Source: a virus
Lineage: Duplodnaviria; Caudoviricetes
Direction: 5' to 3' (one strand)
Length of the DNA: 58,956 nt
IMG/VR virus record: IMGVR_UViG_3300034073_000667
Coordinates: 1-58,956 of that record
Shown here: piece by piece, positions 1 to 58,956 of the stretch
How positions within the stretch are numbered: the stretch's first letter is position 1
Layout: each line of letters opens with the position of its first letter
Made by a program: the position numbers and the translations under genes
Notes under the pieces: model-generated
Told to the model about the DNA's origin: nothing
The model's input: only the letters and a program-made list of their open reading frames with translations
The model's database searches: none

Positions 1-155
1 TTATTCTAATCGCAACATTCGGCTAGGCACAGCCCGCGAAAGTTGTTTCGCTATATGCATTTATACGCGTAGCCGCATTCGGCAAAATCGAAAAGCCGAA
101 CACTATACCACGAACTATTGACTCCTGGGCTACCTAGAACGATAGAATCATTGAC

Positions 156-713
156 ATGGCAATGATCACAAGAGCGGAAGCTGCTCGAGCACTTGGTGTC
201 ACCAAAGAAGCCGTCTATGCAGCGGTCAAGACAGGGCGTCTAACCACCAAAACAGGCGTCGATGGTCGGATCCTTGTCAATTCCGAGACAATGAGGGATG
301 AATGGGCCCGAAACACCCAAAAGCGAGTGGGGATCGGCCCTAAGCCACCTGGCCCGGGTGCTGAGCGACCAGTTTTGCGACCTCTTTCAGAGCGTCAAGC
401 ACCGAGGGATCGACTGGGTCGGACGGAGGAAGGGATTCCCGAATATGACGAATCTCGAGCCAGAACAGAGCACCTAAAGGCCGAGCTGCTTGAGCTGGAA
501 CGCAAGCAAAAAGAAGGATTACTGGTAAAAGCAGAGGAAATCGAGGCAAAATGGATAGAAATTGTGACATTAGCACGAACAAAAATCTTAGGCATTCCAA
601 CAAAGGCAAAACAGCGTATTCCCGACCTCGATACGGACGCGATCACTGTTTTAGATGACATCGTTCGAGAAACGCTTGAAGATCTGGCCGCAGAAGGCGA
701 GGAGGAGGACTGA
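156..713 (+). CDS. terS: Terminase small subunit, lambda Nu1-like (block A)
   Basis: N-terminal winged-HTH (ITRAEAARALGVTKEAV) and C-terminal coiled coil (KAELLELERKQKEGLLV); TGATG overlap with the terminase large subunit. Confidence 0.85.
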   Translation: MAMITRAEAARALGVTKEAVYAAVKTGRLTTKTGVDGRILVNSETMRDEWARNTQKRVGIGPKPPGPGAERPVLRPLSERQAPRDRLGRTEEGIPEYDESRARTEHLKAELLELERKQKEGLLVKAEEIEAKWIEIVTLARTKILGIPTKAKQRIPDLDTDAITVLDDIVRETLEDLAAEGEEED

Positions 714-2566
714 TGGCTTCGATCGAATCAGTTGCGTGTTCGGCGCTTCGAGCGTTCAAGCCACCAGAGAAGCTGTCGCTGAGCGAGTGGGCGGATCGGT
801 ACGCCTACTTGAGCGTGGAGAGCAGCGCTGAGGGCGGCCGGTGGCGGACGCTGCCGTATCAGCGGGGGATCATGGACGCAATCACCGATCCCAAAATCGA
901 GCAGATAACGCTAATGAAATCTGCTCGCGTTGGCTACAGCAAAATCTTAAACCACACGATTGCTTTTCACATTCACCAGGACCCTTGTCCGATCATGTTG
1001 GTGCAGCCAACGATCGAAGACGCGCAGGGCTATTCGAAAGAGGAAATCGCGCCGATGCTGCGGGACACGCCATGCCTGCGCGGCCTGGTGAGCGAGGCGA
1101 AGGCGAAGGACGGGGCAAACACGATCCTGCAGAAGCAGTTCCCCGGCGGAACGCTGAGCATGGTTGGCGCCAACAGCCCGCGTGGCTTCAGGCGCGTCAG
1201 CCGCCGGATTGTGCTGTTCGACGAGACCGACGGCTACCCGCAATCGGCCGGTGCTGAGGGCGACCAGATCAAGCTGGGCATCCGGCGGACGGAGTACTAC
1301 TGGAACAGGACGATCGTGGCCGGGTCGACGCCAACGATCAAGGACTTCAGCAGGATCGAGAAGATGTTCCTGCAGGGCGACCAGCGTCGCTATTTCGTCC
1401 CATGCCCGGATTGCGGGCACATGCAGTATTTGAAATGGACAAACATGCGCTGGACCGACGGCGATCCGTCAACTGCTGCGTATTGCTGCGAAGGCTGTGG
1501 GGTGATGATCCCTCATGCGAAGAAGCGATGGATGGTGGAGCGCGGCGAGTGGCGGCCAACTGCTCCGGGTAATGGAAAGCATGTGAGCTTTCATATTTGG
1601 GCAGCGTATTCGTACAGCCCTAATGCAACGTGGTCGAATCTAGTCGAGGAATTCCTTGACGCGAAGAACGACGCGGAGCAATTGAAAACGTTCGTAAATA
1701 CCGTTTTGGGCGAGGTTTGGGAGGACGAGTACGCAAGCAAGATCGGCGCAGAAGCCTTGGCCGAGCGTGCATCCCAGGAGGATTATGAGCATCTTGTGGT
1801 GCCATCGCAGGTTTTGGCGCTGACGATCGGCTGTGACGTGCAGGACGACCGATTGAGTCTGAGTGTGTGGGGCTGGGGGCGCGACGAGGAGGCGTGGCTT
1901 ATCGACAGGTCGAAGCTCTATGGGGACCCTGCTCGAGCAGAGGTGTGGCAGCAGCTTGATGAGGTGATGGCGAAACCGTTCCTCACCGAAGACGGCGTGG
2001 ACATGAAGATCAGCGTCTGCGCGATCGACTCCGGCGGCCACCACACCGCTGAGGTGTATTCCTACGCCCGGGAGCGGATGGCGAATGGTGTGATCGCGAT
2101 CAAGGGCATGAGCACCAAAGGCAAACCGCCGCTGGGCAAGCCGTCGAAGGTGGACCTGAACCGCAAGGGCCAGGTGGTGAAGAAGGGCGCCCAGGTGTTC
2201 CCGGTCGGATCGGACACGGTGAAGTCACTGCTGTTCGGCAGGCTTAAGCATAATGAAAAAGGTGCAGGTTACTTGCATTTTTATCCGACTGTTGGAACAG
2301 AGTACTTCGAGGAGCTGACTGCGGAGAAACAGGTTCTGCGATACAAGAACGGGTATCCGCAGCGTGTGTGGATGAAGAAGAGCAGTGCTCGAAACGAGGC
2401 GCTTGACGAGCTCGTTTATGCGTACTCTGCATTGCACCGGTTGTACCAGCTCTACGACAGGCGCACGATCTGGGATCAGTTCGAGCGTGTGGTCAGGCCG
2501 ATCGAGGGCGAGCCGGTGATTGCGCCTGCCCGGAAGAGCCGCAAGGCGTTCAATGTTTTAGGTTGA
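713..2566 (+). CDS. terL: Terminase large subunit, lambda gpA family (block A)
   Basis: gpA-type Walker A KSARVGYS, Walker B VLFDE, GSTP motif, CxxC pairs, nuclease DVQ..DSGG..RNEALD. Confidence 0.95.
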   Translation: MASIESVACSALRAFKPPEKLSLSEWADRYAYLSVESSAEGGRWRTLPYQRGIMDAITDPKIEQITLMKSARVGYSKILNHTIAFHIHQDPCPIMLVQPTIEDAQGYSKEEIAPMLRDTPCLRGLVSEAKAKDGANTILQKQFPGGTLSMVGANSPRGFRRVSRRIVLFDETDGYPQSAGAEGDQIKLGIRRTEYYWNRTIVAGSTPTIKDFSRIEKMFLQGDQRRYFVPCPDCGHMQYLKWTNMRWTDGDPSTAAYCCEGCGVMIPHAKKRWMVERGEWRPTAPGNGKHVSFHIWAAYSYSPNATWSNLVEEFLDAKNDAEQLKTFVNTVLGEVWEDEYASKIGAEALAERASQEDYEHLVVPSQVLALTIGCDVQDDRLSLSVWGWGRDEEAWLIDRSKLYGDPARAEVWQQLDEVMAKPFLTEDGVDMKISVCAIDSGGHHTAEVYSYARERMANGVIAIKGMSTKGKPPLGKPSKVDLNRKGQVVKKGAQVFPVGSDTVKSLLFGRLKHNEKGAGYLHFYPTVGTEYFEELTAEKQVLRYKNGYPQRVWMKKSSARNEALDELVYAYSALHRLYQLYDRRTIWDQFERVVRPIEGEPVIAPARKSRKAFNVLG

Positions 2567-2599
2567 TAGGGCTAGACTTACGCAAAATCCAGCCTGGCA

Positions 2600-3148
2600 A
2601 TGGCATTTCCATCCGAAATACGCGCTGGAGACGCCGTTGAATGGACGGATGATCTTGCGCCGACTGCAGATAGCCTGTCGTATTACCTTAGAACAAACGC
2701 TGCAAGTGGCGCGACGGCATCGGGAACGCTGAGCTCTGGGATCTGGTCGTTCACGCTGAGTTCTGCGACCACGACTGCATTCACCAGCGGCCAGTGGTAC
2801 TACCAGGCTGTTGCTGTCACCACTGGTGCGCCGACCACAGTGCGCACTGGACAATTCACTGTTCTGCCGTCTCTTGTTTATAGCGGTTCTGCTACTGCTG
2901 TCGATCTTCGCAGTCAGGCCGAAATTGATCTGGCGAATGTCGAAGCAGCAATTCGTGCTCTGGCAGAAGGTGCGCAAGAATATCGAATCGGCACCGCATC
3001 AGGCGGCCGAATGGTCAAGCGTGCTGAGCTGTCCCAGCTGATTCAGTGGCGCGATCGGCTTAAGGCTGACGTGGCGCGGGAACAGCTCGCGCAGAACGTG
3101 GCCAATGGCAAAGGCGATGGTCGGTCGCTTTACATCCGCTTCCACTGA
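2600..3148 (+). CDS. Head-tail adaptor (gpW-like C-terminus with extra N-terminal beta domain)
   Basis: Lies between terL and portal; C-terminal QEYRIG..R..KRAELSQLIQWRDRLKA resembles gpW. Confidence 0.65.
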   Translation: MAFPSEIRAGDAVEWTDDLAPTADSLSYYLRTNAASGATASGTLSSGIWSFTLSSATTTAFTSGQWYYQAVAVTTGAPTTVRTGQFTVLPSLVYSGSATAVDLRSQAEIDLANVEAAIRALAEGAQEYRIGTASGGRMVKRAELSQLIQWRDRLKADVAREQLAQNVANGKGDGRSLYIRFH

Positions 3149-3151
3149 TCA

Positions 3152-4720
3152 ATGGGACTCCGCACCTGGATTTTGAAACGCCTCGGCGGTCGTCGCATGT
3201 ACGACGCGGCCAGGTGGAATCGCTTCACGGCTGATTTCCTCGCTCCGAACACCAGCGCTGATGCTGAGCTGCGTGGCAGCCTGAAGGTGCTGCGGAATCG
3301 CAGCCGAGCGCTGGTCAGGGATAACCCCTACGCCCGGCAGGCGAAGCGGACGACCCAGGTCAACGTGATCGGTCCGCGTGGCATCCAGATGCAGCCGCAG
3401 ATCATGCGGCCCGATGGGCGGGAGAAAGACGAGCGCCGCAACGTGGCGATGTCGGCCGGATGGCGGCAATGGTGCCGGGCCGATAGCTGCGACGTCACCG
3501 GGAAGATGAGCTTCCACGCGATCGAGATGGCGATCGTGGGCTCACTGCCTGAATCGGGTGAGGTGGGCGTGCGGCTGGTGCGGCAGCGGATGGGCAAGAG
3601 CAGGGTGCCACTGGCGCTCGAACTGATCGAAGCGGATCAGATCGATGACGATTACACCGGCTTCAGCGACCGGCCAGGGCATTACTGGCGGATGGGCGTC
3701 GAGCTGAATGAGTGGGGGCGGCCGACGCGCTACGCCCTGCTGGTGAAGCACCCGGGGGACGCTGAGCTCGGCACTTACCTGAACAGGACGGAGAAGCATC
3801 TGTTTATTGATGCTGAAGACTTCATTCATATTTATATGCCTGATCGCATTGGGCAGACGAGGGGTGTTCCCTGGTTCGCGCCGGTGATCACCACGAGCTG
3901 GAACCTCGGCAAGTACGAAGAGGCTCACTGGACCCGGAAGCGAGTGCAGGCAAACAGCCTGGGCTGGATCCAGACTTCGGACCCCGAGGATTTCGGCAGC
4001 CGTGAAAGCGATGGCTCACCGGCGCTTGAAGGCGACAAGCGGCTGTGGAACACCGAGCCTGGCAGTTACAACTTCCTGCTGCCAGGGGAGACGGCGATCC
4101 CGCCTGACTTCGGTCCCGATGACAACCAGTACGAGAACGTGGTCAGGAACCTGGCCAGGCGATTTGCTGCTGGTTTCGGCTGTAGTTACGAAACGTTAAG
4201 CAAGGATTTCAGTGAGTCGAATTACAGCAGCAGCCGGCTGAGCATCCTCGAAGACCGTGATCACTGGCGCGTGATCCAGTCGATGCTGATCCAGCAGTTC
4301 CACCAGCGCGTGTTCGAGGAGTGGCTGATGGCTGCCGCCCTCACCGACTTGCCGATGCCGATGTTCTCGGATGTGTGGACCAGGCCGGAGCGGTACAACG
4401 CGCCGCATTGGCAGGCCCGGGCATGGAGCTGGGTGGATCCGGCGAAGGAGATGAAGGCGCTCGAGATGGCGCGTGCACTGCAGCTTCAGACGCACGCGGA
4501 GCAAATCATGGAATACACCGGTAACGATTTCATGGAAACCGTTACTACGATTGCAAAAGAGAATGAAATCAAGGAGGAGCTCGGGCTGATGGCCGCAACT
4601 CCCGTGCCGGCGCCCGAGCCCGAGCCTCCGGTCAGCGATCCGTTGATCGATGATCTGGGCCAGCCGGTGCGGCTACGGTCTGATCTGTCCAACCTTGCTC
4701 GCGCACAGAAAGATGGCTGA
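3152..4720 (+). CDS. Portal protein, lambda gpB family (block A)
   Basis: LRNRSRALVRDNPYA, GVELNEWGRP, QTRGVPWFAP, SNYSSSRL and WVDPAKE motifs. Confidence 0.95.
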   Translation: MGLRTWILKRLGGRRMYDAARWNRFTADFLAPNTSADAELRGSLKVLRNRSRALVRDNPYARQAKRTTQVNVIGPRGIQMQPQIMRPDGREKDERRNVAMSAGWRQWCRADSCDVTGKMSFHAIEMAIVGSLPESGEVGVRLVRQRMGKSRVPLALELIEADQIDDDYTGFSDRPGHYWRMGVELNEWGRPTRYALLVKHPGDAELGTYLNRTEKHLFIDAEDFIHIYMPDRIGQTRGVPWFAPVITTSWNLGKYEEAHWTRKRVQANSLGWIQTSDPEDFGSRESDGSPALEGDKRLWNTEPGSYNFLLPGETAIPPDFGPDDNQYENVVRNLARRFAAGFGCSYETLSKDFSESNYSSSRLSILEDRDHWRVIQSMLIQQFHQRVFEEWLMAAALTDLPMPMFSDVWTRPERYNAPHWQARAWSWVDPAKEMKALEMARALQLQTHAEQIMEYTGNDFMETVTTIAKENEIKEELGLMAATPVPAPEPEPPVSDPLIDDLGQPVRLRSDLSNLARAQKDG

Positions 4721-7469
4721 GGTCAACGGGGTCGAGATCGACCTGATGCCCACCGAGGGCATGCGCGAGGAGGCTGAGCGCTATCAGGCGTGGAAAGAAG
4801 AGGGCCGCGATGGTGGCACGGATGTGGCCGCCACCCGGGCCCGGCAGATCCTGAGCGGTGACGAGCTCAGCGCCGACACCGTGATCACCATGTCGGCATG
4901 GTTCGCCCGGCACGAGGTGGACAAGCAGGGCCAGGGGTTCAGTCCTGATGAGGATGGCTATCCCTCGCCAGGTCGCGTGGCTTGGGCCGCCTGGGGCGGT
5001 GATGCAGGTAAAAGGTGGAGTGATGCGAAGGCCGATAGCATCAAGGCAGCACAAGAACGCTCCATGGAACTTCGCGCCGCTCCCGACGAACTGAAAGAGG
5101 GAGATTTTGTCAGTTGGAACTCGAGCGGCGGTCGCGCTCGTGGGCGAATCGAACACATCATGCGCGAAGGCACTCTTGGCGTGCCTGACAGCGAATTCAG
5201 CATCGAGGCCACCGAAGAGGACCCGGCCGCGCTGATTCGGATCTACCGGGATGGTGAGCCGACTGAGGTGATGGTGGGCCACCGATTCAGCACGTTGACC
5301 AAGATCCAGCCGATTGATGGCGAGGAAGGTCGTCCCTACCCGAACGAGCACGCCGCTCGGCTGCTGGACCCGGGCATGTTTGAGCGGTTCCGCCGGGTGA
5401 ATGACGACCTTGGCGCAGGCGTTGATGCGATTTATGGCATCAATGAAGACGAACCGGTGCGACTGCAGGCAATTCGATTCGACGCCTCTCGCTTTAGCGT
5501 GTCAGAGGCAAGGGAGTGGTTGGATGACAACGACTACCAGCCGATCGAATTTGAGGAGGCCACCGGGGAGCGTGTCATGAAACTTGATCTGAAGCGGATC
5601 AACAAGGAGGGCCTGAAGCGCGAGGTCGCCCAGGGCATGCGTGTCGAGGAGAAGGCCGACGATCGGCTGACCTTCTCGTTCAGCTCCGAAGCTCCGGTGG
5701 AGCGCTGGTGGGGGCGTGAGGTGCTGGTGCACGACGCTGAGTCGATGGACCTGAGCCGCATGAATGACGGCGGCGCGTGGCTGTGGAACCACAATCGCGA
5801 CGTGGTGCTGGGCGTGGCCGAGAGGGCTTGGCTGGGCGACGATCGCCGGCTTTACGCGACCGTGATGTGGAGTCCTAACACGATGGAGAAGGGCACCGAG
5901 GAGTACAAGCGCCGCCGCGACATCGAAGCAGGAATCGTTCGCAATGTGTCTTTTGCGTACGAAATTGCAGATGTTCGCGAATCGTCAAACGGCGACTTTC
6001 TCGTTACAAAATGGAATGTACTTGAAGTATCATCTGTGAGCGTTCCGGCTGATCAATCGGTTGGCCTCGGACGTGCCCTTGATGTTGTAGAAGCTGCTGA
6101 CGTTATGCTTGACCACGAGCAGTCCGCCGAGCGCGGTACTGAAAAACAACCTGTGCCCTCAACAATGGAACAATCCATCGACATCAAAGAGGTGCAATCC
6201 GCCGCTCGGGCTGCTGAGCGTGATCGGGTCGCCACCATTCGCGCTATGTGCGAGCAGCATCAGGTCGGCGCTGAGCTGGCTGACAAGCTGATCAACGACG
6301 ACGCTTCTGTCGATCAGGCTCGCGAGGCCGTCCTGACCCAACTCGGCCGCAGCCGCAAGGAGTTCCAGGGCCGCATTCACGACGACGGCGCTGCTGCCAT
6401 CGGCCTGACCCAGCAAGAGGTCAAGCGCTACAGCCTGATGAACGTGATCCGTCACCTGGCTGACCCCACCGACCGCTCCGCTCGTGAAGCTGCTGCTTTC
6501 GAGATCGAGTGCTCTAAGGCCGCCGAAGGCAAGCTCGGCCGCGCTGCCAAGGGCGTTGTGATGCCCTGGGATGTGCTGTCCGCTCCTGCTGTTCGCTCCC
6601 AGAACGTCGGCACCGCTACCGCTGGTGGCTACCTGGTCGACACCCAACTGCTGACCGGTTCGTTCATCGACCTGGTTCGCAACCGCTCCGCTCTGCTGGG
6701 CCTGAATGTCACCACCCTGACCGGCCTGGTCGGCAACGTGGACATCCCCAAGAAGACTGGCGCCACCACTGCCTACTGGGTGGGTGAGGACGTCGCCGTC
6801 ACCGAGAGCGCAATGACTCTGGGTCAGATCTCGATGACCCCCAAGTCGCTCGGCGGTTTCGTTGACATCACCCGTCGCCTGATGCAGCAGGCCTCGATGG
6901 ATGTTGAGGCCATGGTCCGCGCTGACCTGGCTGAGTCCATCGCCCTGGCGATCGACTACTCCGGCATCTACGGCCTGGGTGGCTCCTCCGCTCTGCTGGG
7001 CATCAAGAACATCACCGGTGTTGGCTCAGAGACCCTGGCCAGCAACGCTGATACCAACAAGGCCATCGACGGCACCACCTACTACTTCGGCACCTTCGCC
7101 GACTACGTCAACATGGAGACCACCGTGTCGGTGGCCAACCTGGACGTGGATTCGATGTTCTATGTGGGCAACGCTCACGTTCGCGGTGCTCTGAAGCAGA
7201 CCCTGCGCAACACCAACAGCGAGCGCTTCATCTGGGAGAACAACGAGGTCAACGGTTACGGCGCTCGCGTGTCGAACCAGCTGATCGGCTCGAACGTGAT
7301 CTTCGGCGACTTCAGCCAGGCCATCTTCGGCTTCTGGTCCGGCGTCGACATCACCGTCGATCCCTACAGCAACAGCACCAAGGGCACCACTCGCATCGTG
7401 GCCTTCCAGGATGTGGACTTCGGTGTTCGCAACCCCGGTGCTTTCGTGTTCGGCTCCGGCAACGCCTGA
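4713..7469 (+). CDS. Polyprotein: three small accessory domains + HK97-type prohead protease + major capsid protein (block A)
   Basis: Likely start is ATG 4713, overlapping the portal end; protease motifs FSSEAPVER, LWNHNRD, NVSFAY, EVSSVSVPAD; capsid motifs GGYLV, AYWVGE, IFGDFSQ, VDPYS. Confidence 0.9.
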   Translation: MAEVNGVEIDLMPTEGMREEAERYQAWKEEGRDGGTDVAATRARQILSGDELSADTVITMSAWFARHEVDKQGQGFSPDEDGYPSPGRVAWAAWGGDAGKRWSDAKADSIKAAQERSMELRAAPDELKEGDFVSWNSSGGRARGRIEHIMREGTLGVPDSEFSIEATEEDPAALIRIYRDGEPTEVMVGHRFSTLTKIQPIDGEEGRPYPNEHAARLLDPGMFERFRRVNDDLGAGVDAIYGINEDEPVRLQAIRFDASRFSVSEAREWLDDNDYQPIEFEEATGERVMKLDLKRINKEGLKREVAQGMRVEEKADDRLTFSFSSEAPVERWWGREVLVHDAESMDLSRMNDGGAWLWNHNRDVVLGVAERAWLGDDRRLYATVMWSPNTMEKGTEEYKRRRDIEAGIVRNVSFAYEIADVRESSNGDFLVTKWNVLEVSSVSVPADQSVGLGRALDVVEAADVMLDHEQSAERGTEKQPVPSTMEQSIDIKEVQSAARAAERDRVATIRAMCEQHQVGAELADKLINDDASVDQAREAVLTQLGRSRKEFQGRIHDDGAAAIGLTQQEVKRYSLMNVIRHLADPTDRSAREAAAFEIECSKAAEGKLGRAAKGVVMPWDVLSAPAVRSQNVGTATAGGYLVDTQLLTGSFIDLVRNRSALLGLNVTTLTGLVGNVDIPKKTGATTAYWVGEDVAVTESAMTLGQISMTPKSLGGFVDITRRLMQQASMDVEAMVRADLAESIALAIDYSGIYGLGGSSALLGIKNITGVGSETLASNADTNKAIDGTTYYFGTFADYVNMETTVSVANLDVDSMFYVGNAHVRGALKQTLRNTNSERFIWENNEVNGYGARVSNQLIGSNVIFGDFSQAIFGFWSGVDITVDPYSNSTKGTTRIVAFQDVDFGVRNPGAFVFGSGNA

Positions 7470-7696
7470 TGAGCTGGTTCAAGCTGACCACTGACGTGAT
7501 GGTTCGCGGCACCTCCCGGGCAACCGGTGAGGTGCTCGACCTCTCCGAGAGTGAAGGCCAGCTCTTGGTTGGCCTCAGTCGAGCTGTGCGCTGCGAGGCA
7601 CCTGCGCCTCCAGAGCCTGTTTGCCCCATGCCCGCACCAGAGGCGAAGAAGCCTACTGTGCGTCGCACCATCAAACCACTTTCCCAGGAGGACTGA
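7469..7696 (+). CDS. Small head-associated hypothetical protein
   Basis: Coupled (TGATG) to the capsid gene; GEVLDLSESEGQLLVGL-type small protein that commonly follows capsid genes. Confidence 0.6.
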   Translation: MSWFKLTTDVMVRGTSRATGEVLDLSESEGQLLVGLSRAVRCEAPAPPEPVCPMPAPEAKKPTVRRTIKPLSQED

Positions 7697-7699
7697 TCC

Positions 7700-8080
7700 A
7701 TGGCCCTGAGCCAACGCAATTTTGAAGCGCTGCAGCACTTCAGCGCTTATGCCCCCGCAACTGTGACGGCCACCGGCGCCGGCACCGGTGTGGATCTGAT
7801 GGGCTACGACGGCGACGTCGTGTTCGTGATGCAGGCAACCGCTGCTGGCGCTGATGCCGGCTTCTCGGTGCGCCTTGAGCACAGCGATGCGAGCGGCAGC
7901 GGCTACGAAGCCATCACCGGCGCAGCTTTCGACGACATCGAGAACGCTGCCTACTTGGATTCCGTGACCATCTCGAAGGACGATGTCAAGCGCTATGTGC
8001 GCGTAAACATCCACACCGAGACTGGCACCGCTAGCTCGATTATTTCGGTTACCGGTTTCGGCGCCAAGAAGTATCAGTGA
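7700..8080 (+). CDS. Putative capsid decoration/cement protein
   Basis: Beta-rich 126 aa (GVDL.GY..KRYVRV) after the capsid gene; GGAGG Shine-Dalgarno upstream. Confidence 0.6.
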   Translation: MALSQRNFEALQHFSAYAPATVTATGAGTGVDLMGYDGDVVFVMQATAAGADAGFSVRLEHSDASGSGYEAITGAAFDDIENAAYLDSVTISKDDVKRYVRVNIHTETGTASSIISVTGFGAKKYQ

Positions 8081-8511
8081 TCGTAGACGATCCTGCTATT
8101 TATATGGCAGACTTTGGCGTCACTGTTGTCAGTGGCGCCATTTCTGGCCTCGGCATTTTTGATATGCCGAGTGAGATGATTATTGACAATCAGATTATTA
8201 CGACGGACTATACGCTGACCTGTGCAGCGTCAGAGTTTGGGCATTTGCTTTACGGCTCTAAGCTGACCGTAAATGGCGCCCTTTATAGCGTTAGAGCTAC
8301 GCAGTTAGTGCACGATGGGGTTTTTGTTCAAATAAGCCTGCAGCGAGACGTCGACACCCCGACCTCGATCAGCAGTGTATCACTTGATGGCAATAGCGCT
8401 AATTTACAGATAGACGACCTAGGTGTTGAGCAGCTTGATCCTGGGATCGATGGTGGATTGGCTGGGACCGATTACATTGATGGCAACGTCTTGGATGGTG
8501 GAGCGGCATGA
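8077..8511 (+). CDS. Head-tail joining/closure protein with acidic C-terminal extension
   Basis: GIFD..LTVNGALYSVR..DG pattern of gpFII-like proteins; synteny. Confidence 0.55.
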   Translation: MIVDDPAIYMADFGVTVVSGAISGLGIFDMPSEMIIDNQIITTDYTLTCAASEFGHLLYGSKLTVNGALYSVRATQLVHDGVFVQISLQRDVDTPTSISSVSLDGNSANLQIDDLGVEQLDPGIDGGLAGTDYIDGNVLDGGAA

Positions 8512-9125
8512 GCAGCGTCGCGCAGTTCCAGATGCGGGGAGACACCGCAGCGAACTGGACAGCAGAAAATCCTGTTCTGCTGCTTCGAGAGTTGGGATTT
8601 GAGACTGACACCAGGAAGTTCAAGATCGGCGACGGCACGACCGCCTGGAACTCGCTGCTCTACGTCCAGGGCTACGACAATCCCACATTTACAACTCTTG
8701 CCTGCACTGGCATAGCAACTCTCCCTCATATTCACGGTGCCCTTGCCGGGCCTGTTTATATTCACTGCAGAAATGGGAGCGCCTCAACCCTTGCAAAAGG
8801 AACGCCTGTTTATATTACCGGAAACGTTGGAGACACATCAACAGTAATCGTGGAAGCGGCTGATGCTTCTAATCTTGCAAAGATGCCAGCGATTGGAATT
8901 CTGGATGCCGCAATTGCCGCCGGAGCTGATGGCCATCTTGTGATTTCTGGAGAGATCACCGCAATGAATACAAATGGTTATGCTGTCAACTCTGCATTAT
9001 ATGTCGCGGAAGGCGGTGGTTTTACGACTGCTCCACCCACTAACAAGCAGCCAATCGGTCGCGTCACCAGGGGCAACAGCAACACCGGCGCTTTGGTTGT
9101 CATGGGTCCAGGGGTTGTGCTGTGA
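8508..9125 (+). CDS. Putative head fibre/virion protein with Mtd_N-like N-terminal domain
   Basis: QMRGDTAANWTAENPVL..ELGFETDTRKFKIGDGTTAWNSL followed by a KGTPVYITG cement-like domain. Confidence 0.6.
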   Translation: MSSVAQFQMRGDTAANWTAENPVLLLRELGFETDTRKFKIGDGTTAWNSLLYVQGYDNPTFTTLACTGIATLPHIHGALAGPVYIHCRNGSASTLAKGTPVYITGNVGDTSTVIVEAADASNLAKMPAIGILDAAIAAGADGHLVISGEITAMNTNGYAVNSALYVAEGGGFTTAPPTNKQPIGRVTRGNSNTGALVVMGPGVVL

Positions 9126-9547
9126 GCACCAAACGCGAGCAGATCCTCGAGGCCATCAAGACTGCGTTGACCGGTTCGGCGACGCTGGGCGCCACCGTGT
9201 ATCGCAGCAGGGTTACGCCGCTGGCTCGGGGCGAGTCCCCGGCGGTGATTGTGGAGCCAGTGCGCAACGACGTCGAGCAAAACACCGCACTGCCGACGCT
9301 CGATCACTCGATGCAGGTAAGAGTTGCCGTCATTGTTCGCGGAGAGATTCCTGATCAGCTCGCAGATCCAGTTATCGCCGCAGCACATTCCGCCATCATG
9401 GCTGATCTCACTCTGGGTGGATTAGCAATTGACGTTCAGCCTGGAGAAACAGAATTCACAATGCAAGATGCCGACCAACCGGTTGGTGTTATCTTTTCTA
9501 TTTACATTGTTCGTTACCGCACTTCAGTGGGCGATCTTTCAACCTGA
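9122..9547 (+). CDS. Tail terminator protein
   Basis: REQIL.AI..AL....VYRSR......PAVIV pattern; lies before the tail tube. Confidence 0.7.
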   Translation: MSTKREQILEAIKTALTGSATLGATVYRSRVTPLARGESPAVIVEPVRNDVEQNTALPTLDHSMQVRVAVIVRGEIPDQLADPVIAAAHSAIMADLTLGGLAIDVQPGETEFTMQDADQPVGVIFSIYIVRYRTSVGDLST

Positions 9548-9557
9548 GGCGACTACC

Positions 9558-9797
9558 ATGATTGATGAGTTCCATGGGCAGGGTGGCTCCTACATCCTTG
9601 ATCCCGAAACTGGCGTCCGCGTCCTTGTTGAACGGACCGCTCCCCCTGAAACCCAAGAGGTAATTTCCAATGGCCCTTCTGACTCGCAAGCGTCTGATTC
9701 TGCTGGAGACGGAATCGAGCTACGGGACGGATCCGACTCCAGACGGCGCCGACGCGGTGCTGGTGAGGGATCTGAACATCACTCCTCTGCAGAGTGA
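9558..9797 (+). CDS. Small hypothetical protein
   Basis: ATG 9558 begins MIDEFHGQGGSYILDPETG..VERT; the 3' part overlaps the tail tube gene. Confidence 0.45.
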   Translation: MIDEFHGQGGSYILDPETGVRVLVERTAPPETQEVISNGPSDSQASDSAGDGIELRDGSDSRRRRRGAGEGSEHHSSAE

Positions 9798-10605
9798 CGT
9801 TGTCAGCCGCGATCTGGTTCGTCCCTACCTGGGCGCGTCAGAGCAGCTCCTGGCCAACACCCGGGTGGAGTGCACCTTCAGCGTTGAACTGGCCGGCTCT
9901 GGTACTGCCGGGACCGCTCCTCGCTACGGCAAGGCCCTGAAGGCTTGTGGTCTGAGCGAAACGATCGTCGCCACCACAAGCGTCACCTACGCCCCGGTGA
10001 GCTCTTCCTTTAGCAGCGCAACCATCTATTACAACATTGATGGTGTTCTGCATAAGGTTACTGGTGCTCGTGGAACTTTTACCATCAATGGCACTGTTGG
10101 TCAGATTCCAACGATCGATTTCACTTTCACTGGCATTTACAACACGCCGACCGACACCGCTCTGCCGGCCGTGACCTATGCCAACCAGGCCACCCCTGTC
10201 GTGTTCAAGAACGGCAACACCACCGGCTTCGAGCTGCTGTCCTACGCCGGTTGTTTGCAGTCTGTAACGTTCGACGTGGGCAACACCCTGGTGTACCGCG
10301 AGCTCGTCGGTTGCACCAAAGAGGTGCTGCTGACCGATCGCGCCTCCACCGGCACGGTGGTTCTCGAGGCCGTCACCATGGCGACCAAGAACTACTTCAC
10401 TGCTGCTCTGAGCGACGGCAGCCTGGGCAACCTGCTGTTCCAGCACGGCCAGACCGCTGGCAACATCGTCGATTTCGCCTCCACCAGGATCGACATCGGC
10501 GACGTGTCCTACAGCGATCAGGACGGCATTCACATGCTGAACATTCCTTACACCGCTGTGCCTAGCACAAGCGGCAATGATGAATTCAGCATTGTTTATA
10601 CTTGA
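9670..10605 (+). CDS. Major tail tube protein (block A)
   Basis: ESSYGTDP N-terminus, GARG.FTI and LLFQHG motifs; strong codon bias; followed by a terminator. Confidence 0.85.
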   Translation: MALLTRKRLILLETESSYGTDPTPDGADAVLVRDLNITPLQSDVVSRDLVRPYLGASEQLLANTRVECTFSVELAGSGTAGTAPRYGKALKACGLSETIVATTSVTYAPVSSSFSSATIYYNIDGVLHKVTGARGTFTINGTVGQIPTIDFTFTGIYNTPTDTALPAVTYANQATPVVFKNGNTTGFELLSYAGCLQSVTFDVGNTLVYRELVGCTKEVLLTDRASTGTVVLEAVTMATKNYFTAALSDGSLGNLLFQHGQTAGNIVDFASTRIDIGDVSYSDQDGIHMLNIPYTAVPSTSGNDEFSIVYT

Positions 10606-10628
10606 TTCGGCAGGCAGGCCAATTCAAG

Positions 10629-10657
10629 AGGGGCGGCGCCATGGTCGCCCCTTTTTT
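10629..10657 (+). terminator. Rho-independent terminator
   Basis: GGGGCGGC-GCCATG-GTCGCCCC hairpin followed by TTTTTT after the tail tube gene. Confidence 0.8.
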
Positions 10658-10694
10658 ATTGCGTGTATGATTGGTGAGCAGTGCCTTCCAATCA

Positions 10695-11021
10695 ATGGCG
10701 TTTGTCCGCAAAAAGGTCAAGACTTTCAAATGGCCCGTTACCGTCGAGGAGCCCAGCGACGGCGGCACCTTCGATTCCAGCACGTTTGACGTTGTATTTA
10801 AGCGCCTTGGACGCAGCGAATTTAGCAAGCTATCCGAAAAGGGCGACCTGCAGCTGTTGAAGTCTGTGGTGCTTGGGTGGGACGGGATTACCGATGAAGA
10901 TGGCAAAGAGGTGCCATTCTCGATGGAAGCGCTGAAAGAATTCTCGGACGATCCCTATTGGATTCGAGGCGTGCTTAAGGCATACACCGAAACCTTTGAT
11001 GGAGCAAAAGCGGGAAACTAA
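10695..11021 (+). CDS. Tail assembly chaperone gpG-like (block A)
   Basis: ATG 10695; GWDGI.DEDG..VPFS motif; ends in slippery G GGA AAC TAA. Confidence 0.8.
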   Translation: MAFVRKKVKTFKWPVTVEEPSDGGTFDSSTFDVVFKRLGRSEFSKLSEKGDLQLLKSVVLGWDGITDEDGKEVPFSMEALKEFSDDPYWIRGVLKAYTETFDGAKAGN

Positions 11022-11374
11022 AAGAGGCCGCTATTTTTTGGACGAAAGGCGGCAAGCGTGTAGAAGATAAAACCGGGGAGGATGCAGCCGCATTTGGCAT
11101 TGTTCTCCCCGTCGATCCAAAGGAGTACGAGGAAGAACAATTTGAAGTGTGGGACGAGAACTGGGATATTGTTATGATGTTTTTACGAATGCAGACACAA
11201 TGGAATACCACAATGGCGGGCTACCTCGGGCTGAAGTACGAGGTGCTTCTGATGCCAGGTGGGCTGTTGGATCTATACTCGGTGGGTGATCGCCTCGAGA
11301 TGATGGAGGGGCTGCGGGCAATGGAAGCAGCCGCTCTCACCGAGCTCGCCAAGGAGAACAAGGATGGCGCCTAG
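11012..11374 (+). CDS. Tail assembly chaperone gpT-like -1 frameshift extension (block A)
   Basis: -1 frame is open from GGGAAAC (11012-11018) to 11374; VWDENW..FLRMQTQW..GLKY..MEAAAL (DUF1799-like). Confidence 0.75.
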   Translation, partial: GKLKEAAIFWTKGGKRVEDKTGEDAAAFGIVLPVDPKEYEEEQFEVWDENWDIVMMFLRMQTQWNTTMAGYLGLKYEVLLMPGGLLDLYSVGDRLEMMEGLRAMEAAALTELAKENKDGA

Positions 11375-14300
11375 GCAGATCACCGACATCCTGGTCCGCC
11401 TTGGCATTGAAGGTCTGCAGGGCCTGGACAAGGTCAGCAGCGCTTTCAAGGATCTGCAGAAGACCCTCGATGGGCCAACTACTTCAGCCATTGAGCGAGT
11501 TCGTCGTAGTATTAACGAATATAGCGATGCTTCGGCTCGCAGCGAACAACTAATCAAGGGCCAGCTTGAAGCGTTACGCGGTCTCAAGACGCAGGCTGAC
11601 ATCAATAGCGCGACGTATAGACGACTTAATGACGACATAAATAGACTTGAAACTGAAATGCGCGGCACTACCGCCGCCATTGATCAGCAGCGTCAAGCCG
11701 TTCTTGCCTCCACGTCTGCGTCGGAGCGCAATGCAGACGCATTACGTCGTCAGATTCAGGCGTTTGGCGCCCTTCAGCAGCAGACCAGGCCCGGGTCTTC
11801 CGCATTCGCTCAGCTCGGCAGAGACATCGAGACCGCTCGCACCCGCCTGACCGGTCTCACCACCGAAGCCCAGCAGTTCAGTCGCACGCTGACCGCCGGC
11901 TTTGGCGCCACACCAGAAATTCTCGCGAGGCAAATTTCAGTTCTTCGCCGTAACGTGACGCAATTGCGTTTTGACTCGGAGAAATATCTAGAGACCCTGG
12001 AGAGAATCCAGCTTCTATCAATGACGCAGGCCGGCAGAACCGGTCGAGCAAATGTTATTGCAGGCTTTCGCGCATATCAAAGCAGCGAATTTGCCCGTGG
12101 CTATGCAGCTCCATCAAGGCTGCCTGATCTGCCCAATACAACTGCAGCGCTCGAGCAGCAGTTGTCTGAGCTATCTGCGCAACTTAATAACGTTGAAAGG
12201 GGAAGCGCCGATTACACCCGTGTTTCGATGCAAATGGCAGCAGTTCAGCGTGAGCTGCGAACTGAGTTGCTTGGCACCGCCGAAGCCTTCAATCGCCTGA
12301 ACATCGCTCAAGCTGGCGCAGAGCGTCGAGCGGCAAAGCTGGAAACGATCCAGGAGTACTACCGGACTCAGGGCCCGATGGCGCCCGGTGTTGGCGGCTT
12401 CCGAGATCCTGCCACTGGCGCAATGATCGCCCGTGGCGCTCGCACGCCAGATCGCATCCGCGTTCAAGAGCAGGCATACGCACGGCCGATCGGTCCAGAG
12501 CCTTTCCCTGAAGCTGCTCGCAGGGCAGAAGAAGCGATCGACAGGTCGCTAAATGACGTAAACAAGATTTACGAAAACGCTCGCATTCAGCGGGCAGAGA
12601 TACAGTCTAAATACGATAATTTGCATATTGAAAAACTGCTTGAAGGGCTAGACCTTGAAGGACGCCTTAGGCAAAAGTCTTTTGATGATGAGCTTGCTGC
12701 TTTTGATCGTCAACTCGAGGCTCGAGATCGCCGCCGTCGTGGTCGCATCACACCGGGCCAAGCGGTGCAAACTGCCGGCGCCGTGATCTCTGGCGGTATC
12801 TTCGGCGGCCCAGAGGGTTTCCTGGGCGGATTAGGTGGCGCTGCACTTGGTGCCAGTCGCGCAATTAAAGGTCTTGACATGGTCGGCGGTTCATTTGCGG
12901 GCATTGCTATCGGTGCCCAGCTTGGAATGTTCAGGCAGCAAATTGCTGATACCGCTAATTATGCTGCGGAAATTCAGGGATTGCAAATTGCGCTTCGTGG
13001 GATCCTCGGCGATCAAAAATCTTACAATACGGCTATTGCCGCCGCTGCTGCTGCCACTAAAGAACTGAATATCCCTCAGGCCGAAGCTACTGCAGGCTTG
13101 ACTCGTCTTAGTGCTGCCGTTATTGGGGCTGGCGGCAATGTGAACGATTCGGTATTTGCTTTTAGGGCGATTGCCGAAGCTATCAAGGCTACAAAGGGAA
13201 ATGCCCAACAGGTAGAAGGAGCATTGCTTGCCTTGACGCAGGTTTTTTCTAAAGGAAAAGTTAGCGCCGAGGAACTCAATCAAATTGCTGAAAGACTTCC
13301 TGGCACTTTCACTCTATTTGCGCAGGCCACCGGAAGAACCGGGCCTGAACTCCAAAAAGCCCTCGAACAAGGTCAGGTTGGACTTAATGATTTAATGAAA
13401 TTTCTTGAGCTTGCAAGCAGCAAATATGGGCAAACTTCATTAAAAATTGCGAAGTCATCCGAAGAGGCCGGGGCTCGATTAAATAATGCATTCAACGATA
13501 TGAGGTTAAATGTTGGCAAGGCGCTGCAGCCATTGGGCGCACAGTTGCAAGAGGTATTTACCGGTTTCCTGGTATCAATAACACCTGCTGTTACTGCAAT
13601 TGCCAGGGCGCTTCCTTCTTTGGTCGACGGCTTCCGCAAGGCTTATCAGCAGGGCGGAATTCTTAAGGGGGTTGTGGACGGGCTCGTGGGCTCACTCGTT
13701 GTGTTTGCCGGATTGCAAGTGTTCGGAGCGTTCATTGCTGGCGCTAGAGCTGCTATTACTGTTACAGGAGCGCTTATCAAGGCCTTAAAAGCTCTTACTG
13801 CCGCTAATTTGCTTGCGGGCGCAGCTGGTTTCATAAAAAGCAAGCCAGGCGTCATTGCAGCACTTGTTGCGGGTTTGGGCGTTGGAATTGATGCGGCTTT
13901 CAATCAGGGCAAAATCGTAAAAGGAATTGCATCTGGAATCACTGGCGCCATTGATCAGGCGTTTAGCGGCCTTGGCGCAATGATGCCCGAAATACCGGCG
14001 CTTGACCTTTCTGGCGGCAGGACAAACTTCCGTCAGGGAGCTGGCGGCGGCGGTCGCGATGACAAGGCGGCCGCACGCGAAAGAAAAGACTTGTTCAATG
14101 AATTGCTTAATCAACTTAATGCTCAAAATGAAGTTCTGGCAAAGCAAGGTCGCTTAAACGAGTCGGTAGCAGAAACCGAATGGGCAAAAGCCGGTGCCGC
14201 ATTGTTTAATGCAGAAGAAATTTTGCGCAATGAACAGGCCCAGCTTGATTTGCGCTTGAAGTTTGGAGAAGTAAGTAAAAAAGTTTACGATGAGCAACAG

Positions 14301-15341
14301 AAGGCTATCAAGCTCGAAGGACAAACTGTTCGCCAAGAATTCAATAAAACAGTTAAGAAATTAAAAGAAGAAGCCGATGCTCTCCTAAAAGGTGTGACCG
14401 GCCCTGGCGGCGTTGCCGGTCCGACCGAGACCCCCCTTCAGCGTGCTTCTCGCGAGACCACTGAAGACATTGCAGAGCGTCGTGCTCGAGCGCTGCAAAT
14501 TGGTGGCCTAGCAGGCCAGGCTGCATTTGAAGGCCTTGGCGCCCTCGATGTGCGTCAGATCGCCAGCCGTAAAGTCGCGGGAGGAGAAGTCGCTGACTTG
14601 GAAAAGCAAATACGAGGTTTGCAGCAAATGGGAAAAGAGTTGAGCACTCTGGATCAGCTTAAGGAAAAATATTTTGAGGATTGGGATAGCCTCGACCCCG
14701 TATTGCGTCGTCAACTGGAACTTCTTGCTGCGCAGAAAGACGCCCTTGTGAAGCAAACGCAGGCTGCAAAAGACATGAAACAACTGTATTCCGACATTGG
14801 CATGTCGATCAAAGACGGAGTCGTCAGCGCAATTCAAGGAGCGATCGACGGAACGAAGAGTTTGCAGCAGGTAGCGTCCGATCTTCTTAATTCAATTGCG
14901 AACAGACTGCTGGACGTAGCGATAAACTTTGCATTGTTTGGAGTAATGTCTGGTACTGGCACCGGTGGCGGTCTGCTTGGTGGGTTGTTTAAGCCAAACG
15001 CAATGGGCAACGCCTACGCCAAGAACGGCATCGTCCCATTCGCCTATGGCGGCGTGGTCAGTCGACCGACCCTGTTCCCATTCGCCAAGGGCATCGGCCT
15101 CATGGGTGAGGCGGGCCCGGAGGCGATTCTGCCGCTGCGGCGCGGATCCGATGGCAGACTGGGTGTGTCCAGCAGCGGTGGCGGCAGCACGGTCGTGAAT
15201 GTCAGCGTGGATGCCAGCGGAACTGCTGTTGAAGGCGATGGCCCCGGCGCCAATCAGATGGGCCGGATCATCGGTGCGGCCGTGCAGGCTGAGATTGTCA
15301 AAATGCAACGGCCTGGCGGCCTCCTCGCGAACACACGCTGA
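11364..15341 (+). CDS. Tail tape measure protein (block A, 1325 aa)
   Basis: Long helical protein; tape-measure domain ALTQVFSKGKVSAEELNQIAERLPG; C-terminal MGEAGPEAILPL. Confidence 0.9.
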   Translation: MAPRQITDILVRLGIEGLQGLDKVSSAFKDLQKTLDGPTTSAIERVRRSINEYSDASARSEQLIKGQLEALRGLKTQADINSATYRRLNDDINRLETEMRGTTAAIDQQRQAVLASTSASERNADALRRQIQAFGALQQQTRPGSSAFAQLGRDIETARTRLTGLTTEAQQFSRTLTAGFGATPEILARQISVLRRNVTQLRFDSEKYLETLERIQLLSMTQAGRTGRANVIAGFRAYQSSEFARGYAAPSRLPDLPNTTAALEQQLSELSAQLNNVERGSADYTRVSMQMAAVQRELRTELLGTAEAFNRLNIAQAGAERRAAKLETIQEYYRTQGPMAPGVGGFRDPATGAMIARGARTPDRIRVQEQAYARPIGPEPFPEAARRAEEAIDRSLNDVNKIYENARIQRAEIQSKYDNLHIEKLLEGLDLEGRLRQKSFDDELAAFDRQLEARDRRRRGRITPGQAVQTAGAVISGGIFGGPEGFLGGLGGAALGASRAIKGLDMVGGSFAGIAIGAQLGMFRQQIADTANYAAEIQGLQIALRGILGDQKSYNTAIAAAAAATKELNIPQAEATAGLTRLSAAVIGAGGNVNDSVFAFRAIAEAIKATKGNAQQVEGALLALTQVFSKGKVSAEELNQIAERLPGTFTLFAQATGRTGPELQKALEQGQVGLNDLMKFLELASSKYGQTSLKIAKSSEEAGARLNNAFNDMRLNVGKALQPLGAQLQEVFTGFLVSITPAVTAIARALPSLVDGFRKAYQQGGILKGVVDGLVGSLVVFAGLQVFGAFIAGARAAITVTGALIKALKALTAANLLAGAAGFIKSKPGVIAALVAGLGVGIDAAFNQGKIVKGIASGITGAIDQAFSGLGAMMPEIPALDLSGGRTNFRQGAGGGGRDDKAAARERKDLFNELLNQLNAQNEVLAKQGRLNESVAETEWAKAGAALFNAEEILRNEQAQLDLRLKFGEVSKKVYDEQQKAIKLEGQTVRQEFNKTVKKLKEEADALLKGVTGPGGVAGPTETPLQRASRETTEDIAERRARALQIGGLAGQAAFEGLGALDVRQIASRKVAGGEVADLEKQIRGLQQMGKELSTLDQLKEKYFEDWDSLDPVLRRQLELLAAQKDALVKQTQAAKDMKQLYSDIGMSIKDGVVSAIQGAIDGTKSLQQVASDLLNSIANRLLDVAINFALFGVMSGTGTGGGLLGGLFKPNAMGNAYAKNGIVPFAYGGVVSRPTLFPFAKGIGLMGEAGPEAILPLRRGSDGRLGVSSSGGGSTVVNVSVDASGTAVEGDGPGANQMGRIIGAAVQAEIVKMQRPGGLLANTR

Positions 15342-15676
15342 TGGCGACCTTCGCTTATACGCCTAGCTTCAGCGCCGATCTCGAGGAGCAGCCTCGAGTC
15401 AAGTCCGTTCGGTTTGGTGACGGCTACGAGCAGCGGCTTGCCTATGGCCTGAACACGCAACCGAAAAAGTGGTCGCTGACCTTCTTGAACCGCACCGACA
15501 CCGAGCGGGACAACATCTTGGGATTCCTGCGGGCCCGGGGCGGCGTCGAGTCATTTGACTGGACTGACCCGGCCGGCTACGCAGGCAAATGGGTCTGCAA
15601 AGCATGGAACAATAGCCTGGTCAATTGTAATTTCAACAACATTACAGCTACATTCGAGGAAGTGTTCGAGCCCTGA
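15341..15676 (+). CDS. Minor tail protein M (distal tail), lambda gpM-like, copy A
   Basis: FGDGYEQR..GLN..W.LTF and FDWT.P motifs. Confidence 0.9.
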   Translation: MATFAYTPSFSADLEEQPRVKSVRFGDGYEQRLAYGLNTQPKKWSLTFLNRTDTERDNILGFLRARGGVESFDWTDPAGYAGKWVCKAWNNSLVNCNFNNITATFEEVFEP

Positions 15677-16569
15677 TGGCCTACGCAGCTTGGCAAGCCA
15701 GCACCGCATACGTCGTCGGTGACATCGTCCGCGCCACGACCACGCAGGTCAGCGGGCTGGTGTTCCGCTGCACTGTGGCAGGCACCAGCGCCAGCACGCA
15801 ACCGGCATGGCCGACCGACATCGGCAGCACCATCGCAGACGGCGGCGTCACATGGGCGGCGATCAGCAGCGTTTACGAAGAGCTAGCAGTTCTGGGTCCG
15901 AACGCGATCATCGAGCTGTTTGAGCTGCAGCTTGACACCACGCTGCACGGCGCCAGCACCACCTACTACTGGCACAACGGCGTGAACGCAGCCGTCACCG
16001 GCAACATCGTGTTTGACGGCAACACCTACGTCAGGCTCCCGGTCGAGGCGACGGGCTTTGATTACACCAGCTCCGGCAGCCTGCCACGTCCGACGCTGCG
16101 AATCAGCAACCTGTTCAGCGACATGACCACGCTGCTGCTGCTGGTCAATGCGACCACGCCCGGCAACGACCTGGGGGGCGCCACAGTGCGGCGGATCCGC
16201 ACGCTAAAGAAGTTCCTGGATGGCGAGGCCAACGCCGACCCTAATGCCCGCTTCCCAACGGAGATCTGGTACGTCGACCGGAAGTCGAACGAGAACCGCG
16301 ATCTGGTGGAGTTCGAGCTGGCCAGCAAGTTTGACCTAGCCGGCGTCATGCTGCCCCAGCGGCAAATCATCGCCAACGTGTGCCAATGGAAGTATCGTGG
16401 CGCTGAGTGCGGGTACACCGGCAGCAATTACTGGAACGTGAACGATCAGGTCGTTAGCACGCTGGCGGCTGACGTGTGCGGCAAACGGGTGGAGAGCTGC
16501 AAGCTGCGGTTCGGTGCAACGGCTGAGTTGCCGTTCGGAAGTTTCCCGGGGGCTGGACTTACCGCCTAA
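15676..16569 (+). CDS. Minor tail protein L with N-terminal CBM5/12-like domain, copy A
   Basis: IELFEL, PRPTL.ISN, VRRIRT..KFLD, FELAS..D and C-terminal Cys cluster (CQW.YR..EC..CGKR..SC..RFG). Confidence 0.9.
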   Translation: MAYAAWQASTAYVVGDIVRATTTQVSGLVFRCTVAGTSASTQPAWPTDIGSTIADGGVTWAAISSVYEELAVLGPNAIIELFELQLDTTLHGASTTYYWHNGVNAAVTGNIVFDGNTYVRLPVEATGFDYTSSGSLPRPTLRISNLFSDMTTLLLLVNATTPGNDLGGATVRRIRTLKKFLDGEANADPNARFPTEIWYVDRKSNENRDLVEFELASKFDLAGVMLPQRQIIANVCQWKYRGAECGYTGSNYWNVNDQVVSTLAADVCGKRVESCKLRFGATAELPFGSFPGAGLTA

Positions 16570-16575
16570 GGTATC

Positions 16576-17244
16576 ATGATAGGGAGTCCGACTGGTTTTA
16601 TCGTGTCCTTCGGGAACAGGTTCGTCGACATCACTGGCTATCGCTGTGGCTTGCTGGTGGCAGTGAGGCCAACCGCAGGGCGGAGCGGCAGCAGCGTGAT
16701 TTGGGAATGTATTTGCGATTGCGGCAACAAAAAACTCGCGTCTCAGGCACATTTACGCGCAGGAACCCCAAAGTCGTGCGGATGCCTGCCCAACCCGCTT
16801 CCTCCAATTACAATCAAACATGGAATGTTTGGCCATCCTCTTTACAAAACTTGGGAAGGAATGATGGCTAGATGCTACAACGAAAACAATAAAGATTTTT
16901 ATTTATATGGAGGAAGGGGCATTAAGGTTTGCGACCGTTGGCATGATCCCAAGAACTTCGCCGAGGACATGAATCCGCGCCCTGACGGCCATACGCTTGA
17001 TCGCATCGACAATTCGCGTGGTTATAGCCCGGACAACTGCAGATGGGCTACGGCCATGCAGCAGCACGCGAACAAGCGAAGCAATAAGCTGTTCACTATC
17101 AACGGAGAGACACTGCATCAGCGCGAATGGTGTAGGCGCTACAGCATCCCAGTGAGCACATTTACGAATAGGCTGAATGAAGGACTTGAGCCGTTGACTG
17201 CGCTCACGATGCCTTCCCGTCGTCCAAGGCGTGTCGCCAAATGA
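16576..17244 (+). CDS. Free-standing HNH homing endonuclease
   Basis: W.C.CDCG, KSCGC, YGGRGIKVC.RW and TLDRIDN..GY.PDNCRWAT..Q motifs; absent from the second L-K copy. Confidence 0.85.
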   Translation: MIGSPTGFIVSFGNRFVDITGYRCGLLVAVRPTAGRSGSSVIWECICDCGNKKLASQAHLRAGTPKSCGCLPNPLPPITIKHGMFGHPLYKTWEGMMARCYNENNKDFYLYGGRGIKVCDRWHDPKNFAEDMNPRPDGHTLDRIDNSRGYSPDNCRWATAMQQHANKRSNKLFTINGETLHQREWCRRYSIPVSTFTNRLNEGLEPLTALTMPSRRPRRVAK

Positions 17245-17954
17245 AGCTGACCGACACGCTCAAGGCTGACATCCTGGCGCACGCGCAGGCCGAGGATCCC
17301 CGCGAGTGCTGCGGCCTGATCCATGTGGTCAAAGGCCGGCGCCGCTACTACCCGTGCCGCAACATCGCCGCTACACCGGATGAGCATTTCGTCTTGGATC
17401 CGACCGACTACGCAACAGCCGAAGACCTGGGCGAGATCGTGGCCGTGGTCCATAGCCATCCGGTAACGCAGCCAGTGCCATCAGCAGCGGATCAGATCGG
17501 CTGCAATAACAGCGGCCTGCCGTGGGTGATCGTCAATCCAAAAACCGAAGCCTGGGGCGGCTGCGAGCCTGTAGCGTTTGAGCTGCCCTACGTCGGCCGT
17601 GAGTTTGTGTTCGGTGTGGTGGACTGCTATGCCCTAGTGCGGGACTGGTATAAACGCGAGTGGAGCTTGATGCTGGCAGATTTTGAGCGGCGTGATCGGT
17701 TCTGGGAGCGCGGCGAGAACCTGTACCTTGACGGCTATCGCTCGCAGGGGTTCAGGCCGGTGCCATTTGAGGAGTTGCAATACGGCGACGCGATCCTGAT
17801 GCAACTGTTGGCAGACCTGCCCAACCATGCTGCGGTCTACTTGGGCGACCAGCAAATCCTGCATCATGTGCAAGGGCGACTCAGTAGCCGCGACGTGTTT
17901 GGCGGTTACTATGTCAAGAGCACTGCCCTGGTCTTGCGGCATGAAAGTCGTTAA
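17241..17954 (+). CDS. Tail assembly protein K (JAB + NlpC/P60), copy A
   Basis: JAB motifs PRECCG and HSHP......S..D; NlpC/P60 motifs DCYALVRD and NHAAVYLG..ILHH. Confidence 0.92.
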   Translation: MKLTDTLKADILAHAQAEDPRECCGLIHVVKGRRRYYPCRNIAATPDEHFVLDPTDYATAEDLGEIVAVVHSHPVTQPVPSAADQIGCNNSGLPWVIVNPKTEAWGGCEPVAFELPYVGREFVFGVVDCYALVRDWYKREWSLMLADFERRDRFWERGENLYLDGYRSQGFRPVPFEELQYGDAILMQLLADLPNHAAVYLGDQQILHHVQGRLSSRDVFGGYYVKSTALVLRHESR

Positions 17955-18591
17955 GGTCTACGGCGCACTCCGCAAGCGACTCGGCCAGTGCCGGTTCGAG
18001 TTCGAGGTGGACACGCCCGCACAGGCGATCAAAGCGCTGTGTGTCAATTTTCCGGGTTTGGACAAGTGGCTGATCGATTCTGAGCAGACCGGAATGGGCT
18101 TCCGCGTTACCGTCGGCAAGGAGCGCATCACGCCCGAGGATGCCAGCGTGGCCGTGTTGCCATGGTCTGAGCGGGATGTGTTCAGCATTGCGCCTGTGAT
18201 GACCGGCGCTGGGCAGGGATTCGGACAGGTGTTGGCTGGGATTGGTTTAGTGGCGCTGGCGATCATTGCTGGTCCTGCTGCTGGCGGCTTTCTTGGATTG
18301 GGCGCCCAGGCTTTTGCAGGCGCTGGTTTTGTTTTGGGTGGTGCCGCTGCTACCGCAATTGGCGGCATTGGCGCGGCACTGGTGCTCGGCGGCGTCGCTC
18401 AGATGCTGTCCCCGCAGCCGGACATCTCAGCCCTGCAGCGCGGCAAGGAAGCCGCACGTCTGGAATCGTTCAGCTTCAGCGGCATTGTTAATACCAGCCA
18501 GCAGGGGATGCCGGTGCCGATTGTCTATGGCCGGGCTTTTGTCGGTTCGGCTGTCCTGTCTAGTGGCCTTGACGTGGCACAACTGAAATGA
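17941..18591 (+). CDS. Tail assembly protein I (ubiquitin-like N-terminus)
   Basis: ATG 17941 begins MKVVKVYGAL...G; IAPVMTGAG, Gly/Ala hydrophobic segment, SFSG..NT..QG.PVPIVYG. Confidence 0.9.
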   Translation: MKVVKVYGALRKRLGQCRFEFEVDTPAQAIKALCVNFPGLDKWLIDSEQTGMGFRVTVGKERITPEDASVAVLPWSERDVFSIAPVMTGAGQGFGQVLAGIGLVALAIIAGPAAGGFLGLGAQAFAGAGFVLGGAAATAIGGIGAALVLGGVAQMLSPQPDISALQRGKEAARLESFSFSGIVNTSQQGMPVPIVYGRAFVGSAVLSSGLDVAQLK

Positions 18592-21500
18592 CAATGATTC
18601 AAGGTGCCAGCACAGGCGGCGGTTGCTTTCTTGGGCACACGATGGTGCGAACGCCTGACGGCGAACGTCGCATTGATGAGTTGCAGGTAGGCGATCAAGT
18701 CCTGAGTTTTGACGACAAGGGCGAGCTGCATACGGCAACAATTCTGAAGGTGCATGAGCACCCGAACGAGTGCGTCGTGCGTTATCAGCTTTGGGGAGGC
18801 GCCTTGCTGGATGCCACGCCAAACCACTGGGTGTTGAACCAGTTCAATGCTTTCGTTCCAATCGGGAGCCTTGGCAGTGATGACTGTCTGGTGGATGAGA
18901 ATAACCACTTGCGCCCAATTATCAACCGCGAAGACATAGGCACTGGCACTGTCTACAACTTGACCGTTAAAGGGCACCATACGTTTATCGCTGGTGGCAT
19001 CCGCGTTCATAACGCTGGTCTGGGTGTTGGCGCTATCCAGGGTGCTAGCACTGGCGGCGGCGGAAAGGGTGGCGGCGGCACAACTCACATCCCCTCAGAG
19101 GTTGATGACAGCCTGCAGTCGGTTCAATTTGCCAGCGTCCTCGACCTGATCAGCGAAGGCGAGATCGATGGCATTGAGGGCGGTGTGCAGGGCATCTACC
19201 TGGATGGCACGCCAGTCCAGAGCAGCGGCGGAATTGACAATTTCACGGGTTACACCGTCATCACCCGCACTGGCACGCAGGTTCAGAGCTACATCCCTAA
19301 CACCAACGGGATCGAATCAGAGCAGGCTGTGAACGTCGAGATCACGGCTGCTGCATCCGTCACCCGGCAGATCACTGATTCAGACGTTGATCGCGCTCGC
19401 ATTACGGTGCAGGTGCCAGCGCTGCAGATCATCGAGGATGACGGCGACATCGTTGGTCATAGCGTCAGCATCCGCTGCAGTGTGCAATACAACGGCGGCG
19501 GCTACACGACCGTTTTCGAGGACACGATCAGCGGCAAGACAACCAACGCCTATCAGCGCGACTACATCATCAGCCTGACCGGAGCATTTCCGGTTGACAT
19601 CCGCATGGAGCGGATCAGCGCTGATGAATCCAGTGCTCGTCGGCAAAATCGCACATTCTGGTTCAGCTACACCGAGATCATTGACGAGAAGTTCAGGTAT
19701 CCAAACAGCGCACTGGCCTTCCTGCGCTTCGACAGCCGCCAGTTCAAAGGCATCCCAGCCCGCAAGTACCTGGTGCGTGGCATCAAGGTGCAACTGCCAA
19801 GCAATGCCACGGTCGACACGACCACATACCTCGGCCGCGTTACCTACAGCGGCGTTTGGGATGGCACCTTCGGTGCTGCTACCTGGACCAACGACCCGGC
19901 ATGGTGCCTGTGGGATCTGCTGACGAACACCCGATACGGTGCAAGCATCCCGGCCAGCAGCCTGGATCGTTACGACTTCTACGCGATCAGCCAGTACTGC
20001 AACGAGCTGGTCAGCGACGGACGCGGCGGCCTAGAGCCACGGTTCAGTTGCAACATGCTGATCAACAGCAGGGACGAGGTTTACAACGTCATCCAGGAGT
20101 TCGTCGCCCTGTTCCGTGGTATTGCCTACTACGGCGCCGGCGCCATGGTAGTGCTGCAGGACAAGCCATCAGATCCGCAATACCTGTTGACCCCAGCCAA
20201 CGTGGTCGAGGGATTGTTTAACTACAGCGGTTCATCGCAGAAGGCACGGCACACGACTGCCACTGTTGCTTATCAGGATTATGACAACCTGGGCGAAGTG
20301 TCTTATGAGTATGTCGAGGATGCATCAGCCGTTGCCAAGTACGGCATCATCAACAAGGACATCAAGGCAGTCGGCTGCTACTCACAAGGGCAGGCGCACC
20401 GTGCTGGCAAGTGGGCGCTGCTGTCCGAGCAGAATCTAACCGAGACCGTCACTTTCTCAGTGTCGATCGACTCGGGCATCGTGCTGCGGCCTGGCATGGT
20501 GATCGACGTGGCCGATCCGGTCAAGGCTGGCAGCAGGCGCGGCGGCCGCATCGCAGCAGCCACAACCACAACCGTCACGCTGGACGACGCCACCGGCATC
20601 ACGCTCGGCACATCGCCCACGATCAGCGTCTTGCTGCCCACCGGCCTAGTCGAGACCCGCAGCGTCAGCACCCTGACTGCTGGTGTGATCACGGTCACGA
20701 GCGCGTTCAGCGAAGCGCCCAACCCCGAGAGCATCTGGGTCCTGCAGAACACCAGCCTGCAGACGCAGCAGTTCCGTGTCGTCAGTGTGGCTGAGGCCGA
20801 GGACGGCATCTACGGCGTGACTGCGCTGGCCTACAACAGCAGCATCTATGCCTCGATCGAGTCAGACATCAAGCTGCAGACACGAGACATCTCCAACCTG
20901 TCAGCTCTGCCTGCGTCGCCCACCGGCCTGACTGGCACGGAGCACCTGTACACCGACGGCCAGAACGTCCGCACCGCATTTGAGCTGAGCTGGGTACCGC
21001 CGACGCAATTGGTGCAGTCCTACCGGGTGATCTACCGGCTCGGCAACAACAACTGGTCGCAGATCGAGACCAATAGCCCCAGCACCCGCATCGAGGGCTT
21101 AGACGCTGGCACGCTGCAAGTCCGCGTCCAGTCGATCAACAGCCTCGGTGGTGTCAGTAATCCAGCTACAGCTACTTTCAACCTGATCGGCAAGACTGAG
21201 CCGCCTGGCAACGTCCAAAACCTGACGATCGAACCGATCAGCGCCAACAGCGCCCGCCTGCGGTGGGATGCCACGGTTGACCTGGACGTGCGTGTTGCTG
21301 GCCGTGTTCACATTCGCCACACCAACCGGACCAATGGCACCGGCACCTGGAGCAACAGCGTTGACTTAATCCCTGCAGTCGCCGGCTACAGCACCGAAGC
21401 CATCGTGCCGCTTGTCGAAGGCGAGATCCTAGTCAAGTTCGAGGATGACGGTGGCCGTCAGAGTCCGACCGAGGCGAGCGTGATCGTTGACTTCCCGGAT

Positions 21501-22322
21501 GCGCTCGGCAATCTGCTGGTGCAAAGCCGCCGAGAAGATGCAGACTCGCCGCCATTTCAAGGCAACAAAACAGATGTCTTTTACGACGAGGACTATGACG
21601 CGCTAACGCTTGACGGCAGCGACGAGCTAGATGATGTGCTTGATCTTGATTTGATCCCTGTGTTTGATCACATGGGACCAATCACCGGCTCTGGCACATA
21701 TGAGTTCCTTAATACCTTGGATTTGGGTGCGGTTTACGCATTGGACCTGTCACGGTTCTTTGTCACAAGCGGCTTCTATCCGAGTGATTTGATGGATAGC
21801 CGTACCGGCCTGGTCGATAGCTGGTCGGATTGGGATGGTGCCATTGTGGACAAGGTGAACAGCAAGCTGTACCTGAGACGCACTAACGACGATCCATCTG
21901 GGACGCCGACCTGGGCAAGCTGGCAGGAGTTCGTCAATGGCACGTTCTTGGGACGTGGCTTCCAGTTCAAAGCTGAGCTGATCAGCAACGACTCAGCGCA
22001 GAACATCCTGATCGATCAGCTCGGCTACGAAGCCACCTTCCAGCGCAGGACAGAGCAGTCGGTCGGTGCTGTCACCAGCGGCGCTGGCACCTACTCAGTG
22101 GCATTCGACAAAGCCTTCTTCACCGGCACTGCACTGCTTGGCGGCCTGAGCAGTAGCCTGCCCAGCATCGGCATCGTCGCGCAGAACATGGCGACAGGCG
22201 ATTACTTCAACGTGACCAACGTCACGAGCACCGGCTTTGACGTGACGTTCAGAAACAGCGCGGGCACTGCCGTCAGCAGGGATTTCCTATGGACTGCAGT
22301 GGGATTTGGCAAGGGCGCTTAA
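18588..22322 (+). CDS. Tail tip / central tail fibre protein J with N-terminal Hint domain
   Basis: DLISEGEI.G, YP.SA, WTNDPAW.L.D.LTN.RYG, EPRF.CN, GC.SQGQAHR.G.W motifs and FN3-like repeats; Hint domain at residues 13-142. Confidence 0.92.
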   Translation: MTMIQGASTGGGCFLGHTMVRTPDGERRIDELQVGDQVLSFDDKGELHTATILKVHEHPNECVVRYQLWGGALLDATPNHWVLNQFNAFVPIGSLGSDDCLVDENNHLRPIINREDIGTGTVYNLTVKGHHTFIAGGIRVHNAGLGVGAIQGASTGGGGKGGGGTTHIPSEVDDSLQSVQFASVLDLISEGEIDGIEGGVQGIYLDGTPVQSSGGIDNFTGYTVITRTGTQVQSYIPNTNGIESEQAVNVEITAAASVTRQITDSDVDRARITVQVPALQIIEDDGDIVGHSVSIRCSVQYNGGGYTTVFEDTISGKTTNAYQRDYIISLTGAFPVDIRMERISADESSARRQNRTFWFSYTEIIDEKFRYPNSALAFLRFDSRQFKGIPARKYLVRGIKVQLPSNATVDTTTYLGRVTYSGVWDGTFGAATWTNDPAWCLWDLLTNTRYGASIPASSLDRYDFYAISQYCNELVSDGRGGLEPRFSCNMLINSRDEVYNVIQEFVALFRGIAYYGAGAMVVLQDKPSDPQYLLTPANVVEGLFNYSGSSQKARHTTATVAYQDYDNLGEVSYEYVEDASAVAKYGIINKDIKAVGCYSQGQAHRAGKWALLSEQNLTETVTFSVSIDSGIVLRPGMVIDVADPVKAGSRRGGRIAAATTTTVTLDDATGITLGTSPTISVLLPTGLVETRSVSTLTAGVITVTSAFSEAPNPESIWVLQNTSLQTQQFRVVSVAEAEDGIYGVTALAYNSSIYASIESDIKLQTRDISNLSALPASPTGLTGTEHLYTDGQNVRTAFELSWVPPTQLVQSYRVIYRLGNNNWSQIETNSPSTRIEGLDAGTLQVRVQSINSLGGVSNPATATFNLIGKTEPPGNVQNLTIEPISANSARLRWDATVDLDVRVAGRVHIRHTNRTNGTGTWSNSVDLIPAVAGYSTEAIVPLVEGEILVKFEDDGGRQSPTEASVIVDFPDALGNLLVQSRREDADSPPFQGNKTDVFYDEDYDALTLDGSDELDDVLDLDLIPVFDHMGPITGSGTYEFLNTLDLGAVYALDLSRFFVTSGFYPSDLMDSRTGLVDSWSDWDGAIVDKVNSKLYLRRTNDDPSGTPTWASWQEFVNGTFLGRGFQFKAELISNDSAQNILIDQLGYEATFQRRTEQSVGAVTSGAGTYSVAFDKAFFTGTALLGGLSSSLPSIGIVAQNMATGDYFNVTNVTSTGFDVTFRNSAGTAVSRDFLWTAVGFGKGA
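18624..19013 (+). other. Hint (intein-like/BIL-type) domain, 130 aa
   Basis: Block A CFLGHTMV, block B ATPNH, block F VYNLTV, block G HTFIAGGIRVHN; +1 residue is Ala. Confidence 0.88.
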
Positions 22323-22345
22323 ACTGGTAGCAAAGTGGCCTAGCT

Positions 22346-24109
22346 ATGGCTCAACACGATTACGTCATCGCTAACGGCACTGGTGCAGCCGTCCGATCTG
22401 ACCTGAACAATGCGCTGGCGGCGATCGTCAGCCAGAACAGCGGCGCCACTGCACCGACCACGACCTACGCCTACATGCCCTGGGCGGATACCGGCAGCAG
22501 CCCGCCGGTGTTCAAGATCCGAAACGCCGCCAACAACGGCTGGATCACGCTTTACCAGCTCGACGGCGAGTGGAGCACTATTGCCCTGGAGAACGGAACG
22601 GCTGGGGCGCCGTCCATTTACTTCAAAGACAGCGGCACCGATACCGGCATCTACAGCCCTGGCACTGACCAGGTTGCCATCAGCACGGGCGGCACCAGCA
22701 GGCTGACCATTGACGCCAGCGGCAACGTCAACATCGACAGCAATACGCTGTACGTTGATGCTTCGAATAATCGAGTAGGTCTGGGGACTAGCAGCGTTGG
22801 CTCGCTATTGCACTTGAAGCAAGACATTGCCGAGTCTGCAACACTCAACGCAGCCGGAAGTCATCTTCAAATCAACTCAGGTTCAGGATCTGGTACAAAC
22901 TATAGATCCACCATATTCTTTGCACCGCTAAATAGTTCCGGCAACGGAAGCCCTGCCGCCATATCTGCAATTGCTAGCGGCAACACCAATTCATCACTTG
23001 GATTCTATACAAATCCAGCCAATGACTACAGCGGCATTCCTGATCTAAGGATGCTTATTGACTCCTCGGGCAACGTAGGGATTGGCACTACGAGTCCTAG
23101 CGCAACACTTCACGTTGTTGGCGATGCGCTCTTTACTAATGCCAGCCCCATCATCAACTTGCCAGGCAGTGCAGTGAATCAAACTGCCAAGCTTAGAAAC
23201 GCCAACGGCGGTAGTAGTGTTTTGCAGCTTGAGTCTGCGTCACTAGTTTTTGCTAATGATTCTTCTATAGAACGCGCCCGCATCGACAGCTCGGGACGCC
23301 TGTTAGTTGGCACGTCTTCTGACTCTCAAACAAGCACTCTTGTCTTGAAAGGTAACAGTGCTGGAGTTGCCAACGCTGGAACATTGCGGATTGAAAGAGG
23401 TCAAGGTGCCGGAAACATTACGTCCAGCAATATAGAACTAGGCACCATTGCGCTCGGTGGTTCTGCTATTCCTAGCGCACTTGTCCAAGCATATAGCGAT
23501 GGAAATTGGACCGCTGGGACATCTTATCCAACTCGTCTAGTGTTCTCCGTTACTGCTGATGGTTCGGCATCACCAACTGAAGCCATGCGTATCAATAACG
23601 CAGGCGAGCTTCTGGTTGGCTACACATCAGACAACGGTGCCTACAAGCTCCAAGTCAACAGTCAGATCTTTGCCACCAGTGCCACCATCGCCACTTCTGA
23701 TGGTCGGTATAAAGAAAACGTTGCTACACTCGGCGGATGCTTGGATCTCGTCAAGGCCCTGCGTCCGGTTAGCTTCACCTGGAAACCCCAAGAGGACATC
23801 ACTCGTATTGATGACGAAGGCAATGAAGTGTTGGTGCGTGAGGGGCATAACTTTCCCGAAGGCATTCAAGTTGGCTTTATCGCTCAAGAAGTGCAAGAGG
23901 TTCTGGCAGATAAACCTTGGATGAGTAGTGTCATCAAGGAAAACGTCCGCCCTGTTGTCAAGGACAACGAGGGCAATGAGTTGGCGCCAGAGGAACAGTT
24001 CTACGGCATTGCCGAGGGGAATCTGATCGCTGTGCTGACCAACGCTTTACAGGAAGCTGTTACCGAGATCGAAAGTCTCAAGGCTCGTTTAGACGCGGCA
24101 AACCTCTGA
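22346..24109 (+). CDS. Tail fibre protein with C-terminal intramolecular chaperone (peptidase S74-like)
   Basis: RIDSSGNVGIGT-type repeats; SD.RYKEN..LRPV.F.W..GFIAQEV..LTNALQE chaperone signature. Confidence 0.88.
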   Translation: MAQHDYVIANGTGAAVRSDLNNALAAIVSQNSGATAPTTTYAYMPWADTGSSPPVFKIRNAANNGWITLYQLDGEWSTIALENGTAGAPSIYFKDSGTDTGIYSPGTDQVAISTGGTSRLTIDASGNVNIDSNTLYVDASNNRVGLGTSSVGSLLHLKQDIAESATLNAAGSHLQINSGSGSGTNYRSTIFFAPLNSSGNGSPAAISAIASGNTNSSLGFYTNPANDYSGIPDLRMLIDSSGNVGIGTTSPSATLHVVGDALFTNASPIINLPGSAVNQTAKLRNANGGSSVLQLESASLVFANDSSIERARIDSSGRLLVGTSSDSQTSTLVLKGNSAGVANAGTLRIERGQGAGNITSSNIELGTIALGGSAIPSALVQAYSDGNWTAGTSYPTRLVFSVTADGSASPTEAMRINNAGELLVGYTSDNGAYKLQVNSQIFATSATIATSDGRYKENVATLGGCLDLVKALRPVSFTWKPQEDITRIDDEGNEVLVREGHNFPEGIQVGFIAQEVQEVLADKPWMSSVIKENVRPVVKDNEGNELAPEEQFYGIAEGNLIAVLTNALQEAVTEIESLKARLDAANL

Positions 24110-24238
24110 GTCCTACTCACATCGAGGTCTGGCTCAACTATCTGGAATCTCCGAATGGCTGGGCTTGACGCCGTGTGGTAGTGTGTTGGGGCAGCGGTGC
24201 GTCAACACCCTGCCCCTGGCCACGATCCCCTGGAGACC

Positions 24239-24598
24239 ATGACCCAAGAAGACTACAGGCATCCCATTGCCCCGCCGCCGGAGCTGGTGCGTCAATGGAT
24301 GGAGCGTACCGAGTACGACGAGCACACATGGTTTTACGAGAGCTACATAGCGGAGCAAGCCGCCCAATGGGGCGCAGACCAAGAGCTGGAGGCGTGCCTA
24401 AGGCTGGTTGAGATTGACGCAGGTGAGGATGCTTATGACTTTGCTCGCTACATCCGCGCCGCTCGCCGCCCCGAGCCTAAGCAGCCGAGCTTGAAGGAAC
24501 AGGCGCTGCTGGCCATTGACACCGCTGTCGCTGATGATCGTTTGTCAGCAGATGTTGCCAACGTTGTCCGCCGCGCACTGGAGCAGCTCGATGACTGA
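24239..24598 (+). CDS. Hypothetical protein
   Basis: ATG 24239; HPIAPPPELV.QW..AAQWGADQELEAC..PSLKEQAL; overlaps the next ORF. Confidence 0.6.
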   Translation: MTQEDYRHPIAPPPELVRQWMERTEYDEHTWFYESYIAEQAAQWGADQELEACLRLVEIDAGEDAYDFARYIRAARRPEPKQPSLKEQALLAIDTAVADDRLSADVANVVRRALEQLDD

Positions 24599-24860
24599 CT
24601 TTCGTGCGCTGTGCGCTGAGCTTGTTGACGAACTTGAAGACTGGATTGCTTACGGCGATTATGGCGACTGCGCCGATGCACATGCGGTTGTAGACCGCGC
24701 CCGCGCCGCCCTGGCCCAGCCCGAGCCGCAGGGGCCGACGCTTGCCGAGGTAGATGATCTGTGCGCAGAGCACAGCTTTATGTACGACGGTGGTGACGAA
24801 GGGCTGGAGTGCGTACATGCTCTAATCGTTGACGCCCTCGCTCTCTGGGGGTGCCAATGA
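24591..24860 (+). CDS. Hypothetical protein
   Basis: ATG 24591 begins MTDFRALCAEL..RARAALAQPEPQGPT; overlaps its neighbours. Confidence 0.6.
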   Translation: MTDFRALCAELVDELEDWIAYGDYGDCADAHAVVDRARAALAQPEPQGPTLAEVDDLCAEHSFMYDGGDEGLECVHALIVDALALWGCQ

Positions 24861-25096
24861 CTGACCGCACCCTTTCTCCCGCCGCCCAAGCGGTGTTGAC
24901 TGCCGTTATGCAGTACGAGATCAACCCTGAGTGTTGCTCACGGGAGATTGCCGCCGCCGCCCTGCGAGTTGCTGCAGATCAGGTATTAGCTGCTCAGTGG
25001 GAAGGACGAATACAACCCGATGCAGCGCACAGTCTCGGCATCAATTGGACCCGCGATGCGCTGCACGCCATCGCTGCCGAGCTTGAAGCCCAGTAG
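24857..25096 (+). CDS. Hypothetical protein
   Basis: ATGA overlap; LSPAAQAVL.A..IAAAALR.AADQV..AIAAELEA. Confidence 0.6.
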   Translation: MTDRTLSPAAQAVLTAVMQYEINPECCSREIAAAALRVAADQVLAAQWEGRIQPDAAHSLGINWTRDALHAIAAELEAQ

Positions 25097-25343
25097 CCAT
25101 TCCCACTAAAAATCATGACCACAAAATGGTACTGCGTCGTGCCCCACACACCCTGGGCTAAAGACGGAAAAGTCTTTTTATCCAACGACGAAGACAGTTT
25201 CTACACCCAAGAGTTCCAAAAACCGCGAAGAGCTGGAAGCTTTTATCCAGCAGTTGCGTGCCGCCGCTGATGAGGCGTGGCCAAGCTGAGTAGTCACCTT
25301 CACTAGACACCCGTCCTACACTTACACAGTCACCCACCGACCC

Positions 25344-25667
25344 ATGTCCGACACCACCTTTACCTGGGCCATCGCCAACCTGGAGCGCGAGACCAGCGAC
25401 GGCTTCGTTTTCACCGTCCACTACACCGTCAATGCCGCCGACGGCACCTACACCAGCGGCGCATACGGCAGCCTCGGCCTGGAACGCCCCGAGGATGACA
25501 TGGTGCCGTTTGCCGAGCTGACCGAAGAAATGGTCATCGGCTGGGTCAAGGATGCCTTTGGTGCCGAGAAAGTCACCGAAATCGAAGCCGCCCTGCAGGC
25601 GCAGCTCGACGAGCAGCACCATCCAAGCAAGGCCAGCGGGATGCCATGGCAGCAGGCGCTAACCTGA
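25344..25667 (+). CDS. Small tail-associated hypothetical protein
   Basis: FTWAIANLERE..DG.V..VHY..GS.GL..VPFAELT..V.GWVK; strong codon bias. Confidence 0.65.
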   Translation: MSDTTFTWAIANLERETSDGFVFTVHYTVNAADGTYTSGAYGSLGLERPEDDMVPFAELTEEMVIGWVKDAFGAEKVTEIEAALQAQLDEQHHPSKASGMPWQQALT

Positions 25668-25671
25668 GTGC

Positions 25672-25920
25672 ATGATCGAGCTGGTCGCTGCTGTTGCTGG
25701 GGCATCCATCAGCGTGGCTGCGATGGGTGCCATGGGGTTCAGCCGTCGCAATGACGAGGCCCGTGATGCAGTGATCCGGCTCACCGCTGCAGTGGAGCAC
25801 ATCGCCACGCAACTGGAGGTGCTCCACGGCGACATCCGCAGCGATCGTCAGGAAACGTTCAAGCGGTTGAATGGCGTCGAGCAGCGGGTGGCTACGCTAG
25901 AGGCACGCCCACACCGTTAG
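25672..25920 (+). CDS. Membrane-anchored coiled-coil protein (lysis region)
   Basis: N-terminal hydrophobic segment followed by a coiled coil (RLNGVEQRVATLE). Confidence 0.6.
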   Translation: MIELVAAVAGASISVAAMGAMGFSRRNDEARDAVIRLTAAVEHIATQLEVLHGDIRSDRQETFKRLNGVEQRVATLEARPHR

Positions 25921-25922
25921 TC

Positions 25923-26063
25923 ATGGACTTCCTGTCCCATCCTGCTTTTTGGATTGTTGTTGCTGCAGCCAGTGAGCTGATTGCACTGTCGCCGCTTAAG
26001 AGCAACAGTGTTGTTCAGCTTGTATTCCAAATCCTGAACCTGCTGAAAGTAAAGAAGGGCTAG
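25923..26063 (+). CDS. Putative holin (46 aa; not in the ORF track)
   Basis: MDFLSHPAFWIVVAAASELIALSPLKSNSVVQLVFQILNLLKVKKG: hydrophobic with a basic C-terminus, upstream of the endolysin. Confidence 0.6.
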   Translation: MDFLSHPAFWIVVAAASELIALSPLKSNSVVQLVFQILNLLKVKKG

Positions 26064-26247
26064 AGCTTGGCTGGCGGCGTTGGTGGTTTGAGCTGACTTT
26101 GCCTGCCAAGCTGGATACGGCTGAGGCGGATTGGCACGCGGCTCAACCTGCCGCGCCAGAGCCAATCATCACGCATGAGCCAATTGACGATGAGCTGCAG
26201 ACCGGCGACAGTCGGCTGCTAGGTGGTCCCATGAGCATCAAATCACC

Positions 26248-27306
26248 ATGGTCAAACTGACCGATCTGTTCCGGTACTACAAGCACGGCACGCCACACCA
26301 GATGGCGGCCATCTCTGAATTGGAAGCCGAACTATTAAAGGTTGCGCCGGAGCTGTTTAATAAGGATCAGCCGTGGTACAAAACCTGGCAGCAAGGCGGC
26401 AAGCTGCACGACTATGAAGCGGCAGCCAAGCTGATCAAAGAGTTCGAGGGCTGCCACCTGTCGGCTTACCCGGATCCGCTTAGCGGCGGCGATCCGTGGA
26501 CCATCGGCTATGGCACCACCAGGTACAGCGACGGCCGCAAGGTGCAGCGTGGTGACAAGATCACCGTCATCGAAGCGGCCAAGCTGTTGAACTTGGAGAT
26601 TGAGCGCATTGTCGAGAAGCTGCGCGCAACGGTGCCGTATTGGAACGCCATGAATGGCGACAAGCAGTCAGCACTGATCAGCTTTGCCTACAACCTAGGC
26701 AGCGGCTTCTACGGCAATCCTGGATTCGAGACGATCAGCAAGCGGTTGAAAGATAAAGACTGGAACGGCGTCCCCGAGGCCATGCTGCTGTACCGCAATC
26801 CTGGTACTAACGTCGAGGCTGGCCTGCTGCGCAGGCGGCAGGCTGAAGGCCGGCTATGGGGTGAAGGTGCGCAACAGTTGCCGTACAAGGTAAAGCCAAG
26901 CGATCCGTTCGGCACCAAGCTGTCGGCGCATTTCACCCTTGGCGAGTTTGCGTTAGGTGATCCTGCCCGCCGGTTTGTTGCCCAGCATCAGGTTGACACC
27001 GCAGCCGAGCTGTCGGCGTTCTTGGAGCGCGTCCGCACCGCATTTGGCGGCAAGCGCATCACGATCACCAGTGGTTACCGGCCAGCAGCGATTAACCGCG
27101 CTGTTGGCGGCGCCTCGGGCAGTGAGCACCTATATGACGCGCTTGGTGTCGGAGCCGTGGATTTTTACGTCGATGGCGTGGACATTAACAAGGTGCAGGC
27201 ATGGGTTGATCGGGAATGGCCATATAGCGTTGGCTATGGCGCACCAAAGGGATTCGTTCATCTAGGCATACGCAAAGGCCGGCCGCGCGTGCGCTGGGTC
27301 TATTAG
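26248..27306 (+). CDS. Endolysin: GH24 lysozyme + peptidase M15-like domain
   Basis: IKEFEG....Y.D....WTIGYGT..ALISFAYN.G..RRR.AE; ITSGYR..SEH..AVD..FVHLG. Confidence 0.88.
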   Translation: MVKLTDLFRYYKHGTPHQMAAISELEAELLKVAPELFNKDQPWYKTWQQGGKLHDYEAAAKLIKEFEGCHLSAYPDPLSGGDPWTIGYGTTRYSDGRKVQRGDKITVIEAAKLLNLEIERIVEKLRATVPYWNAMNGDKQSALISFAYNLGSGFYGNPGFETISKRLKDKDWNGVPEAMLLYRNPGTNVEAGLLRRRQAEGRLWGEGAQQLPYKVKPSDPFGTKLSAHFTLGEFALGDPARRFVAQHQVDTAAELSAFLERVRTAFGGKRITITSGYRPAAINRAVGGASGSEHLYDALGVGAVDFYVDGVDINKVQAWVDREWPYSVGYGAPKGFVHLGIRKGRPRVRWVY

Positions 27307-27334
27307 ACTTGCTGTGTAAGCCGCTACCAACGGC

Positions 27335-28186
27335 ATGGCGATTACTGCTTCAAGAGTATCGCCAGAATTATTGGAGATACGGATACCGTACAGCAGTACA
27401 AAGGAAGAAGCAACCTTTCTGCTTCTTTCTGACATCCACCTTGACAATCCAAAATGCAACCGCAAGTTGCTGCTGCAGCACCTTGAGGAGTGCAAAGCGA
27501 TTGGCGGTCATGTGCTGATGTTTGGCGATGTGCTATGCCTGATGCAAGGCAAAAAGGACAGGCGCGGCAGCAAAGGCGACATCAGGCCAGAGCACCTAGG
27601 CGGCAACTATTTTGATCTGGTGTTCCGTGAGTCGGCAGATTTGCTCAAGCCATACGGCGACATGATTTTGATGATGGGCGACGGCAACCACGAGACCGCC
27701 GTGCTCAACAATCAAGAGATCGACCCGCTAGAGAATGTGGTGCGGCTCATGCGCAACGACGGCGCCGTCACCGAGCACATGGGCTATCAGGGCTTTATAC
27801 GGTTTGCGTTCCGGCAGTCGGCTGGTCGTACACGCCGCTGCACGTTGTTCTTCCATCATGGTGCATGGGGCGGCATCGTCACCAAAGGCACTATGGGCGG
27901 TGGCCGGTATGCGCAGATTGCGCCTGATGCTGACATCATGGTCAATGGCCACAACCATGAACGCAGCATCGTTGCACACCCGTGCTACCGCATCGCAGAG
28001 AATGGCAAGGCATGGATTGAGCAGCGTTGGCACCTGCAAACTGGCACCTACAAGCAAGAGTTTGGCGCTACAGGCGGTTGGGCAATTGAGCGCATCGTGA
28101 TGCCTAAGTCACTTGGCGGCATCTGGCTAACGCTGCGACCACGGGAACGCGGCGGCGTTGACATCACCTGCAGGCCAACCGTATGA
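27335..28186 (+). CDS. Calcineurin-like metallophosphoesterase
   Basis: SDIH, GD, GNHE, HHG and GHNH metal-binding motifs. Confidence 0.85.
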   Translation: MAITASRVSPELLEIRIPYSSTKEEATFLLLSDIHLDNPKCNRKLLLQHLEECKAIGGHVLMFGDVLCLMQGKKDRRGSKGDIRPEHLGGNYFDLVFRESADLLKPYGDMILMMGDGNHETAVLNNQEIDPLENVVRLMRNDGAVTEHMGYQGFIRFAFRQSAGRTRRCTLFFHHGAWGGIVTKGTMGGGRYAQIAPDADIMVNGHNHERSIVAHPCYRIAENGKAWIEQRWHLQTGTYKQEFGATGGWAIERIVMPKSLGGIWLTLRPRERGGVDITCRPTV

Positions 28187-28365
28187 GGCAATACGTCCTT
28201 GAGATTGAATACACCATTGTGGTGGAAAGCGACAGCGATGACCCGGAGGCGGTATCGGATGACTTTGTGGCGCGACTCAGTGAGTTAGCGCCGTCCAATA
28301 ATCACATCCTGGGCTTATCGGTCCAGGTGCTACCAATCCCCGAATTGCGTGGATCACTCGATTGA
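28183..28365 (+). CDS. Hypothetical protein
   Basis: ATGA-coupled 60-aa ORF. Confidence 0.5.
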
Positions 28366-28669
28366 TGGCTCGAACCTCGTATCAAAACGCAGTGCAAAGC
28401 ATCAATTCAGGCAGCAAATTTTTGAAGCATGGGGACATCAATGCGCCTATTGTGGCGTGCCGGCTGACACGTTAGACCACGTCAAGCCACGCCATAAAGG
28501 TGGTGCCACAGTTGCTAGCAATCTTGTCCCGGCATGCAAGAATTGCAACCGTCGCAAGGGCAGCGAAGAATGGCGCGAGTGGTTCAGTCGCCAAGAATCG
28601 TGGACCGTCGATCGCGTTCTAAAGATTCAGGACTGGTCGATTGATTCAGCATCTGATGATAGAAAATGA
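28349..28669 (+). CDS. HNH endonuclease
   Basis: CAYC..TLDHVKP..KGG....NLVPAC..CN..KG. Confidence 0.85.
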
Positions 28670-28728
28670 TCGCCTGCCAGTCCTGCGCGTGATCCTTGCA
28701 CATGCCGTTGAGGCATACACGCCATACA

Positions 28729-29631
28729 TCACCGTGCCTTTCTATTGTTGGTTCCAAGTGGGGTATCCGCCAGCGGATTGCTCATCAGCATACGAAGGCG
28801 CATGATGCCTCGTTGCTGGATGGTGTACAGGCGCGTTTTGCTGATACCAGTCATCTCTTCAAGCTCTCCCCATGTCATCGGCTGACAAATAAGGCGCGCC
28901 CTAAGGACTGCTTGTGTTGTCTCGTCAAGGTACTTGCCAAAATACTCCATCATCTCTTGTATATCTTGCCTGACTGACAAATCATCATCATTGCAGCTAG
29001 GGTCTGCAATTGTTTCTGTGATGGTATTGCCATCTGAATCAGAAATGTACTGATCAAGGCTGGTCACGCGGTAGCTTTGCCGCAGCAACATGGACAGCTC
29101 TTTGGGGTCCATGTCCAAGTGCGCCGCTACCTGATTGGTGCTAGGAGCTTCGCCTAGCTCATGGCCAAGGTCTTGGATGGTGCGGTTGATTTTATACAGC
29201 ATCTCATGGACACCGATTGGCAGCCTGATAATGGCGTCATAGGTGATCAATGCCCTAGTGATGCCCTGGCGGATCCACCAGTAGGCGTAGGTCGAGAACT
29301 TGTAGCCGCGGGTGGGGTCAAACAGGTCCACAGCGCGCGACAGGCCGATATTGCCCTCTTGGATCAGGTCCATGAACTCGAGTGTCTTGTTTTGCCGCTT
29401 GTCGTACTTGCGGGCGATATGCACCACAAGTTGCAAGTTGGACTGAATAAACCGCTGCCGGGCGCGTTCACCGCTGCGGACTTCCCGCTGTTCATCTTTT
29501 GTTAATGGCCTTTCAAGTTGTTGCAGCTCTTTAAGTCTTGCGACACGTCTGCCAAGTTGTATCTCTTGCTGCGGCGTCAGCAATGGATATTTGGCGATAC
29601 TGTTGAGATAGTCCTTGATAGAGTCCGACAT
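28729..29631 (-). CDS. RpoD/sigma70-family sigma factor (cyanobacterial group 2-like)
   Basis: YL..I...PLLT..QEI.LG; region 2 SNL.LVV.IARKY..DLIQEGNIGL.RAV..FDPTRGYKFSTYAYWWIRQGITRA; region 4 HTH. Confidence 0.93.
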   Translation of the reverse strand: MSDSIKDYLNSIAKYPLLTPQQEIQLGRRVARLKELQQLERPLTKDEQREVRSGERARQRFIQSNLQLVVHIARKYDKRQNKTLEFMDLIQEGNIGLSRAVDLFDPTRGYKFSTYAYWWIRQGITRALITYDAIIRLPIGVHEMLYKINRTIQDLGHELGEAPSTNQVAAHLDMDPKELSMLLRQSYRVTSLDQYISDSDGNTITETIADPSCNDDDLSVRQDIQEMMEYFGKYLDETTQAVLRARLICQPMTWGELEEMTGISKTRLYTIQQRGIMRLRMLMSNPLADTPLGTNNRKAR

Positions 29632-29872
29632 GATGAATCCGTTGGTTCATACGATAGAAGCACAATTTCACGGCGCTGCCAACGCAAGCATGTTGCGCGC
29701 ATTACATCAACAGCAGGACTGGAACGCCCTGCTGGAGTATGCGCTGCTACTGGCCGAGCAAGAAGCCAGCCAGCGATCGCAGATCAACTGGCTAGTCCGT
29801 GAGTCAATGCGCTCATGCAGCGTTGAACCGTGGCATCTGGCTGCGGCGCGCGACCTTACTGGCCGTGACTAG
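29630..29872 (+). CDS. Hypothetical protein divergent from the sigma gene
   Basis: Helical ORF (LRALHQQQDWNALLEYALLLAEQEAS); start uncertain. Confidence 0.45.
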   Translation: MMNPLVHTIEAQFHGAANASMLRALHQQQDWNALLEYALLLAEQEASQRSQINWLVRESMRSCSVEPWHLAAARDLTGRD

Positions 29873-30361
29873 CTTGTCGTTGTTGTAGTGGCCAACGGCG
29901 GCATAGCTCAGTGCCGGCCGCTGACTCATGCGAAAAAATACCATCTGGCCGATCTTGAGCCCTGGGTAGATCGACAGCGGCTGCAGTTGCCGCTGGTTCT
30001 TCAGCTCCAGCGTTAGCGCGCTGCCATGCCACCCTGGGTCGGCATAACCGGCGTGCAAGTTCTCGTAGCCTTCACGGGCTCGGCTGGACTTGAGAAAGAA
30101 CAACCCAGCCACGTCCTCGGGCATGTTGAACACTTCCATCGTCTGCGCAAGGATGAACTGCCCTGGCACCAGCTCATATGGGTGATCAGCGGTGTAATCC
30201 TTGATCGACAGCGGAATCATCTGGTGGGATTCCACTGACTCAAGCATGATCAGGTCGCCCAACCGCAGGTCAAGGCTGGCAGGGTTGACCAGCTCAGGTT
30301 GGGAATGCTGCACCATGCCCTGCTGAATCAGGTCATGGATTTCGGTGTCAGATAAGATCAC
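29813..30361 (-). CDS. dcd: dCTP deaminase
   Basis: ILSD.EI, NPASLDLRLG, KSSRAREG, AG..DPGW.G..TLEL and KIGQMVF motifs; likely GTG start at 30361. Confidence 0.88.
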   Translation of the reverse strand: MILSDTEIHDLIQQGMVQHSQPELVNPASLDLRLGDLIMLESVESHQMIPLSIKDYTADHPYELVPGQFILAQTMEVFNMPEDVAGLFFLKSSRAREGYENLHAGYADPGWHGSALTLELKNQRQLQPLSIYPGLKIGQMVFFRMSQRPALSYAAVGHYNNDKLVTASKVARRSQMPRFNAA

Positions 30362-30572
30362 TGTTGCGGATGGCGATAATGTGTTTGTCGCTTGACCATT
30401 GCAGTAAGCAGCGTGGCACTTGCAGTTCACCAGGTTGCTGCGTATACCAACGATGTGCGCAGGCTTTGCAGCAGCGGCGTCTAACAATAGTGCCGTCGTC
30501 AAGCTGGTTTGTCATGACGACATAAGTCTGCCTAGATGCACAGTTAGGGCATTGAACTTGAATCGCGGGCAT
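30348..30572 (-). CDS. Zn-ribbon protein (NrdR N-terminus-like)
   Basis: CPNC....RRRCCKAC.HRWYT. Confidence 0.6.
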   Translation of the reverse strand: MPAIQVQCPNCASRQTYVVMTNQLDDGTIVRRRCCKACAHRWYTQQPGELQVPRCLLQWSSDKHIIAIRNSDLI

Positions 30573-30810
30573 CTTCTAGGTCTTTTGCCATGACTGCTGC
30601 GCTACGCAGCATTGTGCTGAGTTTGATTGGGCGCATGTTCTTCCAACAGGCATACCGGATGGCATGGCGGAAACCCATACTAATGTTGCCGTCGCCTAGC
30701 TTGCGTGCGGCTTCGATCTCTTCACGGCTCATGCGGATGTTGACCGTGAAGTTGCGGCCTTTAGCATCAGGCCTGAGATTGCTTAACCGATCAGCCACTG
30801 CATGTACCAA
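30544..30810 (-). CDS. Small RHH-like hypothetical protein
   Basis: TVNIRMSREEIEAARKLGDGNISMGFRHAI. Confidence 0.5.
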   Translation of the reverse strand: MVHAVADRLSNLRPDAKGRNFTVNIRMSREEIEAARKLGDGNISMGFRHAIRYACWKNMRPIKLSTMLRSAAVMAKDLEDARDSSSMP

Positions 30811-30989
30811 TTAGCTTTGCGCAGGTCTTCGTCATAATTGCCTTTGTGATTAGATCTCCAGATGTACTTAAAGACTTGACCCTTGCAGTAACCCCGGAAC
30901 TCTTCCGGGGTTAGTGCTGCTTGGATAGCTTCGATGCACTCAATGCCGCCTTGTGTGTAGTGCGGTGGGTGATTAACTGGGTCGGTCAT
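30783..30989 (-). CDS. DUF3310-like protein
   Basis: VNHPPHYT.GGIECIEAI..GYCKG..KYIWR..KG..EDL.KA.WY. Confidence 0.85.
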   Translation of the reverse strand: MTDPVNHPPHYTQGGIECIEAIQAALTPEEFRGYCKGQVFKYIWRSNHKGNYDEDLRKANWYMQWLIG

Positions 30990-31236
30990 TCTCTACCAAC
31001 TCCATCAGCTTGAGGATGTGCTCTGCGAAAGCAACATGGGTCATGACGGCATGGGTGCCCGGAGGCACCCCATAGCTGTCACGCCACCATGCATCAAACG
31101 CTGCTTTGATTGATGTGCTGTTCATAAAGCCCCGTGTAAAGTGCATGCATTGGGTGGTCGGGTTTATCCCGGCCATGCTCGTGGTATAAACGCTCAAGCA
31201 TTGCCTGGCGCTCGTTGTCCTGCTTGATATCACTCA

Positions 31237-31578
31237 TCAGAATGCAGCCTCCTCAGACTTAGCGCGTGGCAGGTACTCAAACCGCTGCACGTTAAGCACA
31301 TGCTTGCTGCGTTTGGTGCCGGTCTCCTTATCGTTCCAGTCTTGGCGGCGGATGGCGCCAGTGACCATGATGCTGTCGCCTTTCTTGCAGTTGTCGGCAA
31401 TCATCTGGCCGCCTTTGCCCCAGACCTCGACATCAATTGCATTGTTAATGTAATTGCCGTCTTTGTCTTTGCCTTCGCTGATGCCGCCACCGAAGTTGCA
31501 AACACAAGTGCCAGAATCAAAAAATTTAATCTGCGGTTCGCTAATAATACGAACGACGCCGGAAGCATAAAGGCTCAT
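31237..31578 (-). CDS. ssb: Single-stranded DNA-binding protein
   Basis: OB-fold VEVWGK..KKGD.I.V.G.I....W.DKETG.KRS; acidic/Phe C-terminus. Confidence 0.85.
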   Translation of the reverse strand: MSLYASGVVRIISEPQIKFFDSGTCVCNFGGGISEGKDKDGNYINNAIDVEVWGKGGQMIADNCKKGDSIMVTGAIRRQDWNDKETGTKRSKHVLNVQRFEYLPRAKSEEAAF

Positions 31579-31796
31579 GGATTGATCGGGGTAATGGAAT
31601 GGGATTCTTCAAAGGCCAGCACATCCGCTATGGGATACCTGACCCGCGACTCACCCAAGGGCAAGCCGAACCGTGGGACCGTGTAATAAGACGGTCCCTG
31701 GTTACGCAGCCGCTGGGATTTGATAGTGCTTGGCTTCAAACCCCAGCGTGCTGCTAGTTGTTCAGTCGTCAGATACAAGGTCAGCCTCCTTCTCAA
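31575..31796 (-). CDS. Excisionase/AlpA-like HTH protein
   Basis: [16 protein letters not shown]....R....GP....VRY...DV.AFE; start uncertain. Confidence 0.7.
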
Positions 31797-32514
31797 GCAT
31801 CTGTTGCAAGAGTTTGTCGTGTTGCTCTTGCGTCAGGTCGCCGTCTTCCAGCCGCTTTGCCATGCGCGGTTGCAGGTCTTCGAGGTCCTGCAGGCTCTTG
31901 GCCTTGGCAATGGCTGCAGCACCAGCGGTGAAGAACTTGCTGGTGTCTTTGGCCTTGACCGCAGGCAATGCCGGCGCTGCCTCAGTGGTGACGGTTACAG
32001 ACTCAGCGGCCTGGTCCATCTCGTCGGTGGTGTAGACACCGGACATGTCAGCCGGGAACGCTTTGCGCAATGCCAATGCCTCGGAGCATTTGGCGATCAT
32101 CGCGGCGGGCATTTTGGACCACAGCCCTTGGCCGGCGTTGTAGTCCGCAAAGCGGGCAACGCCAACAAAGGCATGATTGCTGCCTTTGCGATGGACAATG
32201 GTCTTAGCTGCAGCGGGCGGCTTAGACGAGAGCCATACGTCCCTCCAGTCGCCCTCTTCACCGCACCAATAGGTCTCACTGCCGTCAAGCTGGCCAGTGC
32301 GCTCGGCAATGGCACGCAGGCCGTCAATGCCGGCTTGGATGGTTAGTTTGCCGCCACGCTTGATGGCGTAGATCTGCTTGCTGAACGGATCAAGGCCAGT
32401 GCGCTGGCAGGCATAGGCAAACAGCCGCAACTCGTCGTTGGTGCAGCCCGGTGCAATGGTGCTGCTAATCAATTGGACCTGATCGGGGGTCCAAGTGGTA
32501 ATTGCTGTTGACAT
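31762..32514 (-). CDS. bet: Redbeta/RecT-type recombinase
   Basis: [29 protein letters not shown] and [20 protein letters not shown] motifs. Confidence 0.9.
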
Positions 32515-33305
32515 TAGAAGGTCTCAGTTTCGATGGGATTTGTCGCCCACTTAGGCAGGCTGATGGTCTGGATGTTCGTGTCGCCATAGCCCGGCCATAC
32601 GTCAACCGCATGGCAAGCAGCGATCACGTCCATGCCATTGTCCCGCATGGTCCGCCCTAATGCAAGGGCTTCAGCGTCGAGTTCATAAACCGCAACAGCA
32701 TGCGGGTATGTCTTCTCGACCGCAACGAACACAAACCGCTGGCAGCGGTCTGACAGTCCTTCGAGGTAGTGCGCCGCTTGGATGTGGTAGCCGAAGGTAG
32801 CCACGCTGCGGGCGAATGCCTGCGGGCTGGCATCGGTGGTGGTCTTAATGTCCACGATGGTGCTGCCCTGATACCAGTCAGGGCGGCACTTGCAGCGCAT
32901 CCCGGTGGCGGTATCAGTCCACCAGAACGACTGCTCGGCCTTGCCGTTAGCCAGCAATGCAGCCGCTGCACGGTGATTACGGACTGCAGCGCTCATGCCA
33001 AGCGCTAGCGCCATGTCGCTTGCGGTGACGGCTTCTATGCCCTCGGCGGCCATGCGCTCGGCTTGCTCCTTGCCGGCCTTGGTGTTGCGTGGTGCGCACA
33101 CGCCGTAGCGGTTCAGCAGCTCCTTTGGTTCAAGGATGGCGCAATGGGCAAGGCTGCCCAGCTTCATCGCAGCAGTCGGCTCGACCGGCTTGCGGTTGGG
33201 GTCAACGTACCGGCTCCAATAGTGGTAAGGCGATTGCATTACCGCTTTGAGATGGCTGGCGCTGACGGCTGGATCGGCGTGGTACTTCTCGTTTGTGATG
33301 GTCAT
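32514..33305 (-). CDS. RecE/exonuclease VIII-like PD-(D/E)xK nuclease (DUF3799)
   Basis: YH....SAS.LK, CKCRPD, DIKTT and GYH.QAA.Y motifs; coupled to bet. Confidence 0.88.
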
Positions 33306-33490
33306 TTCTGCCTCAGTTGGCGGTGGATCAGGGTCTGCGGTCCGAAGCAGTGCAACAGTTGCGGGAATGCCTGCAGCAGGGCTTGACGGTTGCTGGGGTC
33401 AGCAACCAGCCCGGCATCAGCAAGGCGTGAGATAAACCCGCCGCCGTGCTGTTTGGCGGTCTGAAATGTCCAGAAGTCGTCTGATGTCAT
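33302..33490 (-). CDS. Hypothetical protein
   Basis: 62-aa ORF with ATGA overlap to the exonuclease gene (HGGGFISRLADA..ADP.N..LL.AFP). Confidence 0.55.
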   Translation of the reverse strand: MTSDDFWTFQTAKQHGGGFISRLADAGLVADPSNRQALLQAFPQLLHCFGPQTLIHRQLRQK

Positions 33491-33516
33491 GGGTAGGATT
33501 CAGTCGGTAGGGTTTT

Positions 33517-33545
33517 GACGGGGGTGTGGCGCCCCCGTCGTTTTC
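33517..33545 (+). terminator. Hairpin/terminator on the strand opposite the local genes
   Basis: GACGGGGG-TGTGGCG-CCCCCGTC followed by GTTTT. Confidence 0.55.
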
Positions 33546-33724
33546 TATGCCAGTGCTAAGCGGACGCGGTAGCGGCTGATGTGCATGTGCTCCGCAATGC
33601 GGCGCTGCGACCAGCCATAGCCCCGCAGCCGCTTGGCGCGTTGCTCAGTGCTCTCCGTTGCCCATAGCAGCACCAGCAACGGCAGCAGCAACAGGGCAAG
33701 GATCAGGGTCAGTGTGGTTGTCAT
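33545..33724 (-). CDS. Membrane-anchored HTH protein (59 aa; not in the ORF track)
   Basis: MTTTLTLILALLLLPLLVLLW followed by RAKRLRGYGWSQRRIAEHMHISRYRVRLAL. Confidence 0.6.
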   Translation of the reverse strand: MTTTLTLILALLLLPLLVLLWATESTEQRAKRLRGYGWSQRRIAEHMHISRYRVRLALA

Positions 33725-33978
33725 TTGCTTAAAGCGGGTGGAATGATGGGCTCAGTCGAGCCCGTAGACCCGACATAGGCGGCTGAACTCCGCCATGTCG
33801 AATTGAGGATGCGACATCCAGCGGTCAAGGCTGGCGCTCCAGCGGTCCCATGCCTCCATGTCTGACCCGACCGATGCGATGCAGGCCGACTGGCAGCGCA
33901 CAGCCATGTTGGTGGCGCCGGAGGGGAGCATGGCGAGAGGTGTGCGGGTCATGGGTGGGATCCGTTTGGGACCCCCAA

Positions 33979-34006
33979 ATCCTACACCATGCGCCGCCGT
34001 GGTCAA
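33979..34006 (-). promoter_or_regulatory. Putative sigma70-type promoter
   Basis: TTGACC-N16-TAGGAT on the minus strand; first 14 nt are identical to the promoter at 45028. Confidence 0.5.
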
Positions 34007-34350
34007 GCGTGGTCAGTCACAATCCGTAACGCGTCCTCAACGCTGCGCGCCACGCCTGCAATGCCGCCGGCAGCCTGCACCGCATCCAGCCACTGCTGCT
34101 GCTCTGGCCGCAACCTGCCGGTGGGGGTCTTGACCTCGATGCTGAGGAACACAGCCACCTGGGTGCCGACCATCTCAGGCGTGACCGTGACCGTGCGCCA
34201 TCCGATCAGGTCGGCGCTGCCCTTGCACAGCCCAAACTGCACCGGGCGGCCGCTGGCGTCCTTGAGTGTGCCGGTGTTATTGCGGAACACCTTGATGTCG
34301 CCGTGGCTGATGGCTAGCCGGATTTCCTGCTGGATGCGCTGCTCGCTCAC
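34003..34350 (-). CDS. VRR-NUC domain nuclease
   Basis: SE..IQ..I, G.ADLIG and IEVK...G.L.PEQ..W motifs. Confidence 0.85.
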   Translation of the reverse strand: MSEQRIQQEIRLAISHGDIKVFRNNTGTLKDASGRPVQFGLCKGSADLIGWRTVTVTPEMVGTQVAVFLSIEVKTPTGRLRPEQQQWLDAVQAAGGIAGVARSVEDALRIVTDHA

Positions 34351-35907
34351 TCATAGCCCATGCCGCTTGGCCAACCTAGCCTGATACACGCGCTCTGCCC
34401 AGCCGCGTTTGTAGCCGCGTTGCTGCGCCAGCTTGCGGAGGTCATCGAGGGTCTGCGCGCTGCCTTGCTCGCGGCGATCAGCCCGAATCGATTCTGATTT
34501 GGGTATCCGAATGTCATCAATTGACACGCTCCATCCCTTCCCCGATGGGTCATAACATTTCGCACGGCCATGATTTTTTTCTTCCTCGTATAGCTTTTCA
34601 AATTTCCAGCCTTTTATCCAAGGCTTACCATTAACCGCAAACGCTCTAACCTCAATCGCATCCCCAGGCTTTAAAGTTTGCTGTCGCCGCATCTCTACAA
34701 GCTCACCGTCAACCACCTTTAGCTCCTTGGTCTCCTGCGGGGCAAACACATGCCCGCAATCGCGGCACACCTGTGCAGCACTCATGCTGGTGCTAAAGCA
34801 CACCGGGCATACCTTGACACTCGGGGCTTGCTCGCGGTCGCGCTTTTGGGCGCCGTCAAGTGTCCAGTCGCGGTCCTCCAGGTGATGCCCTAGCCGCAGC
34901 GTGTTGCCGACGTGGTCTAAGACCACGGCAACCTTGTCTCCCGATGGCCTCAGGCAACGGCCGATCATCTGCAGGTGCAGGCTGACTGACTGCGTTGGCC
35001 TGAGCAGGATGCACCCGCCGACGCTGGGCACGTCCACGCCTTCACCGATCAGGCTGCAACTGGTCAGCACCTTGATGCGACCAGTCCCGAGTGCTGTCAG
35101 CAGATCCCTGCGCTGGTCGGCTGTCATGGTGCCGTCAATGCTGGCGGCTGGGATGCCTTGAGACAGGAACAGCGCCGCAACCGCCTCGGCATGCGCCACG
35201 CTGCAGCAGAAAGCTATCGCCGTCTGACCTGGCAGATGCTTGCGGTAGTGGCTCACGCAGTCGCCCATGATGGTGCCGACGCGCTGCTCGGCGTCCTTGG
35301 TGTCGAAGTCACCCATCCGCTTGCGCAGACCGGCGCTGTCGAACCCCGGTGGTGCCAGGACACGGGCACTGGCCAGGTAGCCGTTATCAGTCAGCCAAGC
35401 AGCGCTGGGTCCTTGCACCATGACCTCATAGTGGTCGCCAAGGCCGCGGCCGTCGCCACGGCATGGGGTTGCAGTTACGCCCAAGACATGCGCCTGCTGG
35501 AAATGCTGCAGCACCGTGGACCAGGTGTTGCTATTGGTGTGGTGCGCCTCGTCCACCACCAGCAACTGAAAGAACCCAGCCGGCAACTTGTGCAGCCTGC
35601 GAGCCAGGGTCTGCACTGAGGCCACCTGCACCGCATGGCTCAGGTCCATGCTGCGGCCTGCAGCAATGCGGCCATGGGTGACGCCCATGGCCATGAGGCT
35701 GCGGCTGGCCTGGTCCAGCAGCTCAGCCCTATGCACCAAGATGCAGACGCGGTTGCCCTTGCGGGCAGCAGCTTGGGCGATGTAGCTGAAGCAGACCGTC
35801 TTGCCGCCGCCGGTCGGTAGTACTGCCAGGACTCTGTGGTGCCCTAGCTGGTATTGCAGTCGGATGTCGGTGATGAGCTGCTGTTGGTAGGGGCGGAGTT
35901 GCATCAC
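34351..35907 (-). CDS. SF2 DExH-box helicase
   Basis: LRPYQ, PTGGGKT, DEAHH, TATP, EGVD and QMIGR.LR motifs; C-terminal CxxC pairs. Confidence 0.92.
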   Translation of the reverse strand: MMQLRPYQQQLITDIRLQYQLGHHRVLAVLPTGGGKTVCFSYIAQAAARKGNRVCILVHRAELLDQASRSLMAMGVTHGRIAAGRSMDLSHAVQVASVQTLARRLHKLPAGFFQLLVVDEAHHTNSNTWSTVLQHFQQAHVLGVTATPCRGDGRGLGDHYEVMVQGPSAAWLTDNGYLASARVLAPPGFDSAGLRKRMGDFDTKDAEQRVGTIMGDCVSHYRKHLPGQTAIAFCCSVAHAEAVAALFLSQGIPAASIDGTMTADQRRDLLTALGTGRIKVLTSCSLIGEGVDVPSVGGCILLRPTQSVSLHLQMIGRCLRPSGDKVAVVLDHVGNTLRLGHHLEDRDWTLDGAQKRDREQAPSVKVCPVCFSTSMSAAQVCRDCGHVFAPQETKELKVVDGELVEMRRQQTLKPGDAIEVRAFAVNGKPWIKGWKFEKLYEEEKNHGRAKCYDPSGKGWSVSIDDIRIPKSESIRADRREQGSAQTLDDLRKLAQQRGYKRGWAERVYQARLAKRHGL

Positions 35908-38162
35908 ACCAGCTCCCCCTGTTTGTGCGACTCGACGGTTTGCAGATTCTTAACTGCGCAGTTGAAGTAGCTGGGCTTGAGCTCAAATCCAACGAAGCGG
36001 CGACCCATCTGCAGGCTGACGTAACCCTCGCTGCCGATGCCAGCGAATGGGCTGAGCACAAGATCGCCTGGATTGCTCCACAGCTGCAGGCCGCGGCGGA
36101 TCACCTCAAGCTGCAGCGGGCAGATGTGGCGTTCGTCGTCATTGGCGCGGGCGCTGCGGTATTGCAAGGTGTCGGATGGGTTGATGTCCATCCACACCGG
36201 GCTGGCGTAGCGCTGCCAGATGTTGATGCTGTCCTTGATGGCGTCGCCGGTCTTAGCTGGTGGGTTCTCGCCAGCAAACTCGGTGAACGGGCCAGCGCAT
36301 GGCTCAGGGTTGTCGCCCAGCTTGCGCACCGTCACCAGGTAGTCAGGGATGCCCTGACGGCTCAGAGCTGAGTCCTTGCGGATCTGTTTGTGCAGCAGAC
36401 CGATCGCTTTGGTGCGCTGCATGGCGGTGACGGGGTCCTTCCAAATGCAGACCTCTGAATGGAAGACAAAGCCTGCTGCCTGAAAGATGCGCAGCATGTC
36501 ACCGCGGAAGTCCTTGACGCCGATGAAGCCGTCGCGCTCTTTGCTGCTGGGCAGATTCATGCAGTGGAAGCTGATTAACCGGCCGGGCATCAGCACGCGA
36601 TGCAGCTCTTTGGCTAGGTAGACGAAGTGATCAAAGAACTCCTGATCGTTGCGGCTGTTGCCCATGTCCCGATCGCTGTTGGAGTAGGTGTACAGCGACG
36701 CGAATGGTGGGCTAAAGATGCTGTAGTGAATGCTGTCCGAGTCGAGCTGCTTGATGCTCTCAACGCAATCGCCCATGTACAGGTCCCAGCTGTCGCCGGA
36801 CTTGTGCTCAGTGATGTGTGGCGCTACTTGGCGCTGGATCTTTTTGAGTTGTTCCATGGTGGTTTGCTTCATGATGGTGACCATTGATTCAGCCATTGCG
36901 ATGCTGTCCGCTTCCTTGCGGCGGATGTTCTCGATCACGCGACCCTCAGCCACGTCGTAGATGATGTGCGCATTGACCGGATGCTGCTGGCCGAAGCGCC
37001 AGCACCGGCGGATGGCCTGATAGAACGCCTCGTAGCTGTGGGATAGGCCAACGAAGGCGACGTTGTGACAGCCCTGGAAGTTGAGACCGAATCCGAAGAT
37101 GCTGGGCTTGCTGACCAGCACGCGGATCTTGCCATTTTGGAAGTCAATAGCAGCCTTGCGCTTGTGATCGTCGCTGTCGCTGCCTGAGACCTCGACCGCG
37201 CCATCGATAGCAGCGGTAAGCGCCTTGGATTCGTCGTTGAGATCACACCAGATCAGCCATTGCTCGGCGCTGTCGTTGGCCAGGGCTGCAGCTGCATCGA
37301 CGCGCATCTGCAGCGATGCCTTGCGGACGTGCCGCTGATCGCTCAGGGTGCGGGCTTCCATGGCGAACAGCGCCATCTGGCCTGCGTCATCGGCCATGGC
37401 CTCGCGTGGTGTCTCGACGGTGCAGTCCTGAATGGATAGCTCGGGCAGAATGAAGCTGCCGTCCTCATAGCCCAAATCTGACGGCTTGCGGATGGTGACA
37501 GCCCAACTGCAGACCCATTCCCAGAACTTGTCTTTGGCGTGACCCTTGAGCCGCCACTTGCTGGTGTCGCCGCCGTCATGGACGAAGAACATGGCCAGCA
37601 TTTCGGTCCTGGTCATCACGCCAATGAACTCAGCGTGATTCCCCAGCTCCATGTGATCGTTGGGCGCCGGGGTGGCTGAGCAGGCCAGACGAAATGGCGT
37701 CTGGCTGAATGACTCGATGATCTGGTTGCGGATCTTGCCGGTGTACGCCTTAAGGATGCTGCTCTCGTCGAGCACCACACCATCGAAGGCGGCGGGGTCG
37801 AAGTGGCTGAGCTTTTCGTAGTTGGTGATCGTGGTGCCGCGGCGCACGTCGGCCTGGGTTGCAGCGAACACGCATGGGATGCCGAACTTGGCGCCTTCGC
37901 GGACGGTTTGATGCGCCACAGCCAGTGGCGCTAGGACCAGCACGTTGCCGCCAGTGTGTTGATGCACCTGATGCGCCCACTCAAGCTGCATGGCGGTTTT
38001 ACCCATGCCGCAGTCAGCCCAGATGCAGAATCTGCCAACGCGGCAGGCCATGGTGACGATGTCCCGCTGAAACGGGAACAGCGGCGCCGTGAACTGCTGC
38101 GGGTCAAAGCCAGCAGCAGGGCAGGCGGTGGATTTGGAGGCTAGGAAATCTTTGTAGGTCAT
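35904..38162 (-). CDS. SNF2-like helicase fused to a beta-class N4C/N6A DNA methyltransferase
   Basis: GMGKT, DESS, SATP, QA.RRCWRFGQ; then GDC, SPPF, HICP and DLVLSPFAGIGSEG. Confidence 0.88.
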   Translation of the reverse strand: MTYKDFLASKSTACPAAGFDPQQFTAPLFPFQRDIVTMACRVGRFCIWADCGMGKTAMQLEWAHQVHQHTGGNVLVLAPLAVAHQTVREGAKFGIPCVFAATQADVRRGTTITNYEKLSHFDPAAFDGVVLDESSILKAYTGKIRNQIIESFSQTPFRLACSATPAPNDHMELGNHAEFIGVMTRTEMLAMFFVHDGGDTSKWRLKGHAKDKFWEWVCSWAVTIRKPSDLGYEDGSFILPELSIQDCTVETPREAMADDAGQMALFAMEARTLSDQRHVRKASLQMRVDAAAALANDSAEQWLIWCDLNDESKALTAAIDGAVEVSGSDSDDHKRKAAIDFQNGKIRVLVSKPSIFGFGLNFQGCHNVAFVGLSHSYEAFYQAIRRCWRFGQQHPVNAHIIYDVAEGRVIENIRRKEADSIAMAESMVTIMKQTTMEQLKKIQRQVAPHITEHKSGDSWDLYMGDCVESIKQLDSDSIHYSIFSPPFASLYTYSNSDRDMGNSRNDQEFFDHFVYLAKELHRVLMPGRLISFHCMNLPSSKERDGFIGVKDFRGDMLRIFQAAGFVFHSEVCIWKDPVTAMQRTKAIGLLHKQIRKDSALSRQGIPDYLVTVRKLGDNPEPCAGPFTEFAGENPPAKTGDAIKDSINIWQRYASPVWMDINPSDTLQYRSARANDDERHICPLQLEVIRRGLQLWSNPGDLVLSPFAGIGSEGYVSLQMGRRFVGFELKPSYFNCAVKNLQTVESHKQGELV

Positions 38163-38177
38163 AGCTGCCGTGTGGCC

Positions 38178-38205
38178 TTGCAACCCTAGCGCAACCCTCT
38201 AGACT
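38178..38205 (+). promoter_or_regulatory. Putative promoter with tandem GCAACCCT repeats
   Basis: TTGCAA-N16-TAGACT; GCAACCCT at 38180 and 38191 in the divergent intergenic gap. Confidence 0.45.
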
Positions 38206-38227
38206 GCGCAAGTATCCGCTAGGACCC

Positions 38228-38401
38228 GTGGCCTTATCGCATCCGTTGGCAGTCCAGCTCACGCCGGAGCAGATGGCATGGCTTGATGCCCGTCGCGTCG
38301 CTGGCCTGTCCCGTAGCGCCGTGCTCAGGCTTGTCGTTGAGCAGGCCATGCGGCTTGACAAGCAAGGTCTTCTGCCCGCTACCGGACGGCGCGAGTCATG
38401 A
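38228..38401 (+). CDS. Ribbon-helix-helix (CopG-like) regulator (57 aa; not in the ORF track)
   Basis: GTG start; LAVQLTPEQMAWLD....GLSRSAVLRLVVEQAM; ATGA overlap with the primase gene. Confidence 0.65.
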   Translation: MALSHPLAVQLTPEQMAWLDARRVAGLSRSAVLRLVVEQAMRLDKQGLLPATGRRES

Positions 38402-40890
38402 CCATCCTCGACGCAGCACGCGGCAGGTGGCCAGACCTGCTGCAGCAACTTACTGGCTTGGCGCCAGAGCAACTCATCGACAAGCACCAGCCGTGCCCGC
38501 TTTGTGGCGGCAAAGATCGTTATCGCTTTGACGACCAAGACGGCTCGGGCTCATGGTTTTGCAACAAGTGCGGCGGCAAGGCCGGCACCGGCGGAGCAGG
38601 CAGCGGCATGGACATGCTGATGCGTCGCACGGGCTTGAGCTTTGCCGAAGCAGCGCAGCGGGTTGAGCAGCATCTCGGCCTAGCCAAGCCAATACCAGCA
38701 CCCCCTCTCAAGGGCTGGGATTCGCACTGGCGGTACACAGACACCTTTTATGTACTGCGCCGCAATTTGCCGGATGGAAGCAAAGAAATCCGCCCTCTCT
38801 GGTTTGACGGTGAGGCATGGCGGCGCAAGGCACCACCGTCACCACGTCCCCTTTACTGGGCGCGTCGTGATGCAAACCTGCCGCTGCTGATCGTCGAAGG
38901 CGAAAAGACCGCCGATGCAGCCGCTGCATTGTTTCCCGGACATGCCGTATTGACCTGGGCCTCAGGTTGCCAAGCCATTGACAAGGCCGATTGGTCCCCC
39001 ATCACCGGCCGCCGTTGCGTGTTATGGCCTGATGCGGACATGCCAGGCCGTGAGGCAATGGCCAAGCTAGCGCCACGGTTGCTTGCTGCTGGTGCCGCAC
39101 AAGTGCGCATTGTCCATCCGCCAGAAGGTGTGCCTGAAGGATGGGACCTCGCTGATGCGGACTGGTCGTCTGCTCAGGCTGCAGCGCATCTCATGTCAAA
39201 CCGCTCAGCGCCTGTTGAGCTGCCGGATCCTGTGGCCGAGCCCTTACTAGCCGAGCCGCTGCCGGAGCCCGATCCAATACCGCAGGCTCATAGCTGTTTC
39301 ACCTGCCTTGGCTTTGACAATGACAGCTTCTACTACCAGCCGCACAGCACCGGTCAGGTGACCCGCTTGTCACGCAGCAGCCACACCGGGACAAATCTGG
39401 TATCACTGGCGCCTCTTAGTTACTGGGAGACCCTGTACCCATCCAAGACTGGTGTCAACTGGACAGCAGCAGCAAGCAGCTTGTTTGAACGCCAAGCCGC
39501 TGTTGGTGTCTACAGTCCAGACCGCATCCGTGGCCGTGGCGCTTGGTGGGATAAGCGCGTCAGTGTGCTGCACCTTGGTGATCGCCTGGTCGTTGACGGT
39601 GATCCGCGTGATGTCAGCGCAGGTGTGCCCGGGAGCGCCTACCTGTATCAGCGCCTTGCACGCCTGCGTGGTCCAGCAGATGCCAAGCCGCTAGCCGATG
39701 ATGAGGCCTTTGTCCTGGCCGAGCTAGCCGAGCGGTTCCATTGGGAGGTCCCGGCATCTGGCCTGCTGCTTGCCGGCTGGGCAGCACTCGCCCCGATCTG
39801 CGGTGCGCTGGACTGGCGTCCTCATGCTTGGCTTACCGCAGGCGCCGGCTCCGGCAAATCCGCCATTCTTGACCGTTACATCTCGCCGCTGCTAGGCGAC
39901 ATGGGCTTGGTCGTGGCTGGCAACACCACAGAACCAGGTATCCGGCAAGCCCTACGAGCCGATGCCCTGCCGGTGGTCTTTGACGAAGCCGAATCCAATG
40001 AACGCACCGACCAGCAGCGGATGCAGGCCATCCTCGGCCTGGCGCGGGTTGCCAGCTCGGAGTCCAAAGCGCACACACTTAAGGGCAGCCCTGAAGGTGA
40101 CACCCAGCGTTACACCATCCGGTCAATGTTTCTGATGAGCAGCATTGCAACTGCGCTCAAACAAGGCGCTGATAAGTCACGCTTTGCTCAGCTTACTTTG
40201 CGCAATCCAAATGAGCTACCAAAAGCTGAACGTATTGCGCACTGGGAAGCCTTAGACCGCGACCTTGACAAGCATATATCTGAAGCGATTGGCCAGCGAT
40301 TGCAGGCGCGGACCATTGCGCTTATACCCGTAATCCGCGCCAGTGTGCGCATTTTCACTCGTGCAGCCGCTGAGGCATTTGATAGCCAACGGCTTGGTGA
40401 TCAATACGGCACGTTATTAGCAGGCGCGTGGTCTTTGCAGTCCAGCGAAGTCGTCACCCGAGATCAGGCATGGCAACTAATTGAACAGAACAACTGGGAA
40501 CCCTACTCCCAGTCGATTGAAATACCAGATGAAAAGCGCTGTTTACAGCGCATCCTGCAGCATCAAATCCGCGTTGAAGGTGATAAAACAGTCACCCGAA
40601 CGATTGGCGAACTTGTAGATCTTGCGTTGCACCATGGTCATGACATGGTTGTAACAACCGAGCTAGCAGTGGCCACCCTCGGGCGTAATGGCATCAAGGC
40701 TGAGCAGGGCGCCATCTGCGTGTCCAACACCGCCAACGCCATTGCCGCCATCCTCTCGGACACGCCATGGAGCAACTGCTGGTCAACCGTGCTGGCGCGT
40801 TTGCCGGGCGCCGAGAAGGTGGGCGTTATTTGGTTCAAAGGTTCAGGCGGTAACAGTCGAGCCACCAAAATCCCCCTCGAAGCCGCCTGA
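38398..40890 (+). CDS. P4 alpha-like primase-helicase
   Basis: HQPCPLCGGKDRYRFDD..CNKC zinc finger, Toprim VEGEKTAD/PDAD, Walker A AGSGKS, Walker B FDEAE. Confidence 0.9.
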   Translation: MTILDAARGRWPDLLQQLTGLAPEQLIDKHQPCPLCGGKDRYRFDDQDGSGSWFCNKCGGKAGTGGAGSGMDMLMRRTGLSFAEAAQRVEQHLGLAKPIPAPPLKGWDSHWRYTDTFYVLRRNLPDGSKEIRPLWFDGEAWRRKAPPSPRPLYWARRDANLPLLIVEGEKTADAAAALFPGHAVLTWASGCQAIDKADWSPITGRRCVLWPDADMPGREAMAKLAPRLLAAGAAQVRIVHPPEGVPEGWDLADADWSSAQAAAHLMSNRSAPVELPDPVAEPLLAEPLPEPDPIPQAHSCFTCLGFDNDSFYYQPHSTGQVTRLSRSSHTGTNLVSLAPLSYWETLYPSKTGVNWTAAASSLFERQAAVGVYSPDRIRGRGAWWDKRVSVLHLGDRLVVDGDPRDVSAGVPGSAYLYQRLARLRGPADAKPLADDEAFVLAELAERFHWEVPASGLLLAGWAALAPICGALDWRPHAWLTAGAGSGKSAILDRYISPLLGDMGLVVAGNTTEPGIRQALRADALPVVFDEAESNERTDQQRMQAILGLARVASSESKAHTLKGSPEGDTQRYTIRSMFLMSSIATALKQGADKSRFAQLTLRNPNELPKAERIAHWEALDRDLDKHISEAIGQRLQARTIALIPVIRASVRIFTRAAAEAFDSQRLGDQYGTLLAGAWSLQSSEVVTRDQAWQLIEQNNWEPYSQSIEIPDEKRCLQRILQHQIRVEGDKTVTRTIGELVDLALHHGHDMVVTTELAVATLGRNGIKAEQGAICVSNTANAIAAILSDTPWSNCWSTVLARLPGAEKVGVIWFKGSGGNSRATKIPLEAA

Positions 40891-41138
40891 CCGTTCGGAG
40901 GCGTTCGGCCGAGAACCCTTGGTATGACTGGAAACTAACGGTCCTAACGGTCCTAACGCTTTTTCGGAAGAGCCCCCCTTTAAGAGAGAGGGTGTAAGTG
41001 TGTGGGTGGGTGGGGTGTTCTCTCTTGTATGTATATGTCTTTTTTAGCGTTAGGAGTGTTAGGTTAGGGGTTCAGCCCAGTGGTGGCGGGCGATTTGCGC
41101 CGAACGCCCACCGTTAGGCGACCGTTAGGACCGTTATG
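40891..41138. repeat. Iteron-like repeats, putative replication origin
   Basis: CTAACG at 40935, 40944 and 40953; inverted GTTAGG-core copies at about 41048, 41057, 41062, 41111 and 41122; T-rich centre. Confidence 0.7.
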
Positions 41139-41408
41139 AAAGAAGTCAAAGTCCGGTTTGAGCCTGCAGACCTGGTGGCACTGGACCAGCAGGCGGCCAT
41201 GGCAGGTGTCAGCCGGTCGGAACTGATCCGGTCGCGGGCACTTGTTGCAAACTGTGACGCAGGACTCAGCGTTGCCGGCTATCACCGTTTAGTGTCGGAT
41301 GCGCTCGCCAATGTGCGCGGGGACATCCCGCGCCGCATGGTCGAGCAGCTTGTTGCATATGTCATCACATGGATCTCATCAACATCTCAGCCAAGCAGCA
41401 ACCCGTGA
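41136..41408 (+). CDS. RHH (CopG-like) protein
   Basis: KEVKVRF...DL.ALD.QA...GVSRSELIR. Confidence 0.7.
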   Translation: MKEVKVRFEPADLVALDQQAAMAGVSRSELIRSRALVANCDAGLSVAGYHRLVSDALANVRGDIPRRMVEQLVAYVITWISSTSQPSSNP

Positions 41409-41569
41409 TCAACCGGCTCCACGACGCCATGGAGCATGCGCTTGCCTACGCCGCTGCTATCCGCGACAATGCCCAAGATGACCAGCAGCCCATCCCGGCT
41501 GAACTGGTTGCATCATTCGCCGCTGATTACGAGCGGATTGTTTCCATCCTTACCGACGCCGCCACATGA
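41369..41569 (+). CDS. Hypothetical protein
   Basis: 66-aa ORF with ATGA overlap to dnaN. Confidence 0.5.
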   Translation: MDLINISAKQQPVINRLHDAMEHALAYAAAIRDNAQDDQQPIPAELVASFAADYERIVSILTDAAT

Positions 41570-42606
41570 AACTCATCACCACGCAGGCTGATCTCAGTCA
41601 TGCACTGCGCACCATTGCCCCAGCCGTTGGCACCGGCAACAGCCACCCGATCCTGAGCTGCTGCCTGATCGCCGCTGATGCTGGCGTCATGACCGTTACC
41701 GGCTTCAACCTGGACCTCGGCATCACCGTGTCCGTACCGGCAGCCGTGGATACCCCTGGCACCGTGGCGCTGCCGTATCGGCTGCTGGCGGGCCTCGTCA
41801 GCCGCATGGATGATGGCGAGCCTGTGACGCTGTCAGATGGATCTGTGAGCGCCTCCAGCGGCTCTTATGGGCTTGCGGTGCAGGATGCAGCCGATTATCC
41901 CTCCATGCCCGTTGTGGAGGCTCCTAGCGCTGAGCTGGACCTGACCGCTGGTGTGCGTGCCTGCATGGCAGCCGTCAGCACCGACAGCAGCAAGCAGATC
42001 CTGCAGGGCATCCACATGGCAGCCGGCTTCATGGAGGCCACTGACGGCCACCGGCTCATGCGTGTGCCCGTAGCACTGCCCGATGGCATTGATCTGGTGC
42101 TACCAGCCAGCACGATGAAGCTGCTGCAGGACCGCACCGTCACCGTGGCAGCAGCAGCCGGGCAAGCCGTGATCGATGCAGGCGATGGCATCACCATCTA
42201 CAGCCGCATCCTTGACGGCAAGTACCCCGACGTGGCAGCGCTGGTGCCCAAGTCCTTTAAGCACGCCATGACCCTTGACCGGCACCGCTTTGCCCGGTGC
42301 CTGGAGCGTGTCGCCCTGATTGCAGAGGCGCATAACTCCGTCGTTAAGCTCACCGCCGGTTCAGGCGCACTGGCCATCACCGCCGAGGCCGATGCCAACA
42401 ACGGCAAAGAGCTGATCACCTACGAAGGCGCGGCCGCTGGCACCTGGGCGTTCAATGTGCATTACCTGCTCGATGGGCTAAAGGCCATGCGGCAGTCGGA
42501 TACTGTTACACTGTCGGCCAATAGTGCAACAACACCGGTCGTGCTAAGGCCGACTAGCATGACAGAGCAGACGTATCTCATCATGCCAATTCAAATCCGG
42601 GAGTAA
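41566..42606 (+). CDS. dnaN: DNA polymerase III beta sliding clamp
   Basis: HPILS, ATDGHRL, SRILDG.YPD, AFN..YLLDGLK and YLIMP motifs. Confidence 0.92.
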   Translation: MKLITTQADLSHALRTIAPAVGTGNSHPILSCCLIAADAGVMTVTGFNLDLGITVSVPAAVDTPGTVALPYRLLAGLVSRMDDGEPVTLSDGSVSASSGSYGLAVQDAADYPSMPVVEAPSAELDLTAGVRACMAAVSTDSSKQILQGIHMAAGFMEATDGHRLMRVPVALPDGIDLVLPASTMKLLQDRTVTVAAAAGQAVIDAGDGITIYSRILDGKYPDVAALVPKSFKHAMTLDRHRFARCLERVALIAEAHNSVVKLTAGSGALAITAEADANNGKELITYEGAAAGTWAFNVHYLLDGLKAMRQSDTVTLSANSATTPVVLRPTSMTEQTYLIMPIQIRE

Positions 42607-42610
42607 TACA

Positions 42611-42934
42611 ATGGCGCGCAAGTGCAACAATACAGAGTCTGACCAGCGCGTAAATGCTGTCTACAGCTTGCTCTTGCGTGCACATAGTAGAAGGCAAATC
42701 ATACAATTTGCAGCGGAGAACTGGGGAATAGGCGAGCGCCAAGCTGATGCTTACATTGCTCGTGCTCGCCAACTCCTATCGCTTGATGCAGAGATAGAGC
42801 GGCCTCAATGGCTAGAAGCTGCTGTTGCCAGACTGCAAGAATATGAGCGTCGTGCATCAGACAAAGAGCAACTCGGCACTGCACTAATGGCGCTTGAGAA
42901 GCAAGCCCGGCTATTGCGGTTTGAGATGTCGTGA
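42611..42934 (+). CDS. Putative terminase small subunit (block B)
   Basis: HTH-like (RRQIIQFAAENWGIGERQADAYIARA) and coupled to terL. Confidence 0.6.
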   Translation: MARKCNNTESDQRVNAVYSLLLRAHSRRQIIQFAAENWGIGERQADAYIARARQLLSLDAEIERPQWLEAAVARLQEYERRASDKEQLGTALMALEKQARLLRFEMS

Positions 42935-44283
42935 GCCTGCTGTCTGGCATTTGCGAACCAGTGCCGCTGTTGTCATTCCTGCAGCAGCAGACGCCTGAGG
43001 ATACTGACGACCTGCTAGCCCGCATCCGTGCTGACTTGCACCCTGGCCAGCTTGCGTTTGTGGATGACACCGCAACCCAGATCCTTGGCATCAGCGCAGG
43101 CTATGGCGCTGGCAAGACCAGGGCATTGTGCGCTAAAGCCGTGATGCTGGCAGCAGTTAATCAGGGCTTTATCGGCTGCGTGATGGAGCCAACCGGACCG
43201 CTGATCCGCGACATCTGGCAGACGGACTTCGAGGCATTCCTTGAGGCGTACGACATCCCGTACACCTTCCGCGCTAGTCCACTGCCGGAGTACATGCTGC
43301 ACCTGCCGGGCGGTGACACCAAGATCCTGTGCCGCAGCTTTGAGAACTGGAGCCGCATCATTGGCTTGAACCTTGCTTGGGTGCTCGCCGACGAGATTGA
43401 CACCGTGACGCCCAGCATTGCTAATAAGGCATTTCCTAAGATCCTCGGCCGACTCCGCAGCGGCAATGTCCGGCAGTTTGGTGCGGCATCGACACCGGAG
43501 GGGTTCCGGTTTCTCTGGCAGACATTTGCCAGTGACGACGCGCAATTGCGACCGGATAGGCGGCTTATCAAAATGCGGACCTATGACAATCCGCATTTGC
43601 CGGAGGACTTTATTGAGCGCTTACGAGCTAATTACGATCCAACGCTCCTTAAAAGCTATTTGGAGGGAGAGTTTGTAAATCTAACCACTGGTTGTGTTTA
43701 TGACAGGTTTGATCGTGCTAAGCATGTTTTTGCAGCATTGCCGGACATTGGCCGCGAGGCGCTGCGGATAGGCATTGACTTCAATATCGGCAACACCAAC
43801 GCGATCATCGGCATCCGCATTGGCGATCGGGCTGTTGTCATTGATGAGGTCGCTGGCGCAAACGACACAGATTCTCTTGCGCAAGAAATCCGCCGCCGCT
43901 ACCCAGACCACAAGATCTACGGCTACCCAGACGCATCAGGCGGCAACCGCTCGACAAATGCCACACGCACGGACATCCAGATTTTGGAAAGCTACGGCAT
44001 CAGCAACCAATCGCCGCAGTCAAATCCGCCGATCCGCGATCGCGTCAACAACGTGCAGGCCATGCTTGAAAACGGCAAAGGTGAAAACCGCTTGCAGATT
44101 TACCAAGGCTGCAAGCGGTTGATCGAATGCTTGGAGCTGCAGTGCTGGGATCAAAAGACGCAACTGCCGGATAAGCAGTCCAATTTTGATCACATGAATG
44201 ACTGCCTTGGCTACTGGCTGCACCGCGACTTCTCGATGCTGCACAAGACTGCTGGACGCAGCACGGGCATTCGGCTATATTGA
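42931..44283 (+). CDS. terL: Terminase large subunit, Terminase_6/T4-SPP1-like (block B)
   Basis: AGYGAGKT, VLADE, STPEG, DNPHL, GIDFN and DH.ND motifs. Confidence 0.93.
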   Translation: MSLLSGICEPVPLLSFLQQQTPEDTDDLLARIRADLHPGQLAFVDDTATQILGISAGYGAGKTRALCAKAVMLAAVNQGFIGCVMEPTGPLIRDIWQTDFEAFLEAYDIPYTFRASPLPEYMLHLPGGDTKILCRSFENWSRIIGLNLAWVLADEIDTVTPSIANKAFPKILGRLRSGNVRQFGAASTPEGFRFLWQTFASDDAQLRPDRRLIKMRTYDNPHLPEDFIERLRANYDPTLLKSYLEGEFVNLTTGCVYDRFDRAKHVFAALPDIGREALRIGIDFNIGNTNAIIGIRIGDRAVVIDEVAGANDTDSLAQEIRRRYPDHKIYGYPDASGGNRSTNATRTDIQILESYGISNQSPQSNPPIRDRVNNVQAMLENGKGENRLQIYQGCKRLIECLELQCWDQKTQLPDKQSNFDHMNDCLGYWLHRDFSMLHKTAGRSTGIRLY

Positions 44284-44338
44284 TTGGCGCAGCGAGGCGG
44301 CAACCTCCTGCGCCCGGCCACCTGAGTCACCAGGCAAC

Positions 44339-45031
44339 ATGGACATCATTACACGGGCAGAGGCTCTTGAGCAGGGTCTGCGCCACTACTTCACAGGCAA
44401 GCCGTGCCGCAACGGCCACATTTCAATTCGTGGCGTGCGCAAATGGAATTGCCTTGAATGCGACCGGAACCACAAGGCGGAAGAGCGAAAACGCGATCCT
44501 GAACGAGTGCGCGCAAATGAAAGGCGTACCGCAGCAAAGCATCGGGAATCCAAGCGGCAGTCAACCCGCCGATGGCGCGAGCGTAATCGGGATCGGCTAA
44601 GTGCTTATGGCCAAGCATTTCGCATCCGCTACAGAACTGACGCGACATTCAGGGCGCAAAAGCAGGCTGCTTACAGGCTTCACGCCCAGAAACAGAGAGA
44701 CCTAAAAACCAATAGAGCCATTAGCCTGAACTTGAGAAATCGTATTTATTACGCATTATTAAGCTGTGGCGTTTGCAAGACTCAAGCAAGCGCTGACTTG
44801 ATTGGCTGCACCGTCGAAGAACTCCGCCAGCACTTGCAAGCGCAGTTTACTGATGGCATGAGCTGGGACAACTATGGCCGGGACGGCTGGCACATCGACC
44901 ACATCCGCCCGTGCGCGAGCTTTGACTTGGCCGACCCAGAGCAGCAGCGACAGTGCTTCCACTACAGCAACTTACAGCCGCTGTGGGCTGCGGACAACAT
45001 CCGCAAGGGCGCCAAGCATGAGAAGGGTTGA
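44339..45031 (+). CDS. HNH-type homing endonuclease between terL and portal
   Basis: YFTGKPC..GH N-terminus; GMSWDNYG..WHIDHI.PCASFDL..CFHYSNLQPLWA.DN..K. Confidence 0.82.
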   Translation: MDIITRAEALEQGLRHYFTGKPCRNGHISIRGVRKWNCLECDRNHKAEERKRDPERVRANERRTAAKHRESKRQSTRRWRERNRDRLSAYGQAFRIRYRTDATFRAQKQAAYRLHAQKQRDLKTNRAISLNLRNRIYYALLSCGVCKTQASADLIGCTVEELRQHLQAQFTDGMSWDNYGRDGWHIDHIRPCASFDLADPEQQRQCFHYSNLQPLWAADNIRKGAKHEKG

Positions 45032-45056
45032 CCACGGCGGCAAACGCTGGTATCTT
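45028..45056 (+). promoter_or_regulatory. Putative sigma70-type promoter
   Basis: TTGACC-N17-TATCTT with an extended TG. Confidence 0.55.
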
Positions 45057-45103
45057 GTGCGCACGGCCGCCAAGGCCGCCCTACCACCACCACCCACAAC
45101 ACC

Positions 45104-45247
45104 ATGGTCACCAATCCCTGGATCAACCGCTTCGCAGCCCTGACGCTGCTGTTCATGATGTACGCCGTCGGCATCAGCGTCGGCCGTGATCAAGCCGCTG
45201 AGGCGCATCACAATCACCCGGCCTGTCATCAGGGGCTGAAGCCGTAA
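45104..45247 (+). CDS. Small membrane protein (47 aa; not in the ORF track)
   Basis: MVTNPWINRFAALTLLFMMYAVGISVG..., downstream of the promoter. Confidence 0.5.
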   Translation: MVTNPWINRFAALTLLFMMYAVGISVGRDQAAEAHHNHPACHQGLKP

Positions 45248-45276
45248 ACTGACACCATTGTCAGCAGCTAGCGGTC

Positions 45277-46722
45277 GTGTATACCGGCTATTCGTTCTAT
45301 GACCGGCCGCTAGCGCAGCGCACCGTTTCTAGGGTCAATGACCCCAACACTGCTTGGTACGCGCAAGAGCCGCACTGGATCTTGATCGAGGATCTGCTGC
45401 AGGGCACCTACGGGATGCGCAAAAAGCATCGCCGTTACCTGCCGCAAGAGCCACGCGAGCTGGACGAGTCCTACGACAACCGCCTAGCCCGTAGCGTCTG
45501 CCCGCCGTATTACATCCGCCTTGAGCGCATGCTGGCCGGCATGCTCACCCGCAAGCCTGTCCGGCTGGATGACACCGCCGACGCAATCCGCGAGCAACTG
45601 TTTGACGTAGACCTGCAAGGCAATGACCTCAACGTCTGGACCTATGAAGCCGCCCGCAAAATGGTCCGTTATGGCCATGTTGGTACATTGGTGGATGCAC
45701 CTGCTAATGGGGGTCGCCCCTATTGGGTGACATACACACCCCGACAGATCCTTGGCTGGCGCACCGAGACGCAAGAGGGCCGGCAGGTCTTGACACAGCT
45801 CCGGCTGGCGGAAGTGGTCACCGTCCCTGATGGTGAGTTTGGTGAGAAGGCGGTCGAGCAGGTGCGTGTGCTGACGCCTGGTGAGTACCGCATCCACCGC
45901 AAGCAGGACAGCGGTGAGTTCACGGTGGTCGATGAAGGCCGCACCAGCCTTAGCGAGATTCCGTTCACCATCGCCTACGCGCAGCGGCATGGCTTCATGG
46001 AGTCACGCCCGCCGCTGGAGGACATCGCAGAGCTCAACCTCAAGACCTATCAAGTGCAGTCGGACCTTGACAACCAACTGCATATCTCAGCGGTGCCGAT
46101 GCTGGCGTTTTACGGGTTCCCGTCAGCAGCGGAAGAAGTATCAGCAGGACCTGGCGAGGCGATCGCATTCCCAGCCGAAGGCCGCGCCGAGTACATCGAG
46201 CCTGCAGGCCGCAGCTTCGAGGCGCAATTCCGCCGGCTTGAGCAGCTTGCGTTGCAGATCAATGAGCTAGGGCTGTCGGCAGTGCTAGGCCAGAAGCTGA
46301 GCGCTGAGACCGCTGAGGCAAAGCGCATTGACCGCAGTCAAGGCGATAGCACCATGATGGTGATCGCGCAGAACATGCAGGACATGATCGACAACTGCCT
46401 GCAGTGGCATGCCACTTACCTCGGCAATGCAACTGCTGCTGGCAGCGCTTATGTGAACCGCGATTTCCTCGGCGCACGCCTTGAACCGCAGGATATTGCT
46501 GCGTTGCTGTCGCTGTACACCGCTGGCACCATCAGCCAAGAGACCCTGTTGCGTGAGCTGGCCGAGGGCGATGTACTGGGCGATAACTTTGATGTAGACG
46601 AGGAGCTGGAGGCCACATCCAATGCAGGGCTTGATCTACCGTCTGCTGGACAAGCTGACAGACTGGCTAGTGGAACTGATGATCTGGATGGAGCCGAAGA
46701 AGCCCAGGAAGCAGGAGCTTGA
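45277..46722 (+). CDS. Portal protein, DUF4055-like (block B)
   Basis: YLP.EP.E....Y..RL.R, DVDL.GN, PPL.DIAELN..Y..QSD and ETAEAKRID motifs. Confidence 0.88.
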   Translation: MYTGYSFYDRPLAQRTVSRVNDPNTAWYAQEPHWILIEDLLQGTYGMRKKHRRYLPQEPRELDESYDNRLARSVCPPYYIRLERMLAGMLTRKPVRLDDTADAIREQLFDVDLQGNDLNVWTYEAARKMVRYGHVGTLVDAPANGGRPYWVTYTPRQILGWRTETQEGRQVLTQLRLAEVVTVPDGEFGEKAVEQVRVLTPGEYRIHRKQDSGEFTVVDEGRTSLSEIPFTIAYAQRHGFMESRPPLEDIAELNLKTYQVQSDLDNQLHISAVPMLAFYGFPSAAEEVSAGPGEAIAFPAEGRAEYIEPAGRSFEAQFRRLEQLALQINELGLSAVLGQKLSAETAEAKRIDRSQGDSTMMVIAQNMQDMIDNCLQWHATYLGNATAAGSAYVNRDFLGARLEPQDIAALLSLYTAGTISQETLLRELAEGDVLGDNFDVDEELEATSNAGLDLPSAGQADRLASGTDDLDGAEEAQEAGA

Positions 46723-46939
46723 TTACACCGTTTGCGATTTGCCTGATGAAGTGCTAGCTGTCATCCGGCTGACATGGTACAAAAACGGCAAGGCTGATGA
46801 AGTGGATGAGCTGCGCATTATGGAAGACGGCCAGAACGGTTACGACGCCTTCGCTGCAGCAGTGCAGGGTGCATTAACCCGTGGCGCTAATGTCAGTATC
46901 AGGTCGCAGTATCGCCCTGAGCAACTTGGTGTCATCTAA
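46688..46939 (+). CDS. Hypothetical protein
   Basis: ORF between portal and gpF-like gene, TAATG-coupled to the latter; start uncertain. Confidence 0.55.
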   Translation: MEPKKPRKQELDYTVCDLPDEVLAVIRLTWYKNGKADEVDELRIMEDGQNGYDAFAAAVQGALTRGANVSIRSQYRPEQLGVI

Positions 46940-48138
46940 TGGCTACACCAGAGGCGCTATACCGCAATGCGATCGACCTAAACAGGTTCAGCAATAGCGT
47001 TGCGCGGCGCATCATTAATGCCTACAACGACATCATCATTGATGCAGTCAATCAACTGCGGACTATTGATGAGCTAGCCGCACCAGTTAAAGCTGCCAGG
47101 TTGCGGGCGATCCTTGCGCAACTCAAGGACAGCCTTGGCACCTGGGCGGGTGATGCAACCGAAATAACCGCAACCGAACTGCAAGGCATTGCGCAGTTGC
47201 AGTCTGAGTTTGTGGCCGAGCAGCTACGGCGTGCATTGCCTGCCGGTGCTCGTGACGCAGTGCGCACCGTTGAGATCAGCCCGCAGTTTGCGCAAAGCGT
47301 GGTCACAACCGACCCGACACAGCTCAACGTGGTAGCGCTCAGTGATGACCTGTTTGCTGCAGTGCAGGGCGCACCAACGACATTCAACCTGACCGCTGCG
47401 CAGGGTGCCACGATCACGCTGCCCAATGGTGAGGTAGTTACCAAGGCATTCCGTGGCATCGCCGTCGATCAGGCCGAGCGGTTCTCGCAGGTGGTGCGGC
47501 AAGGGCTGCTGACCGGTGAGACAACGCCAGCCATTGCTAAGCGACTGATCGGCAGCCTGCAGTTTGGCGAGGAGGCTAAGACTGTCAAACAGCTCATCGC
47601 CGCAGGCGGGCAGGCAACAGCAGTAGCCGACAACCAGGTCATCGCGCTAGTGCGCACCAGCATCAACCAAGTGGCAAATACCGCCAGCCAGCAGGTGTAT
47701 GAGGCGAACCAGGACATCACCAAGAAATACAGATACGTCGCCACGCTTGACACCCGCACCAGCGCGATCTGCCGAGCGCTTGATGGCCGTGAGTTTGAAT
47801 ACGGCAAAGGCCCATTGCCGCCGCTTCATTTTGGATGCCGCAGCACGACCGTGCCGGTCATTGACTACAAAGCCCTAGGTTTTACGCCACCGCCAGCAGG
47901 CACCCGCGCCAGCGCTGACGGGCAGGTGCCGGTTAACGAGTCCTACGGCCAGTGGCTGGCCAAGCAGCCGCTGGCGGTCAAGGCAAAGGCACTTGGCGCC
48001 AACAAGGTTGCATACTTCGACAAGCTATCGGCTAAGTACGGACCCAAGGACGCCATCGCCAAACTGGTACGCGACGACGGGTCAGAGCTAACCTTAGATC
48101 AGTTGCGGGCTCGATACGGTGCCGTTAAAGAAAGGTAG
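46939..48138 (+). CDS. Minor head morphogenesis protein (Mu gpF/SPP1 gp7 family)
   Basis: LVRTS, YVATLD.RTS.IC..LDG and PPLHFGCRS motifs. Confidence 0.88.
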
Positions 48139-48262
48139 CTCGCAGAAGACCATCTCAGCCAACATCAAAGCTGAGATGAAGGCCGGCAAGCCGCAAAAGC
48201 AAGCCGTCGCCATCGCCCTGTCCAAAGCCGGCAAAACCCGTAAACCCAAAGGTAAAAAGTGA
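48119..48262 (+). CDS. Small basic protein (47 aa; not in the ORF track)
   Basis: GTG start; [39 protein letters not shown]... Confidence 0.65.
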
Positions 48263-48330
48263 TGCCTAAGTACACCGGACCTGCCAAGCCTCAAAAGCCC
48301 ATGCCCAAGAAAGGAGGCAAGAAGAAATGA
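48262..48330 (+). CDS. Lys/Pro-rich micropeptide (22 aa)
   Basis: [22 protein letters not shown], coupled by TGATG upstream and ATGA downstream. Confidence 0.45.
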   Translation: MPKYTGPAKPQKPMPKKGGKKK

Positions 48331-48548
48331 AACGCGGCGACCGGGTTAGCTGGAACTACCAAGGCACCCGCACCTTTGGCGTGATCACCAGCATTGGCGG
48401 CGAGCGGGCGACCATACCCACGCAGGGCGGTGGTAGCGTCACCCGCGTTGGCAGCATGGACGATCCGATCGTGCGGATCAAGTCCGAGTCAACCGGCAAC
48501 GCGGTGATTAAGAAGCGGTCAGAGCTGAAGCCTGCACCAAGGCGATGA
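48327..48548 (+). CDS. Tudor-like (DUF2945/HVA1-like) small protein
   Basis: KRGDRVSW..G..G.I...DDP.V.IKSE.TG..V.K..SEL. Confidence 0.65.
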   Translation: MKRGDRVSWNYQGTRTFGVITSIGGERATIPTQGGGSVTRVGSMDDPIVRIKSESTGNAVIKKRSELKPAPRR

Positions 48549-48817
48549 TCACCTATCGCGGCGAGCAGTTTGAGGGTTACAACAAACCCAAGCGCACGCC
48601 AAACCATCCGACCAAATCCCACGCGGTACTAGCCAAGGAAGGCGAGACCGTCAAGCTGATCCGGTTCGGGCAGCAAGGCGTCAGCGGCAGCCCACCGCGT
48701 AAAGGCGAGTCAGCAGCAGCCAAGGCCAGGCGGGCATCTTTCAAGGCAAGGCACGCCAGTAACATTGCTCGCGGGAAGATGTCCCCGGCTTGGTGGTCAA
48801 GCCAGGTGAAGTGGTAG
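48545..48817 (+). CDS. Small basic hypothetical protein
   Basis: KLIRFGQQG..RRASFKARH..SPAWWS..KW; ATGA-coupled. Confidence 0.65.
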   Translation: MITYRGEQFEGYNKPKRTPNHPTKSHAVLAKEGETVKLIRFGQQGVSGSPPRKGESAAAKARRASFKARHASNIARGKMSPAWWSSQVKW

Positions 48818-49004
48818 CCGCTTCCTGCCGGTGAATCCAGTCCTTTAGTTCAGCGACGTACCACCGCAGATCTTGCGCTTTGGCTGCATGCCAGCCGTTG
48901 CCGGTGCTGCGGTACAGGTGCTCATGGTGATCTATCGCATTGAGGCACGCCTTGATGACCGGATTCCACGGCTCACGAGTTGGTGTATCCCACTCCCTTG
49001 CCAT
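48741..49004 (-). CDS. Hypothetical protein (antisense within the head operon)
   Basis: MAREWDTPTREPWN.VI..CL.AID.H..; fills the gap before the scaffold gene. Confidence 0.5.
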   Translation of the reverse strand: MAREWDTPTREPWNPVIKACLNAIDHHEHLYRSTGNGWHAAKAQDLRWYVAELKDWIHRQEAATTSPGLTTKPGTSSREQCYWRALP

Positions 49005-49053
49005 AACCGTAGGGCTGATACGATGGCAGCGTAATTAAGCCTGCGGCTTATCC

Positions 49054-49734
49054 ATGTCTGATGAAACACAAACCCAAGAGCCTGCGGCTACCGGGGGTGA
49101 CAATACCGAAGTGCTGCAGCGCAGCGTCGAGGCACTTGAGCGCAAAAATAAAGAATTGATTTCAGAGTTGCGTGCTGCCAAAAAGGCGCCAGCATTGCCT
49201 GATGGCGTTGATGTCAACGAGCTGCTTGAGTTCAAGCGCAACTACGAGCAGCAGCAGCTTGAATCACAAGGCAAGTACCAAGAGGCACGGCAAGCGCTAG
49301 AGCAGCAGTTCCGTGAGGCGACAACCGAGAAGGACCATCGCATTGCTGCCTTGGAAAGCCGCGTCCGTGAGCTGGAGCTGGTCACGCCTGCAGTGACTGC
49401 GTTGGCTGACATCGTGCATGACCCTGACCTGGTGCTAAAAACCAAGCTGAGCGCTGATCAGATCGAACGCGATGCAGACGGCACTGTTGTAGTTGTCGAT
49501 GGCTACCAGCGCACACCCGTCAGCGAGTGGGCAAAAACCCTGCCGGCATGGATGCAAAAGCAACCCAAGCCGCAGGGCAGTGGCGCACCATCAGCCGGTG
49601 CCAGCACTGGCGGCATTCCGGCAGGGATGGCCAACCCATTTAGCCGTGAATCATTCAATCTGACTGAACAAGCGCGACTGTTCCGTACAGACCGTGATTT
49701 GTATGATCGCATGAAGGCAGCAGCTAACCGTTAA
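49054..49734 (+). CDS. Capsid scaffolding protein (block B)
   Basis: Coiled coil, GSGA linker and C-terminal NPF..ES.NLTEQ..L..D; precedes the capsid gene. Confidence 0.8.
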   Translation: MSDETQTQEPAATGGDNTEVLQRSVEALERKNKELISELRAAKKAPALPDGVDVNELLEFKRNYEQQQLESQGKYQEARQALEQQFREATTEKDHRIAALESRVRELELVTPAVTALADIVHDPDLVLKTKLSADQIERDADGTVVVVDGYQRTPVSEWAKTLPAWMQKQPKPQGSGAPSAGASTGGIPAGMANPFSRESFNLTEQARLFRTDRDLYDRMKAAANR

Positions 49735-49805
49735 GCTGCCTGCAACCGGCTGCGCTGGTGCTTTGGGTTGCGCCCACACCGTAAACCATTCCCCCGAGAT
49801 GAATC

Positions 49806-50831
49806 ATGGCGACTCTTCGCTCTGACATCATCATCCCAGAGGTTTTTACGCCTTACGTCATCGAGCAAACCACGCAGCGTGATGCCTTCCTGGCTAGCGG
49901 TGTGGTCCAGCCGATGGCTGAGCTGAATGCTACTGAGGGTGGTGACTTTATCAACGTCCCTTTCTGGAAAGCAAACCTTTCCGGTGACTTCGAGGTGCTG
50001 ACCGACAGCAGCTCGCTGACCCCCGGCAAGATCACTGCTGACAAGCAAGTTGGCGTCATCCTGCACCGTGGCCGTGCCTTTGAGGCTCGTGACCTGGCAG
50101 CTCTCGCTGCTGGTGCCGATCCCATGGCCGCTATCGGCGCCAAGATCGCTGACTACGTTGCCAACCAGCGCCAAAAGGACCTGCTGTCCTGCTTGGCCGG
50201 TGTGTTCGGCGCCCTGGGCAACAACGCGACTGCTCCCTTTGTGGACCTGTCGATTGACGGCCTGAGCGCTGACACCCCCACCGTGCTGAGCCCCCGTCAC
50301 GTCGCTGAAGCCCGCAGCCTGCTGGGCGATCAAGGCGACAAGCTGACCGCCGTGTGCATGCACTCCAAGGTCTACTACGACCTGGTTGAGCGTCGTGCTA
50401 TCGATTATGTCAGCACCGCTGAGGCTCGTGGCACCACCACCACCCAGTCGGGCGGTTCGATGGTTGCTGCTTACGGCGGTGAAGTGAACGTGCCGACCTA
50501 CATGGGTCTGCGCGTGATCGTGTCTGACGATGTGCAGACCGACGGCAGCGGCTCGACTACTGAGTACGCCACCTACTTCTTCACCCAGGGCGCTGTCGCT
50601 TCCGGCGAACAGCTCGCAATGCAGACTGAAACCGACCGTGACATCCTCGCCAAGAGCGATGCCATGTCGATCGACCTGCACTACTGCTACCACCCTGTTG
50701 GTGCCAAGTGGGGCGTCACCACGGTCAACCCGACTCGCGCTCAACTGGAGACCATCACTAACTGGTCGAAGGTGTACGAGACCAAGAACATTGGCATCGT
50801 GCGCGCCACCAACACCTCTAACTTCGATTGA
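49806..50831 (+). CDS. Major capsid protein (block B)
   Basis: SDIIIPEVF.PY, NVPFW, DPM.AIG..IADY, TYMGLRVIV.D and ETDRDIL motifs; strong codon bias. Confidence 0.9.
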   Translation: MATLRSDIIIPEVFTPYVIEQTTQRDAFLASGVVQPMAELNATEGGDFINVPFWKANLSGDFEVLTDSSSLTPGKITADKQVGVILHRGRAFEARDLAALAAGADPMAAIGAKIADYVANQRQKDLLSCLAGVFGALGNNATAPFVDLSIDGLSADTPTVLSPRHVAEARSLLGDQGDKLTAVCMHSKVYYDLVERRAIDYVSTAEARGTTTTQSGGSMVAAYGGEVNVPTYMGLRVIVSDDVQTDGSGSTTEYATYFFTQGAVASGEQLAMQTETDRDILAKSDAMSIDLHYCYHPVGAKWGVTTVNPTRAQLETITNWSKVYETKNIGIVRATNTSNFD

Positions 50832-50842
50832 GGTAACTAACC

Positions 50843-51262
50843 ATGGCTCAACCTTCCCAGTTTGAACTGTCCAACGAGCAGTACATCGTTGCTGACCACT
50901 ACATCGCCTCCTCGGTGGCTGATGTGCAGTTCTTTACCGCTCCGGTGAAGTGCGAAGTGGTCAGCATCCGCGAAGTGCATGCCGTTGCTGGTGATGACGC
51001 TGGCGCCGTTAGCGGCACCATCCGTCGTTGCCAAGGCACCGAAGCCGCCACTGCTGGCGACGACCTGCTCGGCACCACCAAAATCAACTTCAAGGGCACT
51101 GCTCTGACCGAGCAGAAGTTCGATGCTGCTGATTCTGGTGAGCTGACCAGCACCACCGCCAACCTGACCCTGGAGGCTGGCGATCGTCTGTCTCTGGACG
51201 TGACCGGCACCACCACCACCCTGGCTGGTGTGATCCTCAGCGTGCTGCTCAAGCGCGTCTGA
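50843..51262 (+). CDS. Putative capsid decoration protein
   Basis: Beta-rich ORF directly after the capsid gene with a GAGG SD and similar codon bias. Confidence 0.6.
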   Translation: MAQPSQFELSNEQYIVADHYIASSVADVQFFTAPVKCEVVSIREVHAVAGDDAGAVSGTIRRCQGTEAATAGDDLLGTTKINFKGTALTEQKFDAADSGELTSTTANLTLEAGDRLSLDVTGTTTTLAGVILSVLLKRV

Positions 51263-51373
51263 TGGGGCTGTTCGCTTTCCGGCGACTGCGTGAAAAGGAG
51301 GCTGCTGCTAACGCGGCGGCCTCTCTTTCTATGCCAGAGCCAACTCCTACACTGACCCCAGAGGTCCAGACCG

Positions 51374-51937
51374 ATGGCAGTAGTAATCGACGCAACAGTG
51401 GGCGGCGCAAACGCCAACAGCTACCTGACGCTGGCGGAAGCGACAGCGATTATTGATGGCTTTGTCGAGGACGCTGACGTTCAGCATTGGAACACAGGCA
51501 ACACTGATAGCCGCAACCGGGCGCTGTTTACTGCAACGCAACGGCTAGACCGCGAGCGGTTTCTTGGCGCACGGGCGACCGATACGCAGGCACTGCAGTG
51601 GCCACGTACGGGTGTGCGCAAGCCGGATACCTACATCAACACCTATGCGGTTGGGTTTCCGTTTCGCATCACGACGGACTACTTTACCGATACCGAGATT
51701 CCAACGCAGATCAAATACGCGCAGGCCGTGCTGGCGGTGTTCCTGCATAACAACACCAGCGCATTGGGGCTAAGCGGGCTTGAGGACTACAAAAACGTCA
51801 AAATCGGCAGCCTTGACGTGACGCCTAACCTTGGCTATGGCGCCGTTGGTGCGGATAAGGTGCCGCCGCTGATGGAGCGATACCTGATAGGGCTTAGAAT
51901 CAGTGGACCAGGCAACGTTTCCATCCGCAGGAGCTGA
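51374..51937 (+). CDS. Head-tail adaptor
   Basis: ANSYLT.AEA..ALF.AT..LD..QALQWPR..IP..IK.AQ pattern. Confidence 0.8.
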   Translation: MAVVIDATVGGANANSYLTLAEATAIIDGFVEDADVQHWNTGNTDSRNRALFTATQRLDRERFLGARATDTQALQWPRTGVRKPDTYINTYAVGFPFRITTDYFTDTEIPTQIKYAQAVLAVFLHNNTSALGLSGLEDYKNVKIGSLDVTPNLGYGAVGADKVPPLMERYLIGLRISGPGNVSIRRS

Positions 51938-51939
51938 TC

Positions 51940-52167
51940 ATGGGTTACGCCTACCCCGGCGCTGAGTTCATTGATGACACCTCAGCCCATACTGGGCGGT
52001 TTGGCAAGATCGTTGCCCTTGAGGATTCGGTGATCGCCAGCCTGACTGCACTGGACTACACCGGCAACACGCTGAGCGCCATTCCCTTTAATGCAAGCTG
52101 CGAAATGGAAGGCGTGTTTACCAGCATCACACTGACCAGCGGCACTGTCGTTGCTTACAAGCTCTGA
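51940..52167 (+). CDS. Small virion-associated hypothetical protein
   Basis: 75 aa ending in ITLTSGTVVAY; in the neck operon. Confidence 0.6.
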   Translation: MGYAYPGAEFIDDTSAHTGRFGKIVALEDSVIASLTALDYTGNTLSAIPFNASCEMEGVFTSITLTSGTVVAYKL

Positions 52168-52526
52168 TGGCACTGGCCTTATCGCTACAGAACGTTGCCA
52201 GCAAGATCATGGCAAAGCTGGGCGGTGAGGTCACGATCCGCCACATCACGCTGAGCAGCTACGACACCACAACCGGCGCTGTCACCGAGACCAATACGGA
52301 TGTTGGTGTCAGAGGCGTGCTGGAAGATGTCAATATCCGCGAGGTGAACGAACTGGTGCAGGCCGGCGATAAGCGGCTGATCGTGGCGGCAAAAGACCTG
52401 AACGGCACGGTGCCGACCACGGTTGATAAGGTGCTCATCAACAGCGTCGTGCATCAGATCATCCGCATCCAGACGATCGAGCAGGACAACACTGCGATTA
52501 CCTACGAGATGATCCTAAGAGCATGA
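52167..52526 (+). CDS. Head closure/stopper protein
   Basis: YD.TTG..VQAGDK.L pattern; synteny. Confidence 0.7.
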   Translation: MALALSLQNVASKIMAKLGGEVTIRHITLSSYDTTTGAVTETNTDVGVRGVLEDVNIREVNELVQAGDKRLIVAAKDLNGTVPTTVDKVLINSVVHQIIRIQTIEQDNTAITYEMILRA

Positions 52527-52927
52527 GTAACCTGCCCATCCGCGATATTGGCAACTACATGGGCGATCAGCTTGAGAAGTTGTTGCGTGTGACGGTGCTG
52601 GAGACTGATAGCAGGCTTAAGCAGCAAAGCCCGGTTGATACCGGCAGGTTCCGCTTTAGCTGGCAGATTGGCCAAAACGCAGCCGATGGCGTCCCTGCAC
52701 CTGAAGGCACCTACGGCGCAGGCATCACGCCGCCCAAAGGCAGCAATTACCAGCCAGGACAGGAGAAGCTAGGCAACTACTACAGCGTGCACAACAACCT
52801 GCCGTATGCTGAGTCCTTGGCGCAGGGCAGCAGCAAGCAGGCGCCGGCAGGATGGGTAGACCGCACAGCCCGTGAGATGCAAAACTTTGTCAACACGAAC
52901 TGGGAGCGCATCAGGAGGCAAGGCTGA
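52523..52927 (+). CDS. Tail completion protein (HK97 gp10-like)
   Basis: SPVDTGRFR.SW and NNLPYA..L..G.SKQAP.G motifs. Confidence 0.8.
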   Translation: MSNLPIRDIGNYMGDQLEKLLRVTVLETDSRLKQQSPVDTGRFRFSWQIGQNAADGVPAPEGTYGAGITPPKGSNYQPGQEKLGNYYSVHNNLPYAESLAQGSSKQAPAGWVDRTAREMQNFVNTNWERIRRQG

Positions 52928-53352
52928 TGGCTGCTGCAAACCTCAACACCATCCGTGCCACCATCGAGGCACGGCTTGCCACTGAGCTAGCGTTGTCGCC
53001 CGTGCTGCCGGTCGTGTTTCACAACCAGCCCTATGTACCGACGCCCAACAGCTCATGGGTGCAATGCCTGGTCAGCTTTGGGGCCAATGAGTACCTGACA
53101 CTTGGCGGGACCGCCGGCAGCAGCAACAGCATTATCGGCGTGGTAGCCATCAATATCTTCACGCCACTTGGCGTCGGACCTGGCGCTAACTTGACGATCG
53201 GTAAACGGATCAGGGACCTTTACAATAGGGTCATAGTCAGCGGTGTTCATTTTGACCCGCCGATCGGACCCGAGGTAGTGGCCGCGCCAGCACCGGAGGG
53301 TTTCTTCCAAACACAGGTCAGACTGACCTTTGAAACCTTCGAGGACCTCTAG
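52927..53352 (+). CDS. Tail terminator protein
   Basis: IE.RL..N....P...W..G...INIF.P.G.G; lies before the tail tube genes. Confidence 0.7.
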   Translation: MAAANLNTIRATIEARLATELALSPVLPVVFHNQPYVPTPNSSWVQCLVSFGANEYLTLGGTAGSSNSIIGVVAINIFTPLGVGPGANLTIGKRIRDLYNRVIVSGVHFDPPIGPEVVAAPAPEGFFQTQVRLTFETFEDL

Positions 53353-53354
53353 CC

Positions 53355-53771
53355 ATGGCTTTTTACCGAGGGCAGCAAGGCAGCGTCAAGTTTGATGATG
53401 CCGGTGCAACTGCCGCAGCAATCACCAGCACCCGTTCCTGGTCTCTGACCCTTGAGAAAGAGTCGCTGGACACCACCGCACTGGGCGCTACCTATCGTGC
53501 AAATGTCGGCGGCCTGATCAGCGGCAGCGGCACCTGCGAAGTGCTGTACACCGCCAGCAGTGCTGACGAGACCAACGTGTTCATCGAGCACGTCAACACC
53601 GTCAACGATGACGGCAGCGCCTTGTTTGAGCTGTACCTCGACACCACGGGCACCAAAAAGATCAGCTTTGATGGTGTGATCACCTCGGCCGAATACTCAG
53701 CTACCGTGGGTGAAATCGAAGTCATCACCCTGAACTTCGTTACCAACGGCACCGTCACCCTCGACATCTGA
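53355..53771 (+). CDS. Tail tube protein, paralog 1 (block B)
   Basis: WSL.....DTT..G.....GL.S.SG tube motif. Confidence 0.8.
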   Translation: MAFYRGQQGSVKFDDAGATAAAITSTRSWSLTLEKESLDTTALGATYRANVGGLISGSGTCEVLYTASSADETNVFIEHVNTVNDDGSALFELYLDTTGTKKISFDGVITSAEYSATVGEIEVITLNFVTNGTVTLDI

Positions 53772-53773
53772 TC

Positions 53774-54193
53774 ATGGCTTTTTATCGCGGGCAACAAGGC
53801 ACTGTCTTCTTTGATAAAGCTGGCAGTGGCGGCCTGTCTGAGATCGCTGCAGTGCGGTCTTGGACCATGACCGTTGAGAAGGAATCTCTTGATACTACAT
53901 CCCATGGCGCCACTTACCGCGCCAACGTGGGCGGGCTGATCAGCGGCACAGGCACCATTGAGGTGATGTACGACGCCCCCGGCGCTGGTGACAAGCTGGA
54001 CCTGATCAAAGATGCTAACCAGGCCACCGACGAGGCTGACGCAGCCGTTGAGCTGTATCTGGACGAAACCGGCGGCAAGAAGATCACCGGCACCATTGTG
54101 GTGACAAGTACTGAGTACTCCGCTACTGTTGGCGAGATCGAGATCATCACGATCAACTTCGTCTCCAGTGGAACCCTTACCCTGAGCATCTGA
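53774..54193 (+). CDS. Tail tube protein, paralog 2 (block B)
   Basis: Paralog of the previous gene (MAFYRGQQG, EKESLDTT, GATYRANVGGLISG, EYSATVGEIE). Confidence 0.8.
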   Translation: MAFYRGQQGTVFFDKAGSGGLSEIAAVRSWTMTVEKESLDTTSHGATYRANVGGLISGTGTIEVMYDAPGAGDKLDLIKDANQATDEADAAVELYLDETGGKKITGTIVVTSTEYSATVGEIEIITINFVSSGTLTLSI

Positions 54194-54549
54194 TGCCCGC
54201 CGCACAACGCCCGGTTGACCTGCTCGCCGGTGCATTTGACCTCAACCAGCGCCGAAAGTTCAGCATCAAGAATGATGCTGGTGATACGGTGCTGGACCTT
54301 TACTTTAAACCGATCACCCGCGCAGACCGCAAGCGGGCTAACAGCTTGGCAGGTTCTGATGAGGCACTGGAGATCAGCACCTACATGCTGTGCCAGATTG
54401 CCGAGTTGGAGAATGGCACCAAGGCATTCGCGCCGGCTGACGCAGCCAAACTGCAACGTGAGCTGCCTGAGCGCGTGCTGAACGAGCTGGAGCTGTTCCT
54501 GTTTGGTCTTGGCGACAGCAGCGGCATTGAGGAAGCAAAAAAAAGCTAG
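54193..54549 (+). CDS. Tail assembly chaperone gpG-like (block B)
   Basis: Between tube and tape measure; ends GCA AAA AAA AGC TAG. Confidence 0.75.
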   Translation: MPAAQRPVDLLAGAFDLNQRRKFSIKNDAGDTVLDLYFKPITRADRKRANSLAGSDEALEISTYMLCQIAELENGTKAFAPADAAKLQRELPERVLNELELFLFGLGDSSGIEEAKKS

Positions 54550-54719
54550 GCCAGGACAGCCTGCTCTTCTTTGAGTTCTTCCTGGCCACTGAGCTTGGTA
54601 TGACAGTCAGCCGGTTACGGACTGAGCTGACCGATGCTGAGTTTATCCATTTTGCAGCGTTTTACGAGATCAAAGGCGAGCGCGAGAAGGAAGCAATGGA
54701 CAAAGCCCGCCGCCGGTAA
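54537..54719 (+). CDS. Tail assembly chaperone gpT-like -1 frameshift extension (block B)
   Basis: The -1 frame from the A8 run encodes LGQDSLLFFEFFLATELGMTVSRLRTELTDAEFIHFAAFY... Confidence 0.75.
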   Translation, partial: KKKLGQDSLLFFEFFLATELGMTVSRLRTELTDAEFIHFAAFYEIKGEREKEAMDKARRR

Positions 54720-54728
54720 ACTGGTGCC

Positions 54729-57011
54729 ATGGCAGTCTCCAACGTTGAGCTAAGGGTTGACGCACGCAATGCGATTGCCGCGTTGCAGCGCGTTAACAGC
54801 GCATCAGCTCAGGCCGAGGCCGCTACTCAAAAGCTAAAGTCTGCCTTTGCAACTGCCGGGCAGGTCCAGTCTGTTTTTGGCGCAAAAGTAGCCAATACAG
54901 AATCAGCAATACGCAAACAGATCGCAGCTTTGCAGGATGTGCAAAGCCGGGTTCAACTTGGTGGCGCTCTTTATCAAAAGGCCGCAAAGCAGATTGAGGA
55001 ATACGAAGCTCGATTGCGGGGTGCCAGCCGAGCGACATCAGATGCCGCTACGGCTTTGACCGGGTTGGCCGCTGGAGCAGCAGCTTTCAATGCTCAGCGT
55101 ATCGCCACGGCGTTTATTACCGCCGCTAACGCTGCCGATGGCGCCGAACGACGCATCAAGCTGGTTAGCCAAGGATTTGACGATTACAGGCTTGTTCTGC
55201 AAGTGGCAGAGGGGGCTGCTAAACGGTTTGGTTTATCGCAGATTCAGGCGTCAACAGCTATCGCAGACGTTTATACAAGGCTGCGCCCGGTAGGTTTTCA
55301 ACTCAATGAAATCAACGCGATTTATGAAGGTTTCAATACGGTAGTGAAGCTAAGCGGCGTTAGCGCTGAAGCTGCGAATGCTGCATTCTTGCAACTGTCG
55401 CAGGGTCTTGGTAGTGGCACTTTACAGGGTGATGAGCTGAGATCAGTTCTTGAGCAGATGCCTGCTATTGCTCAGGCAATTGCCAAGGAGATGGATATTA
55501 ATGTTGGCAGCATTAAGAAGTTTGGCTCGGAAGGAAAGATTACCGCTGAGGTTATTGTTAGAGCGCTTGATCGGGTGCGCACCGAAGGCGCCGCCAAATT
55601 AGCGCAAGCATTGGACACGCCCCAGCAAAGAGTCATTGATCTTCAGAATGCTTTTGAAGATTTCAAGGTTGAAGTAGGTGGCGCGGTGGCGCCGATTGTG
55701 ATTGCCTCAATTAAAGAAATTACAAAGGCACTTCAAGAAGCCACCAAGTTCACAGTGGATCTAAAAGCTGGTTTCATGGTGATGGGTGATGCGTTTGGTG
55801 GCATCAACCTAGGCATCGGATCAATGAATGAGGGATTGCTGGGTACTATTCTGCGACTAAATGAAATTGGCAGAAATAAAGGCTTGATAGCGCTGATGGA
55901 TATAATGACGCTTGGCGGCGCATCAACACTGGGCGGCATTGCCAGGCTTGGTAAGAAGCGTCGCGCAGGCGAGGGGTATGCAGCACCAGCAGGACCCGAA
56001 ATGCCAATTCGGCTTTCAATGCAAGGCCGGGCACTGGGCGGCGGCGGCGCTGCTAGCAAAGGCGCAGGAAACAAGGCGGCTCGTGAAGCCGCAGGTGGTG
56101 GTGGCGGCAAAACGCCCAAGACCAAGCAAGCCAAAGAAATTAAAGACATCACTGCGCAAGAGTTAGAGCTGCGGTTGCGGCTTGGCATTGCGCAGCAGAC
56201 ACAAAACAAACAACAAGATGCCTATTACACCAAGCAGCTCGCGTTGCTTGAGATTTCAAAGCAAGAGATCGGACCTAATAAGCGCAGAGCTCAGATCATG
56301 GCGGCTGTTGTTGAATATGCCACAACGCTTAAAGAGATTAACGAAGCCGAAGCAAAAGTCACACTGCCGACGATCGTTGAGCGGATTGCCGACATGGCCG
56401 CAGGTTACAGCAAAGCGCTTGACTTCACTGTTCAGCTAACGGAGCAGCAAAAGCAGCAAAAGGCATTAGCTGATGGCCTTGCCGGCACTATTGGCGAAGG
56501 GCTGGCGTCGTCCTTTAACGCATTGATCCAAGGCAGCGAGGACTTTGGCACTAGCTTGCGGCGCATTGCCTCTGGCGTGCTGATTGACATTGCCAACCAA
56601 CTGCTGCGGGTGTTCGTCATCCAAAAGGCAATCAACGCCCTTAGCGGATTGTTTGGCGGTGTGACTGGCGGCGGCGGCGGCTTTGCGCCTGGCGTTGGAT
56701 TTAACCCCAATGTGTTCTCCATGCCATCACTGCTTGGACGCGCCAAGGGCGGCAGCGTCATGGCAGGCCAGCCTTATCTAGTTGGCGAACGTGGTCCTGA
56801 GCTGTTTATGCCAGGCCGCAGTGGCGGCATTGCACCGACCGGCAGCTTTGGCGGTGCCGTTAGCGTGGTGGTCAACGTAGACGCAGGCGGCACCAGCGTG
56901 GAAGGTAACGAGCCGAATGCCAATCAGCTCGGTAGGATCGTCGGTGCTGCAGTGCAGGCTGAGATCGTCAAGATGCAACGTCCCGGCGGCCTGCTCGCCA
57001 ATACCCGCTAA
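54729..57011 (+). CDS. Tail tape measure protein (block B, 760 aa)
   Basis: QLSQGLGSG.LQGDELRSVLEQMP tape-measure domain; C-terminal YLVGERGPELF. Confidence 0.9.
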   Translation: MAVSNVELRVDARNAIAALQRVNSASAQAEAATQKLKSAFATAGQVQSVFGAKVANTESAIRKQIAALQDVQSRVQLGGALYQKAAKQIEEYEARLRGASRATSDAATALTGLAAGAAAFNAQRIATAFITAANAADGAERRIKLVSQGFDDYRLVLQVAEGAAKRFGLSQIQASTAIADVYTRLRPVGFQLNEINAIYEGFNTVVKLSGVSAEAANAAFLQLSQGLGSGTLQGDELRSVLEQMPAIAQAIAKEMDINVGSIKKFGSEGKITAEVIVRALDRVRTEGAAKLAQALDTPQQRVIDLQNAFEDFKVEVGGAVAPIVIASIKEITKALQEATKFTVDLKAGFMVMGDAFGGINLGIGSMNEGLLGTILRLNEIGRNKGLIALMDIMTLGGASTLGGIARLGKKRRAGEGYAAPAGPEMPIRLSMQGRALGGGGAASKGAGNKAAREAAGGGGGKTPKTKQAKEIKDITAQELELRLRLGIAQQTQNKQQDAYYTKQLALLEISKQEIGPNKRRAQIMAAVVEYATTLKEINEAEAKVTLPTIVERIADMAAGYSKALDFTVQLTEQQKQQKALADGLAGTIGEGLASSFNALIQGSEDFGTSLRRIASGVLIDIANQLLRVFVIQKAINALSGLFGGVTGGGGGFAPGVGFNPNVFSMPSLLGRAKGGSVMAGQPYLVGERGPELFMPGRSGGIAPTGSFGGAVSVVVNVDAGGTSVEGNEPNANQLGRIVGAAVQAEIVKMQRPGGLLANTR

Positions 57012-57355
57012 TGGCTACCTTTCCCGCGATCAGTCCTACCTATGGCGCCGAGAAGCGCAGCGCCCCGAAGCGGCGTGTGGTGCAGTTTGGCGATGGCTAC
57101 GAGCAACGATTGACCTATGGACTGAACCAGAATCCAAAAGAGTGGTCATTGACCTGGAACAACATCACCGAGGCCAACGCGGACACCATCGAGACCTTCC
57201 TTGATGCCCGTGCTGCTGATGCGGCTGCATTTGACTGGACACCACCAGATGAGGCAACCGCTTACAAGTGGGTCTGTGATAGCTGGAGCAAGTCCATTCC
57301 GTACAACGGCAGGGCGATAATTAATGCCACCTTCCGCCAAGTGTTCGAGCCCTGA
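57011..57355 (+). CDS. Minor tail protein M, copy B
   Basis: FGDGYEQR..GLNQNPK.W.L and FDWTPP motifs. Confidence 0.9.
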   Translation: MATFPAISPTYGAEKRSAPKRRVVQFGDGYEQRLTYGLNQNPKEWSLTWNNITEANADTIETFLDARAADAAAFDWTPPDEATAYKWVCDSWSKSIPYNGRAIINATFRQVFEP

Positions 57356-58248
57356 TGGCCTACACCGCCTGGCAAGCCAGCACGAGCTACGCGGTCGGCG
57401 CCATCGTCCGCGCCACGACCACACAGGCCAGCGGGCTGGTGTTCCGTTGCACTGTGGCAGGCACCAGCGCTAGCACGGAACCAGCATGGCCGACCGACAT
57501 CGGCAGCACGATCACAGATGGCGGCGTCACATGGGCAGCGATCAGCAGCGTCTACGAAGAGCTGGCGGTCCTAGGTCCGAACGCCATTATCGAGCTGTTC
57601 GAGCTGCAGCTTGACACCACGCTGCACGGCGCCAGCACCACCTACTACTGGCACAACGGCGTCAATGCCGACGTCACCGGCAACATCGTGTTTGACGGCA
57701 ACACCTACGTCAGGCTCCCGGTCGAGGCGACGGGCTTTGATTACACCAGCTCCGGCAGCCTGCCGCGTCCGACGCTGCGAATCAGCAACCTGTTCAGCGA
57801 CATGACCACGCTGCTGCTGCTGGTCAACGCGACCACACCCGGCAACGACCTGGGCGGCGCCACAGTGCGGCGGATCCGCACGCTAAAGAAGTTCCTCGAT
57901 GGCGAGGCCAACGCCGACCCTAATGCCCGCTTCCCAACGGAGATATGGTACGTCGATCGGAAGTCGAACGAGAACCGCGATCTGGTTGAGTTCGAGCTGG
58001 CCAGCAAGTTCGACCTGGCCGGCGTCATGCTGCCACAGCGGCAGATCATCGCCAACGTCTGCCAATGGAAGTATCGTGGCGCTGAGTGCGGCTACACCGG
58101 CAGCAACTACTGGAACGTGAACGATCAGGTCGTTGGCACCTTGGCGGCTGATGTATGCGGCAAGCGGGTGGAGAGCTGCAAGCTGCGGTTTGGTGCCACT
58201 GCTGAGTTGCCGTTCGGAAGCTACCCGGGGGCGGGACTTACGACCTAG
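57355..58248 (+). CDS. Minor tail protein L, copy B
   Basis: 11 substitutions relative to copy A over 297 aa (manual comparison). Confidence 0.92.
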   Translation: MAYTAWQASTSYAVGAIVRATTTQASGLVFRCTVAGTSASTEPAWPTDIGSTITDGGVTWAAISSVYEELAVLGPNAIIELFELQLDTTLHGASTTYYWHNGVNADVTGNIVFDGNTYVRLPVEATGFDYTSSGSLPRPTLRISNLFSDMTTLLLLVNATTPGNDLGGATVRRIRTLKKFLDGEANADPNARFPTEIWYVDRKSNENRDLVEFELASKFDLAGVMLPQRQIIANVCQWKYRGAECGYTGSNYWNVNDQVVGTLAADVCGKRVESCKLRFGATAELPFGSYPGAGLTT

Positions 58249-58254
58249 GGCACG

Positions 58255-58956
58255 ATGAAGCTGACCGACACGCTCAAGGCTGACATCCTGGCGCACGCGC
58301 AGGCCGAGGATCCCCGCGAGTGCTGCGGATTGATCCATGTGGTCAAAGGCCGGCGCCGCTACTACCCGTGCCGCAACATCGCCGCTACACCGGATGAGCA
58401 TTTCGTCTTGGATCCGACCGACTACGCAACAGCCGAAGACCTGGGCGAGATCGTGGCCGTGGTGCATAGCCATCCGGTAACGCAGCCAGTGCCATCAGCA
58501 GCGGATCAAATCGGCTGCAACAACAGCGGCCTGCCGTGGGTGATCGTCAACCCCAAAACTGAGGCATGGGGCGGCTGCGAGCCTGTAGCGTTTGAGCTGC
58601 CATACGTCGGCCGTGAGTTCGTGTTCGGTGTGGTGGACTGCTATGCCCTAGTGCGGGACTGGTACAAACGCGAGTGGGGCTTGATGCTGGCAGATTTTGA
58701 GCGGCGTGATCGGTTCTGGGAGCGCGGCGAGAACCTGTACCTTGACGGCTATCGCTCGCAGGGATTCAGGCCGGTGCCATTTGAGGAGTTGCAATACGGC
58801 GACGCGATCCTGATGCAACTGTTGGCAGGCCTGCCCAACCATGCTGCGGTCTACTTGGGCGACCAGCAAATCCTGCATCATGTGCAAGGGCGACTCAGTA
58901 GCCGCGACGTGTTTGGCGGTTACTATGTCAAGAGCACTGCCCTGGTCTTGCGGCAT
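58255..58956 (+). CDS. Tail assembly protein K, copy B (truncated by the window end)
   Basis: Near-identical to 17241-17942; lacks the last 3 codons and the stop. Confidence 0.9.
   Translation, partial: MKLTDTLKADILAHAQAEDPRECCGLIHVVKGRRRYYPCRNIAATPDEHFVLDPTDYATAEDLGEIVAVVHSHPVTQPVPSAADQIGCNNSGLPWVIVNPKTEAWGGCEPVAFELPYVGREFVFGVVDCYALVRDWYKREWGLMLADFERRDRFWERGENLYLDGYRSQGFRPVPFEELQYGDAILMQLLAGLPNHAAVYLGDQQILHHVQGRLSSRDVFGGYYVKSTALVLRH

Follow-up and report, generated by a model that had tools for sequence, protein, structure and literature searches.

How can a single viral record encode two complete and dissimilar sets of head and tail genes that lead into nearly the same tail tip? The window considered here, 58,956 nucleotides long, is the complete IMG/VR record IMGVR_UViG_3300034073_000667; it is classed as 'linear' and is rated 100% complete by CheckV, yet its length is ~1.4 times that of its relatives. 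A first-pass annotation offered three answers: that two co-occurring phages share a tip module, that one of the two gene blocks is a satellite or an alternative morphogenesis allele, or that one genome makes two types of virion. Two building plans within one genome would have been a striking find, but what was observed favors an assembly path: very probably, the record joins two co-occurring tailed phages of a cyanobacterial type at a near-identical tail-tip cassette.

Two unlike morphogenesis programs in one record

The two programs lie on the plus strand, and Pfam and PHROG matches confirm that both are complete, with gene content as first described. Block A (156–15341) runs from an HTH small terminase (156–713) and a gpA-type large terminase (TerL; 713–2566, GpA_ATPase 8e-86, GpA_nuclease 2e-94) through a head-tail joining protein, a lambda-family portal (3152–4720, Phage_portal_2 4e-87), a 939-aa protease–capsid fusion (4650–7469), connectors, a tail terminator, a 311-aa Phage_tube_2 tube (9670–10605) and a chaperone to a 1325-aa tape measure (11364–15341). 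The phage A copies of the first tip genes follow on the same strand (15341–17954), as identified by Pfam and PHROG matches and Logan depth: M (15341–15676, Phage_min_tail 4e-29), L (15676–16569, Phage_tail_L 4e-51), an HNH endonuclease (16576–17244, phrog_374 1e-65) and K (17241–17954, Prok-JAB plus NlpC/P60). Further along this strand are the tail assembly protein I (17941–18591, phrog_32 1e-48), whose start has been corrected to an earlier position than in the first reading, and the central tip protein J (18588–22322, FNIII-A_GpJ 1e-40, Phage-tail_3 and Hint), which carries an N-terminal Hint/intein-like insert. The middle region (22346–42934) holds, by Pfam, a fiber gene, a lysozyme/M15 endolysin, a sigma factor, dCTP deaminase, RecT, an exonuclease, helicases, a helicase-methylase, primase and DnaN. 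Block B (42931–57011, Pfam and PHROG) then begins with a Terminase_6 TerL (42931–44283) and an endonuclease VII-like gene, followed by a DUF4055 portal (45277–46722), a Mu-F-like protein (46939–48138), a scaffold (49054–49734), a Gp13-like capsid (49806–50831), connectors, two tubes of 138 and 139 aa with 61% mutual identity (53355–54193) and a 760-aa tape measure (54729–57011). The phage B copies of M (57011–57355), L (57355–58248) and K (58255 to the contig end, incomplete) fill the remainder of the plus strand (57011–58956, Pfam).

Comparing the 16 block-A with the 21 block-B proteins by blastp (E≤0.01) returns four pairs only, none of them between terminase and tube: the tape-measure C-termini (35% over 324 aa), M (47%), L and K. 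The near identity reported for the last two holds, with 11 of 297 residues differing in L and 2 of 234 in K. DNA likeness between the blocks is confined to 15249–16579 with 56919–58258 (84%) and to 17241–17942 with 58255–58956 (97.7%, 16 mismatches); by gene, nucleotide identity of the two cassette copies is 93% in L and 97.7% in K, and J is essentially identical. Only the A copy has the HNH gene, placed between L(A) and K(A); there is none between L(B) and K(B).

The contig end and sequencing depth

The end of the record bears directly on how it arose. Its last 127 nt (58830–58956) are an exact copy of the internal, plus-strand stretch 17816–17942, and this repeat starts directly 3′ of the last of the 16 K(A)/K(B) mismatches, at position 17815. 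Circular contigs from SPAdes repeat their last k bases. The JGI workflow uses metaSPAdes with k = 33, 55, 77, 99 and 127, so that the exact 127-nt terminal repeat resembles that of a plain circular de Bruijn contig made with the largest k. If, as we infer, this assembler and this k produced the record, the repeat is one k-mer long and starts from the first base common to both incoming branches. Because it matches an internal site and not the contig start, however, the path is a tail plus a cycle rather than a plain circle, and the contig reads as a "tadpole" in which an A arm (1–17815) enters a 41,014-bp B circle. The record would then be one path through a metagenome assembly graph holding two related but distinct siphoviruses from the same water: the assembler would have followed A into the shared sequence, gone once round B and stopped on its second meeting with the 127-mer at 17816–17942. 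The earlier remark that only one I-J set is present is correct for the record as given; since the record ends inside K(B), 12 nt short of the equivalent of the K(A) stop, the single set is a property of where the contig ends.

Depth separates the two forms. The values are one mean k-mer depth per Logan contig, rough figures rather than mapped reads, cover 6000–25999 and come from four runs of one study (X1–X4); in runs X5–X20 the query share was only 0.09–0.20. Contigs matching block A with zero mismatches have depths of 104–109 in X1, 27–28 in X2 and ~3 in X3 and X4; one of them spans 7208–15951 (108.9 in X1, 28.2 in X2), and the HNH-bearing contig at 16401–17270 has depths of 104.3 and 27.8 in the same two runs. 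The B form of L-K, which skips the HNH gene, reaches 302–394 in X1, 91–106 in X2, 11–19 in X3 and 15 in X4. Its joint (16562 to 17241, separated by 13 other letters) is present in all four runs at depths of 301.9, 90.6, 18.6 and 14.9, and a 4214-nt contig of X4 (record 25) extends upstream of L(B). The ratio of B form to A form is thus ~3 to 5 and not 1, the depth of block B itself (42.9–57 kb) being taken from contigs of L(B)–K(B) that extend into this block. These figures speak against equal coverage of the two blocks, and the presence of both forms in four runs at 3–5-fold different depth bears out the suggestion that two co-occurring phages share a tip module. J has depths of 395–429 in X1, 90–108 in X2, and 14 in X3 and in X4, with 0–1 mismatch. 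This is near the sum of the two forms in X1, the best-covered run; in X2, the depth of J does not exceed that of the B form, so that additivity fits X1 and not X2. The A:B ratio is alike, ~0.2–0.3, in all four runs. Such near constancy is not required of two independent phages, and the runs share one study.

One real molecule with both programs, be it a genome making two virions, a cointegrate that arose by recombination in K or J, or tandem prophages, would account for the two blocks on one contig, for a depth ratio that is roughly constant over the four runs and for the CheckV rating. We nonetheless regard it as very improbable. As the depth of the B form exceeds that of block A 3–5-fold, no more than a minority of the B molecules could contain A, and because records 25 and 26 of X4 run from K(B) into I and the same J, a single molecule would have to hold two copies of J. 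A graph cycle yields just such a 127-nt terminal repeat, the record has no host flank, and there is no integrase among the 46 window ORFs scanned. In addition, a capsid sized for ~40–48 kb cannot in general hold 59 kb or more, and relatives of 33–42 kb have one terminase each. The unequal depths, the internal repeat at the contig end and relatives with one program each thus speak against one genome making two virion types.

The single-program relatives are independent assemblies in which the blocks occur alone: G006 and G009 are B-type, and L008, L086 and G014 are A-type. None of the six records of 33–42 kb with a K relative of at least 81% (G006, G009, G010, G011, G012 and G013) has both terminase types together. 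Four larger records (G001–G004, 55–58 kb, TerL 78–83% to block A) were considered as further two-block genomes and rejected: they have no TerL(B) relative, only G003 has a K relative (48%), and they are larger, different phages. Another record, G005, looks similarly composite. Together with an oversized record rated 100% complete, this indicates that catalogs of uncultivated viruses contain such joins where co-occurring phages share a near-identical module.

Phage B and the middle of the window

On the reading as an assembly path, phage B would be a phage of ~41 kb, represented in the assembly by a circle equal to window positions 17816–58829 with a period of 41,014 bp, and its gene order would be K-I-J-fiber-lysis-early genes-primase-DnaN-terminase-heads-short tail-M-L. 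From ~27.3 kb onward the middle region is assigned to this phage, chiefly by collinearity with the B-type records G006 (67–97% aa) and G009 and with Synechococcus phage S-H1; the right arms of A-type contigs (G014, G011 and L086), in contrast, match it at 31–51% or not at all, except for the lysis gene lys (84%). Collinearity between G006 and the window extends from L over J, lysis and the early genes to the capsid, with 97% identity in the primase, 94% in TerL(B) and 100% in the capsid, and G009, a B-type record of 41.6 kb, is collinear too; block B itself is collinear with G006, G009 and S-H1. Phage B has a Terminase_6 TerL, a DUF4055 portal and a Mu F protein, and its genome closes as a circle in the graph; its packaging would probably be of the headful type.

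Phage A and its missing right arm

For phage A, contig ends pile up at a fixed point. The starts of four independent contigs (90–95% identity) fall within 9 nt of window position 1, three at -3 (L087, L088 and L090) and one at +9 (L089), and in 61 of 80 loci of the TerL(A) type TerL lies 500–900 nt from a contig end. A right-arm record of 25.9 kb (G014) stops at the same cos point, and L086 bridges that point by joining a G014-like arm to an A-type small and large terminase 95% identical to the window. Positions 1–155, on the plus strand upstream of the small terminase, would hence be the left physical end of phage A. This fixed end, the gpA domains and the lambda-family portal suggest that phage A is a cos-type phage. 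Its left arm would run from the physical end through the heads and the long tail to M, L, HNH, K and an I allele of its own, and its own right arm would lie outside the window. A complete phage A genome, made up of the left arm as far as J and a G014-like right arm, would measure ~45–48 kb.

These relatives also bear on the two remaining alternatives. In one, block A is a satellite or a defective element that borrows the tip of phage B, which would fit its being the rarer partner in all four runs and its having no lysis and replication genes of its own within the window. However, M, L, K and an I allele of its own are all present in block A, and L008, G014, L086 and G011 go on to their own J, fiber, lysis gene, helicase and primase and to a cos-site end, which makes this explanation exceedingly improbable. 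In the other, A and B are the same phage over ~18.4–42.6 kb and differ only in head and tail shaft, so that block A plus the middle region would be the true genome. Likenesses of several kinds speak for this: L008, an A-type contig, is collinear with positions 10860–22790 (87%), a stretch that takes in J, and once more in the lysis gene (82% nt); the lys gene of G014 is 84% identical; Synechococcus phage S-CBS3, which has A-like heads, shares a helicase-methylase 86% identical to 35904–38183 and 81% nt identity over parts of 26.4–38.1 kb; and the contig is unbroken for 41 kb. Yet in the G014/L086 arm the primase, helicase and exonuclease are only 32–43% identical and the last 4.4 kb have no match in the window, the right arm of G011 (26.5–38.8 kb) matches one short patch only, and in X1 the zero-mismatch contigs after J drop to depths of 329 and 274, against 395–429 in J. 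In a PHROG search of the upstream ORFs of L086, two had no match and the third matched phrog_1617 (function unknown). We consider an alternative allele improbable, and the option of a satellite or alternative allele gives way to A-type relatives that are complete phages whose own right arms differ.

Where the two paths coincide can be narrowed down. J is the stretch that is truly common to A and B. Within I, ~17965–18388 appears to be a two-allele bubble in which the window holds the phage A-linked allele, and I in the window thus appears, over its first two thirds, to be phage A sequence rather than common sequence. A 4261-nt contig (depth 14.3) from X4, a run dominated by B, has 13 mismatches in 17935–18254 and no fit at 18255–18387 before continuing into J with 1 mismatch, and Logan contigs of X1–X3 break at 17964 and at 18388–18403. 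Identity in I is 95% for the HNH-positive, cos-type G011, as against 74–75% for G006, G009 and G010. Phage A would leave the common path between ~22.1 and ~27.3 kb; over the fiber region at 22.7–26 kb there are numerous Logan contigs of high depth that are unrelated and show many joints.

Relationship to cultured phages

The nearest cultured relatives of both phages infect Synechococcus, which points to a host of that kind, and megablast against cultured phages gave short or distant matches only. The layout of block A is that of S-CBS3 (gpA TerL, joining protein, lambda portal, protease–capsid and ~310-aa tube) at 34–50% aa identity, and S-LBS1 has a short nucleotide match in its TerL. The cluster of these two phages is described as having a lambda-like TerL and genomes of 30–35 kb (PMC6157547). 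S-CBS3 differs in having another tail tip, with no L, K or J matches, and a much shorter tape measure. The counterpart for phage B is the S-H1 / KBS-S-2A type (39–41 kb): S-H1 is collinear with the window over ~32–57 kb, from the early genes to M, with identities of 80% in the capsid, 65–73% in the tubes and 64% in M, whereas its L and K relatives are only 43–48% identical and no J match was found.

A tail-tip cassette behind unlike tail shafts

The tip itself has the M-L-K-I-J order of lambda, with the same families and all five genes present. It differs in that L is extended at its N-terminus by ~90 aa that weakly match CBM_5_12, the HNH gene separates L from K in phage A, J starts with a Hint-like domain, and the tip stands behind two unlike tube types, Phage_tube_2 (311 aa) and Phage_tail_2 (two of ~139 aa). 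Its distribution was surveyed at the best 80 of 590 related K loci, at which M is of the A type in 17, of the B type in 27 and of other types in 25, with no M on the locus in 11. L is at least 90% identical to that of the window in 16 of the 17 A-type loci, 22 of the 27 B-type and 12 of the 25 others. Many of the matches to I at related loci fell short of a 60% coverage cut. In independent contigs the L-K-J cassette thus follows tail shafts of the A type, the B type and others, as expected if the tip module is shared; its sequence is ~90% identical among at least four M/tail-shaft types, and the break falls at M|L. In 10 of 11 representatives DNA identity steps from ~45–80% in M to 78–97% in the first 60-nt bin of L; the exception, the A-type L025, has an M that is itself 80–97% identical.

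The earlier proposal that one tip docks on two very different tubes therefore stands in substance but needs amending, as M and the tape-measure C-terminus vary with the tube. Since these two parts differ with the tube, the exchanged unit starts at L. A lambda-like cassette, L-K-I-J, would thus have been exchanged horizontally between phages with different tail shafts, while M and the tape-measure end would remain paired with their shaft and serve as an adaptor; for M, this role is suggested by its co-variation with tube type among the K loci.

Exchange of this sort is ordinary phage mosaicism. Host-range genes are swapped between otherwise unlike tailed phages, and Botstein's module theory and Hendrix et al. 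1999 (cited in PMC6157547) reportedly describe gene blocks of different history joined at gene boundaries. There is no difference in kind here; what is particular is a break inside the tail cluster, at M|L, that recurs behind at least four M types. The movement of a host-range cassette between short- and long-tailed phages with different packaging would be a clear natural example, and the sharp, recurrent break, in line with known mosaicism, is useful in considering which tail parts are interchangeable.

A stronger version would have L-K-I-J circulate as a unit among at least four unrelated shaft lineages and two packaging types of freshwater siphoviruses, always breaking at M|L, with M a universal adaptor and with dedicated exchange driven, for example, by the mobile HNH gene at L|K or by the Hint insert in J. 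A fixed M|L break would then reflect more than mere selection among random recombinants. We think this unlikely. The HNH gene (phrog_374, and phrog_3377 at 1e-55; no Pfam match) is present at 6 of the best 80 of 590 K loci, after an A-type M in three and other M types in three, and at none of the 27 B-type loci; in five of the six its match reaches exactly to the first base of K, and in L073 it stops 24 nt short of K. HNH-driven spread of the cassette was tried as an explanation and set aside for want of flank co-conversion. Over the 56 sequences that passed the filters (54 of the 80 loci plus the A and B copies of the window), mean flank identity among HNH-positive copies was 0.885 at the end of L and 0.900 at the start of K, against 0.879 and 0.904 to HNH-negative copies, and random groups reached the observed values in 1250 and 1264 of 2000 draws. 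HNH-positive flanks are thus no more alike than HNH-negative ones, in a test that is weak with only six HNH-positive sequences, and HNH-driven spread is without support. The insert in J is missing in L025, L054 and L058; in the window it matches Hint (1e-7), PT-HINT (8e-6) and Intein_splicing (4e-4), all near or below the Pfam cut-offs, and it starts with Cys and ends in ..VHN, with Ala as the next residue.

Two morphogenesis blocks and their common tail tip

The gene content that the first-pass annotation had assigned to the two head-tail blocks is borne out by re-annotation. Block A (156-15341) encodes an HTH small terminase, a gpA-type large terminase, a head-tail joining protein, a lambda-family portal, a 939-aa protease-capsid fusion, connectors, a tail terminator, a 311-aa Phage_tube_2 tube, a chaperone and a 1325-aa tape measure. 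Block B (42931-57011) encodes a Terminase_6 large terminase, an endonuclease VII-like gene, a DUF4055 portal, a Mu-F-like protein, a scaffold, a Gp13-like capsid, two tube paralogues and a 760-aa tape measure. The lambda-like tail-tip genes M, L and K lie downstream of both blocks alike, and the central part of the window carries I, J, a fibre with an S74 chaperone domain, a lysozyme/M15 endolysin, a sigma factor, dCTP deaminase, RecT, an exonuclease, two helicases (one a methylase fusion), primase and DnaN. Across the window G+C is 53-62%, and no tRNA genes were found in its 58,956 nt. The adjacent tube paralogues of block B (53355-54193) are 61% identical over 139 aa, and both also occur in the cultured phage S-H1 and the IMG/VR record G009.

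Between the 16 proteins of block A and the 21 of block B, blastp (E<=0.01) matched only four pairs: the tape-measure C-termini (35% over 324 aa), M (47% identical), L (11 of 297 residues differ) and K (2 of 234). This confirms the earlier observation that two distinct blocks feed near-identical L and K genes. DNA likeness is limited to two stretches, 15249-16579 with 56919-58258 (84%) and 17241-17942 with 58255-58956 (97.7%, 16 mismatches). Because 14 of the 16 differences between K(A) and K(B) are silent, the two genes are distinct copies evolving under purifying selection rather than a single sequence that was assembled twice. Within L, an N-terminal extension of ~90 aa (15676-15950) lies ahead of the Phage_tail_L domain; its match to CBM_5_12 is weak (E 0.0013, short of the Pfam cut-off), and 7 of the 11 positions at which L(A) and L(B) differ lie in its first 54 residues.

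The record as a probable assembly path

The window is the whole of its IMG/VR virus record, which is classed as 'linear', with a CheckV completeness of 100%. Its 3' end falls inside K(B): after the last K(A)/K(B) mismatch, at 17815, identity runs to the contig end for exactly 127 nt, so that 17816-17942 and 58830-58956 form an exact repeat. The description of the JGI metagenome workflow gives 127 as the largest k-mer of its metaSPAdes step, and we infer that the record was made by this workflow. A de Bruijn graph path that re-enters a used node gives just such a contig, ending with one k-mer that repeats an internal site; read in this way, the contig has a tail (1-17815) that runs into a 41,014-bp cycle (17816-58829). 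We consider it very likely that the record is an assembly path in which the left arm of a cos phage, phage A, and a phage B of ~41 kb are joined at the near-identical L-K-I-J cassette. Such doubt as we retain comes from the rough depths described below, from the figures for run X2, and from the exit of phage A, placed no more closely than ~22.1-27.3 kb.

Four public sequencing runs of one study (X1-X4) contain 55-94% of the sampled words of window 12000-21999. Their Logan contigs were aligned to window 6000-25999 at 90% likeness; the depths are mean k-mer depths per contig, not mapped reads, and are rough, and the region used stops short of block B proper. Zero-mismatch contigs of block A have depths of 104-109 in X1, 27-28 in X2 and about 3 in both X3 and X4, including one 8744-nt contig (7208-15951) in X1 and X2 and only short ones in X3 and X4; the contig bearing the HNH gene of block A stands at 104.3 (X1) and 27.8 (X2). 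Contigs of the B-form L-K, which carry the window's B-copy differences and skip the HNH gene (joint 16562 to 17241, with 13 other letters between), reach 302-394, 91-106, 11-19 and 15 in X1 to X4, and the HNH-less joint 301.9, 90.6, 18.6 and 14.9. One 4214-nt contig in X4 runs from K(B) through L(B) to 2.7 kb further upstream. In all four runs the depth of the B form exceeds that of block A by a factor of three to five. Depths over J (0-1 mismatch) are 395-429, 90-108, 14 and 14, approximately the sum of block A and the B form in X1, a sum that is not clear in X2. The unequal depths, like the 127-nt repeat, give no support to the suggestion that one genome makes two virion types.

The Logan contigs break within I, at 17964 and 18388-18403. 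A different I allele is seen in X4, the B-dominated run: there a 4261-nt contig of depth 14.3 has 13 mismatches in 17935-18254, no fit over 18255-18387, and then J with one mismatch. The window's I allele is thus probably that of phage A, in keeping with I identities to the window of 95% in the cos-type, HNH-bearing record G011 and 74-75% in G006, G009 and G010; sequence truly common to the two phages begins near 18390. Further downstream, at 22675-25999, Logan contigs reach 2600-3300 in depth (X1) and show numerous joints and loose ends, which indicates that the fibre and downstream region holds segments common to many other abundant phages in these runs.

Relatives carry one head-tail programme each

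Among cultured phages, the closest are Synechococcus siphoviruses, with S-CBS3 (33 kb) and S-LBS1 similar to block A, and S-H1 (39 kb) and KBS-S-2A similar to block B and to the window's early region. According to PMC6157547, S-LBS1, S-CBS1 and S-CBS3 are phages of 30-35 kb with a lambda-like TerL. None of the six IMG/VR records of 33-42 kb with a K relative of at least 81% (G006, G009, G010, G011, G012 and G013) carries both terminase types. The B-type G006 is collinear with the window through L, K, I, J, lysis and early genes and on through primase (97%), DnaN and TerL(B) (94%) up to the capsid (100%), and G009 (41.6 kb) follows the same circle at lower identity.

A second nuclease gene, between TerL(B) and the portal (44198-45031; phrog_1035, endonuclease VII-like, 7e-17), is 92% identical in G006 and finds no match in G009 or S-H1, and so may be another mobile endonuclease. 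The 759-aa helicase-methylase fusion (35904-38183, minus strand) is 86% identical to S-CBS3 gp40 and unmatched in the otherwise collinear G006; it represents a mosaic insertion of its own within the early region.

For phage A, four contigs 90-95% identical to block A begin within 9 nt of window position 1, and TerL lies 500-900 nt from a contig end in 61 of 80 TerL(A)-type loci. One locus, L086, spans the position-1 point, and the 4.4 kb that it carries upstream of this point match nothing in the window, S-H1 or S-CBS3. A 25.9-kb record, G014, matches that upstream part at 89% identity and stops at the same point. Its lysis gene shares 84% identity with that of the window, against only 32-48% for dCTP deaminase, exonuclease, helicase and primase. 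The right arm of G011 (26.5-38.8 kb) matches the window in one short patch only. These comparisons indicate that position 1 is a physical (cos-type) end, that phage A's right arm is absent from the window, and that the middle region from ~27 kb on goes with block B; we estimate the complete phage A at 45-48 kb. With A-type relatives having their own right arm and end, the idea that block A is an alternative allele or a satellite is not supported. Collinearity of the A-type contig L008 with window 10860-22790 (87%) shows that the link from A's tail into the window-type J is genuine; the unsupported link lies further on, at ~22.1-27.3 kb.

Another IMG/VR record, G005 (37.7 kb, rated 100% complete; positions 1-13400), is probably also a composite contig. 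Its left arm is A-type, spanning TerS to J and fibre, and is directly followed by a second tail set like that of S-CBS3, with terminator, 310-aa tube, chaperone, 625-aa tape measure and two tip proteins of 150 aa and 739 aa; neither the window's replication genes nor its endolysin found a match in G005.

The tip cassette and its inserts

K relatives are encoded by 590 of 597 IMG/VR pattern matches, and we classed the best 80 of these 590 loci by the M gene upstream. A-type M (at least 75% to M(A)) precedes K in 17, of which 16 have an L at least 90% identical to the window's; B-type M (at least 75% to M(B)) in 27, 22 with such an L; and other M types, in several groups, in 25, 12 with such an L. 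The remaining 11 have no M on the locus, and their L was not counted. Where visible in these 80, M type tracks tube type. In 10 of 11 representatives of the M types, identity to the window at the DNA level is ~45-80% in M and climbs to 78-97% within the first 60-nt bin of L; the exception is the A-type L025, whose own M is 80-97% identical. Beyond that bin identity stays near 90%, and a smaller conserved patch lies at the tape-measure end. This step places the start of the exchanged unit at L, with M and the tape-measure end remaining with the shaft. The presence of the cassette behind several M types, together with the unequal depths and the single-terminase relatives, supports the proposal of two co-occurring phages with a common tip module. 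The biology is a new case of a known phenomenon, the exchange of host-range tail genes as modules; all that sets it apart is the sharp M|L break, which recurs, and two mobile-looking inserts, an HNH gene and a Hint domain.

The HNH endonuclease gene (phrog_374, 1e-65) separates L from K in block A but not in block B. It occurs in 6 of the best 80 K loci, with A-type M upstream in three and other M types in three, and ends directly at the K start in five (24 nt before K in L073). Since carriers' flanks are no more alike than those of non-carriers, we found no sign that it drives cassette exchange.

The Hint/intein-like domain, ~140 aa, opens J (18588-19040), running from a Cys near residue 13 to a VHN near residue 143 that is followed by Ala, not Cys, Ser or Thr; a duplicated nine-residue motif flanks the domain. 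J contains it in L008, L038 and L006 and lacks it in L025, L054 and L058, and it resembles a mobile element, possibly a self-cleaving one, within a tail-tip protein.

Follow-up and report, generated by a model that had tools for sequence, protein, structure and literature searches.

A putative optional, self-removing Hint cassette of the BIL type in the N-terminal motif of the phage tail-tip protein J

Results

The locus and the anatomy of J

The window analysed here is the whole of the 58,956-nt IMG/VR virus record IMGVR_UViG_3300034073_000667 (Duplodnaviria; Caudoviricetes), which is rated 100% complete. It encodes a J protein of the lambda type (18588-22322, coordinates computed from the sequence), recognised by the Pfam families FNIII-A_GpJ and Phage-tail_3 and by the gene order M-L-K-I-J (Table 1). 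The ATG of J overlaps the stop codon of gene I in a shared ATGA. Gene I gave no Pfam match at E<=0.01, and the predicted ubiquitin-like fold of its product follows Iyer et al. 2006 (PMC1779556). The peptide PVMTGAG of protein I sits at the junction marked in the initial annotation as the end of the ubiquitin-like domain. The sole genome match, to a 7-kb contig from the bin of a cyanobacterial MAG, is too weak for the naming of a host.

Table 1. Features of J and of the two genes upstream of it
Feature	Position	Strand	Evidence and remarks
Gene K, Prok-JAB and NlpC/P60 domains	17241..17954	+	Pfam
Gene I, tail assembly protein I family	17941..18591	+	ORF list; motif PVMTGAG at 18193-18213
J leader (N-extein) MTMIQGASTGGG	18588..18623	+	Translation; motif copy 1, IQGASTGGG, 18597-18623; Gly12 is the -1 residue
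Mini Hint domain, C13 to N142, 130 aa	18624..19013	+	Pfam, PDB profile search, AlphaFold, Foldseek, pN/pS
Linker AGLGVGA	19014..19034	+	Translation; predicted disordered; Ala143 is the +1 residue
Motif copy 2 (IQGASTGGG, 19035-19061), then GKGGGG (19062-19079)	19035..19079	+	Canonical J start; K160 invariant
J body, tail-tip / host-specificity protein (FNIII-A_GpJ, Phage-tail_3, fn3)	19080..22322	+	Pfam

The translation and an alignment of 29 sequences confirm the layout that had been proposed for J, in which a leader, the Hint, AGLGVGA, a second IQGASTGGG and GKGGGG follow each other and all catalytic blocks of the Hint are intact, with C13 as Cys1, T77-P-N-H80 as the TxxH block and H141-N142 as the terminal His-Asn. 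Similarity to J proteins annotated in Burkholderia and Ralstonia phages begins at J residue 169-170. There is no in-frame ATG, GTG or TTG in J codons 109 to 199, so a Hint-free J cannot be translated, and an internal start downstream of the Hint, which the initial annotation had listed among the outcomes that would speak against its proposal, is ruled out.

The occupied stretch is present in contigs from four metagenome runs of a single study, at a depth of up to 394.8. Excision or bypass joints at the DNA level were not found in the contigs of these four runs, a comparison at contig level that does not address rare variants. The Hint-occupied allele of J works: its record is complete, it is abundant in the sample and no start bypasses the Hint.

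Family assignment and fold of the Hint domain

Bacterial intein-like (BIL) domains have been known for two decades. In Pfam searches J matches Hint (PF01079) with 31.9 bits against a cut-off of 29.7, and PT-HINT (PF07591) with 26.5 bits, slightly below the cut-off of 27.7. No endonuclease family of Pfam matches within the Hint, which agrees with the earlier reading of the translation. The closest solved sequence in a search of the profile against PDB sequences is 2lwy_A, the BIL domain of Clostridium thermocellum (E 5e-16). AlphaFold models residues 11-142 with pLDDT >93 and predicts the flanks to be disordered (pLDDT <50 for residues 1-9 and 144-166). The best Foldseek matches of this model are 6y75 and 6tmm, BIL2 of Tetrahymena BUBL1 (E 1.5e-11, TM 0.72-0.80), followed by mini-inteins and 2lwy; the Foldseek probability is 1.00 for BIL2, inteins and 2lwy alike. 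The mini-inteins gp41-1, RecA and DnaB are close to the J Hint in both sequence and fold. In a search for relatives outside J in the Protein Atlas the best score was 0.80, below the meaningful level, and the matches, small viral PT-HINT proteins, are leads only.

The Hint fold (AlphaFold and Foldseek), the N-terminal Cys, TxxH, the C-terminal His-Asn and a non-nucleophilic +1 residue are all found in J, as in type-A BILs. The domain is thus a non-canonical mini Hint of the BIL or pretoxin-HINT-like kind with intact catalytic residues, as had been suggested from the sequence of the window and its Ala at +1, and this is now supported by Pfam, by the matches to 2lwy_A and BIL2 and by Ala in every single-unit homologue (below).

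Conservation and selection

A relative of J residues 1-250 is encoded by 296 IMG/VR stretches, and of the 150 nearest representatives of J clusters, 10 carry the Hint. The homologue check bears out both the layout and Ala at +1. The Hint is exactly 130 aa long with Ala at +1 in 119 of 121 sequences (a set that includes the window's own fragment), the exceptions being one double-Hint protein and one sequence cut at its N-terminus. The same 119 follow the pattern [ILV]xG[AS]G(n), then C to HN over 130 aa, then AGLG and a second [ILV]xG[AS]G(n)KGGGG, a recurrence that exceeds chance. The +1 residue is Ala in all 119 single-unit sequences and Ala or Gly in 10/10 distant Hint-bearing representatives; Cys, Ser or Thr was never found there. 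In the 29-sequence alignment, which includes 10 sequences from distant J clusters, G12, C13, T77, N79, H80, H141 and N142 are invariant, and so is K160. VHN is present in 80/80 loci among those listed for J residues 1-250. One J protein carries two tandem Hint units, identical at 97/130 residues and both intact.

Across 61 unique loci pN/pS is 0.04-0.24 in the Hint and 0.07-0.44 in the following 130 codons of J. The Hint is under strong purifying selection. These values, the constant length and the absence of Cys, Ser or Thr at +1 are not those of an ordinary intein in decay, the second outcome that had been held against a functional Hint.

The repeated peptide is the N-terminal motif of J

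Direct comparison of the two 27-nt repeats agrees with the earlier observation that they differ at 5 positions, all synonymous, and that both copies are kept at the protein level. The flanking duplication is thus present and conserved, but it is not special to the Hint, as J proteins without a Hint carry the motif once, in the form M-x(n)-[ILV]xG[AS]G(n)KGGGG. By this comparison of occupied and empty proteins, IQGASTGGG is the canonical N-terminal motif of J and not a Hint-specific peptide. The motif and K160 are equally conserved in Hint-less J proteins, and the insertion site is constant, in the Gly run of the motif.

In 60 unique locus pairs, which were parsed by pattern apart from the direct comparison of the window's own pair, the two copies share 2-6 of 6 residues and differ by 0-5 synonymous codon changes. 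Recent gene conversion between the copies is not supported by these synonymous differences.

A likeness between PVMTGAG of protein I and IQGAS of J had been pointed out in the window. At family level it is stronger than first thought, since the motif of the gene I family, [IVL]xGAG, has the same form as that of J, [ILV]xG[AS]G, and in 26 of 128 loci the two share the very same letters, IAGAG. It is still only a lead, five residues long in Gly-rich sequence and partly imposed by the search pattern. One search for longer relatives of I returned 30 matches, one of which, P0313, has a Hint. Insertion of a Hint behind the ubiquitin-like domain of I was rejected as its explanation; in P0313 the reading frame of gene I continues through the J leader and Hint and ends in a frameshifted tail, which is probably an assembly error.

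Presence and absence of the Hint among related J proteins

Within single protein clusters at >=90% identity, Hint-bearing alleles (1245-1251 aa) stand beside Hint-less ones (1108-1110 aa). Among the 80 loci closest to a Hint-less J, 39 are complete and occupied, 33 are complete and empty, and 8 are cut. In DNA, an empty and an occupied locus (L083 and L088) are 90.7% and 89.6% identical on either side of an indel of about 416 nt; the pairs L122/L125, L122/L123, L152/L153 and L114/L123 were left unused because their alignments are too gappy upstream for clean boundaries. Occupied and empty alleles thus exist at one conserved site in a conserved host protein, as they do for inteins.

A FastTree phylogeny of 199 J cores requires 15 changes between presence and absence of the Hint, compared with 48-63 in 300 label shuffles, a count in which gains and losses are not separated. 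The tree was built from 311 proteins, of which 25 were removed (short, no anchor motif, cut N-termini or a long N-terminus without a Hint, including the I-J fusions P0215 and P0236), leaving 286, and then 199 after removal of cores of the same state that were >97% identical. From these sequence relationships the cassette looks like an optional addition to J on which tail assembly does not depend. The proposal that self-processing is a required maturation step of the tail tip is accordingly unsupported, with J alleles at least 90% identical both with and without the Hint.

The core of the window's J is 98.5% identical to that of its relative L003, the Hint only 86.9%. In 90-nt bins the DNA identity between the two is 0.74-0.85 for those covering the Hint, against 0.86-0.97 along the J body. 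In the pN/pS comparison across loci, dS is 0.9-1.2 in the Hint versus 0.4-0.7 in the core. The locus L002 was left out of the core comparison, its core identity of 0.21 being an offset artefact of ungapped comparison. These identities and dS values indicate that the Hint and the J core have separate histories.

No neighbouring gene was seen to accompany the Hint. Among loci that cover the start of K, a free-standing HNH gene precedes K in 3/60 with the Hint and 2/16 without (59 further loci do not reach the K start and 14 lack a K match). 'Collaborative homing' through a free-standing HNH gene between L and K was rejected, given this lack of association. A homing endonuclease is thus found neither inside the 130-aa Hint nor linked to it.

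Discussion

The J Hint is probably an optional, recombination-borne cassette of the BIL type that removes itself by Asn cyclisation and leaves a normal J N-terminus. The course of events that we infer, covering cleavage and its products, the start of J in the virion, what becomes of the leader and the status of the cassette as a passenger, would be as follows. The cassette would correspond to the first 149 codons of J, with the leader, the BIL-type mini Hint and the short linker. After translation the Hint would fold alone between two disordered Gly-rich arms, Cys13 would form a thioester with Gly12, and cyclisation of Asn142 would sever the Asn142-Ala143 bond. The freed J would begin AGLGVGA-IQGASTGGGGKGGGG and retain the complete canonical start; such a C-terminal cleavage product would have a normal J start because Hint-less J proteins start with the same motif. 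Hydrolysis of the thioester would discard the 12-residue leader, and in a fraction of the molecules the amino group of Ala143 may attack the thioester and rejoin the leader, as in splicing by type-A BILs. The cassette would behave as an endonuclease-free intein, dispensable and often gained or lost by recombination between related phages, and its catalytic residues would be preserved, since no J can be produced from an occupied allele without passing through the Hint.

Some observations sit uneasily with this course. The leader retains the canonical motif although it would be discarded under cleavage. If C-terminal cleavage alone mattered, Cys13 and Gly12 could drift; both are invariant, which hints that the thioester may matter through splicing, transfer or the coupling of steps. 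A Hint carried on a long Gly linker may also be tolerable on J, in which case steric need would not account for the retention of catalysis.

In a review (PMC4031507), type-A BILs are described as having a C-terminal His-Asn and no +1 nucleophile, mostly cleaving and able to splice by aminolysis. The J Hint shares with type-A BILs (2LWY; PT-HINT) the Hint fold, Cys1, TxxH and the C-terminal His-Asn, the lack of both a +1 nucleophile and an endonuclease, and a length of about 130-140 aa. The chemistry expected from this likeness and from the same review is thioester formation and Asn cyclisation, with cleavage dominant and aminolysis splicing possible. BILs have been described in hypervariable regions of non-conserved bacterial proteins (PMC7765530), whereas the J Hint belongs to a phage structural protein and is always inserted at the same place in its conserved N-terminal motif, and its occupied and empty alleles are intein-like rather than BIL-like. 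Mini-inteins (gp41-1, Mtu RecA, Ssp/Npu DnaB) resemble the J Hint in fold and catalytic blocks, in their conserved site in an essential protein and in presence/absence polymorphism among close alleles. In contrast to these and to class 1 inteins, the +1 residue of J Hints is never Cys, Ser or Thr (0/119, and 0/10 in distant lineages), so that the canonical branched intermediate cannot form; further differences are an N-extein of merely 12-19 residues and the duplication of the host motif after the insert. The Hedgehog Hog domain gives weaker matches (6tyy, 1at0) and shares the fold and the N-terminal Cys thioester, but the J Hint lacks a sterol-recognition region and ends in His-Asn followed by a Gly-rich linker. 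No description of a Hint or BIL domain in the tail protein J was found in the literature searched, in line with the initial annotation, which knew of none; three papers (PMC3556154, PMC8790156, PMC6293099) mention inteins solely in terminase, helicase and dCTP deaminase.

The kinship of the J Hint with mini-inteins in sequence and fold could suggest an ordinary intein in decay, its +1 nucleophile already lost, but with Ala or Gly fixed at +1 across distant lineages, a pN/pS that never exceeds 0.24 and a constant length, this is hardly tenable. Retention of the Hint in the virion, as an outer domain of J whose catalytic residues serve the structure, is a very improbable reading: the long disordered linker would let it dangle, but the catalytic residues of both junctions are invariant in lineages only 41-49% identical, which would be out of the ordinary for a domain with a structural role only. 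An advantage to the phage, which could alternatively account for the double-Hint J and the broad distribution of the cassette, has somewhat more to commend it. The Hint might be a pro-domain that delays or controls the folding of J, its trimerisation or its entry into the tip complex, or the freed 14-kDa Hint might have a job of its own. Strong purifying selection, the number of IMG/VR stretches and J clusters with the cassette, the two intact tandem units and the abundance of the occupied allele in the sample all agree with such a benefit. About half of the nearest relatives nevertheless lack the Hint and have an otherwise similar J, no neighbouring gene tracks it (HNH included), and any self-excising insert should show selection on catalysis; we therefore regard a beneficial pro-domain as unlikely.

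Transfer of the kind seen in BUBL, in which the thioester of the leader Gly would pass not to Ala143 but to another amine, such as Lys160 in GGGGKGGGG or a lysine of another tail protein, as an isopeptide mark removable by the JAB peptidase of K, is doubtful to a slightly greater degree. BIL2 of the BUBL1 locus (6Y75, 6TMM) is the best fold match, at an identity of only 20-21%, and like the J Hint it lies behind a Gly-ending peptide and lacks a +1 nucleophile. BIL2 lies between folded ubiquitin-like domains and is reported to form a lysine isopeptide with the C-terminus of the preceding one (PMC8616854), whereas the J leader is short and unfolded. Cys13, Gly12 and K160 are all invariant, the J and I motifs have the same form and are at times identical, and the JAB domain of K is predicted to cut I at its junction glycine (Iyer et al., PMC1779556). 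However, the group to be moved is an unfolded peptide of merely 12-19 residues, K160 and the motif are as conserved without the Hint as with it and hence Hint-independent, near-identical J alleles without a Hint exist, the lysine lies anywhere from +5 to about +25 relative to the cut site, depending on the lineage, and the I/J likeness is confined to five Gly-rich residues partly imposed by the search pattern. The most far-reaching form of the idea, a minimal ubiquitin-like conjugation device without E1 or E2 in which leader and Hint deliver the Gly thioester to Lys160 or a tip partner and the K JAB domain reads or removes the mark, is a long shot. BIL2 of BUBL is a genuine precedent for the ligation idea; conjugation by the J Hint is hypothetical.

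A self-removing cassette thus stays our preferred reading, and several points follow for phage tails and for BILs. The J Hints form a large natural BIL family, always inserted at the same conserved position of a phage protein that is well understood. With its many matched occupied and empty alleles, the family lends itself to direct measurement of what it costs or benefits a phage to carry a BIL, and on its short, simple substrate mass spectrometry can tell cleavage, nucleophile-free splicing and transfer apart. It is an example of an endonuclease-free, intein-like element that is often gained and lost among related phages, apparently by ordinary recombination. For annotation, a J about 137 residues longer than its relatives ought not to be taken for a fusion or an error. 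The cassette also draws attention to a strongly conserved, unexplained Gly-rich motif at the N-terminus of J that resembles one in protein I. Should the conjugation device be real, the ubiquitin-like pair I and K of lambda-type tails would be tied to a covalent step in assembly of the tail tip.

Results

The window carries a lambda-type tail module, and the virus record (58,956 bases) has an IMG/VR completeness rating of 100%. A weak match to the carbohydrate-binding module CBM_5_12 (E 0.0013, below cut-off) lies ahead of Phage_tail_L at the N-terminus of L (15676-15800). The Peptidase_S74 end of the fibre is an intramolecular chaperone domain, a second self-cleaving module of the same tail, unrelated to the putative one in J.

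Tail genes of the window and short motifs in I and J
Feature	Position	Description
M	15341-15676	ORF
L	15676-16569	ORF; Phage_tail_L domain (Pfam)
222-aa ORF between L and K	16576-17244	no Pfam match at E<=0.01
K	17241-17954	Prok-JAB and NlpC/P60 domains (Pfam)
I	17941-18591	ORF
I junction	18193-18213	PVMTGAG
J	18588-22322	ATG overlapping the I stop
IQGASTGGG, copy 1	18597-18623	27 nt
IQGASTGGG, copy 2	19035-19061	27 nt
Tail fibre	22346-24109	Peptidase_S74 end (Pfam)

J begins with MTMIQGASTGGG, followed by the Hint (C13 to N142, 130 aa), the linker AGLGVGA, IQGASTGGG, GKGGGG and the J body. The two IQGASTGGG copies differ at 5 nucleotide positions, all synonymous. On residues 7-146 Pfam placed Hint above its cut-off, PT-HINT just below, and also Hint_2 and Intein_splicing, with no endonuclease domain in this region. 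In layout, repeats and domain content the initial annotation was right in all details that could be checked. Translation from a start downstream of the Hint, which it had named as an objection, finds no in-frame start codon within J codons 109-199, and hence all J molecules are made with the Hint.

When J residues 1-250 were used in a word-indexed search, 1195 proteins matched at E<=0.001; the 120 top-ranked are all J-sized and share their start with the window J. Of 121 sequences, 119 carry a single unit whose Hint is exactly 130 aa long and followed by Ala at +1, the exceptions being one with two tandem units and one that is N-terminally cut. Relatives of residues 1-250 are encoded by 296 IMG/VR stretches, and all 80 of these that were fetched read VHN-AGL. 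Ten of the 150 nearest J cluster representatives (clusters at 50% identity) have a homologous Hint in the same place, followed by Ala or Gly at +1; along the N-terminal fragment that could be aligned, they share only 41-65% identity with the window. G12, C13, T77, N79, H80, H141 and N142 are invariant in a 29-sequence alignment, and pN/pS across 61 unique loci is 0.04-0.24 for the Hint, below the 0.07-0.44 of the next 130 J codons. Judged by these comparisons the Hint of J is a conserved family, not an accident. A decaying intein is excluded by the fixed length, the Ala or Gly at +1, the invariant catalytic residues and the low pN/pS. The metagenomic J protein with tandem units (P0011, 1447 aa, outside the window) has both Hints intact (Cys1, TPNH, His-Asn, Ala at +1; 97/130 identical), and an IHGA motif is common to its three Gly-rich linkers.

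A search restricted to J residues 143-642, which exclude the Hint, yielded 6789 matches. Among the best 150, nearly all Hint-less J proteins start with M-x(2-10)-[ILV]-x-G-[AS]-Gly run-K-GGGG-x-P-x-E-x-x-D-S-L-x-S, and because of this IQGASTGGG-GKGGGG is read here as the canonical J start. In occupied alleles, those with the Hint, its first half is also copied ahead of the domain. The peptide described initially as flanking the Hint is therefore indeed duplicated, but it is the ordinary J start and occurs in J without a Hint. Three lineages show plain insertion without duplication (...GSGGGG / Hint / GGGGKGG...); in others the motif is duplicated and the linkers differ. Recent gene conversion keeping the copies alike is not supported, since the peptides agree while several synonymous codons differ. 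As copy 2 plus GKGGGG constitutes the canonical start, a cut at Asn142 would leave J with that start complete.

J homologs with and without the Hint both exist, even within clusters of at least 90% identity, which mix proteins of 1245-1251 aa (with) and 1108-1110 aa (without). The 80 IMG/VR loci that lie closest to a J without the Hint comprise 39 complete occupied, 33 complete empty and 8 cut alleles, and an empty and an occupied locus (L083 and L088) are ~90% identical in DNA on either side of a ~416-nt indel. In an approximate FastTree phylogeny covering 199 J cores (68 occupied), the Hint state changes 15 times, against 48-63 after label shuffling; the Hint runs in lineages, yet with many gains or losses. 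The window J core shares 98.5% identity with the core of a related locus (L003), whereas its Hint reaches at most 86.9% identity with the other Hints compared, and dS is higher and DNA identity lower in the Hint than in the J body; the cassette region (leader, Hint and linker) therefore has its own history. Run X1, possibly the source of the record, contains a less abundant contig (depth 46.5 versus 394.8) that departs from the window just past the J start, with 9 differences over 99 nt (window 18493-18591). Hand translation beyond this point gives MSDELLLVQGA, a leader of the kind found in alleles lacking the Hint, which weakly suggests that occupied and empty alleles coexist in one subsurface community. 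No nearby endonuclease was linked to the Hint in the region upstream of K in 76 related loci: homologues of the 222-aa ORF, a putative HNH gene, lie there in 3/60 occupied and 2/16 empty loci with the K start covered (5/76 in all).

Discussion

The alignment profile ranked the bacterial intein-like (BIL) domain of C. thermocellum (2LWY) top among solved sequences (E 5e-16), ahead of the gp41-1 and RecA mini-inteins. In the AlphaFold model residues 11-142 are confident and both flanks disordered; Foldseek placed Tetrahymena BUBL1 BIL2 top, then mini-inteins and 2LWY, with Hedgehog domains lower. Type-A BILs, according to the review PMC4031507, have a C-terminal His-Asn and no +1 nucleophile and mostly cleave, splicing being possible through attack of the liberated amino group on the thioester. 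The J Hint has every sequence feature of this class.

We consider it probable that the cassette is a self-removing BIL-type element, its chemistry being inferred. A thioester would form at Gly12-Cys13, cyclisation of Asn142 would release J with Ala143 first, and the leader would then be hydrolysed off or partly re-attached through aminolysis, while the cassette would move and disappear through recombination as an intein-like passenger. A pure passenger would need C-terminal cleavage alone, and against this stand the strict retention of Cys13 and Gly12 and of the motif in the leader. A steric need for Hint removal cannot be assumed either, and on these grounds three other explanations are retained. 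The Hint could be a pro-domain beneficial to the phage, which is unlikely, or, slightly less likely still, it could transfer its thioester by analogy with BUBL BIL2 (PMC8616854); that it simply stays on J as a decoration is the most improbable of these.

The JAB domain of K is predicted to cut I at its junction glycine (Iyer et al., PMC1779556). This junction, marked in the initial annotation as the end of a ubiquitin-like domain and likened to IQGAS, is P-[VI]-[IVL]-x-G-A-G in all forms recovered from related loci. Its [IVL]xGAG matches the J start, [ILV]xG[AS]G, in form, and in 26/128 loci both five-residue motifs read IAGAG. Because the likeness spans few, Gly-rich residues and owes something to the search pattern, it is only a lead. 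It suggests that the K peptidase could have the conserved J start as a second substrate. I is fused to J in two metagenomic proteins (P0215, P0236), and in a third (P0313) it reads through into J leader and Hint before a frameshifted tail. Such I-J fusions are mentioned by Iyer et al. (same paper), and some of the three may be assembly errors in Gly-codon runs.

Among 50,697 GenBank phage records, J had 189 matches, none covering 80% of the query, and no coverage of the Hint was seen in the 40 listed. The Hint alone matched only 17 records at <35% identity; none of these matches is in J, their sites being terminase or helicase genes, a P-loop NTPase and hypothetical proteins. The initial annotation knew of no description of this arrangement, and likewise none of a Hint or BIL domain in tail protein J was found in the literature searched, the key primary BIL papers lying outside it. 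BILs are described (PMC7765530) from non-conserved bacterial proteins, where they lie in hypervariable regions; the J Hint instead occupies a fixed, conserved site. The type-A BIL class to which its sequence features belong is already known; what we regard as new is its setting, at a fixed site of a phage structural protein, where its alleles behave like those of an intein.
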